Of a stretch of DNA of 64,000 nt, positions 1 to 64,000 are shown one piece after another. How positions within the stretch are numbered: position 1 is the first letter of the stretch; each line of letters opens with the position of its first letter. Both the position numbers and the translations under genes were made by a program. The notes under the pieces were generated by a model. It saw only the letters and a program-made list of their open reading frames with translations, was not told the origin of the DNA and ran no database searches. Origin of the DNA: Mobula hypostoma (lineage: Eukaryota); assembly GCF_963921235.1 (NCBI RefSeq), contig NC_086108.1, forward strand, positions 28,522,001 through 28,586,000, written 5' to 3'.

Positions 1-636
1 GAATTGTCTATTCAATTAATCTCTGAGGTCATGGTGAAAATTTATTGGATTGGGCTGCACTCAGAGAAAAAATAAAGAATGCTTGCAGAGCAAAGTTGCA
101 GAGTATGTAAGTCTTTTATGATGACACTTCAAATAGGTTAGTGTAGTAGGTCCCTAAAGATGTTCTGTGGTTAAGTGTCATAATGAAAGTGAATTGAAAT
201 GTAATGTGATGTGTTTCTGATCCGTCATCCAAGGATCTGCAGCTGTAACAATGATTAAAGGCAGCACTGCCAAAACAGAACTGCAACATCACAGAAATGC
301 AGAGCAAGTCACGCTCCATCAGATACCACTGTGATGTCTAGAAAGATTTCCCAACAGTTACCAGATATACTATTTTTTTTCTCTCCACCTCCATCAACCC
401 CTGGCATATCCTAAAGACCAAGACTTATTTTAGAATTATATTTCCAACTATGTCATCAGTGACCATCTGTCAACGGTAAACTCTGGTAGTAGTGAACTGC
501 AGTTTATTTGTTGTCAGGTGTCTATGAGACTAGGACGGGTGGCTGGAGAGGGAGTAGTGGTGTTGGTGCACAGAGGTCAGGGATAAGGGAGACCTTTTAT
601 TTTTCTCCCTGTCTAGAGTTACTATCCTCCATTAGG

Positions 637-1350
637 ACATAGAACAGTGCAGCACAGGAAGAGGCCTTTCAATCCACAATGTTGTGCTGCAATAATCAAA
701 TTAGTAACCAACTAAGCTAAACCCTTCTGCCTGCATAATGTCCATATCTTTTCATTTCCTGCACATTCATGTGCCTAAAAGCCTCTACGATACAGGTATT
801 CAAGAGACTTCCACCACTAGCACAGGCAGCATATTTTAGGCACCAACCAATCTCTGTGTAAAGAAAATTTGCCCTGCACATCTCCTTTGAATTTACCCCC
901 TCTCTCCTTAAAATGCATACCTTCTGGTATTAGATATTTCAACTCTAGGAAAAAGATACCAGCAGCTTACTTTATCTATGGCTCTCATAATCTAAAAAAA
1001 ACCAGCTACAATCTCCCCTAAGCCTCCACTGCTCCAAAAAAAAAACATGTCTGTCCAAACTCACCTTATAGCATATGCCCTCTAACCCAGGCAGCATCCT
1101 GGTAAACCTTGTCTGCACCCTTTCCAAGCCCTCAACATCCTTCCTTCAATGGGGCAACCAGAATTGAATGCAATACTCCAGATGTAGCCCATCTAGAGCT
1201 ATATATTCCAAACTCTTGAACTCAGATCCTTGACTAATAAAAGCAGTAGGGTAGTGCCTTCTTTACCACCCTATCAACCTGTATAACCACCTTCTGGGAG
1301 TTATGGACTCAGACCCCGACATCCCTCTGCAAATCAACACTGTTAAGGAT
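637..1350 (-). mobile_element. CR1 LINE, decayed 3' fragment
   Basis: Resembles the 3' ORF2/UTR of the other CR1 copies here (e.g. gcagcatcctggtaaacct..ctgcaccct, tail acatagaacag). Boundaries approximate. Confidence 0.8.
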
Positions 1351-1494
1351 CTTGTCACTGCAACATTACAACCACTCTTTAGCTGAAACAAGCTACCTGT
1401 ATGTTACACATTCAATCCAGAACCATCTGATTAGTATGGCACTGAACAACAGTGATCAGCAAGTAACCTAGAGCAATCAGGAAGCTTAGCTTTG

Positions 1495-1895
1495 ACTTCT
1501 CAAACTTCCGCTAATGCCCCACCTCCCCCTCGTACCCCGTCCATTAATTATTTATTTATATACCCACATTCTTTTTCTCTCTCTCCTTTTCCTCCCTCTG
1601 TCCCTCTCACCATACCCCTTGCCCATCCTCTGGGCTTCCCCCCTCCCCCTTTTCTTTCTCCCTAAGCCTCCTGTCCCATGATCCTTTCACATCACTTTTG
1701 CTAACCAACTGTCCAGCTCTTGGCTCCATCCCTCCCCCTCCTCCTATAATTTCGGATCTCCCCCCCGCCTCAAAACTCTTACTAGCTCTTCTTTCAGTTA
1801 GTCCTGACGAAGGGTCTCAGCCCGAAACGTCGACTGTACCTCTTCCTAGAGATGCTGCCTGGCCTGCTGAGTTCACCAGCAACTTTTATGTGTGT
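1495..1895 (+). mobile_element. Non-coding Penelope-like (pLTR-derived) insertion with hammerhead motif
   Basis: 12-bp TSD agcttagctttg at 1483-1494 and 1896-1907. Pyrimidine-rich body, then hammerhead motif and gatgctgcctggcctgctg tail. Similar to 29109-29654 in reverse orientation. Confidence 0.8.
1800..1835 (+). ncRNA. Minimal type-I hammerhead ribozyme motif (intact core)
   Basis: agtc-CTGACGA-a-gggt(ctca)gccc-GAAA-cGTC-gact. Stem I agtc/gact, stem II gggt/gccc, palindromic ACGT at helix III. Predicted cleavage after GUC (1831). Confidence 0.75.
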
Positions 1896-2480
1896 AGCTT
1901 AGCTTTGGATGTTTATTGGAGATTTATGACTGAATATTGAAGGACATGGAGGATAGGAAGATCACTGTTGAGATTATTAACTTGCAAGCGAATTTTGAGG
2001 TAAATAAGGAGCTAATGTTGGGTCTCTTAAAGAGCATTAAGGTGGATATACTCCCAGGGCTACAGGGAATATATCCCAGGTTTTGAAAGAGGCAAGAGAA
2101 GAGATTGCTGGGGCCTTGACCAATATCTTCGTGCCTTCTCTAGCCAAAGGCAAGGTCCTGAGAACTTCCGAGAGTAGCTAATGTTGATCTATTATTCAAG
2201 CAGGAAACAAGGGATAATCCTGGAAACGATAGACTGGTGAGTCTCAAATTAGTGTTAGGGAAGTTACTGCATAGAATTCTTATGGATAGGATGTATGAAC
2301 ATCTGGAAAATCATGGCCTAGGGAGAGCCAGTATGGCTTTGTGCTGGGCAAGTCATGTCTTACTAAATTAACTGTGTTTTTTGACGAGGTGACGAGGGTG
2401 ATAGATGAATATAGAGCTGTGGATTTTGCCTACATGGATTTTAGTAAGGTGTCTGATAAGGTCTCTCATGGGAGGCTCAA

Positions 2481-2660
2481 ACTGAGGATTGTTTTATTTT
2501 TATTTTATTTATTTATCGATACTGCATGGAGTAGACCCTTCTGGACCTTTAAGCTACACCGCCACAACAACCCCTGACAAACTTGATAAATCAGGGTTAA
2601 ATTTACAATGACCAATTAAACTACCCAGTACACCTATGGACTGTGGGGGAGAAACCAGTA
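2481..2660 (-). mobile_element. SINE-like 3' fragment nested in CR1
   Basis: (tttat)n tail at the left end. The ggactgtgggggagaaacc segment resembles the reverse complement of the V-SINE-type core at ~51200. Confidence 0.45.
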
Positions 2661-2697
2661 AGATACATGGAATCCACCATGAAATGGCCGTTTATTT

Positions 2698-3501
2698 TGT
2701 CACATGACCGGCAACAATGAATATATAATTAAGTCAAGTTTTATAAACAAACATAAACATTTATTAAACTCTGCTCAACAATAGCGAAAAGTATTCAAAC
2801 GACTAACTTAACCAGAAGTTAACTGCTATACGGCAACTCTGAAACAGTTCTTAAAGTGGTAAATTCGAAAACAGTCTTAAAGGGGTAAATTCGAACAATC
2901 TTAAAACGGTAAACTCGAAAGTCCAAGTGATTTACACAGTCAATAAGGAGAGACTTCTCTGGAAATGGATTTCTTCGAAGACGTGACATTACTGCTGATT
3001 CACGACGAAGGAAATAAAATGGCTTAAAGGAACTGACCTTTTCCTGTCAAATGATCACTGCAAAAACCTTCCTGATCTTACAGGGGTTATCTTAGATGCA
3101 GGTCACTATTTCTGAACGAAGATTCAATAAGGTCGATCCTGTATTAAACCGCTGAACGACACCAACTTTACTCAATCCTTCAGGTTCCCATACTTTAGTA
3201 AAGTCTTCACTCTCCAATACTAGACTTACAATAGAAAGTAAAATTCCACTTTAAACCGAAATTGCGTCATGAGACAAATATGCAGCATAACGGAGTAACT
3301 GACGAATTAAACAAGGAATCAACTGTGTAACTACAGGGGTTTCCCGTTATATACCTGCTGAGAACATGTCATCACGTGACCTCACACTGGCGGGAAAATT
3401 ACATCACCCCACCATCACAAGACCATTACATCATGCTCACAAGATACTCAATTACATCATGGTCACAAGACAGGCACAAGATACCCACAGGGTATGTAAC
3501 A
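2698..3501 (-). mobile_element. Solo LTR (~804 bp, probably Gypsy-type)
   Basis: Termini tgtcacat...atgtaaca (TG...CA, 7/8 inverted match). Interrupts CR1 coding sequence. Minus-strand TATA-like motif at ~3347-3353 and AATAAA at 2760-2765. Internal tandem repeats. No clean TSD seen. Confidence 0.7.
2842..2920. repeat. ~25-bp tandem repeat x3 inside the LTR
   Basis: aacag(t)tcttaaagtggtaaattcgaa / aacagtcttaaaggggtaaattcgaa / caatcttaaaacggtaaactcgaa. Confidence 0.8.
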
Positions 3502-4468
3502 GTATTCAGAACTGGCTTGCCCATAGAAGTCAAAGGGTAGAGATGAAAGGACTTACTCTAGCTGGAGATCTGTGATTAGTGGTGTTTTGCAGGGATCTGT
3601 ATTGGGACCTCTGCTGTTTGTGATGTATACCAATAACCTAGATGAAAATGTAGATGGGTGGGTTAATAAGTTTGAAAATGATAAAAAAAAAATTGGTGGT
3701 CTAGTGGATAGCATAGAAGATCGACAAAGAATGCAACACTACATAGATCAGTTGTAAATATGGGAGGATAAAATGGTAGATGGAATTTAACCCGGCCAGA
3801 TGTGAAGTGTTACACCTTGGTAGGTCAAATGTAAAGAGGCAAGACCCTTAAGAGTGTTGATGAGCAGAGGGATCTTGAGTCCAAGTTCATAGCTCCCTGA
3901 AAGTGATTAAACATGTTGACAGGGTGGTTAAAAAGGCTTATGGCATGCTTGCCTTTATTAGCCGAGGTATTGAGTTCCAAAGTCAGCTTTATGAAACTCT
4001 AGATAGGCTGCAGCTAGACTATTGCATATAATTCTGGTCGCCACGTTATACGAAGAATGTCAAGGCTTTGCAGAGGGTGCAGAAGAGGATGTTGCCTGGA
4101 TTAGAGGACATATGCTACAACAAGAGGTTGGACAAATTTGGGTTGTTTTCTCTGGTGCGCTGCCAGAGGCTGAGGAGAGATCCAACAACTTTGTGAGATT
4201 ATAAGAGGCACAGATAAAGTAGACAGACAATATCTTTTTCCAAGAGTGGAAACGTCTAATCCCAGAGAGCATGCATTTAAGGTGGGGGGGGGGGAAGTAA
4301 TTTTAAAGGAGATGTGAGGAGCAAGTTTTTTTTAAACACAGAGAGCGGTGAGTGCTTGGAATGTGCTGTTTAGGATAGTAGTAGCGGCAGAAACATTACT
4401 TTTAAAAGCAACACTCACAACACGCTGGAGGAACTCAGCAGGTCGGGCAGCATCCGTGAAAATGATCA

Positions 4469-4503
4469 ATCAATGTTTCGGGCCAGAACCCTTCATCAGG
4501 ACT
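4469..4503 (-). ncRNA. Minimal hammerhead ribozyme motif (helix III palindrome mutated)
   Basis: Reverse complement reads agtc-CTGATGA-a-gggttctggccc-GAAA-cATT-ga; ACGT has become ACAT (CpG-type change). Confidence 0.6.
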
Positions 4504-4553
4504 GAAGAGGGAAGGGGCAGAGGCCCTATATAGGGTATATATAGGGCTCTTCA

Positions 4554-4587
4554 GTCCTGATGAAGGGTTCCGGCCCGAAACGTTGAC
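4554..4587 (+). ncRNA. Minimal hammerhead ribozyme motif (intact core)
   Basis: gtc-CTGATGA-a-gggttccggccc-GAAA-cGTT-gac. Confidence 0.7.
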
Positions 4588-5194
4588 GGATCGTTTCCAC
4601 GGATGCTGCCTGACCTGCTGAGTCCCTCCAGCATGTTGTGAGTATTGCTTTGACCCCAGCATCTGCAGAATATTTTGTGATTACTTTTAAAAGACATTTA
4701 GATAAGCACACGGATGTGAGGAAAATGGATGAATATGGACATTGTGTAGGCAGTAGAGATTAGTTGTCCATTTGATCACTAATTTAATTGGTTCGGCATT
4801 ACAGTGGACTGAAGAGCTTGTTCATGTGCTGTGCTGGTCTGGTCTATGTTGTTGTTCTGGTTCTTTGTTCAGCAAGAACTTCAGTGAATACGCTGACTTC
4901 TGAGAAACATGAACTTTAAGGCTACTCAATGTTTCATAGATCCTGGAATTACTTTGTAAATGATTGGGTCAGTTTGGTATATGATCAGGCAACTGAAAGC
5001 ATATATGGTGAGCTTTGAGTTTGGGCTATAACAAGGTTATGGTGTAAAATGGCTTAAATTCACTTTAATTGTAATGTAAATGAACTTAACATGCAGAGCA
5101 GAGCTCCATTTACAATCTCAATAATGGGATTTAACTTTGTGGCCAGCTTCCCCATGATTTCTGTGATCTCTGTCTCAGAGGCCAATGTCGGAAC

Positions 5195-6650
5195 ACCATT
5201 GAGAGGGTGAACCCTCACAAGGCGTCAAGCCCAGGCAGTGTTCTTGGAAGGGTACTAAATGAATATTGACATTATGCAGGCAGTAGAGATTAGCTTAATT
5301 GGTCATTTGATCACTAATTTAGCTGGCCACCTGGATGGAGTGTTCAAAGATATCTTCAGCTTCTCATTGCTGTAGTCAGAGGTTCCCACCTGCTACAAAA
5401 GAGCATTGATCATGCCGGTGCTCAAGAGCAGGGGTGAGCTATCTCAATGTTTATTGCACAGTGGCCCTCACATCTGCTGTGATGAAGTGTTTTCAGAGTT
5501 TGGTCATGGTTAGAATTAACTCCTGCCTGAACAAGGACCTGGACCCACCCCAAATTTGCCTACTGCCACAACAGATCAACAGCGGAGGCAATCTCACTGG
5601 CTTTCCACTTGAATTTGGAGCATCTAGACAATGGCAAAACATACATCAGTCTGTTGCTTATCAAGTACAGCTCAGAATTCAACACCATCAACCATTCAAT
5701 TCCTATAAACAAGCTTCAAAACCTGGGCCTTTATATCTCCTTCTTCAACTAGATCATCAACTTTTTAATTGGAGATCACAGTCATGTAATATCTCCTTCC
5801 TTGCTGACAATCAACAAGAGGTGCACCTCAAGGTTGTGTGCTTAGCCCACTGCTCTACTCTCTCTACATTAAGGACTGTGACTAAACACAGCTCAAATGC
5901 CATCTATAAATTCACCAATGACACTACTATCGTTGGCAGAATCACAAATGGGGATGAAGAGTGAGCTAGATTGATTGGTTGAATGGTATCACAACAATAA
6001 CCACACACTCAGTGTCAGCAAGACCTAGGAACTGATTGCGGACTTCAGGAAGAGGACATCAATAAAGTACACACTGAGTGCTTAGCAGTGGAAAGGGTGA
6101 GTAGCTTCAAGTTTCTCAGCACACTATCTCAGAAGATTTGTCGGGGGCCTAACACGATGCCATCACAAAAAAGGCACACCAGTGGCTATACTTCATTAGG
6201 AGTTTGAGGAGATTCTCTTGAAAATTTTGACAAATATATGGTGGAGAGCATTCTGACTGGTTGCATCACTCTCCAAGGAGGAGGAAAAAAAAGAGGCAGC
6301 AGAGGGTTGCAGATTTAGCCAGTGCCATCATAGGCTGAACTCTCCTCATGATTGAGGACATCTTCAAAAGACAGTACCTCAAAAAGATGCATCCATCTTT
6401 AAGGACCCTCATCATCTGGGACATGCCCTCTTCTCTTTATTAACATCAAGAAGAATGTACAGGAGCCTGAAGACCCATAGTTATCGTTTTAGGAACAATC
6501 CTTCCCCTCCGCCATCAGATTTCTGAATGGTCCATAAACCCATGTACTACACACTACCTTGTTACTCCTTTTATTCACATTTTTTTGGTAACTTGTCATA
6601 ATTTATATTTATTGCGCAAAACAGCAAAATAAATTCTGATTCTGATCTGA
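5195..6650 (+). mobile_element. Rex1/Babar-type LINE, decayed
   Basis: VALTSAVMKCFQSLVMVRINSCL...YKFTNDTTIVGRITNGDE is Rex1-like RT; (ttctga)n 3' tail at ~6635-6648. Confidence 0.8.
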
Positions 6651-7614
6651 ACCAACTTATTATGGCTCCTCTGATGAAGATTACCATTTGTACTTGAAAA
6701 GTATTCGTTCACTTTTCTGCCTCATATCTCAGCTGGATTTTGGCCCATGTTTGATCTTACTCAATCTCTGTTACTTTAAATATTCAGCATATTAAATATA
6801 ATCCACACATTGTCAAATTTCAGCTGGTTTTATCAAGACACATTAGAGTTCTAATCACTTTGTATAAATTGGATTTTCTTTCAATTGAATAAAACAGATG
6901 AAAAAAAGAGAATTGGTTAGAAAAGTGGGTTAGAGAACTATCCTTTGGGATCCTCCAGTAGCTTAGTGGGCAATGCACCATCTGGGATGATCTTCAACAA
7001 TACGGACAAAGAAATCACAAGTTTACATGCTCAGATGGTGCTGAATTTGTTAATGCATCCACTTGCCTTCCTCTTATCCACCACCAAGTCCAATTGTACA
7101 CTCTCTCACTCTTTCAAACTGCTAAAATATACAATCTCAGTTAAAAAAACCACAATATTTCAGAGGGGATATTTTGGTCTTAAAATACAGGTTGGTTCTA
7201 ATGCACATCTATCAAAGATATGCAAGTTAGACCATAGCAGCCAGCCAAAAACAGTCAACTGGTCCTCTTGATGTTATTATACAGTCATAAGAACGATCGA
7301 CATATTTCAAAAATTAAAAAACTGGTGACATTTTACAAAAAATGTTCTGTATAAAATTATATAACAGGCTAACTCAACTGGTAGACTGGCAGTGTTACAC
7401 ATGGATACTTTTATATTTTTCTCCTCTTGGTCTTAGTATGACAATTATTAATGTTATGACTACGAGAAAGCAGCACAGCTCACAAGCCTCAATATTATAC
7501 TACCAACAAGGGAGTCACTTGCAATGCAGCCGAACCCATCAGATAAGTTTTCCCATTTTTCTCCTAGTCTTTTAACTCCTCTTTCAGAGCGCTGATAGGA
7601 TCACTTCAACTGAA

Positions 7615-7669
7615 TTACTTAACTGTAGCTGATCTGTATCTTGAATCGGTAACCTGCTTTCTCTTCAAG
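7615..7669 (-). CDS. Candidate terminal exon of the host gene (speculative)
   Basis: Acceptor ctcttgctctaacag. Phase-compatible with exon 14074-14174: stop TGA at 7667-7665 in frame B, or TAA at 7617-7615 in frame A. Confidence 0.3.
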
Positions 7670-8332
7670 CTGTTAGAGCAAGAGCTTGGATTAACTTAAT
7701 CATGGCAATTTAATTTACCTTGGCTTTATCTCAAATTTGCAACATTCCAACATCCTGCACTATGGACTCTGGCTATTAATCAAAGATTTTTTAAAATTAG
7801 TCTTCCTCCTGATTATGCTGAAGGAGTGCTCTTAGTTGTTCTTCCAGTTGAAGCATATGCAGAAGAACAGTGGAGTACACTATCAGACTCCCAGTTCAGG
7901 CCCTCATGTAGTGAATAGCCTTTAGGAGTAAGATATAGTGAAACCAGTTTCCAAGAATGAGTTGTTTTTTCAGGATATAGAGAGGGAGGTGACAAATGAA
8001 GAATGGGAGCTCTTAACTCATTTTGAAGTAGCCAGCCTTAGTAGCTGTGCCTTGTAAATTGTTCTTCTTTCTTAATAAATATCAAGCTGTGTAAGGTTCT
8101 GCATGACACGTCTTTGGTAAATTTATTGAAAGCAATCCACAATTTTATGGTGTTAAGTGGTAGAAGTGATAAGACTAATATAACTGATAACTGAAACAAC
8201 TTTCTAATGATCCTTGATGCTTGGTTGACTCCCACTTGCAGGAGTCAAAACTTGGAGGAGAAATGCAAAAAGATGGGTCTTGCTGCTTGCTCAAGAATTC
8301 CACTTATAGGAATTTAAAGGAGGTAAATTAAT

Positions 8333-8905
8333 TGCAACACACAAAATGCTGGAGGAACTCTGCAGGTCAGGCAGCATCTATTGAAAAAAGTAAACAGTCA
8401 ACATTTCGTGCTAAGATCCTTCTTCAACACTGGAAAGGAAGGGGAGCAGTCAGAGTAAGAGGTTGGGGGGGAGGGGAGGAAGAAGTACAAGGTGGCAAGT
8501 GATAGGTGAAACCAGGAGAGGGGGAGGGATGAAGTAAATAGCTGGGAAGTTGATTCATGAAAGAGATAAAGGACTGGAGAATGGGGAATCTGATAGGAGA
8601 GGACAGAGGACCATGGAAGAAAGGGAAGGGGGAGGTGATGGGCAGGTAAGGAGATGAGGTAAGAGAGAAAAACAGGAAGGGTGAAGGGTGGGGAGGGGGT
8701 GGAATTACCATTACCAGAAGATCAAGAAATCAATGTTCAAGCCATCAATTTGGAGGCTATGCAGACAGAATCTAAGGTGTTGCTCCTCCAACCTGGCAGC
8801 ACAGAAGGCCATGGACTGACATGTCAGAACGGGGATGGGAAATAGAACTGAAATGGGTGGCCTGGAAGATCCCACTTTTTGTGTCAGCCAGAGCGAAGGT
8901 GCGTG
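8333..8905 (-). mobile_element. Penelope-like element 3' fragment (GIY-YIG C-terminus + pLTR)
   Basis: Minus-strand RLEEQHLRFCLHSLQIDGLNIDF resembles the conserved PLE endonuclease C-terminus. Followed by a pyrimidine-rich tract, a degenerate hammerhead (~8395-8432) and the gatgctgcctgacctgc tail. Confidence 0.75.
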
Positions 8906-9199
8906 GCAAAATGGTAAGTCAGCTAATTTGTAGTTAATAGGCAATTGGCTACCTAGTTAAGTATCAGCAGCTATTAAAAAGAAGTTAGGCTCAAGTAGAG
9001 AGGCCATTTTGGGAGGGGAATGCTGGTTGTCTAACTATGGGCTTTGGTGAGAATGGTGAGCAATAGAAGGTGAGGTAGGTCTTTCATTAGCTGTTCATCT
9101 CCTGAAAGTTTTTTAGTCATGGTTGGTGAGCTCAGAATTGTGTCATGCTCCTCTGGTGTTGGATCCCAGGAAGGCTTCCAGAGTGTCCAACTGAAGCTG

Positions 9200-10825
9200 C
9201 TGATTAATGTATGATGGCCCTGAAGTTATACATGTATTTGCTTCGGAGCATCTACATTATGAGTGTTGTGGATAACACATTTAGTGAGTTGATCACACCC
9301 TCGGTCTTGGGAGAGTTGGGAATGAATACAGAGCAGTAATAGGAAGGTAGTGCAGGAGGCAGCTGCAGTCACCTTGCCCCAAAGCAGATATATTGCTTTA
9401 GGTACTTCGAGGGGTGATGGCATTTAAAGGGGAAGGCAACAGTAGCCAGGAAAAATATGGCAGGGAACTTAGTAGAGGGACAACTGGTAGTCCTATTTGC
9501 TATGATAGAATCTACAAACATTACCAGTTGGTGTTGTTTCCCTGGTGCAAGAGTCAGGGATGTCTGTGTGGCTGCAGGGCATTCTGGAAGGGGAGAGTGA
9601 ACAGCCAGTTGTCGTGGTGCACGTAGGTGCTAATGGTATAGGAAAAAAATGGGAGGTGGCCCTAAAAGCTCAATTTAGAGGGCTGGGTGAAAAATTTAAA
9701 AAGTATGTCCTCAAAGGTAATAATCTCAAAATTGCTACCTACGTGAGTTACGAGTGAGAATTGGATTAGCAGTAATTAGGATGAATATGTGGTTTGAACA
9801 GTGGCGCAGGAGATTCCTGGGACTTTGGGACGGGTTCTGGAGGAGGTGGGACCAGTACAAATTGGATAGCTACACCCAAGCAAAAATGGGATCAATGTCC
9901 AGGGGGATTGTTACTCATATCGTTGGAGAATTTAAACAAATATGGCAGGGGAATTGGAATCCAGGCAAAAAGACAAGAAGGCATTGCAGACACAAAATCA
10001 AAAGTTAGAGAAGAGGAAAACCAGAGGGAGTACAGAAAAGTCAAATGCACTGAACATAAGGGTTACTAGATTCTAGAAGGCCAATGAGTGTTTATCTGAA
10101 TGTCCATAGTATTCAAATGAGTTGAGAGGACTTTTAACACAAATCAGTACAGAGGGGTATGTTCTAGTGGCCATTACAGAAACACGGTTGCAGTGTGGAG
10201 ATGGTTAGAAATTAAATATCCAAGGGTATCAGGTAATATGGGAGGATAGGCAGGAAAGTAAGGGAGCTGGAGTCACACTCTTAATTAAGGATGAGATCAA
10301 GGTGATAGTGAGAGGCAATGCAGGATCTAAGAAGCAGAATGTTGAATCTATCTGGGTAAAGATTAGTAACAGTAATGGGGGCAAAAATCATTGGGAATTG
10401 TCTTTAAGGCCATTAAATAATAATATTACATTGGCACAGGCAACAAAACAAGAAATATCTGATGCATATACTGTAAGAAAGGAAATGCAGTTGTCATGAG
10501 GGGGGCTTTAACATGCACATAGAGGACTTCATAGAATCCATCCACCATAGCTTTCTTGAACATATTTGTGAATCTACAAGGGAATATGCTATTTTAGATC
10601 TGGTCCTGTGCAATAAGATGGGTAATACTAATGATCTTGTAGTTAGGGATCCTCTTGGAAAGAATGACCACAGTGTGATTGAATTTTTTTTCCCAGAAAA
10701 ATGGAGGATGCAATAGTATGATCTAAAACCAGTGTATTATGGGGAAAAGAAATGTAGATGAAGCTGAGTCACCTTATTGAATGGAAGAGCAGATTCGACA
10801 GGCCAGAAGGAAAACTCCTGCTCCT
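9200..10825 (+). mobile_element. CR1 LINE decayed 5' region (ORF1 esterase-like + APE remnants)
   Basis: EQPVVVVHVGANGIGKK (SGNH-like ORF1 motif); VESIWVKI and TREYAILDLVLCN..DPLGKNDH (endonuclease). Confidence 0.75.
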
Positions 10826-10844
10826 ATTTCTTGTACATTCAATT

Positions 10845-10872
10845 CCCCACCCACCCCACCCCACCCCACCCC
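10845..10872. repeat. (CCCCA)n microsatellite / G-rich tract on minus strand
   Basis: ccccacccaccccaccccaccccacccc. Confidence 0.8.
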
Positions 10873-12304
10873 AACATCATTTTTCTTGTTTATCATTTCC
10901 CATTTGCATTTTTCTGAATTCAAAAAAGTTGCATTTATATGGCACAATTATAACCTTAAATGATCCCAAGGTACTTGAAAGCATCACAGCTAAATTTGGC
11001 AACAAGCCAAATAAAGAGTTACTAGATTAAACTAAATTTTGTTCCTAAAATCCTCTTCTGCTTTTTGGATGGTCAAACGGGGTTCAAGGATAATAATTTT
11101 AGAGCATCAAGCACTGACAGCTTAAGGATGGTCATTGATGATGGAGTAATTCATATTGCCCAAAACTGAGAGTGCAGACATGACAGTAAGTTGCAGGACT
11201 GAGGGAGTTTGTGTAAGAGGGACAAGACCAGGAAGAAATAATAAGTTAATTTTGAAATCAAAGTGTTTCTCAGTTGGTGGATAATGTAAGCTGATTGTAA
11301 TAAATGTAAAGGATGAAGGTGATTAGGAACAAAAGTGGCAGACTTGAGCAGCCAGATCCAACATAAGCATGAACAGGGTAATGTGGTGCTGGTACTCCAA
11401 AGTCTCTTTGCCTATCTGGCCCTCAAATCTCTTAGGCTGATATGTTTCAGAATGCAGTATTCTACTTTTTATTCTTCTTAAGCCACCACCCCTACTGGAG
11501 GCATAGGGCCCTGACAGTAGCTCACCAGGGTTCTCTGTGCTGGGCCAGTGTTTCAAGTTATCCTCAGGTGTAGCCAATTTTCAAAGATCCCTCCTTTCCC
11601 AAGGATGAGGTCTTCAGGATTTCTGTTGGCATTTCTGTAGCTCTGAGTTTTTACGGATGGGGCTGCTGGCTGGATGCTCAACCCTCCTCTGGCTTCAAAT
11701 GGTCCATTGTAGAATTTGAATATAGAATGAACCAAGTTACTTGGTCTTGAATGTAGTGAATGACTCTGGTGCAGAGGACAGTAAACATTCACACCACTGA
11801 GTAAACAAAAAAAAATCTCATCTTAGTCATAAATCCTTACTCTCTCCAGTTCCAAAGAAACAACCTTGCAGCATTTGCACTGTCAATCATTTTCTGAACC
11901 TGACATAATTCAGTAAGGAATTTTTTAATAAACATAATCTTAAAGAAAACCCATCTGCGATGTCTCAAGTCTGAGCTTTAACATTCCACAGGGTGTACAC
12001 AAACAGATTCAGTACCTCACCCATGATCTTGAAATACCCTACTTCACTATCATGAGGCCTGACTCACTTGGCATATGAACAAAATAGCAAGACTACTGTA
12101 TATTCAATATATAGTAATGGCTTTCTACTTTAATGTGCATATTCTCATTAGAACAAGATACTTGCATACACTCTTGTGTATAACCTAAGAAAAATGCACA
12201 GGTAGAATCCACACAAGGAAATAACAGCAGGATGTTTAAGTGGAGCGTAATAGATTTCAAAACTGTTTAAAAATATTTCCAAATCCAAGCTATGTCTCAA
12301 TATA

Positions 12305-13447
12305 CAGTAGATTCCAGTTTATTAGAACACATTGGTACCAGTATATTTAGTATGACACTCACAAATTTCTACAGATGTGCCGTGGAGAGCATTCTAACTG
12401 GTTGCAGCACTGTCTAGCATGGAAGAGCCACTGCACAGATAAAGTGCTTCAGAAAGTGATAAACTCAGCTAGTTTCATCTTAGGCACTAGTCTTCCCAGC
12501 ATCGAGGACACCTTCAAAAGGTGATGCCTCAAATAGGTGGCATCCATCATTAATGACTCTTACTATTAATGATCCCCATCACCCAGGATATGGCCTCTTC
12601 TCATTGCTACCATCAAGGAGGTACAAGAGCCTGAAAACACATGCAACATCTCAGGAACAGCTACTTCTGCTCAGCCATCAGATTTCTGAACAGACAGTGA
12701 ACCCATGAACTATTTTTTGCCCTTGCACTACTTAATTTAATTTTTCATAATATATATGCACATGCACATAATATATTTATGGTAATTTATAGTTTTGATT
12801 ATGTATTGCAATGTACTGCTGCCACAAAACAACAAATTTCATGACATTATGCAAGTAATATTAAACCTGATTCTGTATGCTGCCACGTTACTTTGACTGA
12901 CTGTAAATTAACAAAATGATTGCAGATACGTGGGCCAGCTAATGGACTGTCTTCATACAATGCTTCTGACGATTGCATCTTCCAAATCTTCATTTTCATT
13001 GTAACATTCAAGGTAATTATTGATACCTTCAAATTCTTTGTAGTTTTGTTGAAGTCGTGAAGTCATTTCATATTCACACCTGGCTGTTTCTGGCATTTCC
13101 AAGTTAGAATGTTTGAAACAGCAGAGAGCTTTACCAGTTCTGCATTGTCCTAATGCTTATGTCTCACCAACAGTGATAAAAATCGCTGTTTTTTGAACAC
13201 AAATACACACTACTGAAACTATTTGAAAACTGTTCACTCTAAGCATGGTATAATGTCTAACAGCCACACAAGTGCATGCAACTGATGCTAGTTAGAAACT
13301 GTTCCGGTACTGTCTCCTTCCCTACGGTATCCCAGATGAACTAAGGAAGTCCCAGCAATTTTCTCAATTAGCTCTTGTTCTTTAAGAGTTGTCCCAAATA
13401 AGTGGGTGCCCCAATTAACTGATGGCCCAATTCATTGGAATCCACTG
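12305..13447 (-). mobile_element. Non-autonomous Tigger/pogo DNA transposon (copy 1) with nested LINE
   Basis: TA + cagtagattccag...ttggaatccactg terminal inverted repeats. Internal sequence homologous to copy 2 (33150-33668). Confidence 0.8.
12350..12875 (+). mobile_element. Rex1/Babar-type LINE 3' fragment nested in Tigger
   Basis: ttctacagatgtgccgtggagagcattct...aaacctgattctg matches other Rex1-type 3' ends in the window. Confidence 0.75.
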
Positions 13448-14073
13448 TGTGTGTTTTACATCAGTAAAGAACAACAAGCAGTAGTCAGTACTGGCCTGCA
13501 TGCAAAACAGAATCCTTCCCAGCATTCTCCAAATAAGTAAGGATGCAATTAGGAATTACACCTGACACACAGTGCAGTGCTTTTAAACAATCTTGTGGCT
13601 GATCTAATTGCAGCACAGATGGGATGCAGGCCTGAAGCTGGTTTATCGATTGGGTGAAGTGCCTAATTCTCAACAGCTAAATGGAATATTAAGTCTCTGC
13701 TGGCTCAAACCACAGCATGAAACTTGTTGCATTTAAGTGACATTGTTTAGTGCGTCCTTTAGAACAAATCCTAGAAATAAAAGGCTTAAACTTTCCAGAT
13801 GCTATAGATTAATTAGTATCCTTTCTTTGTAACAAAAGCTACTGCATCAGACTCCAAGGAAATAGATCTTAATCTCTGAAGCCAAGTATAGAAATATTTA
13901 TATTTTGTCATGAAAAATCAGCAAAGCAAATAATGCCAGAAAGTTAATTTTGGAGATAATCTTTACCTGTGAACAGCATTGTTTACAGTGGTACAAATAC
14001 TGAGTATGTCTTTCACTTTTTACCTTTGATTTTTACCAACACTCTAGTTTTACTTCACCTTTTGAACACTTAC

Positions 14074-14174
14074 TTGATTTTGGCAGGAGGTAGTAGAACG
14101 CAAGAATAATGCCAGCAATTACTGTTACAAGAAGGTGTAAGATTGTCATCATGGAGGGGACCGCATACATTGCA
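14074..14174 (-). CDS. Host gene exon (101 nt): AMYAVPSMMTILHLLVTVIAGIILAFYYLLPKS (frame B, putative TM helix)
   Basis: tcattcag acceptor and gtaagt donor; unique sequence; open and phase-compatible with exon 20488-20572. Confidence 0.65.
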
Positions 14175-15039
14175 CTGAATGATATATCAGTGGTTTGCAA
14201 AAAGACTAGTAGAGTATAACTGGAGACCAATCAACCCATTGTGTTAATCTTTGAAAGGGCTATTCAGATGGTCCCAGTCTCTTCTTTCCCACATCACTGC
14301 AAGTTTTGTTTTGTTGATTCAAGTGTTCAACTGATTACCTTTTGAATGTTTTGCTTTAGTCTGTTTTCATGGTATTTCTGTATTCCAGATCATTACATTC
14401 TCCAAACATATATTTTATCTCTATCATCACCCCAGCCACCCAATTTGTTTTGTGAAATATCAAAATTCTATGGGCTTTCATTATATACAATGCTGCCATG
14501 GAACCAGTTTTGCCCTATCTACAAAAATGTCATACTATTGAACTTTTCATGTAACTGTACCCACAACATTCTCTTTTCTACGGGGAACAATCTCCCATCC
14601 TTCTCCTATCAATCACTGACATCCCGCTCCCCTGTTACTACAGATTTTAATGCACTGTCAGATTATTTACTTGCCAGATTCCTAAGACTTTGTCACCCTG
14701 GATCTGCTATCATGCATTTGAGTAAATTCACTGTGTAACCAGTTCAGTTGAGAATGTTATGATACGATACACTGCTAGTTCTCCTGTATACTTTGATTAA
14801 CAGATCACTACAAAATAATTACATCAATCAGAAAATGTAAGAGCATCAAACATCTAATCCATGCTGCAAATGCAATGGATTACTAAGGTAATGGTACTTT
14901 ATCAGAGTTGCCATTTTTCAAATACCACTTAGAATTAACACTCATTCTGAAAGTTCTAGCTACACAGGTAGGTGCATTTTAAGATATCTGGGGCGATTTC
15001 TGAGCATCAGTTCCAAATTTCTTCCAAAGACCACAAGTG

Positions 15040-17165
15040 GATTTAAAGGGAATTATAAATGCATGAGAGAGGAACTGACTAAAGTTGATTGGAAGAGGAC
15101 ACTAGCAGGAATGACAACAGAACAGCAATAATTGGAGTTTCTGAGAGCAATTTGGAAGGCACAGAACAGATACATCCCAAAGGAGTAGTAGTATTCTAAA
15201 TGCAGGATGATGCAACCATGGCTGACAAAGGAAGTCAAAGCCAACGTAAAGGTAAACGATAGGGCATATATAATAGAGCAAAAATTAATGGAAAGCTAGA
15301 AGCTTTTACAACCCAACAGAAAGCAACTAAAAAACCATAAGGAGGGAGAAGATGAAATATGAAGGTAAGGTAGCCAATAATATTCAAGAGGATACCAAAA
15401 GTTTTTTCAGATATATAAATAGTATGAGAGGTGAGCATAGATATCAGACTGCTGGAAAATGATGTTGGAGAGGTAGTAACAGGGGACAAGGAAATGGCGG
15501 ACAAACTAATTAAGTAGTTTGCATCTGACTTCACTGTGAAATGCACTGGCAGTATGCAGGAAGTTCATGAGTGTCAGAGGGCAGAAGTGAGTGCAATTGC
15601 TATTACTAAGGAGGTGCTTGGGAAGTTGAAAGGTCTGAAGGTGGATAAGTCACCTGGACCAGATGGACTACACCCCAGGGTTCTGAAAGAGGTGCCTGGG
15701 GAGGCATTGTCTAGGAATGGTCTTTCATGAATCACTAGATTCTGGCATGGTTCTAGAGAAATGGAACATGGCAAATGTAACTTCACTCTTCAAGAGGCAG
15801 AGAGGCAGATGAAAAAAGAATTATAGGCCAGTTAGTCTGACCTCAGTGGTTGGGAAGTTGGAGGTGATTGTTAAGATAAGGTCTCAGTTTACTTGGAGGC
15901 ACATGATAAAATAAGCCAAAGGCAGCATGGTTTCTTCAGGGGAAAATCTTGCCTGATAAAATCTCTTGGAATTCTTTGAAGAAATAACAAGCAGGATAGA
16001 CAACATCAGTGGATGTTGTGTACTTTGATTTTCATAAGGCCTTTGACAAGGTACTGCACATGAGGCTGCTTAACAAGATATGAGCCCATGGTATTACATG
16101 AAAGATACTAGCATGGATAGAGGATTGGTTGATTGGCAGGAAGCGAAGAGTGGGAATAAAGGAGGCCTTTTCTGGTTGGCTACTGGTGACTAATGGTATT
16201 CCACAGGGTTCAGTGTTGGGACTGCTTCTTTTTAGGTTATACGACAGTGATGATGGAATTGATGGCTTTGTGCTGTGGCCAAGTTTGTAGATGATATAAA
16301 GATAGGTGGAGGGGCAAGTAGTGTTGAAAAAGCAGAGAAGCTGCAGAAGGACAGACAGTTTAGGATAATGAGCAAAGATGGAATACAGTGTTGGGAAGTG
16401 TATGGTCATGCACTTTGATAGAAGGAATAAAAACATAGGCTGTTTTCTAAACAGGCAGAAAATTCAAAAATCTGAGCAGCAAAGGGACTTGGCGTCCTCA
16501 TGTAGGATTCACTTAAGGTTAACTTGCAGGTTGAGTTGGTGTTGAGGAAGGCAACGTTAGCTTTCATTTCAAGAGGACTTGATCATAAAAGGATGTAATG
16601 CTGAGGCTTTATAAGCGACTAATGAGGCCTCACAGACTATTGTGAGCAGTTTTGGGCCTCTTATCTAAGAAAGGATGTACCTGACTTTGGAGAGAGTACA
16701 GTGCAATTCATGAGAATTATTCCAGATTATCGTATGAGGAGCATTTGATGGCTCTGGGCTTCTACTTGCTGGAAATGAGAAGAATGACAGGGGAATCTCA
16801 TTGAAACCTATTTGATGTTGAAGGCCTAGATAAAGTGGGTGTACAGGGGATGTTTCCTGTAGTGGGGAGTGAAGAACCAGAGGGCACAATCTCAGACTAG
16901 AGGGACATCCATTTATAACAGAGATAAGGAGGAATTTCTTTAGCCAGAGGGTGGTGCATCTATGAAATTCATTCCCAGGTCATTGGGTGTATTTAAGGTG
17001 GAGGCTGATAAGTTCTTAATTTGTCAGGGCATGAAAGGTTATGGGAAGAAGGCAGGATAATGGGGTTGAGAGGGAAAAGGGATCAGTCATGATGAAATGG
17101 CAGAGCAGACTCAATGGGCTGAATTACCTAATTCTGTTCTTATATTTTACAGTCTTACGGTCTTT
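15040..17165 (+). mobile_element. CR1 LINE, decayed ORF2 + 3' UTR
   Basis: LGKLKGLKVDKSPGPDGLHPRVLKEV; ggtattccacagggttcagtgttggga (RT motif B); 3' tail ..cttatattttacagtcttacggtctt. Confidence 0.9.
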
Positions 17166-18319
17166 ATAACTGCAAGTTCCTCCTTTTACCATTAGAGGAA
17201 ATGATAAGTCAAAATAATGTAAAATCAAACTACCTAGAACTGAATGCCAGTGAATTAACTATAGGCTATCAATGTGACTTACAACAATCATGATTTTCAG
17301 ATTTGAAATTTATGTAATTTGAATTTCATTATTGTCTCATACTCTCTCCTAGCCATTTCTTTTTTCTATTATATTCAAAATATTTAAACTTCTTGGATCA
17401 GGTATAGGCCCTGTTTATTCTCAGTTATACATTATTATATGAATAAACCATTCAGAATCTCCCACTAACATCCTGTGAAATTCTAGGTTTCTCTCTCTAA
17501 CCTCTATTATTTAATGCACTATCTATCTGAACAACCACCATCTTCCTTCACATTGTGATTTTACAAGGCTATCTTAGTCCATCAGTATGTTAATGCACAC
17601 TGATTATTAAAAGTGGTGCTTTTAATAATCGGAGTTTCATTTAGAACCCATAATCACAAAATCAATATTGTTTCATAAGCTCACAATTCCCTTTGGCCAC
17701 TCAATTACTTTATATTTTTATATTTCCCCGAATAGCTTCTGAGTAAAGTACTCGGTAGAGATCCTGGACAACAAATTGGAGAAGTAATGGGATAGGATAT
17801 GTGTTTGTCCTGCAGACCAGACCAGAATTACTTCTAATATTTGAAGGTTAAATGTCCTGTACCCAGTAATCCATTTGAGTAATCACAGCTATACAGCTTA
17901 CAAAGTTGTGGTCAGGTGGTTCAGTACAAACATATCACCTACCTCAACCCAGAGATGTAAAAAAACAAACAATAGATGCAAGATAAATGGAAGTAATGCA
18001 ACCTTCTCCTTCACTCACCTTCCCCACAATTTCCAAAAACCACAGGGAATAAATTGTAAACTGTTGAGATAAAGAACAGAGTACACCAAAGTCTTGGTTC
18101 AAAGACAGATGTATGCCATGGTTGACAATACTCTGTGGGATATTTTACTGAATACCTCGTTGATCTGATAAGTTTCACATGGGAGCACTTATTGGCATTT
18201 TTTTTAAAAAAGGAATCGAGTTATTGAGACAGTAACAAACTCCATCTTACAATTTCTTGTAACTGTTCATTTTTTGAGAGTTAGGCATCACTAAAAGAGA
18301 TGTATTGCACAGCCATAAT

Positions 18320-18908
18320 TCAAGTTCAGGTTCAAATTCATTCTAATTCAGCCATACATATGTATACCACCAAATGAAATAATGTTCCTCAAATCAAGGT
18401 GCACAACACAGTACAAATAACTCACATAAAACACAAACTAATATTACCACAAACAAGTTAACAAATAATAAACTATATTCCAGAAGACTGACATTTAGCA
18501 TAAGGTGCATTTAAACACAAGTTAAAAAGTAAACAATAGAATGCTACTGGTGCTTCATACTTGAAGAGACCAGGGTGATGGCAGGGAGTTCCAGTAATCT
18601 CATGATTTGGGGGAAGAAGCTATTTCCAATCATTAACAATCCATGTCCTAATACTATGGTATCTCCTGCTGATGGTAGGGGTTCAAAGAGATTTTGGGAT
18701 AGAGTGGAGGTATCCATGACAATGCTAGGGGCCCTGCATATACAGCACTCCTGATAAATATCTTGGGTGGGTGATAGAGAGACGCTGGTGATTCTCTCAG
18801 CAGTCCTCACAATCCTTTATAGTTGGATACCTTGCAATTCCTGTACCAGATGGTGAAGTAGCTAGTCAGGACACTCTCAATGATGCTCCTGTAAAAATAG
18901 GTTAGAAT
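18320..18908 (-). mobile_element. Rex1/Babar-type LINE 3' fragment
   Basis: RTAERITSVSLSPTQDIYQECC..IVMD..NSFFPQ on the minus strand; ttcaagttcaggttc tail. Confidence 0.7.
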
Positions 18909-19345
18909 TGAATAAACTCTTCTCGGGCTTCCAGCCAGGTACAGGTATCAATTTAATAGACGTTTTGATGACCAACTCTGCCATCTTCATCAGGACATGT
19001 CTAGTTCGGTGGTATTTATAACTCCTTAGTCCGAACCTCTTGATTGGTTAGACTTCATCCAATCAGGTTTCTGCTCCACCACCTTGTTTACAATCAAATT
19101 CCAGAAATTCAAATTACTTAAAGCAAGAGCTTCGTCTTTGTTAAAATTCTTTTTCCTCTAGTTTTATTTCAATGGCTTCCTTTACCAGGTGGTTTCGTGC
19201 TGTAGTCAATCCTATGGCCATTGCAATATTCTGCTACTGCCGCTTTCTCCGAGTAACCCAAACAGATACATCTCCTGTGCTCCTTGATGTAGGTTTCCAC
19301 CATGCGTCCCATTTGGATGATGTACGCTGCTACACATTCATAAGG
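18909..19345 (-). mobile_element. Penelope-like element 3' fragment (GIY-YIG + pLTR with hammerhead)
   Basis: VIYWIPYECVAAYIIQMGRMVETYIKEHRRC..SEKAAVAEY is a degenerate GIY-YIG. Downstream gtc-CTGATGA-a-gatggc(agagttg)gtcatc-aAAA-cGTC at 18959-18996. Confidence 0.8.
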
Positions 19346-20487
19346 AATCCAGTAGATGACAGTCAACCCAAGAATGAGTTAAATGGTGGGGGATGGGGTG
19401 TGGTGAAGCCTCTCTTGCCTCAATCTCCTCAGGAAATGGCACTTGAGAAAGTAATTATAAGCTGCCTTCTTGAAAAACTGCAGCATTTCAGGTGAATACA
19501 CTCCCAACAGTGTTGTTGAGGAAGGAGTTCCAGAATTTGACCTAGTAACAGTAATCAAGTAGAAATTTACTTCCAAATCAGAATGATGTGCGACATGGAG
19601 AATCACAGATCCTGTGTTCCAATTGATGCAATTTTCTTTCTTGGAGGTAAAGGCAGCAAAGGTAAAGGAACAAGAGAAGGAAAAGCAAAGGGGAAATGAG
19701 AGCTTGAGAGGAGGAAAGAAAGGTCTGGAACAGTGGAGGCAAAATGGGGAGAGGGGAGCCAGGAAGAATAAGAAAGTAAGAGAATGTGCTGAGGTTAGAT
19801 ATGTGTAATTACAAGATAAATGGCAATTATATATACAATACGTGTGAAGGTCTTAAGTATAGCAGAAAACTCAGCCAGTTGCTCCCTTATTTTCACTGTT
19901 TCCTCTTATTTGTTTGAGGGGTAACGGCTCAAAAAATAATATATTGCCATATACTTGTCTACTAGCTCCCCTCAATGGTTGCAACTGGCGATTGTAGGAA
20001 ACAGATCCATTTAATTTTGTTATATAGCAAACTTCCATGTTATAATATATTATTTGTATATGCATTATGTGCACTTCTAAAATTCAACATCTAATGAGAG
20101 CTAACAATGTGAGTCATAAGAACAAACTCTTCAACACCAATACTTATAATATAGCACTGAAACCAAACAGTTTCTCATCATAGTTTAACAAGTCTTATGT
20201 ACAGTAATTATTCATATTTTTTTCATGGCTCTTCTAACTTTTTATTAGGTATCTCCATTGCATAGGATTATCTTCCTAGAAACTGGAAAACTACAGTATA
20301 TAATTGTTTAAAGAAATTTAATTTAATAAAAATCGACACACAATGCACAAAACCTTAAACTATCACCTGCACTTTTTTTCTACCGACACCTTGTCCTGGG
20401 AAACACTCTGGAAAGGTTGACAGTAATTATGAGTGCAAAGCTTTGATGCAAGAAAATGAAAACACACTTGAAAGATACATCACTTAC

Positions 20488-20572
20488 AGAATTGTTGGGA
20501 GCTTGCTTTCCCCAATTTCGGTCGATATGTGCACAAATCTCAAGAGACGGGGGCCCATAATCCACATCAATG
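20488..20572 (-). CDS. Host gene exon (85 nt): (A)LMWIMGPRLLRFVHISTEIGESKLPTI(L) in frame B
   Basis: acttttttacacaag-like acceptor and gtaagt donor; CpG-containing, more GC-rich than flanks; phase matches both neighbouring exons. Confidence 0.7.
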
Positions 20573-21904
20573 CTTGTGTAAAAAGTATGGATATTGATTT
20601 CAAAATAATTTGCCCTGCCTCTTATCCAGCAATATCAATTACTTTTAGGCCTAGGTCAGTCATAGTCCATACTTAAAAACTGACAAATATGAATAATACT
20701 GAACGACAGATCGATTGAGCATAAAGGTTCTGTAAATATGACCCAGTCTCTTCTGGAAACCTCAAGCAATCGACTGCAATTGAGAGACAGAATTTAATGC
20801 TTAACTTGCGAAAGGGTTAAGTTTCAGCCACTGTCTAATAATATAAGGAGCTAAAACAAATTTCAATCTAAAATCACACATCTTCCCTTCAGATGCAGAA
20901 TTATTTTTTAACCTTGTCAACAAATAAAGGATTTGACCTTTCCAAGCATTTAAACATTAAAATGAAAATCTAAAATGATCAAATAAAGGTACAAAATGTT
21001 GCTTTAAAGCAGAGTTATTTCTGATAATAAATACAGATCAATCTGCAAGAAGCCCAGATTGGATAGTGTGGCCCAGACACTTAAAAATGACTGACCTGTC
21101 ACTGAAAATGCAACAAATAATTCCATTTGAAATGCCAAAAAGTTTGAGCTAGTATATGTCAGATTGATACAAAGCTTTAGAAACTCTGTAGTTACATGGT
21201 TAAAAGCCATATAATTTGGGTAGGCCCTTGCCTGTACAGTTTGCCATCCAATTTAGTGCAGCAATGAAATTAATGTAATTGGTTACAGTGCCTGGATTGG
21301 TAAAAGTAAAAAAAAGACAAGATGGAATTGAATTCCTGACTATTATCCAATGCTCCTGCTGGAAATGCCTGTGTGTTGGCAGGACCAGCTGTCACCTATC
21401 AGTGCAGAGACGATGATTAATAGCTTGGTGTTGTACCTCATAATACCACTGAAAAACATCTTGACTGACACAAGACAGCACACTCAGAGGGGGTGAAGAT
21501 TTAATTTCTTACAATATAGGAGAGGCCATTCAGTCCACTGAGCAAATGCTACCTTTCAGAACAATACCATCAGTCCCACTTGTATATCCAGCAGCTCTCA
21601 AGATGAAGATCCTTAATTCTCTGCCATCTATCTACACAAGGGAGTTATAGTACAGCACTAAATATCAAACAAGTGTTTCCACATGTCAGAATCTTATTAG
21701 TTCTTCTGAGATTGAAAAAAAATCTGATTAGTACTATTGTGTTAGAGTTGACATTGAAGACTGCAGTAAATTAAATATTTCTCCAATGAGCTACACCAAA
21801 GAATGACAGCAGGATTCCTGAATGGCCACATAGCTATGAATAAAGTGTGAATCAGAAATATAGCACACAAACTAGCTGTCATATCTTCTGACTATGAGTA
21901 AGAC

Positions 21905-22340
21905 AGAAAAATGCTGTCAGTCAGCACCTACAGAGGGGAATAAATAGATGTTTTGGCCCGAGACCTTTCATAAGGACTGGAAATGAATGGGGAAGAAGCC
22001 AATAAAAGAATGTGGGGAAAGAAAAGGGATATAAGCTGGAAGGTGATACGTGAAGCCAGGAAAGGGGGTGAAGTGAGAAGCTGGGAGGTGAAAGATAGAA
22101 AAGGTAAATAGCTAAAGGAGGAGGAATCTGATAGGACAGGGAAGTGAATGATGGGATAAAGGGAAGTGGGGGGGGGGACACCAGAGGGAGGTGATAGGAA
22201 GATGAGAAGAAGGGGTAAAATGGAAGACAGAATGGGGAAGGGTAAAAAAAAGGGGGTGGGGATGAAATTACCTGAAGTTGGAGAAATTAATGCTCAGGTT
22301 ACAGAACTGTAATATAAGGTGGTGTTCCTCCAATCTGTGA
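21905..22340 (-). mobile_element. Penelope-derived repeat, decayed (degenerate hammerhead ~21947-21980)
   Basis: Same organisation as 8333-8905; reverse complement gtccttatgaaaggtctcgggccaaaacatc. Confidence 0.7.
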
Positions 22341-22924
22341 GTCCTCTGACTCTCAGTCAGATAGTCTGAGGTAGGTCCTCTGACTATGAGCACTATTAGA
22401 ACACATCCAAACACCAGGAAAAATTTCACAACAAAGCAATTATTCAGGACTTTCCCACCATTATCTTTGGGTCATAATCATTAATGTGCTTTCACTTTGC
22501 ACCAACAGGCAGGAATGTGGCCATTCTTAGAGCAGTTAAAGCACAACAAGGGGGTGGAGAGAAGATTAAACACTATCTCTGGAATCAGTGCTGGGACCAG
22601 TCCATAAATCTGCTAGATTCTCAAATTTCACCAACTGTTTGAATTTGCTGATGATGCCCAGACCTACCATCTCTCTATTTTGTCTAAATGCAGTATCTTT
22701 CCCACATCCTCCTTGATGGCAAATAATCCAGATGTACCATCATTCACTATCTTTGCATTCTCCCCATACATCATCCTTGTACCAAAGCTTCAGCTGCCTT
22801 CTGACCTGCAGCCTTCAAACTAACTCCATTTCTCTCCCTGGTCATTCTCTGACAACAGTATTTTTGTAACCTCAGTGATTTTTTTTTCATCTTTTAAAGA
22901 TAGCTATGTGATCAGTTTATTTTG

Positions 22925-23365
22925 GAAATCTCCTAAATCTACTCCTCAGAATCTTGAGGCTATGTCCCCTAGTTCTAGTCTCACCTACCAGTGAAAACAA
23001 TTTTCCTGCCTCTATCTTATCTATCCCTTTCATAATTTTATTTGCTTTATAAAATCTCCTCTCATTCTTCTGAATTCCAGTGAGTACAGTACCAGGCGAC
23101 TCAATCCTTCCTCATAGTCTAACACCTTCATCTCTGGAATCAACCTGGTGAATCTCCTCTGCACTGCCTCAAAGCCAGTACATCCTTTTTCAAGAAGGAG
23201 ACCAGAACTGCATGAAATACTGCAGGTGCGGCCTCACCAGTACCCTGTACAGTTGCAGCATAACCTCCCTGCTCTAAAATTCTGTCCCTCTACCAATCTG
23301 CCAGACCCTTGCCCACTCACTTAACCTATCTATATCTCTCTGCAGACTCTCTGTATCTTTTGCAC
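22925..23365 (-). mobile_element. CR1 LINE fragment
   Basis: ctggaatcaacctggtgaatctcctctgcac..ggagaccagaactgc is homologous to CR1 42730-42880. Confidence 0.8.
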
Positions 23366-23711
23366 ATATTCTTAAGTCAAGTCTTACAATTTTAATGATT
23401 TTTACATTGTTGTGACTTCAGATATAGACACCACACAATGCAGAAAATATTACTCATTATTTCAAACTGATTTAGTGGTGCTGCTTATGCTGTCCGAAGG
23501 TGAAGCTCCTGGACCATGAAAAGACAAATCCAAATTGAAAATTATATAATAATGTCTCAACTTCCAAAAAAATTTCTTGAAGTTTCACACATAAGACGAT
23601 TGATTAAACTCAGAACTCTGAGAATGCACAGGAAATTTATAAAATAGGAAAGAAGGAATGTTTTCTAGATGAGCTATAGCAGAGCCTGTGAGAGAAGAGG
23701 AGAATAAGATG

Positions 23712-23830
23712 TCTCCCCCCACTTCCTTTCCAGTCCTGAAGAAGGGTCTCGTCCCAAAATATTGACTGTTCCATAAATGCTGCCTGACCTGCTGAGTTCC
23801 TCCAGCATTTCAGCACTTGGTGTTTAAACA
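23712..23830 (+). mobile_element. Penelope-derived short repeat with mutated hammerhead
   Basis: cagtc-CTGAAGA-agggtctcgtccc-aAAA-tatt-gactg followed by atgctgcctgacctgctgagttcctccagc. Confidence 0.7.
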
Positions 23831-24279
23831 CAACAGAATCTAAGTGAGGAGGCAGTGATCAAATATTATTTCACTTTAACATCCCCCCACCCATTCCTGG
23901 TTGTCAAGGTACAAGAGAAATTTTCCTGCACTGAGTTCAATGCAGAGACAGGGTGCAAGACTAATTCCTCTGTCAGGGATCCATTTTATGAGGAAAGATG
24001 GCAGAAGGATGAGTTTATTCAGTTTTAAAGAATGCATCCAAAGGATCAATAAATTCAGTTATCAAAATAAGGAAAAACTGTGCAATTATTTTAAATAATG
24101 TTTAAGCTTAAAATAATCTCCAATTATGTTGTTAAAGGTTATTTCACAATTGGAGAAAGATTAAATTTTCACATATCCTTTAAGCCTTTCCAAAATCCTG
24201 TGACAACACCAGTTCAATTTGATATCCAGTCATCTCTTCTTTTACCATGGTATCTAGTTTTCACTAACTATATAATCCT

Positions 24280-25580
24280 GTTTATCACCAACAATGATGA
24301 CACGGCCTATAGTGGAGGTGGAAGAGCTTGAGGTCTGGTGCCAGGCAAATAACTTCTTCCCTAACGTCCAAAGTCAAAGTAAATTTATTATCGAAGTACA
24401 TATATTGTATGTCACCATATGCAACACAAAGATTTGTTTCCTTCTGGACATACTCAATAAATCCAATAACCATAATTGAATTAATGGAAGACCACAACCA
24501 ACAAGACAGACAAACCCCCCCGTGTGCAGAAGACAACAAACTGTGCAAATACAAAAGAAAAATACTAACAGTACATACATAAATAAGCAACAAATATTGA
24601 GAACATATGAGGAAAAGTCCTGGAAAGTGAGTCCATAGGTTGTGGGAACAGTTCAGTGATGGGGCAAATGAAGTTGACTGAAGTTATCCTTCCTGCTTCA
24701 AGAGCCTGATGGTTGAGGGGTAATAAGTGTTCATGAACCTGGTGGAGTGAGTCCTGAGGTTCCTGTGCCTTCTTCCTGATGGCAGCAGCAAGAAGAGGGC
24801 ATGACCTGGGTGGTGGTCCCTGATAATGTCAACAAGACGAAGGAGATGGTTATTGACTTTAGCAGAACACACACCATTCATTCCTATACATTGGCGAAAA
24901 AGCAGTTTCAAACTCCTGGGAGCGTACATCTCACACAACCTCTTATGGTGCCAGAACACATCCCACACCGTCATCAGGAAAGCTCACCAACACCTCTACT
25001 TTCTGAACAAGCTGAAGAGAGCTGGACTATAAACATCCATTCTCATGTCATTCTACAGATGTGCAGTGGAGAGCATCCTAACAAACTGCATCACTGCTCA
25101 GTATGGTGGACAGGAAGGCTCTAATGCGGAGATATATATATATATAGAAAGCTACTGGAAACGGACGAGTGACATCCTGAAGGGGTCCACTCACCCTTCT
25201 AATGGACTGTATGTCCCACTCCCATTAAGGAGGAGGCTACGTAGCATCTATACCAGGACCACCAGATTCAAAAACAGTTACTTTCCCCAAGCAATAAGGC
25301 TGATCAACACCTCCACCCACTAACCCACTAACCTCTCCATGCCCCCAACCCCTACTATATAATTTCCTGTCAGCCACCTTATATACAGTCACTCCTTATG
25401 GACGCACAATTAATCCAAGTATATAAGCTATTTTGAGTATTTATACTTATTGTCTTTATTATTATTATTATGCTCTTTATCTTTTGTGGGTTTTTTGCTG
25501 CATCGGATCTGGAGTAACAATTACTTTGTTCTCCTTTGCACATGTGTGCACGAAAGGACATTAAGTAACCTTGAATGTTT
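24280..25580 (+). mobile_element. Rex1/Babar-type LINE interrupted by an antisense short element
   Basis: ITNNDDTAY..NVNKTKEMVIDF..KAHQHLYFL..FYRCAVESILT..RTTRFKNSYFPQAIRLIN. Confidence 0.85.
24369..24823 (-). mobile_element. Rex1/Babar-related 3' fragment nested antisense in LINE
   Basis: caaagtcaaagt tail; near-TSD taacgtc (24362-24368) / taatgtc (24824-24830); HHPGHALFLLLPSGRR on the minus strand. Confidence 0.75.
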
Positions 25581-27019
25581 GAAATAGATGCAACTTGTAC
25601 TCCGTAAAGTGACTTTGTTTGCTGCTTCTGTCTATATCCAATATTTTTTTTCTCCATCTTTCTTACAAAGCCTGAGTAGAACTGAAATGCTTCTAAAGAA
25701 TGTTATCACAATTTATATGTGTTTTGATCCAATGGCCACAACCCCAACTACTTTGTCATATATCACTTACAGACATGCCTGATAGTACTGTAATGCCATT
25801 TACCCAGCAGCTTACTCCTTTATTTATTTTCCATGTAGAAAACCATCTTGTGTGTCTAATCTCATGAGCAGTTAGACTGCTCCAGTACAGCCAGTACTGA
25901 TCTTGTTAGGTCCTAATAAAAATGTACTATAGTGTACACTGCTTTTAACTCCCTAACAGAGTTGAGTTTCTATGACACAAGCAATGCAACAATATGAATG
26001 GCTGTTTTTACTGTGCCCAGTAAATAGCTTAGCCCTTGAACTGTTTTTTTATATATATTTTTGACCAACCCATCAGTCGAGGGTCAGGGTCTTTTTTTGT
26101 GGATCATGAGCTAATGCTTCATGTGAGATTGATGGAATCAAGAAAATTGGATTGTGTCTACATTTAGTGGGCCATATAGTCATCCTATTAGTGGAACAGC
26201 AACAAAAAAAAACCTTTCAAATGCCAGTGAATCTTTGGAGTAGTAAGTAATAAAAACGTTAAAATGCAATAAATAAGTGTCAAAAAGTGCAATGCTGATA
26301 CTACAAATCTATATACAAAACCAAAAGTTGAACACCATCCTAAGTTCCCCTGTAATGCACCAATTTTCATTTAGGAAGAGACATAATCACCCACCATGAA
26401 AATAAAGGTAACTTTAAACTCACAGTCTGCTAAATGCTTGCAAAATCAATGTATTCACAATTCACCAAACATGGTTTGTGAATTGAATCCCAGAGGTCAG
26501 TGAGCCAGTGCCTGGTCCATGCTACAGCCTTCAGACCTTGCATCTGTGCAGAGACCACAATTAATGCTTCAGAAGCTCAGTGAGTATGTACTCCACAAAG
26601 CATCTTTCACATTGTGAACCACCGTACACCACACTTCTTCCTTCCAACTCAGAGTCAATATGCTTAAATCACATATCATTCCAAAGACAATGGGGCATTG
26701 CCAGACAGAACTTTCCTGACCGTGAGCCAGTGCTCAACCTAAGTTACCTTGCACCAGTACATAGCCCACACCTCCTGCCAACATGAGCCCATGCATAACC
26801 TTCGCTGTCTCCCTCTACCATTAGCCAATAACCAGCCTACTACACTGTAGTTGGCAATGTCCTCGCAGACACGTGCCAGTAGACAACCCACATTTCTTCC
26901 CAGATTGGGAGCACTTCAGAGCCAACACCAGACTGTCGGGCAAGTGCACATATCAAATTAATTTACAAATACTGAGAACCAGTATACCTTGCACGTTACT
27001 CCTCAGATATTGAGCTTAC

Positions 27020-27088
27020 CATACTGTTTGTGTAAGTAGCTGATCAACTGTAAAACACTGAAGTAGGATTTCATAATCTTCCATTCCC
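27020..27088 (-). CDS. Host gene exon (69 nt): EWKIMKSYFSVLQLISYLHKQY in frame B
   Basis: catgtttatag acceptor and G|gtaagc donor; phase-compatible with 20488-20572. Confidence 0.65.
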
Positions 27089-29108
27089 CTATAAACATGT
27101 GATGGTGCTTAAATGGAAGGATGGAAGGATGCTAAGAGCATTTCAATAAAAAATGTCAGACATCATAAAATAACTCAGTGTCTAGTGTTGTCAAGACTCT
27201 AAAGGCTAAATAATTCTTAGGACATGTGAATCATAAATCAAAGTATTTCTGATACAATTATGGAAACTAATCCACCCCACCAATTAAGTGAATGGTACTA
27301 GAAGCCTATGAATATATCATAGGCAGTTGAACTAACAAGAGGAGATCAAAGTTCCAGTGAAAGCACATCAAGGTTGTCACGAATTACGTGAATTTCCTCA
27401 CTGAATAAACACCTTAGAATTTAAAATTACTGAATTAGATGTGATCCTATATTGGTTAGCAATGAAGCTGATCTGATGCAGAATATTGGATCACTAACTA
27501 TTATGAATAAATTACTTTGATAAAAGGCAGAATGGTGTCAAGACATTAGTTTAGATATACCCCAGTGTGTAAAAAATGGCAAGGTGGCACTGCATGCCAG
27601 ATCTGTGATTGTTTGGATTCAGGTTGGAGAGGAAAGACATTCTGCTTCACATGAATCAGGACTCTGCAGCCACCTAGCATAAAAAATACATCCTCAACTT
27701 CAAATCAGATAAGCTTGAAAACAATCCGTGACTGGGGTGCTGCTTTGTAGTGGATTTTCCACAAGGTATTTGGGAATAATATACTGGGCATGAAGTAAAT
27801 CTAGTGAGCAACTATACATGGTGGCAGAGGTGAATTTAGTGGAATTCCAGTTAATTGGAACACATTGGGACCAGTACATTTTGACCTAATAAGCGACTGC
27901 CCCAATTAGCCAAAGTTTTATGGAAATAATTCAAAGATATAATAGACAAACTACTGTTTAATTGACTAACAATTTATATATTTCTTTTTATTTTTTTTGC
28001 TCAGCATAACAAAACTCTCAATTTCCAGATACATTTACATTTCTTCCCCACTCAGATATCAGCTATCAGAACACTTCCATCAAAATAATCACCACAACAT
28101 CCTGTACAAAAGCCCTTATTACTACAGCAGACAGGTTTACATCTACACACTGCAGAAAAGGTTGCCATGTTTTATGAGAACTATTTGTTTTTGAGTGTAC
28201 CATACATGCCAAAAAGTCCAAAGGAATGTATTCCATGATTAATTTACGCCAACCAAAAAGTCCAGGGGTCTTATCGGATATCCAACAAAGTGAAATGTTC
28301 TTCCTCGCACAAAAAGCCAGGAAGTTAAAAAGTTTTTTCTGATGTGCATTAATAATACGACTGCTGGGAAGCCTAGGAGAAAAGGCACTGAGACCAGTTC
28401 AAGCTCCATCTTCAGAATATTTTGCATTTCACCCAAAATATCATTCCAGTATGCCTGAAGTTTGGGACAAGTCCAAAAACAGTGGGTGAAAGTTCCAGTA
28501 TTTACTTTACATTTAGAACACACTGGAGAAACCCCGTCTTAAATTTCGAGAGACGATCTAGAGTCAGATGGGCTCTTTGCAGAATTTTGAGTTGCAATGC
28601 TTTAGTTCTATTACAAACAGAAATTTCCTTTGCATTATCACAGATGTCTTCCCATGTTTCAGCTGTAATTTCTACTCCCAGCTCTTCCTCCCAGACCCTT
28701 CCCAGCTGCTCAGCCTCTCCACAAGAACATTCCCTCAGGATGCCGTAAAAAGTACTAATGGAGACTTCACCCTTAGAACAAAATACCCTCTTTTCTATGT
28801 CAGAACTATAGAAATCAGTTAACAATGATGTTTTCTCCTGTATATAATCTCTTATCTGAAAGAAACAAAAAAGATCCTTGTTTGCTATGTTAAATTTCTG
28901 TACTATTTGACTAAAAGATATCATCGTTCCTTCATCAAACAAATCTCCTAGATGGAAAATACCCTTAGAAATCCAAAGTTTAAATCCAGAATCCATTATG
29001 CCAGGCTGAAAATCTGGACTGCCGGTTATTGGAGTGAAGGGTGATAATTTCGCTGCGTTAACCTCAATTTGTCACACCGCCCTCCAAGCCCTGACTGTAT
29101 TAATTGTT

Positions 29109-29654
29109 AACATGAGGAAGTCTGCAGGCGCTGGAAATTCAAGCAACACACACAAAATGCTGGTGAATGCAGCAGGCCAGGCAGCATCTATAGGAAGAGG
29201 TGCAGTCGACGTTTCAGGCCGAGACCCTTCGTCAGGACTAACTGAAGGAAGAGCTAGTAAGAGATTTGAAAGTGGGAGGGGGAGGGGGAGATCAAAAACG
29301 ATAGGAGAAAACAAGAGAGGGAGGGATGTAGCCAAGAGCTGGACAGGTGATTGGCAAAAGGGATATGAGAGGATCATGGGACAGGAGGCCCAGGGAGAAG
29401 GAAAAAGGGGGAGGGGAGAAAAACCCAGAGGATGGGCAAGGGGCCCCCATCCGTTATTTATTTATATCTCATACCCCATCCGTTATTTATTTATATCTCT
29501 AACTTCTGCTAATGCCCCACCTCCCCCTCATACCCCATCTGTTATTTATTTATATAAACACATTCTTTCCCTCTCTCTCTCTCTCTCCCCTTTTTCTCCC
29601 TCTGTCCCTCTGACTATACCCCTTGCCCATCCTCTGGGTTTTTCCCCCCTCCCC
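29109..29654 (-). mobile_element. Penelope-derived element with partial inverted copy, inside L1 ORF2
   Basis: Reverse complement of the 1495-1895 family. 29445-29654 is an inverted, rearranged copy (ccccatccgttatttatttatat-like x3; ccccttgcccatcctctgggt inverted to ~29423-29443). Confidence 0.85.
29204..29239 (-). ncRNA. Minimal hammerhead ribozyme motif (intact core)
   Basis: Reverse complement: agtc-CTGACGA-agggtctcggcct-GAAA-cGTC-gact. Confidence 0.7.
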
Positions 29655-32113
29655 ACTAGAGTGAAAAGTAGTGGTGATAAAGGGCAGCCCTGCCAGCTGA
29701 CCCTCAGAATACTAAAATTATCCGACCTAACACCATTAGTGAAAATCGCAGCCAAAGGATCATTATAAAGAACCTTTACCCACTTAATAAAATTATTGCC
29801 CAAACCAAATCATTCTAAAGTGAAAAAAAGATACGGCCATTTGACACGATCAAAGGCCTTTTCTGCATCTAAGGAAACCACCAAGTCGTCCACTGCCTGT
29901 TGCTGACATGCCTGAATCACATTAAGTAATCTTCTGATATTGTTAGATGATCTACGGCCTTTTACAAAACCCGTTTGATCCTCTTTTATGATAAAAGGTA
30001 ACACAGTTTCTAATCACAACGCTAAGGTTTTAGATAAAATTTTGAAGTCAACATTTAACAATGAAATAGGCCTGTAGGAGGGACAATCTTCACGGCTCTT
30101 TCCTTTCTTAAGAATTAGGGAGATATTAGCTTCTCTCAATGATGGTGGGAGGAGACCACAATTAAATGCATGATTGAACATGTTTAGCATAGGCTCTGAT
30201 AATAACCCTGTGATCTCTTTATAGAATTCACTAGTGAGTCCATCAGGATCAGGGGTCTTCCCACTTTGGAGCTGTCTCACAGCTTCCTGTATCTCATGTA
30301 TAGATAACAGAGCATTGAGGAGGAACTCCTGTTCAGAAGAAATGCCTAGGAGATCTAAATTCCTGAAAAAGGACTCCATCCTAGATTGTCCATCATTACA
30401 TTGCTCAGATTGATACAATTTAGAATAAAAATTCTTAAACACAACATTAAACATTTTAGAATTACTAGTGAGGGCTCCTGCCCCATCCCTAATTGAAGCA
30501 ATAGTCTGAGAGGCATTTTTCTTTCTAGCTAAATATGCCAAATACCTACCTGGTCTTTCACCATCTTCTAACAATCATTGTTTAGCAGATGTAAATTTTC
30601 TTTTGGCTTGTGTAAGTAAAGAGTTTAGTATATAGCGTAGGGCTGTGATATTCTGTAACCTGGCTGCAGAAGGCTTATTAATATAATCCTTTCCAGCTGC
30701 CGCAAGCCTTGCTTGCACTAGGCGCTGATGTTCTGCAGCTTGTCGCTTCTTACCAACAGAGTAGGAGATAATTAATCCCCTTGCATAGGCCTTAATGGTT
30801 TCCCAGAGCATCGATGGACTACTAGCAGATCTGAAATTAATAGATAGGAACGTTTTGAATTCGGAAGTAAAGTAGTCTATAAATTTATTATCTTTTAGAA
30901 TAAAAGGATTCAGCCTCCAATGTCTAGATCGTGCTGAATTATCTTTGGGCTTAATATTTAAATATACTGCTGCATGGTCAGAAATAGCAATATTTCCAAC
31001 TGTGCTGGATACAACTAAATCTAGGAGCATTTTGGGGGTTAGAACAAAGTCTATTCTGGTGTAACACTTGTGTGGATTAGAAAAAAATGTGAAGTCTTTG
31101 TCTGAGGGATATAACAACCTCCAGACATCCACAAGTCCTAGTTCTCCACATAAGCCCATGAATTGTTTGGACTGTGAGGAGAGCAATGGGGGACCACCAG
31201 GCACTCTGTCCATCAATGCATCCATGAGACAATTAAAATCCCCACCTAAAATAATATTTTGTATTGAAAAGCTTGTAAGTTTGGAAAAAGCATCTATTAG
31301 GAATTTGAGAGAATGAGCTGGAGGGCAGTAAACATTGAGAATACCATATTCCTCTCCATATATTGACGCCTTAACAATCACAAATCTCCCATACCTATCC
31401 TTAATGCAGTCTAATAACTTAAAAGGTAAGTTCTTCCTAATAAAAATGGCGACCCCCCCCCCCCACTCCTGGTATTAAAAGATGAAAAATAGACTTGATC
31501 AAATCCACTCTGTTGCAGTTTTAGATGTTCTTTATCATTTAAATTAGTCTCCTGCAATGAGGCTGTGTCCACCCTTTCCTTTTTCAGGTTCAGTAGGATT
31601 TTCTTTCTCTTGATTGGTGAATGACTCCCCTTAATGTTCCAAGTGCACAATTTTAATATATTACTGGTCATAACCCCTTAAAAACAATCATTTGACTCCA
31701 GAGGAGAAGAAACCTGACTTAAGATCAGCCGAGCAGCAATAAGTTAATAAAAAAAACACAGAAAAAACAAGGCACCAACAGCGCTAAACAAGAGGACATA
31801 CCCCACTCTTAAAGGGGATATCTGAACCTTCCAGCACCCCATATTTTGCCCCACTGCCAATACGGCATTTAACATAGTCAAAAATGAAAACAGGGCATAA
31901 TTTGTGAATCCACCGATTTGTTACCATCATGTTTAAGCTCCTTCAGGCTAGAGCAGCAGCGCTAATTTAAACAAATAATGAAACAATATTAATCAAAACA
32001 AACACGTAACCCATCCTATAAGATATCTTGCCGTCGAGTAATGAAAAGGTAAAATAAAGCAACCATCGAGTATGTTATCATTCATAACCAGCGCTACACT
32101 ATGTATAGATTCT

Positions 32114-32860
32114 TTAGCCCAATGTGTCCACAAAAGTTTTAACTTTGTCAAGAGAATCAAATATCTTGGTGGCCCCATTGTAGGTGATTTTCAGCGCCGC
32201 TGGGTATAGCATAAAGTACTGGATTCCGGATTCTCTCAGCCGCTTCTTTACCTGGTCGAATTCCTTGCGCTTCCGAATAACAGCTGCCGAAAAATCTTGA
32301 AAAAACATAAGTCTGGATCCCTCATATATTAAAGCCAGGGCATCAGTCCCGTGGCGTCTCGAAGCCTCCATCACTCTTTGCTTATCACCTGAATTATGGA
32401 ACCGCATGAGGACATGTCGAGGGTGTTGGGTGTGGGCCCGGTTTTGGAGCCAGCGTACGATGAACTCTTTCCACTTTAATACGTCCAACCTTGGTTTCCA
32501 AATCAAGGAAATTAGTCAGCCAGCCCTCAAAAAACTTCACAGGCTGGCTGCCTTCTGTACCTTTAGGTAGACGGATGATCCGTATGTTCTTCCTGCTACC
32601 TCTATTCTCAAGATCATCAAGATGGTCAGACAGGCTTTGAACTTGCTTTTCTAGCGCCCGGATGCGGCTTTGAGCTTGATCACCTACAGTCTCTACCGTG
32701 GAGACTCGGCCCAGTCGTTCTTGTATCAAGATTGTTACGCTCCAATGTGTGGTTCTGGAGTATTAGAGAGAGTGGACCCAGCTTCTCGTCCATCACTTTG
32801 GATATGTTCTCCGCAGCTCAAAAAAAATACTCATCAATGTTTATGTTATTAAATCTGACA
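32114..32860 (-). pseudogene. L1 ORF1p, frameshifted
   Basis: LDDLENRGSRKNIRIIRLPKG..ERVHR; FFQDFSAAVIRKRKEF..MLYPAALKITYNG. 5' boundary approximate. Confidence 0.85.
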
Positions 32861-33725
32861 CCTGGACATTTTTTTTTAAAGTTGAAACAGATAGGTTTAT
32901 ATGCGAAATTATCAGTGTTGCGGTGCTAAGCTCAGCAAAGCAGACCTCTCACTGTGCCACCATCTTGAAAAACCCCAACAATTTATATATTTAAATGAAA
33001 TACAGAACAAATTAGTACACTGCCAATACCTCTGCAGTAGTATAAAGCTGTATATTAGTTCCTAATAGTTATTGATGGAGGAACTCATCTGCCTTATTCC
33101 TTTGACTGTAAATAAACTAAATTAGCAGTTACCTAGTGTAGATAATGGACTGCTTTCATACAATGCTTTAGACGATTGCATCCTCCAAATCTTCATTTAC
33201 ATTGTAACATCCAAGATGATTGTAGATACCTTCAAATTCTTTGTAATTCCTAACTTGTTGAAGTAGTGAAATTGTTTCATTTCCACCCCCAGACAGCTCT
33301 GGCATCTCTAAGCCTGAACGCTTGAAACCACAGTGAGCAAAACAATTCAGAATTGTCTTACTGCTTATTTCTTGCCAATTATCCGTAACAAAAATCTGTG
33401 TCTTTTTGAACCACAAACTCATCAACTGATGCTACTTCAAAACTGATTGCCCTTAGCACAGTGTAGTGTCTAATGACCACGCAAATCCACACGACTGACA
33501 CAAGTTAGAGACTGTTCAGCAACAGTCCTGCCCTAATTAAGCAGCACGTGTGCCAAATAAATTAAGGAAATCCCGGCTAGTTTCTTGATTTATTTTTTGT
33601 TCTTAAGAGCTGTCCCAAACAAACAGCTACCCCTATTAACCAGTAGCCCAATTGACTGGAATCCAATGTACTTGGAACAGAAATCATGATAGTCACAACC
33701 CCTTCTCATGTAGAAAAGATCCTAC

Positions 33726-33750
33726 CTTGAAAAATACTCCTTGAAACGTC
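33726..33750 (-). CDS. Candidate 25-nt micro-exon of the host gene
   Basis: ctttaatcttctag acceptor and AAG|gtagga donor; open in all frames; joins exon 27088 as DVSRSIFQG (frame B) or RFKEYFSR (frame A). Confidence 0.3.
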
Positions 33751-34261
33751 CTAGAAGATTAAAGTAGAATCTTCACTACTAGACATCCACACAGTGGATC
33801 AAGCTGAGCTGGAGCCCTTAATACAACTGCAAACCCTGAACTTCAACAACAGCACATTGGTCTGTTTTAACTCACAATTCTTTCAGTTCTGGGTTATCTA
33901 TCTAAATTTAACCCAGCACATTGGAAGGAGGAAAAATTCTACTTTCAACTATTTGTAGAGATTTTGCATGATATGAGATTTGATGGCCTTAAGCAACTAA
34001 ACCAATCACAGGTCCACAAAATGAATTTGTCCAAAATACCTCAAATGACCAGTTTTAGAGAGGCTATTAAAATGCCCCGAACAGGGTTAGGAAAAGTTAT
34101 TTTGGTACAGTAAGGATTTTAATTTCTGGTTGATATTACAAAGCAAAACTGTGCGAGCTGGTTTAGCACTGGACCACAGATAAATTGTAAAGAAGTATCA
34201 AAAAGTTAAACAGATGATAAAAATGTAAAACCTTCCATTCCTAAGACTGAAATCCAATCAC

Positions 34262-35930
34262 TAGAACATAGAATAGTACAGAGTAGAAACAGGCCCTTCA
34301 GCCCACAATATTATGCCAAACTAAATACATTAGTAAACAAATGGCCAACTAAACTAATCCCCTCTAGCTAAACAATGTCTATATCCTTTCTGTACCCTCA
34401 CATTCATGTGCCTATCCAAATGTCTCTTAAAAGTGTCCAATGTATCTGCCTCATCACCACTGTGTAAAAAAACTTGCCCCTCACATCTCCGTTGAATTTA
34501 CCCCACTTCACCTTAAATGCATGCCCTCTGGTTTTAGACATTTCAATCACAGGAAACAGATACAGTTTACTCTATCTATGCCTCCCTTAATCTTGTAAAC
34601 CTCTATCAGATTTCCCCTTTGGCTCTGCAGCTCCAAAAAAAACAACCAAGTTTATTCAACCTCTCATTATAGCACATGCCCTCCTAATCCAGACAGCATC
34701 CTGGTAAACCTCTTCTGCACCCTCTCTAAAGCCTCAACATTCTTCCTGTAATGAGGCAACCAAGACTGTATGCAATACTCCATATGCGACCTAACTAGAG
34801 TTTTGACTAATAAGAGCAAGCATGCCATATGCATTCTTAACTCCCTACGCTATCTACAATATCACTGATCTTCATACAATCTGCAAACTTACTAACCCAC
34901 CCATTTATATACATCATAAACAGCAGAGGTCCCAGTACAGATCCCTGCGGAACATCATTAATCACAGGTCTCCCACTAGAATAAGTCCATTCGACCTCTA
35001 GCCTCTGCCTTCTATGGGCAAGCCAGTTCTGTATCCAAACAGCCAATTCACCATTGATCCCACACATCTTAATCATCTGAATGAGCCTCCCATGAGGGAC
35101 CTTGTCAAATGCCTTAATAAAATCCACATAGACACCATTCACAGCTCAGTCTTCATTAATCACCTTTGTCACCTCATCAAAATCTCAATCAAGTTGATAA
35201 GACATGATTTGCCCCAAACAAAGCCTTGCTGGGTCTCCCTTATTAGGCCATAGTTTTCTAAATGCTTAGAATTCCTGGTGAGCATGTGGCCAAGTGGTTA
35301 AGGCATTGGACTAGCGACCTGAAGGTCGTGAGTTCGAGCCCCAGCCGAGGCAATGTGTTGTGTCTATGAGCAAGGCACTTAATCACACATTGCACTGCGA
35401 CGACACTGGTGCCAAGCTGTATGGGTCCTAATGCCCTTCCCTTGGACAACATTGGTGTTGTGGAGAGGGGAGACTTGCAGCATGGGCAACTGCTGGTCTT
35501 CCATAAACCTTGCCCAGGCCTGCGCCCTGGAGAGTGAAGACTCTCCATGGTCACGCAAGACTAACGGATGCCTTTAATATAATTCCTACCCTAAGAATTC
35601 TCTCCAGTAACTTCCCTGCCTCTGACGTGAGACTCACCAGTTTATAGTTTCTAGGATTATCCCTGGTTCCCTTCTTGAATAATGGAACAACATTAGCTAC
35701 TCGCCTGTCCTCCAGGACATCACCTGTACCTAGGCAGGACACAAAGACATTGGTCAAGGCCTCAGCAATCTCTTCACTTGCCTCTCTCAATGACCTGAAG
35801 TATATCCCATCAGCTCCAGGGGAGCTATCCAGCACCACCTCTTCCTTTACCTGAAAATGTATTTGCATATTAATACTCTTGGCTACAATCTCCCAATCCT
35901 CGATGTCCTTCTCCTTAGTAAATATTGATG
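34262..35930 (-). mobile_element. CR1 LINE, decayed, containing a SINE
   Basis: VYVDFIKAFDKVPHGRL..VPQGSVLGPLLF..SKFAD; VANVVPLFKKGTRDNPRNYKLVSLTS; agaacatagaat tail. Confidence 0.9.
35277..35580 (+). mobile_element. tRNA-derived SINE
   Basis: A box TGGCCAAGTGG (35287-35297), B box GAGTTCGAGCC (35330-35340), gagcaaggcactt linker; 7-bp TSD aattcct (35270-35276, 35581-35587). Confidence 0.9.
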
Positions 35931-35984
35931 CTTGACATGAAGGAGGATCAGATTCAATTTTGTAAATATACCTACATTCAATAT

Positions 35985-36945
35985 TCATAGTCATGGAGTC
36001 ATAGAACACTACAGCTTAGAAACAGGCCCTTTGGCCAATCTAGTCTGTGCCAAACCATTAATCTGCCTAATCCCATCGACCTGCACTGGGACCATAGTCC
36101 TCCATACGCTTCCTATCCAAGTACCTATCCAAACTTCTCTTAAATGTTGAAAGTGAACCCACATCCACCACTTGTGCTGGCAGCTCATTCCACACTCACC
36201 ATCCTCTGAATGAAGAAGTTCTCCCTCATATTCTCCTTAAATGTTTTACCTTTCATCCTTTATCTACTTGTAGTCTCACCCACATCAGTAGAAAAAGACT
36301 GCTGGCATTTACCCTATCTATATCTCATAATTTTGAATACAGTTCCTCTATCAAATCTTCCCTCAATCCTCTCAGTTCTAGGAAATAAATCCTAAACCTA
36401 CTCAACCTTTCTTTATAACTCAGGTCCTCAAGTCCTGGCAACATCCTTGTAAATTTTCTCTGTACACTTTCAGTCTTATTCACATCTTTGCTATTGGTAG
36501 GTGACCAAAACTTCAAACAATGCTCCAAATTAGGCCTCACCAACATCTTACACCATTTAACATAGCATCCCAATCCCTGTAGTCAATACATTGACTTATG
36601 AAGGCCAATGCACCAAAAACTTTCTTTACAACCAATCTACCTGTATCATGACTTTCAAGGAATTATAGTTTTGTATTCCCAGGTATCTGTGTTCTACCAC
36701 ACTCCTCTGTGCCCTGGTACTCACTGTCTAAGACCTACCCTAGTTGGTCCTTCCAAAGTGCAACACCTCACACCCATCTGCATGAAATTCAATCTGGCAC
36801 TTTTGGTGGTCCAGATCCTGCTGCAAGCTTTGATAGTCTTCTTCACTGTCCACTACACTCCTACTCTTGGGGTCATCTATAAATTTACTGATCTAGTTCA
36901 GTACATTATCATCCAGGTCATTGATATTGATGAAGAACACCAATA
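35985..36945 (-). mobile_element. CR1 LINE 3' fragment
   Basis: LVRPNLEHCLKFWSP..VQRKFTRMLPGLEDLSYKERL; catagtcatggagtcatagaac tail. Confidence 0.85.
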
Positions 36946-37734
36946 GTCTTTGCCCTTTCATTTTATGGCTAATAGACTCAATGTTTTGCAGGAATTCAAT
37001 CAGGTCCTCGTGAACCAATTTATTTTCACAAGGAAGAAAGCACTGCCTGGGGTTATGTCTTGGAAAGTTCATGCTCCAATCTTCTATCTGCACTGAGTTG
37101 CTCAACCTCAGCTGGTTCTTAGGCCTTGTATAGGTGAAATAAAAATCAATTACAACTCCTATTCCTGATTGTAATTTCTACTGAACAACCCACTGTGCTG
37201 CTCTTGGCTAAGGACAGGGTTAACCCCAGCAATGACAATTCTGTGATCTGTCACTGTCAGAGTTTGCATGGTAGGATAGTATATGGGTGTTAAAGATACT
37301 TGGAGATCAGAATATGAGCAGACATTATCAAGTCATAGGAGGAAAGAAGATGTCTGAAAAAAAATCAGGATCATATTCTTCACCACTTTCTTCATTGGAA
37401 CAAATGTATTAATTTGTTTATATGAAAATCCTTTCAGTACACTCACCCCAACCTACTGCTTGGAAAGAACACTCTTTCAGGATTATGACCCTGTCATTCC
37501 TTTATCCCCATCCTTATTTTCTACCTTGGCATTTACCAAAGGTAAACTGTACGTTTTGGGTGCATCTGTAATGCTTAGCTATCAAGATGGGGTGATGTGA
37601 GTCTCCATAGAGCAGGGATTTCCAACCTGGTGTCCAAGGATCACTCGGTTAATGGAATGGATAAAAAGTATAAACATGGTTGGGAACCCCTGCCATAGAG
37701 CTACTTCAGGGTACTCCTGAAGAAAATATTTGCA

Positions 37735-37930
37735 GACTGGCAGATGCTTGTGAACAAAGAACAATCAATGCAAAGACACAGCAGGTCAGGCAATATCAGT
37801 GGCGAAGGAAACAGAATCAACGTTTCAGGTCAAGGACCCTTTATCAGAACTGGAAGTATACTATGACAAGCATAATGAGTTGTGGTGTGGGGGTGGGGGG
37901 TTAGGGATGGAGTACAAAGGGAATGTCTGC
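37735..37930 (-). mobile_element. Penelope-derived repeat with mutated hammerhead (~37816-37851)
   Basis: Reverse complement agtt-CTGATAA-agggtccttgacct-GAAA-cGTT-gatt; one core G is changed. Confidence 0.6.
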
Positions 37931-38261
37931 GATAGTTTGCAGACCAAAGTTGTCACAAGAACAGTAACTTTTAAAATGAGCAAAAGAGGAAAGAAACAAA
38001 AAGGAAATTGTAGCAGAAACAGAAACTAATATCTAACAAAATACTTGTAGAATCTTAGCTCCTATTCTCAAGGACAAGGGAAGCAAGATCCCAAAAGCTA
38101 ACAGGGAAATTACTGTGTTGCTTAATTCTTTTAATCTATGAAGCAGTAAGAATGGATGTGATCAGTTCTATCTTGTAATTGTCATTATATCATCAGAATG
38201 CAATCATATTGGGATCTTCCTTTTTACTGACACCAGGTATCAGACTTTCTTATTCACAGTA

Positions 38262-39842
38262 CAAGTTTCCCCCGCCATCCGAAGGTAGAGCGTTCCTATG
38301 AAACGGTTCGTAAGCTGAAATGTCGTAAAGCGAAGAAGCAATTACCATTTATTTATATGGGAAAAATTTGTGAGCGTTCACAGACCCAAAAATAACCTAC
38401 CAAATCATGCCAAATAACACATAAAACCTAAAATAACAGTAACATATAGTAAAAGCAGGAATGATATGATAAATACACAGCCTATATAAAGTAGAAATAC
38501 TTTTCCACAATCATTACTGAACTGTTCTTCATAGCGAAAATTTCACACAAGCACCGTTGCCAGAAAATCTCACACAAGCGCTGGTGGGAAAAACATGGCG
38601 CAAGTGCTCTCCAGTAACCTTTAAGCTATGAAGCTGCCAAATCATACCAAATAACACATAAAAATACACAGCCGATATGAAGTAGTAATAATGTATGTAC
38701 AGTGTAGTATCACTTACCGGAATCGGGAAGACAGCGCCGAGCACACTGATGATAGTGTGTTAGGCTGAGTCGGAGTTTGGGTGGTGCAGTGGCCCCCACC
38801 CTCCAGGCCGCTGACCGATACATTGCCGCAAAGCATGCAGGGGTCCAGCGGTAGCCGGGAGGCACACAGCACATCTTTAAGAAAAAAGCCGAAATAAACA
38901 TGCTAATTAATTAGGTGCTGCCCGGCATGTAATTGTTGGCCCAGATCAGTGCCGATTTCCGATTGCGTCACCTCTGATCTGGGCCGACAATTACATGTCG
39001 GCGGCACCTAATTAATTAGCATGTTTATTTCGGCTTTTTTCTTAAAGATGTGCTGTGTGCCTCCCGGCTACCATTGCATTCTCCGCGAATCGGTATTTGT
39101 CCGTGGCCTGGGGTTTGGGGTGGTGGGACATGGGGGTGTCATCTCGTCATCGTCTGTTTCCATTAGAGCAGGCAGCTCATCTTCCTCTATCTCTGCCCGC
39201 CTCGACGTCGAAGGTTGAGGTTTGTCGTCTGCTGTGGCTGATGTGGAAGGCTTGCTTGACTGTTGAGCCTCATGTATTTTTCTACCACACAGTTCTTTGT
39301 AAGGACTCAGACCATCCTACAAATATCCCCTAAACCGACATACCCTTTCAATATTAAAGTCGTACTTTATCATTACTCATTCGGTTTCAATTGTTATCCT
39401 TTTTTCTTCCAATTGCATCAGCTCTTTGACCGTCAGTTCTTGGTCATGGGATGCCAAAACCTCTTCAACATCATCTTCGTCAACTTCCACAAGCCAAACT
39501 CACTTTGTCCTTACTTCGTTCACCACGATCGAAACGCTTAATTATGTCTAGTTTTACACTAAGTGTAATACCCTTACGAGCTCTTTTAGGCTTTTCCAAT
39601 ACCATAGAACTCATCTTGCAAACGGCTGCTCACAGGCATGTGTTTAAGCAATGCCGGCGAGAATCCAGGGGAGAGCGGCTGCTTGGGGCGTGCACTGCCT
39701 TTTATCATGCGCTGATTTTTTCGCGCGCTTTTTTTTCGTAACAGTGAAAACACCTTCTGAAAGCAAAAACAGGGTACTGATGTAGGTCTTTCGTAACAGT
39801 GAGGTTTCGTATATCGAACGTTTGAAAAGCTGGGGACACCTG
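38262..39842 (-). mobile_element. Internally deleted Tigger/pogo DNA transposon
   Basis: TA-flanked imperfect TIRs caagtttcccccgc / gctggggacacctg. From ATG 39614 reads MSSMVLEKPKRARKGITLSVKLDIIKRFDRGERSKD (CENP-B/psq HTH start), joined out of frame to VEVDEDDVEEVLASHDQELT (Tigger C-terminus). Confidence 0.9.
38850..39072. repeat. Near-perfect ~100-bp-arm palindrome
   Basis: 38850-38949 is nearly the exact reverse complement of 38974-39072; 24-nt spacer. Confidence 0.95.
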
Positions 39843-41429
39843 TATTTACCTGCTAGTCTCAGCAAGACCAGTTTCTAGTCGAATGAAAGATACGCATTGA
39901 TGCAAGTTATGGACAATATTTTAACAATTACCTCTGAACGTGTTTTGTCCAATCAGTAAATATCAACTTTTACCTTATCTATTTTTGAAGTTCTTCTATA
40001 TTTTCAGCTTTGCAAAGAAGAATAACTTCGGATTACTGCAGATGGATAGCGGGTTGTTAGGCCCATGAATGAGGGCTGATGGTGCCCCCAGGTCAGTGAG
40101 TCCAAGGATCAAAGGTCTGTGCAGTCAAAGCCTGAAGGTTGAAGACCAAAGTCAGCAAGTCTGGAAGTCCAAGTCTGATGTTAGCATATCTAAGCCTGGG
40201 ACTGGAGTTTGAAGACCGTGTTGATGGCCTGTTGGAGCTTGCAGACCTGTTGGTGAGTGGGTGGGTAGGAAGGAGAAAAGGGGCTTGTTTTGCTGTTGTT
40301 TTTGTTTTGTTCCTGTTACTGTGTTGTTGTTATTGCTGGTGCTGTTCTGCTAAACATTCAGCATGCTGGAAAGTGTAGTGACACTTGTGGGCTGAAATGT
40401 ATTTGCGTAAAATAAATCTGATCTGGTATGTTATCAATTAAAAACATGGTCAAAGCTCACTTATAACTTATGACAGCTCACTTATAGGAGTAGTATCAAT
40501 TTTCAGACTATCTGTAAAAATCTGGGAAATCTCTTGGTATGTCATTATGTTTCATGGCTGAATTGCTTTTGTTTCTATTGTTTCTCTTCAGTAGATTGTC
40601 TTCAACTTGTGCTGAGGTAAAATTCTATAACAAATCCCTACAATTTGATTGTTCAATGAAATGCTTGATGGATGTTAGAATTGCACCAGATAAAGAATAT
40701 TCTATTAAGAGTCCCTGGACAGGTAAAGTAATAAATTTCACAATGTTTTAAAATGGAAGGACGGATGGCAGATTAATAAATTAGATGATAGATGGGTCAG
40801 AAGATAAAGTGGTGAATGCTTGACAGATAGCTCAGGCAATACTATCTGCTTAATTAAAATAAAAATATATATTTCTATAGGAAGTTTTTTTTACACCAGA
40901 CAGAGATGCAGTTTGTGATACTAATATGTACGACTCAGGAAATAACTTACCAATGAAAATCAAGCAAATTTAATACTCAGCAGACTTTGTTTCTGTGATA
41001 GCTTACACAACAAATGTTCTGTTTGTAACATACTGTACTCTTCAGACCAAGAGATGCTCAATTTCTTTCACAAAGAACCCTACAGCACAGACACAAATCA
41101 CTTTGCCCAAGATTCATCCACTTCCTTCCTCTAACCCCATCAACATAATTTGCTATTTCTCACTTTCTCTGTGTTTGTCTAACTTCCTATTATTTTACCC
41201 TATTCACCTCAGTGACCTTTTATGGTCACAATTTTCATATTCCAAACACTCTCTAGGGAACAAAATATTCTTCTGAATTCCTTTTTGGATTTATCATTTT
41301 GGATCTCTTCTCTATGAATCTTAATTTTAAGTTAATCCATGTTAGAAAAGTCTCTGTCCTGGTCTGTGGTAGATTAGCCAAATGAACAATGCATTCTAGA
41401 GGGAAAATGGTTGAATCATGATTGGTTAG

Positions 41430-41745
41430 AGGTTACCCCTCCCTCAACCATGGGACTCCTGAACAAAAGAAGATAACGACACACATCTATTGACATGTTC
41501 TCACAATCAATGATTTCACTTTAAGTACTCTTTACCTTGTTATTTTATGTTCTTGTTACTTATTGCTGGTTATTTATACCTGCATTTGCACAGCTTGTTG
41601 TCTTCTACGCTCTACTTGATCTTTCATTGATTCAGTTATAGTTACTATTCTATAGATTTGCTGACTATGATCGCAGGAAAAGTAATTTCAGGGTTGTACG
41701 TGGTGACATATATGTATTATGATAATAAAATTGACTTTGACTTTG
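41430..41745 (+). mobile_element. Rex1/Babar-related short 3' repeat
   Basis: Same family as 24369-24823 and 50630-50945; tail aataaaattgactttgactttg. Confidence 0.65.
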
Positions 41746-42266
41746 ATTAGCAAATAGAAGATGCGTCCAATTTTGCATCAACTATTCTAGGCTTATTGCA
41801 TTCACTGCTTCTCTGAGAGTACTATTTTTGAAAGTGATGACTCACATTGGAAAATGAGACGTCACTCATTCTTGGATACCTGTTGTGAATCGCTACCTTA
41901 GGTGATTCATCTTTCCATGCTCGTTCACTTTCCAGGTTAGTTAGGACACTGACTGCCATAAAGACCTGATAGCTATTCTGCTTGAGAATGATGAACAAAA
42001 ACTATTCATCCAAAATTATTTTCTGGTTTGTTTGTGTTGGTATTATACTACCAAATCCTCAGTGCCTCCCATATGGATCTTTGAAAGGAAAACCTGGTGG
42101 GCCTACTTCTGACATAAATGTCAGAAAATAAAAGGTCAGAGTGCATCTAATAAATGTAGAGAAGAACTGTTTGCCAGTTGATCACTTAACTTCTTTGAAT
42201 GAACATTGTATGAGCCTTAGTGATACATTTTTTCAAACAGTACAATCTCAACATTATAAGTATTTT

Positions 42267-44791
42267 AAACATAGAAACATAGAAAATAGGTGCAGGAGTA
42301 GGCTATTCGGCCCTTCGAGCCTGCACCGCCATTTATTATGATCATGACTGATCATCCAACTCAGAACCCCGCCCCAGCCTTCCCTCCATAACCCCTGATC
42401 CCCGTAGCCACAAGGGCCATATCTAACTCCCTCTTAAATATAGCCAATGAACTGGCCTCAACTGTTTCCTGTGGCAGAGAATTCCACAGATTCACCACTC
42501 TCTGTGTGAAGAAGTTTTTCCTAATCTCGGTCCTAAAAGGCTTCCCCTTTATCCTCAAACTGTGACCCCTTGTTCTGGACTTCCCCAACATCGGAAACAA
42601 TCTTCCTGTATCTAGCCTGTCCAATCCCTTTAGGATTTTATACGTTTCAATCAGATCCCCCCTCAATCTTCTAAATTCCAACGAGTACAAGCCCTGTTCA
42701 TCCAGTCTTTCTTCATATGAAAGTCCTGCCATCCCAGGAATCAATCTGGTGAACCTCCTTTGTACTCCCTCTATGGCAAGGATGTCTTTCCTCAGATTAG
42801 GGGACCAAAACTGCACACAATACTCCAGGTGTGGTCTCACCAAGGCCTTGTACAACTGCAGTAGTACCTCCCTGCTCCTGTACTCGAATCCTCTCGCTAT
42901 AAATGCCAGCATACCATTCGCCTTTTTCACCGCCTGCTGTACCTACATGCCCACTTTCAATGACTGGTGTATAATGACACCCAGGTCTCGTTGCCCCTCC
43001 CCTTTTCCTAATCGGCCACCCTTCAGATAATAATCTGTTTTCCTATTTTTGCCACCAAAGTGGATAACTTCACATTTATCCACATTAAATTGCATCTGCC
43101 ATGAATTTGCCCACTCACCCAACCTATCCAAGTCACTCTGCATCCTCTTAGCATCCTCCTCACAGCTAACACTGCCACCCAGCTTCGTGTCATCCGCAAA
43201 CTTGGAGATGCTGCATTTAATTCCCTCATCCAAGTCATTAATATATATTGTAAACAACTGGGGTCCCAGCACTGAGCCTTGCGGTACCCCACTAGTCACC
43301 GCCTGCCATTCTGAAAAGGTCCCGTTTATTCCCACTCTTTGCTTCCTGTCTGCTAACCAATTCTCCATCCACATCAATACCTTACCCCCAATACCGTGTG
43401 CTTTAAGTTTGCACACTAATCTCCTGTGTGGGACCTTGTCAAAAACCTTTTGAAAATCCAAATATACAACATCCACTGGTTCTCCCCTATCCACTCTACT
43501 AGTTACATTCTCAAAAAATTCTATGAGATTCGTCAGACATGATTTTCCTTTCACAAATCCATGCTGACTTTGTCCGATGATTTCACCGCTTTCCAAATGT
43601 GCTGTTATCACATCTTTGATAACTGACTCCAGCAGTTTCCCCACCACCGACGTTAGGCTAACCAGTCTATAATTCCCCGGTTTCTCTCTCCCTCCTTTTT
43701 TAAAAAGTGGGGTTACATTAGCCACCCTCCAATCCTCAGGAACTAGTCCAGAATCTAACGAGTTTTGAAAAATTATCACTAATGCATCCACTATTTCTTG
43801 GGCTACTTCCTTAAGCACTCTAGGATGCAGACCATCTGGCCCTGGGGATTTATCTGCCTTCAATCCCTTCAATTTACCTAACACCACTTCCCTACTAACA
43901 TGTATTTCGCTCAGTTCCTCCATCTCACTGGACCCTCTGTCCCCTACTATTTCTGGAAGATTATTTATGTCCTCCTTAGTGAAGACAGAACCAAAGTAAT
44001 TATTCAATTGGTCTGCCATGTCCTTGCTCCCCATAATCAATTCACCTGTTTCTGTCTGTAGGGGACCTACATTTGTCCTTACCAGTCTTTTCCTTTTTAC
44101 ATATCTATAAAAGCTTTTACAGTCAGTTTTTATGTTCCCTGCCAGTTTTCTCTCATAATCTTTTTTCCCCTTCCTAATTAAGCCCTTTGTCCTCCTCTGC
44201 TGAACTCTGAATTTCTCCCAGTCCTCAGGTGAGCCACTTTCTCTGGCTAATTTGTATGCTTCTTCTTTGGTATTGATACTATCCCTAATTTCTCTTGTCA
44301 GCCACGGGTGCACTACCTTCCTTGATTTATTCTTTTGCCAAAGTGGGATGAACAATTGTTGTAGTTCATCCATGCAACCTTTAAATGCTTGCCATTGCAT
44401 ATCCACCGTCAATCCTTTAAGTGTCATTTGCCAGTCTGTCTTAGCTAATTCACGTCTCATACCTTCAAAGTTACCCCTCTTTAAGTTCAGAACCTTTGTT
44501 TCTGAATTAACTATGTCACTCTCCATCTTAATGAAGAATTCCACCATATTATGGTCACTCTTACCCAAGGGGCCTCTCACGACAAGATTGCTAATTAACC
44601 CTTCCTCATTGCTCAAAACCCAGTCCAGAATAGCCTGCTCTCTAGTTGGTTCCTCGACATGTTGGTTCAAAAAACCATCCTTCATACATTCCAAGAAATC
44701 CTCTTCCTCAGCACCTTTATCAATTTGGCTCACTCAATCTACATGTAGATTGAAGTCACCCATTATAACTACTGTTCCTTTATTGCACACA
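42267..44791 (-). mobile_element. Young 5'-truncated CR1 LINE
   Basis: Nearly uninterrupted ORF2; CpGs retained; (ttctatgt)n-type 3' tail at 42267-42288. Confidence 0.95.
42361..44785 (-). pseudogene. CR1 ORF2 (partial APE + RT), in frame with two nonsense codons
   Basis: MGDFN, SDH, YLDFQKVFD, GVPQGSVLGP, FADD. TGA at 44736-44734 (probably from TGG) and TAG at 42945-42943 (probably from CAG). The 596-aa and 189-aa ORFs are in the same frame. Confidence 0.9.
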
Positions 44792-45099
44792 TTTTCTTGA
44801 ATGAGTTGCACAAAATTGTTTAACATTATAAATTAATGTGTTTTTCTCCTCTTTACGTGACATCTAAGTTAGAGGGACTCATTTTTAGTACAACTTTTTT
44901 TATACATTTCATAAATATAGATGCAGTGGAAGAAAATTAACTCAATATTTCTGTGCATTACTAGAGATAAAACACTGAACCAATTGGAGCCAAAGTAAGC
45001 TATAGCAGATTAGTTCTTGGAGCTGATGAATGCTATTTCAAATTGAATGCAACACCATTGAACACATTTCTGTTTGTATAGTTAAAAGGCAAAAAATTG

Positions 45100-45730
45100 C
45101 AGAGACTGCAAATCTGAAATAAAAGTAGAAAATGTTGAATAACTCAGGTCAGTCAGCATCTGTAGAGAGAGAAATAGAATATCTCACGTCACCCACAAGA
45201 TAGAAAAGTGAGAAAGTAAGCATGCTTTATGATGTAAGTATGAGAGAACAAAGGAAGCAATGCTTTTGATTACACCTAGTTAATGGATAAATTTAGGGAA
45301 AAGAAAAAAGAAAGCTGGGACACTGAGAGGCAGAAGGTGCTGGAAATCAGAAACAAAAAAAAAGATTGGAAATTCTTAGCTGAACAAATCGGATCTGTAG
45401 AGAGAGAAAAAATGAGATGATGTTACTGGTGGATTACCTTACATCAGACAGGCCAGTTTTAGATCCAAAACATTTTAGACACAGAACATCAATATTGTTC
45501 TCTCTCCATAGATACTGCCTGAACTGAAAAATATTTCCAACATTTTCAGATTTCCAGCATCTACCACTGCTTGACTTTCAATTTTCTTCGTCCTCTCCCA
45601 CCCCTTCTTCTCCCTGAGACTTATAAAATTCATGTTTCCAGTTCTGATGAGGGATCACTGACTTGAAGGAGTGACTATGTTCTCTTTTCACAAATCCTGC
45701 CTAACCTATGGAACACCTGCAAAAACTTTG
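45100..45730. mobile_element. Old, nested fold-back Penelope-derived repeats
   Basis: ggtgctggaaatc..tctgtagagagagaa (45335-45410) is inverted to ttctctctccataga..gatttccagcatc (45498-45562). An outer pair lies at ~45100-45175 / 45640-45730 with a degenerate ctgatga. Confidence 0.55.
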
Positions 45731-47041
45731 TTTTTTTTACTTTTGGATTGTTAAACTGCAAACTTTATAATTGACTCTCCTCCTATAACTTTCCTAGAAC
45801 TCTCCAATTCTGATCTCATGTACACCTGAATTCCTCCATCCCATCACACCTTCAACTGCTTTTGCATGGATCTACAAAACATTCTCCCCCCCCCGCTCAC
45901 CGAAAATCTAGTCTGCTTTAAAATATTCTCTGCATCCTAACTCTTTACTCATTTCTGATCATTCAGCTCAGTAATTCTTTTGGATCAGGTTTCATTTGAC
46001 CATACTATGTGAAGCACTTTAGAATACTTTATTAAGTTAAAGACTCTGGTAACACAGGTTGTTGTTTGATAAAACACAATCTTATAAAGAATGGGTAATC
46101 TTTGACAGAGTAAAACCAGCCAAACAAGTCTATTGCAACCTATGTAAGTGAGAACAGACATAATATTTCCTTTAAAAATGCCAACTTATTTCAAATGAAA
46201 AACTTTCACAGACTTAAATTTAGGAAGGTGTTAAAGAGCTAAGTTATAATGTAGTAAACTTAATTGACTGGTTTTACTGCTGCAGGTGATAAAAGAGAAC
46301 AGAAGCACACAATTCAATGATTGCTAAACATTCACTGCTGGACATCTGTTACATAATTTATTGTTTATTCAAAACTTTTACACTTATTTTTGAGTTGTTA
46401 TTACAGGATAGCATAATGTAGTTGAAGGTATAATAAAGTGATGGTGGATTTGCATCACATACTACCTTCGTAACATAATGCAGTATTCTACGCTTTTAGC
46501 AGCAAGTTACCACGAGAATGCACTTTGATACAAAATCATTGAATGGATGGAGGTAACTTTGTTGTGATTTAGTTTGGTCTATGGACTTAGTGATTGGAGT
46601 GTTTTTTTGTTGTGCTATATTTTAAAGAAAACAGACTTAAGAAAAGGCAGATGACCTTCATAAATATTGTCAGATAGTTACTGAAAGGATTAATGCATCT
46701 CATATTCTATCAAAGTCACAACTACAGTTGCACACAGTTATACTGTATATAGCTTCCAATGTAAGTTAGATCTCTCGATTTCATGGTCATGGACAAATTT
46801 CATCTACAATTCAAGTGCGTGCAAACTTCCTTCCCTGTCTCTGTGTGATGCTTCAAATTTAGTGTGAAAATTACTTGACTGTCCCTGGGTCACAGGCTAT
46901 GTTAAGAGGATCAGGCAGGAGAGTAAGCTAATCAAATCAGAGAAGCTCATTGAAGAAACTCCAGCCTGTTTTGTACCTCTTAACATTAACCTTGCCAATC
47001 AAAAAGCAAGCAGGAGCGTGCCTGTGCACATTAACTCCTAC

Positions 47042-47173
47042 CCTGTCCTTGAACCAGTACAAAAACCAAACGAATAAGGCCTTCATTCCCTGTGCCAAGA
47101 GAGCCCTGGAGATGTCTCCAATTCTATTAAAAGAGCTCTCAAGAAAGACATGCATATTCTTCAGTGCAAGGTC
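47042..47173 (-). CDS. Candidate 132-nt exon (DLALKNMHVF...WFLYWFKDR), speculative
   Basis: ctcttttcag acceptor, AGG|gtagga donor, phase 0-0 and open; unique DNA; no homology recognised. Confidence 0.25.
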
Positions 47174-48394
47174 CTGAAAAGAGCTGATGCCATACATATT
47201 TATTACCGCCACCAAAGGAAAACAAATTAAACAGAATAGCCATATATATTGGCCACTGACTATTACCCTTTCCAGCCTATGATGTTTGTGTGTCAAATTC
47301 TTTCATTCCCTTATTTAAGTATACAAGCATCTAGGGGCTTCAAGGTTACTCAGTTAATCACATAACCAAATACAGAGGTCCTAACCAGTTAACTATATAA
47401 ATCAGATAGCCATTTCAATGCTGATTCAGTACATATTCTATGCAGTTAAAACCACTTATCATCATATGCTATTAGCCATAATACATATTCTGAGAGAGCG
47501 TGTGTTATGACACCAAGTGGGATTCAGCAAGAACCTGTTAACAGCCATGTGGGAGTAAGTAACTTTAAATATAATCCAAAATGCTAGGATGATAAAGTAC
47601 ATTTTCCACTCAGCTGTATTAGTGGACTTAAAAGTAGCCCACAGTAAGCAAGCTCCTCAGGGACCAGCGAGGAAAACGAGAAAGCTAGCGTAACATATAA
47701 ATCCAACATAAACTTCAATAGCTCGCATATAAATAAAGACGTACAGTATGTTTACTTTGGTATGGTGTTGCATTGTGCTGAATTCTGACATAACACCTTA
47801 CTTTTGTTTAAAAAGCAAATAAATATTAATTTTAATGCTCCTCCTTCCTGCAGTACATTTGGCATTTTATCCTGGTTTACCTTTGCCCTAATCTTTTCCC
47901 AGTAAATGAATGTTTTGTAAATGAACTAAAATGATATTTTAGTGGCCACCAGCCAACACAGTGGCCAAGATATTAGATTACTTAAAATTTCAGGTGTTTA
48001 AAATTTTCCCCTTTTTTCCTACTCCATTTCCCTTAAGTACTCTCTAACTAAAAGATATTTAATGCCTCTATGAAAGCAACTCTAAATAACCAGTGGGTAG
48101 ACGATGCCCAGATCAGTAATTTCCTCTCCTTATCTGTTAGAAATCCTCTCCCTTCTACATGATGCCTCACCAAATAAATATATCATTTGATTCTGGTATA
48201 GTTACTTCCACTTTATTGAGTTCCAGTTAGGAACAAGAAGTTCTAATCCAAAGAGAAATTTAACATCCATTAATAATGATCTAATAAAAATGAGCAAATT
48301 CACCCTTGACCAATGATCACAAATGGAAACCTCATTTTTTTTTCCATAGCTGCTGCCTGGCCTGCTGAGTTCCTCCAGCATTTTGTGTGTTCCT

Positions 48395-48888
48395 TGAGGA
48401 AGGATAATACTGACTTTGGAAGCAGTGCCGAGGAGGTTCACCAGGTTGATTCCAGAGATGAGGGAGTCAGACTATGAGGAGAGATCAAGTTGCCTGGGAC
48501 TGTACTCACTGGAATTCAGAAGCATGAAAGGAGATCTTATAGAAATATATAACATTATGAAAGGGATAGATAAGATAGAGGCAGGAAAGTTGATTCCACT
48601 GGGAGTTGAGACTAGAACTAGGAGACATAGCCTCAAAATTCGGGAGAGTAAATTTAGTATGGAGATGAGGAGGAACTGCCTTTCCCAGAGAGTGGTGAAT
48701 CAGTGGAATTCTCTACCCAATGAAACAGTGGAGGCTTCCTCAGTAAATATATTTAAGACAAGGTTGGATCGGTTTTTGCATAGGCAGTTAGGTGGAGATG
48801 AGTCCACTGTCAGATCAGCCATGATCATTGAATGTGGAGCAGGTTCGAAGGGCCAGATCGCCTGCTCCTATTTCTTATATTCTTATGT
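48395..48888 (+). mobile_element. CR1 LINE 3' fragment
   Basis: RRFTRLIPEM..LGLYSLEFR..QRVVNQWNSLP; preceded by a short Penelope-derived tail at ~48345-48392. Confidence 0.85.
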
Positions 48889-48889
48889 T

Positions 48890-50260
48890 CAGAGGACCTG
48901 CCTGGGTCCAACGTGTATGTGCAATTATGAACATGTGCTCAGGGATGTGTGCTTTTCCCACTGCTCTATTCTCTTTACACCCATAACTCTCAGGTGCCAT
49001 CTATAAATTTGCTGACAACTATCGTTGGCAGAATTTCAAATGGTGACGAAAGGGCGTACAGGCGCGAGATACGTCAGCTGGTTGAATGGTGTCGTGCATT
49101 CACGTCAGTAAGACCAAAGAACTGATTGTGGACTTCAGAAGGGGTAAGATGAGGGAACACACACCAGTCCTCATAGAGGGATCAGAAGTGGAAAGAGTGA
49201 GCAATTTCTGTGTGTCAACATCTCTGAGGTTTCTATCCTGGGCCCAACATATCAATACAGTTACAAAGAAGGCACGACAGCTGCTATATTTCATTAGAAG
49301 TTTGAGGAGATTTGGGATGTCACCTGAAATACTCGCAAATTTCTACAGATGTACTGTGGAGAGCAGTCTAACTGGCTGCATCACCATCTGGTATAGCGGA
49401 GAGCTATGACACAGGATCAAAATAAGCTGCAGAGAGTTGAACAGTCAGCTCCACCACAGGGATTAGCCTCTGTAGTATCCAGGACATTCAAAAAGTGATG
49501 CCTCAAGAAGGCAGGATCCATTATTAAGGACTCCCATCACACAGGACATGCCTATTCTTATTGCTACCATTAGGAAGGAGGTACGGGAACCTGGAGGTAC
49601 GGAAACCTGAAGGCACACTGTCAATGATTCAGTAACAGCTTCTTCTCCTCTGCCATCCAATTATTCCTTGAAGCATAGAAGATTGTGAGGAATTTGATAG
49701 AGGCATACAAAATTATGAGGGGTATAGATCAAGTAATTGCAAGCAGGATTTTTCCACTGTGGTTGGGTGGGATTACAACCACAGGTCATGGGTAAGGGTG
49801 AAAGGTGAAATGTTTAAGGGGAACATGAGAGGAAACTTCCTCGCTCAGAGGGTCATGAGAGTGTGGAACGAGCTTCTAGCACAAGTGGTGCATGTGAGTT
49901 TGATTTCAACTTTTAAGAGAAGTTTGCATAGGCATATGGATGGTAGGGGTATCAAGGACTATGGTCTCAGTGCAGATCAATAGGAGTAAGCAGTTTAAAT
50001 AGTTTGGCACAGACTAGATGGGGCAAAGGGCCTGTTTCTGTGCTGTACTTTTCTATGACTATTTCTGAATAGGCATTGAACCCATGAACAGTACCTCACT
50101 ACTTTTTTTATTTTTGCACTAATCTAATTACCTATAAAATATATATACTAACTGTAATTCAGTTTTATTTCTCTATTATTATGTATTAGATTGAAATGCT
50201 GCTGCAAAGACACAAATTTCATGACGTATGCCGGTGATATTAAACCTGACTCTGATTCTG
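48890..50260 (+). mobile_element. Rex1/Babar LINE with nested CR1 3' end (~49663-50060)
   Basis: VSKTKELIVDFRRG..KARQLLYFIRSLRRFG..FYRCTVESSLTGCITIWY; ctgactctgattctga tail. Confidence 0.85.
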
Positions 50261-50261
50261 A

Positions 50262-50945
50262 AGAAAGCACAGCAGCGCCTTTACTTCCTTATAAGTTTGC
50301 GAAGATTCAACAGGATGTCTAAAACTCTGACAAATTTCTATAGATGTGAAGAGTATATTGACTAGCTGCATCACAGCTTGCTCTGGAAACATTGTTGCCT
50401 TTCAACATAAAATCTTAATAAAAGTAGGATAGGGCCCAGTCCATCATGAGAAAGCCCTCCTCACCACTGAGCACATCTATACTGAGTGTTGTCGCAGGAA
50501 AGCAGCATCCATCATCATGGACCCCCACCACCAGCTCATGCTTTTCTCTCACTACTGCCATCAAGAAGGTGGTACAGGAGACGCAGGGCTCACACTACCA
50601 GGTTTTGGAACAGTTATTACCCCTCAACCAACAGGCTCTTGAATCAGAGGGATAACTTCACTTGTAACATTACTGACCCACCGCCTAGGGATTCACTTTC
50701 AAGGACTCTTTATCTCATATTCTCGATGTTAGCTTGTTTGTTTTTTTATTTATTCATTTATTCATTCATTTTTTTTTATTTGCACAATTTGTTGTCTTTT
50801 GCACATCAGTTGTCCACCCTGTTGGTATGATCTTTCATTGTTTCTATTATGGTTACTGGATTTATTGAGTATGCTTACAAGAAAATGAATCTCAGGGTTG
50901 TTTATGGTGACATGAATGTAATTCGTTAACAAATTTACTTTCAAC
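50262..50945 (+). mobile_element. Rex1/Babar-related 3' fragment
   Basis: LLPSRRWYRRRRAHTTRFWNSYYPSTNRLLN. Confidence 0.75.
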
Positions 50946-51169
50946 TTTTGGATATGATCCTACAGACTGCAATTCCAATACTTCTCTATCTCCTCACTGC
51001 TACCTAAATCAAGTGCTGGTGGGCTCAGGTGCACAAACATCTGACCCAAGAAGAAAAAGTGCAGAGGAATGCTCTCACAAGACACAACTTTTCCTGCTGT
51101 ACTTTCACATTAGCTTCTTGCAAAGCATCATGGACGGATGGTATGGTAGTGATCAGTGTAACAACAGTA

Positions 51170-51400
51170 CAGTGCCAGCATGGGTTTCCTTCGGGTGCCT
51201 CAGTTTCCTCCCACATTCTAAAGTTATATGGTTAGAATGACTGAGTAGTGGACGTGTGATGTTGGCACCAGAAGTGTGGAGACACTTGCCAGTACAATCC
51301 TTGTTGAATTGATTTGACACAAATTGATGCATTTCACAATATATTTCAATGTTTTGATTCACATGTGACAAATAAAGCTAATCTTTATCTTTAAATCTTT
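51170..51400 (+). mobile_element. V-SINE-like fragment
   Basis: tgggtttccttcgggtgcctcagtttcctcccaca core; aataaagctaatctttatcttt tail. Confidence 0.6.
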
Positions 51401-52539
51401 AAACATCAATCACAATAATAAGTATTCAAAACCATCAAACCATAACTGCAAGAACAAAAAGACTGTGGAACAGAAAAAAAACAATTTTAAAATGTTACCT
51501 TCCAATAAATAATACTATTCAGTAGATCTTTGCTAGCCTGCCCAACATAATGGTCTCTTTTTCATTTATAAATTAAGCAGCACAAATAGTACTGCTTGCA
51601 CAATAAAAAATATGCAATTGTATAGGAAAAATTATGACAAATTCGGGTACACCAGTAAGGTTGTGCTTGAATGGCATAAACAATAATTTTGCAACTATGT
51701 CAAAATTCAGCTGTAACCCAACTAAATATTGTACCTTCTTACAGTATTCCACTTCTCAGGCCAGCCCTAGCCATTAAGCATCAAGATCATAATGATGCTC
51801 TTTTTGTAGGGATGCTCCAGTACCGTTGTGCATTTAAGATAGAGGATGGCCGCTTCAGGGAGCAAATTAGAAAAAGTTCTCGATTGGATCGCCAGGCAGG
51901 ATATTTTTAACCAAGTATAGACCAATTTCAAAGATCCATTTGGAACAGAGCAAAAAAGAAAGAACATGCCGAATGCACCAAATAGCTGCAGCTACTCGAT
52001 GGTCTGTCCTATCGTTCCTGTTCTCAAGTATTTGCATTACTAATTCCTTTAATGTAATTAGATAATAAATCATATCTCTTGGTGGTGGTAAGGAAAGAAC
52101 ATCTGTGAAATTCTGGAACATCCCCTCCCATCGATTCACATTTCTGATTTCCATTCAAATGTGACCAAATACAAAAATCCAAATCAACCTGATGATCACA
52201 TGTTCCCACTCTATCACTGGACTCATCACCAATGTCCTGGGAAAAGAGGTTGACTGTGAAGTGCTTAAAACTTACCCAAAATTGACAGCAGTAGTGATGT
52301 CAATCTCAGTCATCGGCACTGAACTGTTGATCTTATGGAGAAAGTTGATAAGTGTTTGAATGTTTTTATTATAACAATTTTAAAAAATTATTTATCGGTG
52401 TTTTACAGTGTTCAGAATCAGAATCAGGTTTAATATCACCTGCATATGTCATGAAATTTGTTTTATTACTTTTTAAACATTAAATTATATCTGAATGAAT
52501 TGCTTTTAAATGTCTTCCACTTCAAAAGTTGCGAACAAC

Positions 52540-53313
52540 TCCGGTCAAGATGGCGTCCGCACACAACACTCCTTTGGTTGACATCTTCTGGACAGATCAT
52601 GAAACCATACATTTCACTTTTTTTAATGTCTTGTTTTTTCTCTTGGATGTGATTCTGGAACTGTTACAGCCCGTGATTTGCTGTTTGGAGATAGTTTGGG
52701 TGTTCCAGCACTCCGCAGTCTCCAAGAGGGAGAGGGAGCATGCAGGCACCTCTTGGTGAGCAGACTGCGAACCAATGTTCGACTCCATTTTGCTGATTAA
52801 AGTTTTCGTTGTTCGCCAAGTAAAGCAACAAGGGAGATTAAAGCATTGATGCAAGTGCAAAGGCTGACTGTCTTTCGTTGGCTCTACTATGGACTGGGAA
52901 TGGTCTGCGCTGTGCCCAGAGTGTGCAGCCCAGGCTTTCTGCATTTTGTAGACCTGGGCTACAGAGATTTTTTCAGTCTTATAGTTTTTTATATTCTGTG
53001 TTTTTCCACTTGATCTTTGCTGTTTTTTATTGTGTGGGGTGGGGATTTGCGGGTCAATATGCCTGTTCCATTTTGTTCGTTTTTTTGTGTGGGAGGAGGG
53101 ATTTGGGGGTTGAGGTGTCTTTTGCGTTTTTTTCAGGTTTTTTTGCGCAGGAGGAGGGACTTGGGGATTGATGTGCCTGTTCTGTTTTTATTTGCTTTTT
53201 GTGTGGGGAGGGTTGTTTTTGGGGATTATTCTGCCTTTCTTTTCTTTCTTGGTTTCATGGCTACCCAGAGAAGAATTTCAAATTGTATACTTTGATAATA
53301 AATGAACCTTTGA
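52540..53313 (+). mobile_element. Non-coding retroposon-like element with LINE-type 5' motif and GT-rich internal repeats
   Basis: Starts tccggtcaagatggcg (YY1-like); ~58-bp imperfect repeats at 53030-53230; ends ttgataataaatgaacctttgaa like the Rex1-related tails. Confidence 0.55.
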
Positions 53314-53879
53314 ATGTTACATGGGATAGTCCTTGGACATGCGGAGTTAGCTTATTCTGCCTTCACATATGGGTAAGTTATCTGCAAGCCTGCACCTACC
53401 ACAGACAGTAGACCCAATCCACAACTAGTTCCAAGATAATGTGATCTATTATCAACATCACTGGATGGTATTGAGAGATCAACCACTATTGAGAGCTTTG
53501 GATCGGCCATAAATGCTGGCCAAAATGCCCTCAACCTCAAAGATTAAAAAAAATTGCATCCCACATGCATGATGCTTTGACAGGCATGTGAGTGAGAAAA
53601 GTAGATGAGAAAAAGCAGTCAGAATAAAATGACAGAGTGGCCTATAGAGAGATGCTATTTTCAGAGCACGACACAAGGCAGAAGGATAGGGTAGAAAGGA
53701 CTTACAACTTTCATGCCCTTAATTATCTCTTAAATTATTTTACAAACCACTAAGGATTACTGAAGCAATCACGTTCTCTCTAGATGAAGGTGAAATCCAA
53801 ATTGCAATGAGATAAATAACCATCTACCTTGCTCTGGTGGATAGATCAAGAGGTCTTAAAATAGTGGCATCATTGCAAA

Positions 53880-54940
53880 CAACAGCTCATCCCTTCTCAA
53901 TGACCTTAATGCATTCTATGTACATTTTGAAAAGAAGGGGATTGGAATGTCACCACCCACTCTTACAGCATGCAGTGTAACTGAACCCACACTCACCATG
54001 GCACACACAAGATGTGTCTTCCAGCGTGTGAACCTGAAGAAAACATTTTTCTGAATGGTGGCCCTGGCCGTCTCTTAGATCCTATGCAGATCAGCTCGTA
54101 GGGGTAGTTGCAGACGTGTTAAATCTCTCCCTGCTTTAAAAGATCATTATCATCCCGGTAACTAAGTAAAACAAGATAATGTGCCTTGATGACTACTGCT
54201 CATTGGCTCTGATATACGCAATCAGGAAGTGCTTCGAAAGGTTGGTTATGGCACTCATCAACTCCAGCCTTCCAGACAGCCTGGACACACTGCAATTCAC
54301 CTACTGCCACAACATGTTTACGGCAGGCACTCCCTCGATGGCCCTACATTTGTCTCTGGAGCACCTAGATAGTAAAGATGACTTATATAGTTCACTGACT
54401 ACAGTTCCACCCAAAGTATCATTTATTCCAAGCTCTCGTCTCTGAACTCCTAGATCTGGGAGTCAACACCTCCCTTTGCAACAGGATCCTTGACTAACAG
54501 CCCGCAATTAATAACGATAGCAGCAACAACTCTGCCACGTTTGTCCTCAACACAGTAACAGCAAAGCAGAACCAGGATGATAATGGTCTCTTAAGGAGGT
54601 AAGAACCTCAGATTAAAGCAGAGAGAGGTCAAAAATATCTTCAAATACCCACAAAGCTGAGTCTGCAGCCGCTCACTCTACTCCCTGTACACTCACGACT
54701 GCATGGTCAACTCCATCTACTAGTGTACAGATGATGCCACTGTAGTGGGCTGTATTTCTTGACCTCACAACCTGCCTCATTATGACTTCACAACTTATTG
54801 TCTATCTGTATTGCAGTTTCTCTGCAGCTGTAACACTTCATTCTGCACTGTTACTGTTTTACCTTGTACTACCTCAATGAACAGTTGTAATGAACGGATC
54901 TGTATCTCCGTGCATGTGACAATAACAAACCAATTTACCA
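53880..54940 (+). mobile_element. Rex1/Babar LINE, decayed and deleted
   Basis: CLDDYCSLAL..KCFERLVMALINSSLPDSLDTLQFTY. Confidence 0.8.
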
Positions 54941-55589
54941 TAGTGGCATAGTTCTAATGTTTCATCTGTAAAACAAAACTCTGGCAGTAAACCATTAAGG
55001 TTGTATGCTTAAAGCCTGGCAATATGAGGTACTAAACTACAATGGAGCTGTCAGCAGAGGCAGCCAAACGAACTAGTGAAAATTTGAAGCATTAATTTTA
55101 TAGGGGAACTAACATTCACATTTAGCAGAAGCATAGGTCAGAATTTTCCAAAAAATAAATTTGCATAAATTTTCATGAGCACATTTGTTTTCCGATTTGT
55201 TACTCTTGTTCATAGATCTTTGTTTTGTGGCTGCCTGAAAGGAGACGGATCTCAAAGTTGTATACAGTACATATACATTGATAATAAATGTATTTTGAAC
55301 TTTGATATACACACTCCAGTTTTGTTTACCTGTGTTTGCACTGCAGTAACCCTGGCTTTCAGGCATCTATGACTCCAGGTTGCCAAGTCTACCCATAATA
55401 AAGGCTATATATCTTAAGAGTGATATTGATCTTCCACTAGAAAGCCAAATATCTTGTAAGATGAAGTTCAATAGGACAATACAGATTTCCTTTTGGTTGC
55501 TAGCATTCTGCTGGAAAACCCACCCTTGGAGGTTGAACTGGATAAAAGTACATAAGTGTAAACATAATGTGAGGCAAAGATAGACAAAA

Positions 55590-55870
55590 TATTTTTCCCA
55601 AGGCAGTGGTTTCAGATTCAAGATGAGAGGACAAGTGTTTTAAAGGGCAAGTGTTTCTTTTAAGCACGGAATGATTGATACTGGAAACACACCATCTGAG
55701 AAGTCAGGTACAATTGTTATGTTTAAGAGGCATTTAGACCGACACTTAAATAGGTAAAGCCTGGAAACGTACAATCCTACTGAGGGTTAATGGGATTAGC
55801 ATAGGTGGGAATTAAGACAAGCATGGATGTGGTAGGCAGAAGGGCCCATTTCCATTCTGTACGACTCTGT
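55590..55870 (+). mobile_element. CR1 3' fragment
   Basis: tttaagaggcatttagac..gcagaagggcccattt..ctgtacgactct. Confidence 0.6.
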
Positions 55871-57704
55871 ACATGTCACAATTGATGGTTTATGTAAAGT
55901 AAGGGCAGTGCAATGTAATGTTTCATAGGTCTGCTGTGCTCCTAATAATACTGATATGCTATGCTTCATGGGAAGTAAAATTATTGCTTTAAGAAGTAAA
56001 ACACATACTGATTACTTCATCATGCATTGCAACCGCCAACAGTGTGAAAAGGCTGGAAGTGCCAGCCATGGTTGTCTATGTTTCAAGCTATCCTGTCCTC
56101 AAAGGGAACATGGAGTCAAAAAACGTAGGAATTCCTCCCTCAAATCCTCCTCCATTTAACAGATGTGAAGGAGAAAATGGACAACAAAAAGCTTTTCAAT
56201 GAAGATCAGGATAATACAAATTCAGCTTATAAGTAAGTGCAGGAGGAGCACAAATCTGTACACAAATAGAAACAAACCCTCAAGTAAGCTAAGGATCTAA
56301 ACACACTACCCGACAATGGAAAGAACATACAATTTTCTTTACTTTAAGCCACACAAAACAATCAAATAAACTCTTGAGTGAACAATAAAGAAATTTGTTT
56401 TCCCTTTTAACCAAAATCCATTCTGTGCTAATTCTATACTTGCAATATACATACTTCACTGTGATATGACTGAAGTTTAGATCAGTAAAAAAAATCTCAA
56501 CAAGGTAATAGAAACTTGTTGAAGGGGACTAAATTGCAAAAAATTAAATGAAAGCATATTTTTCATAATTTTGAAAAATCTAAATTAGTAAATTTATCAA
56601 TTTTGATAAGCATTCATCTTTAACACAGTCCCCAAATCAAATCTGTTTGTCTGCAGCAGGCTCTGAAAGGTTCCCAAATTTCTACCTCCATGTATCCTCA
56701 AGAGACACCTCCAAATCCATTAAGTAATTTTGTAGGGGCAAAAGTAGCAGAAAATTAACATCAGCACGCTAAGAGGTTTCAGGCTCATGTATTTCAGGAG
56801 AGGGAAAAAAATCAATCAAACTGCCTGAATTGTCACTATACGGTACAACCCTGTCATAATTTAGAAATTAATAATGAGCACCTAAAGAGCCTTCCAGAGG
56901 ATTTAGTCACAGAGTACCCTGAATGATTACATAATTATGCAGTAAACAGATTGGTAAATGCATTTGGGGAAGTTAGATTTTTAAAAATACACAATAGAAA
57001 CATAGCTGCATTATGACTGATTATATCAGGCTGTATAAAATGATTGATCCATTGAAGACCCACAGGATAAAGGTATAAATTACACTTTTATTTGTGATAT
57101 CAGAAATGCTCACATATCCCTTTTATAAAATTATAATTAATTATTTGATGAAAAGCCTTAACCCTGTTACTTGCACTGGAAGAAAACTATGTCAACCCAA
57201 TTTCAGGAAATGATTCACAGCCCTTCATTTGTACAATTTACAAGAAAAATATACATGCACAAATACTGGCTCTTTTTATACATCAAATGTTGTTGAATTT
57301 AATATTTTCACTAAAAGCATCAGTGAATACGCAGCTTTTCTTCCTGGTATACAACTGCTATTACATAAACACAAAAGGTGGCACAACAGGATGTAGCACC
57401 ATTATGAAGCTAAAGCACACATTAACATTTACTAGTAATTACAGCACTGTTTATTGTCAATTTAACCAAGCTAGAATACACCACACTATAATTCATGAAG
57501 AGCAATATTGTTCCACATATTTACAGCAATAATACATTCTGTACAGTCTGGCAGATGTTAGGTGGTTTATAAAAAGTAGTTGTTGGGATGGCAAAGAATA
57601 ATCGTGAAACGCTGTACTCTGCCATCAACTGGCAGTAGATCTGCAAACCTTGGAATCGCAACAATGAAACATTTTAGCACACAATCCAGGAGCTACAATT
57701 TCAT

Positions 57705-57783
57705 GCTGCTTGGCCTGCTGCGTTCACCAGCAACTTTGATGTATGTTGCTTGAATTTCCAGCATCTGCAGAATTCCTGTTGTT
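57705..57783 (+). mobile_element. Penelope-derived 3' terminal fragment
   Basis: tgctgcttggcctgctgcgttcaccagc..aatttccagcatctgcag, same family as 29109-29190. Confidence 0.7.
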
Positions 57784-59929
57784 ATAGTTATGAATTAGTG
57801 TTTTCCCTCTCCCACAAAAATCTTCCTTGATTTTCAAATTGCCCATTGTCTATGGATGCAATCATACTCTTGATCCCTTTCCAAGAGAGCATTTCTCCCC
57901 CCCACATGGCCAAGGCAACAATGATTAAAGAAGGGATACTGAACCATCATCCAGTCCTGACCTGACATGTAACCTATGCTGTAAGATTCAGACATGAATA
58001 ACTACATATTAAACATCAATGCTGATGTTTTAAAATATATCCTGACTGAATTCAAGACTTATAGTTAAAGGAAATTGATTTATCTGGCAGTGTGAAAATC
58101 TGACTTTTCTCATAACATTTTTCAAACAACTTATTTTAAGAAAGTGTTGTGTCCTCACTTGTGCATACAATCTTCACAATATGTTTCACATTGAGTTTTG
58201 ATGAATATGCTGTGCTTGCGTTTATCGATCATATGATCAGTCCATTAATCCATCAGTGATTGCTGTGATTAATTATCTAGTCAAATCTTAAGAAATATGC
58301 TTAAAAGGAGATTAATGTTATTTCACTGAACAGTGGTATGTATTTATAGCAAATGAATTCACTTGCCAATCTCCAACAACTCTTAAAGCCACTAAAACAT
58401 ATTAAAATAAATTTAACATATTCATACAATGAAGTTAAGTGATGACAATGCTAGAAAATATTTACATCCAATCAGTAACCAATAGATTCATAAAATTATT
58501 TTGCTCAAGATGAATGTAGACTTATTGATGAGCTGAATCTTGTGGGATTGCTCAAAATGTTTAATCAGATACTTAAAACAAAACGGCTTCCTCTTTCTTT
58601 CTAGACACAATACAAGGTCTAACACTGCTTGACTCTCTCCTATAATTATCAGTACAGTTATTCCTTTTGAATGTGTTTAGACCATGATATTAAACTATTT
58701 GGCTGTAGATGACATCACAAATAGAACACACACAAACCTTTCAGCGAGAACACCACAAATAGAAGAAGAAATGTGGTCAATTGCTTTCTCTCACACTGGT
58801 GGTAAGAAAGGCAAGCCTGGTTCAATGATACCTGATAAGTCTGATTCTGCTTTCACTTTGAGCTCTTTTGCTTCAGCCACCTACACAGTTTCACTGAAGC
58901 TCAAAACAGGCTCAGGGTGCAACTCAAATTACCTCTCAGCATGCACAACCTTCTCAACACACAGATTGTAAGAATCGGAACCTCATTTAAAGTCTCTTCT
59001 TTAATCATGTCTTGTTACTTTAACACATCCTTTTACCACACTACCTCTATCACCATTGCAAAAGAAATGTTTCTGCAATTTATTTCAGGGCAGTGCCACA
59101 ACTTCTAGGATCTCCACTGGCATCACAAGCAAATATATCAGGTATGACTTCAAATTGAGGCTACATCAGGAAAGGAGACTTGGGAATCATATCAATGGGT
59201 CATAGTTTTAAACTGGGTTTTAAAACATTAATCATGTTTCAGAAACTAACAATTAGAATGCATGTGCAAAAGACTACATGTATTGTAAGTTATGCACCAG
59301 ATCAGGGAGCCGTAGTCACACAACTTTTTGGTGCTGTGGTAAGTGTAGTTACTACGTCTTTGCTGTAAATTAAGAAAACCATCTAGTTACGTGAAACAGC
59401 AGGATGAGTCCTGCTAATCAACCATAAATCAAGATAACAGAAGGCCTTCTGGCTGTATACTCTCTTTTTTGTCCCTTTACTTTAAAATAATACACATGTA
59501 TTGTTAGAAAAAAAATTGATGCAAGCATATTGATCCTGTAAAAACAGTTGCTGACATGTGCAATGGGATTCTACACCTAAAACCTGAAGGTATAGCAAAC
59601 ACTTTACAGGGTATTGGCAGAATACAATGAAAACTATATTTCTGATGACAGTATTGACAAGGATTAGAAAATTAAGGGCACTTTTGCAAAATAAATGAAA
59701 ATTATATTTTGGATGAATGTGAAATTTGAGGAACAGGTTACAAAGATCATTTCTGGTGCAAGCCTACCTTGTAACTGTGGATCATGCGAACGGTAGAATG
59801 AAGATGTGTCCTTTGGAATATCTCTTCTGATTGGTTAGATTTGTAACTGACATAATCTACATTCCAGATTACTTCATCAAAGGCAACCATGACGATATCC
59901 AATCACAAATGTTCCCTTTGTCCTATCTA

Positions 59930-60770
59930 TTGAAAGAATGGGCAAAAAAGTGGCAAACGGCACACAGTGTTGGGAAATAATTTTATAATGCATTTTAGTA
60001 AAAGGAACAATAGTGCAGACTATTATCTAAATGGGGAGAAAATTCAAACATCAGAGGGGCAAAGGGACGTAGGAGTCCTCGCACAAAAGTCCCAGAAGGT
60101 TAATTCACAAATTGAGTCTATGGTAAAGGAGGCAAATGCTATATTGGCATTTATTTCAAGGGGAATATAATATAAAAACAAGAAGATAATGCTGAAGCTT
60201 TATAAGATCCTAGTCTGGCTGCACTTGGTGTATTGTCAAGTTGTGGGCCCTTATCTCAAAAAGCATGTATTGCCTTTGGAAGACAGTCCAGAGGAGGTTC
60301 ACAAGGATGATTCCAGGAATGAAGAAGTTAACATATGAGGAGCGTTTGGTAGTTTTGGGCCTGTATTCTCTGGAACTTAGAAGAATGTGTGGGGATCTAA
60401 TTGAAACCTGCTGAATGTTGAAAGGATTAGATAAGGTGGATGTGGAGAGGATGTTTCCTCTGGTGGGGGTATCCAGAACTAGAGGGCACAGCCTACTGGG
60501 GTGACCTTTTAGAACAGCAGTAAGGAGGAACTTCTTTAGCAGAAGAGTGGTGAATCTGTGGAATGCTCAGCCATAGACCGTGGCAGAGGCCAAGTCCGTG
60601 GGAATATTCAAAGCTGAATTTGATAGACTTCTGATTCGTCATGGCATCGAGGGATATGGTGAGAGGGCAAGTGTATGGGGTTGAATAGTATCCAGGATCA
60701 GCCATGATGAAATGGCAGAGTGGACTCGATGGGCTGAATAGCCTAATTCTGCTCCTATGTCTTATGGTCT
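59930..60770 (+). mobile_element. CR1 LINE 3' fragment
   Basis: DYYLNGEKIQTSEGQRDVGVL..KEANAILAFISRGI; ctcctatgtcttatggtct tail. Confidence 0.85.
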
Positions 60771-61553
60771 TTTACTTCCCCTGCACTGTGCTACTTAAAG
60801 TTAACTTATTTTCTCTTCTTCCCAGTTTCGAAGGATCATCAGCAGTTTAATTTCTGCCAATGTTGTCTGATCTGCTAAGTGTTTCAGGTATTTTCCATAT
60901 TTAAATGTATCGTTCACTCACTCTGGTTACCATGGTTATGCATCACATTTTATGCTGACATCATACTACATCTGCCTGTATGTTTAGAGTCCTCCATTGT
61001 GATATGAGGAAGGTATCGCCCCCGTACTACTTCAGCCTTCTCGCAGACAGTTATGCTGACCATTGGTGAAGTCAGGCTGAGTCCAAGCATGTAAGCATTT
61101 AATACACCATGTGTGAAGTATAGAGACAAATAATGATCAAAATCAATTAAATAAAGTAACAACTATTCTTAAGCATTTAACTACAGACACCACACTTTTC
61201 CATGTTTAATTTGCCTCATTGTACCTTTAAAGTTCTACTATAAAGCTCTCACATCATTGCTTACAAAAAGCCTTTTACTATCACCTGTATCCTTTTATTA
61301 TCCCTCATCACTAATGTATTAATGGATGTTTCAAATTTATGGTCCTGATTTCATAGACATAATAAAATAATTACAGTCCAGACCTCTGGAAAAGCCATTC
61401 TATTTACCAAATTAACTGTCCTGTTTATCTTCACATCCTGAGAATGTTCTGGTCAAAAAAAATTAGAAGTCTTCTTCCTCCTACTTGCAGTAACAAAACA
61501 GAATACAGAGATTTTCAAGTAAGTCCAGTGTTCAATCATGAACCGGTACTCAC

Positions 61554-61645
61554 TGAAGGAGTAGGGCAACAGCTCATGCAGCCCAGCCTTGTAGGCAGAT
61601 ATAGGCCATTGAAAGAATTCCTTGTGATTCACAAAATGTGATTTC
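61554..61645 (-). CDS. Candidate exon (KSHFVNHKEFFQWPISAYKAGLHELLPYSF), speculative
   Basis: gtgagt donor; two weak acceptors (exon start 61645 or 61620); more GC-rich than flanks. Confidence 0.25.
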
Positions 61646-63849
61646 CTTGTTATATGAAAATTTGTCTATTCCATCGAGAGCAGCTATGATTGATCTTGTG
61701 AATGGTCATGTGTATGTATAATTTACCAGCTTATAAGAAAACAATTAATTATGCCTGCTTCTCTGTAAAAAAAAACCCTTCATTCCATTTGCCATTGTGT
61801 ATCTATAAATGAATATCCAGGTATATTTTTGTAAAATAATTTATCACTTTCATATACAGATCTCCTCTTGCCTTTTCAATAAATGAATAATGATACCAGT
61901 TACTGCAGGCTCTTAAATCATTAGTGGAAATCGCTAACCCATTAGCTCACTTCCCCCATGAATTATGTTTTCTGTGGCATATGCTGTAATATGTGGCCGG
62001 TTGGGACCCTTGAGTGAGCATAAATTTTTTGAAAAGTCCTATTAGTGGTTGTATGGTCTGATGGGTGTCCATTGCCTCTGGTAAATAAAACAAACATTAA
62101 ATGTGACTATTTTCCCTCCTTTTCCTCCTCCAAAACTTACCATTTAATGGATAAGTAGCCTTACAGGATCTTGGTCATGTGGTCATCTTCTTGTACAATC
62201 TTACACAGGGAGTGTCATTAAGCTATTTTATATACGGAAGAAACTGGGTTTCAATGTGCTCTCATTCAAATGTGCTTGCCACCACATTTAGAATTATTAC
62301 ATTTAAATAGTGAACATTGCAGGTTGAGATCAGGAAACTCAGTAGTCCAGGAATTGCCCTGGATTCTACTTCCACCACCAAAATCAGGCAGCCCTATAGC
62401 CAGTCAGCTATGAAGGAACTGGAACTGTGTAACACAAAATTCAGCAATTGTTCCTCAAAATAAAACAAGGAAAATTCAGATGCTAGAGGAGGACCACATG
62501 CATAGGCATCTGAATACCTCAGAGTGCAACTGCTACTGTTGAAACATATTTATTTAATTCCTACAAACTTCTCGTGGAATACATTAAGTCATATTTACTG
62601 GAATTATTCTGTTATAAACAGTTTTTTTCCCCACAGCGATTCTTCTGCAGGTTTCCAGAGAACAGAGGGAAGTTCTGGAGTCACTGCTTACAGATGCTCT
62701 GACCCTGAATGGGGATCTAACTGCAGGTGATTGGAAACCTATAATAACATCACCTTGGATATCACATGCAGGATATCACAGGCAGCCCCACAGAGAGCTG
62801 CAAATATTTGACCATGCAAGTGAAAACAGGCCCACAACTTCTAGACCACATTTTGTGGCAAATTTTCCAATTCTTAGAGTCAGTAACTGGACAGAAAATT
62901 CCAGAACTCATCCACTAAACCTGTGCTCAATGCAGAGGCATACTCATTCTTTCCAAAGGAGAAGAACCAAAGATAAAAGTAAGTAATGCATTATTGATAC
63001 TTCTCTGGTAACAATCAAAAGACCCATTTATAAATCTTTATACCTATGTAATTCTGCATAGGCAATAAATTTTACTGTGAGCAGTGTGTTTTGTAAAATA
63101 CTTTCAAAATAGGACAGTGAATAAAACATTGCTCAATTACTTGCAATAGAATATACTGATCAGTGAAATGACTGGGATAATTTGGGAAATTTTGTGAAGA
63201 AAAAGTGTGCAGCAATTAATAATACTGAATACCCAGGTTAGCTGCTTTGGGTGCAATTCAGTACAAAAGCAAAAGCTGACATAATGAAAATACCTAATTG
63301 TGCCAACTAAATAAACGCACCTAACAACTGAATCATTCAAGCCTGTTCCAAAGTTACACAGTGAAACTAAACACCATGACGCTAATAGTTTCCCCACATT
63401 GAACAATCTTGTTTGACAGCCAAGAGCAGAGGTGTCAGCAAATAATTTTCCATACACTTTACCCCCTCCATCTCTTCCTCATTTCTACTTCCCTTCGCTC
63501 ACATCCACTCATGGTGTTTTTTGACACATATAATCCAAGCAAACTCTACTTCAGCTAATAGGATCCACCTTCATCTCTGTCAGAGATCTTCAACATAGCT
63601 GTATATCTTGCTATGCTGCACCCCTGAAACACATTATTTGCCAATACAAGACATTCCACTGCCCAGATACCACTTGCATATCAGGCCATGTACATCTCTC
63701 ACAATAAACACATTTCCATGAATAAGTGGAGTGTAATACCCCAAATTCTGTCTGTTTGGTGCATCCAATGAGATAATCAATATGCTCAGTATCAAAGACA
63801 TCAACATCTCCCAATACAAATTCTAAAATCTACCAACACTAAACAACAA

Positions 63850-64000
63850 ATATCTTCAAAAGATAGCCCCTTAAGAAGGCAGCATCTATCATTAAGGACG
63901 CTCACCATCCGGGACATGCCTTCTTCTCATTACTACCATCAGAGAAGAGTTACAGAAGCTTGAAGACTTACTCATGATTTTAGGAACAGTTTCTTCCCCT
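63850..64000 (+). mobile_element. Rex1/Babar 3' fragment (runs off the window)
   Basis: aaggcagcatctatcattaaggacgctcaccatccgggacatgcc. Confidence 0.75.

Follow-up and report, generated by a model that had tools for sequence, protein, structure and literature searches.

Dispersed minimal hammerhead motifs in a 64-kb stretch of Mobula hypostoma DNA as probable 3' ends of truncated Penelope-like element insertions

Nine hammerhead motifs are present in the 64,000-nucleotide stretch of Mobula hypostoma DNA analysed here (the window), and all nine align as a single repeat family, so that the original prediction of a motif recurring about nine times was borne out at every site. We hold with considerable confidence that each of these copies is a 3' end, dead on arrival, of a Penelope-like element (PLE) of the endonuclease-positive type, most likely of the Neptune clade, and that they belong to several subfamilies of differing age. 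Ribozyme-bearing PLEs of this kind are already described; Cervera and De la Pena 2014 (PMC4209133), in the parts consulted, placed minimal hammerheads (min-HHR) in the pseudo-LTRs of metazoan PLEs. The features of the window are as follows.

1495..1895, plus strand: 5'-truncated PLE insertion of 401 bp, starting in the last endonuclease codons (stop 1512-1514), then pyrimidine-rich 3' UTR and hammerhead; 3' end 64 nt past the cut site
1483..1494 (left) and 1896-1907 (right): 12-bp target-site duplication of that insertion
1799..1836, plus strand: the least altered minimal hammerhead, with stem I at 1799-1803/1832-1836, the box CUGACGA at 1804-1810, the extra base A1811, stem II at 1812-1815/1820-1823, GAAA 1824-1827, palindrome 1827-1830, C17 1831
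4409..4679: fold-back insertion of two PLE 3' ends head-to-head, within a CR1 3' end
4395..4408 (left) and 4680-4693 (right): 14-bp target-site duplication of the fold-back
4465..4506, minus strand: hammerhead (C3 4499) that keeps its core but whose helix III palindrome is interrupted at a CpG
4550..4591, plus strand: hammerhead (C3 4557) with U17 in which both core and palindrome survive, enclosed within the hairpin of the fold-back
8333..8920, minus strand: 5'-truncated PLE; frameshifted endonuclease C-terminus at ~8920-8714, stop 8713-8711, then 3' UTR
21899..22378, minus strand: 5'-truncated PLE that still has the endonuclease C-terminus (stop 22270-22268), then a 3' UTR and a hammerhead in decay (G5>U, G12>A)
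21887-21898 and 22379-22390: 12-bp target-site duplication of that insertion
23720..23815, plus strand: short 3'-end relic, hammerhead with G12>A
29108..29654: young-subfamily PLE, internally inverted, within an L1-type ORF2; filler at 29444-29495, followed at 29496-29654 by a plus-strand piece whose start lies close to the endonuclease stop
29108-29443, minus strand: minus arm of that insertion; hammerhead with C3 at 29235, intact core, G-U at 10.1-11.1, long tail
37738..37863, minus strand: older relic, hammerhead with G8>A
45630..45747, plus strand: of the relics with a hammerhead, the most decayed one (A15.1>G, U16.1>G)
57703..57784, plus strand: tail-only relic of the young subfamily with the long end, starting ~20 nt after the cut site
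48341..48392, plus strand: tail-only relic with the short end, found by the tail profile
45478..45565, plus strand: old tail-only relic, found by the tail profile
45122..45174, minus strand: old tail-only relic, found by the tail profile (E 1.5e-06)

The CUGANGA and GAAA boxes with the NUH site of the PLE minimal type I hammerhead are present, and in the copy at 1800 they come with a helix I of 5 bp, a helix II of 4 bp and the extra base A1811 after A9. Together with the palindrome, these boxes, stems and extra base fit the published consensus and support an assignment to the minimal type I hammerheads of PLEs; the cut predicted after C1831 was also correctly placed. All 11 scored core bases are kept in four of the nine copies (1800, 4503, 4554, 29239), and both the core and the helix III palindrome in three (1800, 4554, 29239), while a palindromic 15-16 region is present in five. 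This means that the cores expected to be intact (1800, 4554 and 29204-29239) do keep their core bases, with the qualifications that the copy at 29239 has a G-U wobble at 10.1-11.1 and that the copy at 4554, its palindrome preserved, has U17 and a single mismatched pair in stem I. The copy at 4503 had been listed among the mutated ones, although its core is intact and only the helix III palindrome is lost. The hammerhead of the 8333..8920 insertion has decayed (C3>U at 8427; two of four stem II pairs). The 10.1-11.1 pair is G-C in five copies and G-U in three, and position 17 is U in six; CpG decay was considered as the origin of this U17, but it may instead be a subfamily trait, since published min-HHRs often have U17.

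A search of the window for the exact pattern CTGANGA-N4-30-GAAAC gave seven matches against 1.36 expected, a number reached in none of 100 shuffles; four of the seven are in the family (C3 at 1804+, 4499-, 4557+ and 29235-) and three outside it. With a covariance model built from the nine copies, which by construction scored 40.7-59.6 bits themselves, the next match in the window reached 13.8 bits, and thus the scan revealed no tenth ribozyme-bearing copy. A profile that includes the downstream tail found the four tail-only relics, which were absent from the earlier list, and had no matches at E<=1 on the reversed window. A possible decayed copy at ~45325-45450 on the minus strand stood above shuffle against the neighbouring tail relics but not against the copy at 37851, was also missed by the covariance model, and is left uncounted.

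Copy lengths range from ~100 to 590 bp, with common 3' ends and a 5' end that is different in every copy, and the order along the element is the endonuclease stop, ~290 nt of UTR, the minimal hammerhead and the tail. Past the cut site, the 3' ends fall into two classes, ~64 (63) nt and 95-99 nt, ~32 nt apart, corresponding to the optional PLE tail. In the 4409..4679 fold-back, the left arm ends 63 nt and the right arm 95 nt past position 17, and the arms differ at 10 of 101 sites, seven of these at CpG. Target-site duplications of 12, 14 and 12 bp flank three of the eight junction pairs tested, and at least 12 shared bases were found in none of 2000 random window pairs; at the other five junction pairs a duplication of at least 8 bp is absent. 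Two insertions (4409-4679 and 29108-29654) are inverted. The traits of endonuclease-positive PLE insertions, namely 5' truncation, an adjacent inverted copy, an optional tail and a variable target-site duplication, are therefore all present, and the truncation, duplications, inversions and tail ends lead us to 5'-truncated PLE insertions and not to a separate retrozyme family.

Such a family, a non-autonomous retrozyme or SINE-like retroposon derived from a PLE pseudo-LTR and spreading via self-cleaved circular RNAs with PLE proteins in trans, is close to what had been proposed, and we regard it as unlikely. It would fit with the summed contig depth in X1, where the ribozyme and tail reach 1.4e7 and the upstream UTR 2.9e6 (~4-5x), although a depth step of this kind is expected from 5' truncation and from older subfamilies that match only at the conserved end. 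It would also fit with the five of nine copies in which no coding end is seen, and a 2026 preprint, in the part consulted, describes tandem retrozymes in the single chondrichthyan genome it covers. Against it, four of the nine copies reach the endonuclease stop, every 5' end differs, a retrozyme unit of fixed non-coding length is not seen among the nine copies, and the copies end 63-99 nt beyond the cut site and not at it. The motif is in no tandem array, as none of the seven arrays detected in the window overlaps a copy. Nor do the two placeable tail-only copies start at the cut site; they begin ~10 and ~20 nt after it. The five short copies stop before the region where a coding end would be seen, and may conceivably stem from a short non-autonomous master.

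The end of the endonuclease frame is still carried by four of the nine copies, and the proposed link of the motif to a Penelope endonuclease C-terminus at 8333-8905 is real, with the coding remnant spread over three frames. By eye, the remnant pieces agree with the four Neptune rows in Fig. S2 of PMC8557442 at the motifs H...H, R..E and G-L-N, and in that comparison with the rows of this one figure they fit Neptune better than Penelope or Poseidon. Contigs that extend upstream of 1492 run into coding-like sequence that reads as the same C-terminal motif (206 in X1, 154 in X5, 21 in X16). The Pfam search of both peptide frames returned no families, word searches with the remnant peptide were blank, the Atlas had no usable match and the best PDB match had an E of 1.2; the only two phmmer matches, both tandem-repeat proteins scoring weakly over a single stretch, were discarded as spurious. 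The window holds no reverse transcriptase (RT), GIY-YIG motif proper or full-length element, and no full ORF bordered by direct pseudo-LTRs in partial tandem, all its copies being truncated. Since the RT, linker zinc finger and GIY-YIG motif lie outside the window, the clade was assigned by eye from the C-terminus, and the parent element is, on this C-terminal comparison, most likely a Neptune PLE with an endonuclease.

To hypothesize from published PLE work, the GIY-YIG domain would nick both target strands ~12-14 nt apart, and the reverse transcriptase would then start from either of two priming sites that lie beyond the ribozyme on its downstream side, with uncleaved RNA as template; the copies would extend past the cut site because of this downstream priming. 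Both the 4409-4679 fold-back and the inverted structure at 29108-29654 could arise if priming took place on both strands. The hammerhead would be part of the pseudo-LTR of the parent element, where, as we infer, it probably cleaves tandem transcripts in dimeric form only, via the 4-nt palindrome and with help from the element protein. The lone dispersed copies would mostly be silent and decaying through CpG deamination.

Differences among the copies are indeed mostly CpG decay. The original prediction had looked to stem covariation, and in this nine-copy set there is none above shuffle (score 0.192 against a shuffled mean of 0.213, with 421 of 500 shuffles as high), a weak test with nine decayed copies, which argues against selection on the dispersed copies and not against a function in the parent element. 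Folding was predicted by nearest-neighbour energies, which ignore tertiary contacts. For the 1800 copy as a monomer, the predicted structure pairs G5-G8 with 15.2-17 (probability 0.93-0.94); a double-hammerhead dimer fold can be drawn at -17.9 kcal/mol, and the active dimer lies a predicted 12 kcal/mol above the best dimer fold. In the predicted full-insert context, stem I is essentially missing in all three copies that keep core and palindrome. On these predictions, a copy on its own would adopt an inactive structure.

On the same predicted pairing, the family might be imagined as a conditional, genome-wide RNA-cutting system, each copy being held off by the four-pair G5-G8/15.2-17 helix and refolded by the element protein or by a second transcript via the palindrome; we think this quite improbable, and if it were true, host pre-mRNAs would be cut whenever the element is expressed. 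Very improbable, in our opinion, is that the intact dispersed copies are live ribozymes kept by selection, cutting host transcripts alone or in trans. Three of the nine copies do retain core and palindrome, the double-hammerhead fold is drawable, related sequence occurs in two runs guessed to be RNA, and the core differs less than the tail (7 of 99 positions against 35 of 271); however, this last difference is not significant (Fisher p=0.14) and the copies were chosen by their core. The lack of covariation above shuffle, the energetically disfavoured active dimer and the essentially absent stem I also speak against live ribozymes, as does a C>T at position 11.1 in about 36-45% of DNA contig depth. 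Moreover, published PLE hammerheads are slow as dimers or protein-dependent, and eight of nine Xenopus dimers showed no cleavage in published work. That the motif is a chance hammerhead look-alike within a repeat UTR is hardly credible, since the motif combines the two core boxes with both stems, the palindrome and an extra base, and lies where PLEs reportedly carry hammerheads, even though the Rfam search of the window had no hammerhead among its 10 matches at E<=10, and nine copies of one repeat, showing no covariation, amount to a single evolutionary observation.

Compared with the min-HHR of PMC4209133, as far as the consulted parts of that paper go, the core boxes, the extra base between 9 and 10.1, the G10.1-C11.1 pair, the palindromic 15-16 region and the short helix I are the same, and so are the mostly single motifs in truncated elements and the close opposite-strand pairs; the short helix II of 4 bp is different in Mobula hypostoma. 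The examined part of its alignment has no chondrichthyan rows, and shark or skate names do not occur in supplement file 2. With Neptune PLEs (Craig et al. 2021, PMC8557442, in part), the copies share the R..E and G-L-N endonuclease C-terminus followed by a hammerhead-bearing 3' region, the 5' truncation, the adjacent inverted copy and the 30-40 bp tail at one end, but the insertions seen here lie outside (TA)n microsatellites, and the window contains none of the RT, the linker zinc finger and the GIY-YIG motif. For the Poseidon element PAc of Anolis carolinensis (Frangieh et al. 2024, PMC11167929, in part), both strands were cut and extended in vitro, and its copies likewise pass the cut site and have two adjacent ends. 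Unlike our element, PAc belongs to another clade and has an ORF that begins in stem II. In the window, the 1800 copy can be read through stem II without a stop but some other copies meet one early, so that an overlapping ORF start like that of PAc is at most a possibility. Animal non-LTR retrozymes (bioRxiv 10.64898/2026.07.22.740005; PMC7229834), in the parts consulted, also have a type I hammerhead in PLE pseudo-LTR-related sequence, but they are tandem non-coding units, whereas the window copies are dispersed and variably truncated, and four of nine have a coding end. Among the literature matches listed, no paper dealt specifically with elasmobranch PLE hammerheads; the family may already be in Lunse et al., in the supplements of the retrozyme preprint or in supplement file 1 of PMC4209133. 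The exact 34-letter degenerate motif had no matches in viral, GTDB and JGI metagenome contigs, so these gave no outside copies for covariation.

Read depth points to 10^5-10^6 related copies, as an order of magnitude only, contig depth not being copy number, and the high copy number that had been expected is borne out by this rough figure. It is far above the 4,000 copies in coelacanth and 9,000 in Xenopus given in the consulted part of PMC4209133, those being descriptor counts and ours a depth estimate. Related sequence was also found in X15 and X16, the two runs guessed to be RNA; as contigs, these are silent on expression, strand and cut ends. If the window is typical, its roughly three core-intact copies per 64 kb correspond to ~47 per Mb. 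For annotation, this is a very abundant PLE family with a pseudo-LTR hammerhead that Rfam does not recognise. What PLE hammerheads do is described as unclear in PMC8557442, and in PMC11167929 the hammerhead is protein-assisted and dispensable for insertion in vitro (both papers in part); several hundred thousand copies of graded age are good material for testing this role, and with the same abundance, insertion junctions could reveal whether cleaved RNA ever serves as a template in vivo. In the 4409-4679 fold-back, one arm has the tail, the other lacks it, and a 14-bp duplication encloses both; this would be a clean genomic case of two-strand, two-site priming.

The motif carries each sequence feature published for the minimal type I hammerhead ribozyme (min-HHR) of Penelope-like elements (PLEs), which bears out its original identification as such. 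According to the available part of Cervera and De la Pena 2014 (PMC4209133), where the min-HHR was defined in PLE pseudo-LTRs, these features are one additional base that separates position 9 from 10.1, conservation of the G10.1-C11.1 pair, and a 15-16 region that reads as a palindrome; the same text names Xena, Poseidon and Neptune as hosts among fish elements, and describes min-HHRs as mostly single, in truncated elements, and at times in close opposite-strand pairs. This kind of element is already described and the window family is a further member of it. None of the literature matches listed deals with elasmobranch PLE hammerheads in particular, and a 2026 preprint on non-LTR retrozymes (bioRxiv 10.64898/2026.07.22.740005) takes in a chondrichthyan genome, as its available text indicates.

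All of the roughly nine predicted motif copies are present at their sites and align as a single family. The pattern CTGANGA-N4-30-GAAAC matched seven times in the window, against 1.36 expected (seven or more in 0 of 100 shuffles), and four of the seven matches are family members. A covariance model derived from the nine copies scored these, by construction, at 40.7–59.6 bits and its next match at 13.8 bits, and from this gap we conclude that the window holds no tenth ribozyme-bearing copy. When the downstream tail was included, the profile added four tail-only relics (copies with the tail and no ribozyme) and one doubtful match (E 0.044, on the window), with no matches in the reversed window, while Rfam on the window (E ≤ 10) returned 10 hits, none to a hammerhead. 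No miss over 11 scored core bases was found in four of the nine copies (1800, 4503, 4554 and 29239, named by window coordinate); full cores had been correctly called for three of them, while 4503, called mutated, is equally without a core miss. The helix III palindrome is kept in five copies, and core and palindrome together in three. Only the 1800 copy, with its predicted cut after 1831, combines full core, G10.1-C11.1, palindrome and GUC site. A possible very old head-to-head pair lies at ~45325-45565 (score 60, shuffled maximum 41), where a CTGATGT box marks a decayed copy on the minus strand, next to a plus-strand tail relic (45478-45565); four relics cluster at 45122-45747.

The claim of high copy number also stands, to an order of magnitude. 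Contigs assembled from two public sequencing runs (X1 and X5) and aligned to the 1800 copy gave depths of 12.8 and 48.1 on the unique flank and of about 1.4e7 and 3.0e7 on the ribozyme bins; as summed contig depth is not copy number, the resulting ratios of about 1.1 million (X1) and 0.63 million (X5) are good for order of magnitude only. Nine copies per 64 kb correspond to about 140 per Mb, which, extrapolated to a multi-gigabase genome, would amount to several hundred thousand copies. The host, judged by its repeats, is probably a cartilaginous fish. In the whale shark genome, CR1 and Penelope-like elements are expanded, according to the available part of a preprint (10.1101/443036).

Copies with a reading-frame end or a target-site duplication
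1495-1895, frame end; flanked by a 12 bp duplication
4409-4679, flanked by a 14 bp duplication
8333-8920, frame end
21899-22378, frame end; flanked by a 12 bp duplication
29496-29654, frame end, inverted piece

In four of the nine copies the ribozyme is preceded, at a distance of about 290 nt, by the end of a reading frame. The longest coding remnant is broken across three frames, with a D-L-P stretch in the first, A-T-H-F...H-P...D-M-S-V-H-G-L-L in the second and R-L-E-E-Q-H-L...G-L-N in the third. Database searches with the frame-end peptides returned no name, which is weak evidence either way because the pieces are shorter than 30 residues. Set by eye against the endonucleases aligned in Craig et al. 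2021 (PMC8557442), the pieces fit the four Neptune rows better than the Penelope/Poseidon rows, sharing HF, a second H, R..E, a hydrophobic stretch and then G-L-N; the Naiad rows are likewise similar by eye, but in Naiads the endonuclease is reported to be N-terminal and canonical hammerheads to be missing. Of the predicted link to a GIY-YIG C-terminus at 8333-8905, the coding remnant is there, and its name comes from the match by eye, with no database match. Contigs extend upstream of 1492 into sequence that reads as this C-terminal motif (206 from X1, 154 from X5 and 21 from a third run, X16), and the 1800 copy is therefore what truncation has left of a longer element with coding sequence. 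An open frame runs through stem II and the tail of this copy at 1807-1895 (+), where other copies have early stops; in the Poseidon element of Anolis carolinensis (PAc) the ORF starts in the stem II region, the same place.

Insertion anatomy is not described in the original prediction. Three insertions have duplications of 12–14 bp, a length of 12 shared bases occurring in 0 of 2000 random window pairs, and at five of the eight junction pairs tested a duplication of at least 8 bp was absent. The insertion at 4409-4679 is a pair of 3' ends in head-to-head orientation inside a CR1 3' end, its arms ending 63 nt and 95 nt past position 17, the cut site. The 1800 and 8432 copies end about 64–65 nt past this position, 29239 ends at about 99 nt and the tail-only relic 57703 at the matching place; 21980, with an internal deletion, ends at 48 nt. 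Neither of the two tail-only copies that could be placed begins at the cut site. A short TA-rich filler at 4526-4546, partly palindromic with the right arm start, separates the fold-back arms. The copy at 29108-29654 is inserted in an L1-type ORF2 and has an internal inversion, marked by a short overlap and by filler, a structure that two-strand priming would be expected to leave; a target-site duplication was looked for around it and not found. The broken L1/Tx1-type element that it splits (~28500-32760, minus strand) retains an ORF1-like piece, an APE endonuclease and an RT start.

A retrozyme-type family, as had been suggested, is disfavoured: non-LTR retrozymes are defined by their tandem layout in the available text of bioRxiv 10.64898/2026.07.22.740005, whereas the window has seven tandem arrays and no hammerhead copy overlaps any of them. 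PAc in vitro, as reported in the available part of PMC11167929, cuts and extends both strands and starts reverse transcription from two adjacent internal sites, in agreement with the two end classes in the window. Beside the anatomy, truncation, duplications, inversions, two end classes and decay pattern, all directly observed, we consider it very likely that a Neptune-like RT-endonuclease would carry out target-primed reverse transcription on uncleaved RNA, with either of two sites beyond the ribozyme as its start. It is rather probable that the ribozyme would cut tandem transcripts of the parent element, aided by dimer formation and protein; lone copies would be mostly silent.

The evidence speaks against most dispersed copies being working ribozymes. 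Stem pairs are intact in 78.7% of cells across the nine copies, and the stem covariation set as a test in the original prediction did not appear, the score (0.192) being below the shuffled mean (0.213) with a two-sided change in one cell only. The fold-back arms of 4409-4679 differ at 10 of 101 sites, seven of them CpG, and C>T at position 11.1, itself a CpG, makes up 45% of X1 and 36% of X5 depth among the matches listed. Differences are fewer in the core (7/99) than in the tail (35/271), though not significantly so (p = 0.14), and it was the core that served to select the copies. On its own, the 1800 copy is predicted to form a rod with G5-G8 paired to 15.2-17 (probability 0.93–0.94), and within the full insert its predicted stem I probability falls to 0.02; stem I is also lost in predictions for 29239 and 4554 in context, where 4554 is enclosed in a hairpin of −195 kcal/mol. 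For the 1800 dimer, the best predicted fold reaches −30.2 kcal/mol and the double-hammerhead fold −17.9 kcal/mol. These energies are suggestive only, because tertiary contacts are ignored and there is no active control; published PLE hammerhead data agree with them. In the available parts of the sources, a schistosome min-HHR is uncleaved as a monomer with low dimer cleavage (PMC4209133), PAc cleavage is protein-assisted and dispensable for insertion in vitro, with no RNA-seq ends at the cut site (PMC11167929), and one of nine Xenopus dimers is active (bioRxiv 10.64898/2026.07.22.740005).

Other elements were also observed in the window. A 223-bp near-perfect, MITE-like palindrome (38850-39072, 90% arm identity) gave a sub-threshold Rfam mir-7131 match (47.9 bits, gathering 74), which probably reflects the hairpin only. 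A CR1-type LINE ORF2 at 42361-44733 (minus strand), with two long open frames of 596 and 193 aa and an RVT_1 match (E 8.7e-33), is probably a young copy. Another inserted element, at ~2640-3500, splits a CR1 fragment, is unmatched in the rest of the window and includes a 24-bp tandem repeat (2841-2920, 3.2 copies); a 58-bp tandem repeat (2.7 copies) lies at 53060-53211. Window self-matches with related RT C-termini mark fragments of another LINE family at 5827-6549, 12311-12875, 24376-24828, 48938-50941 and 63852-64000.
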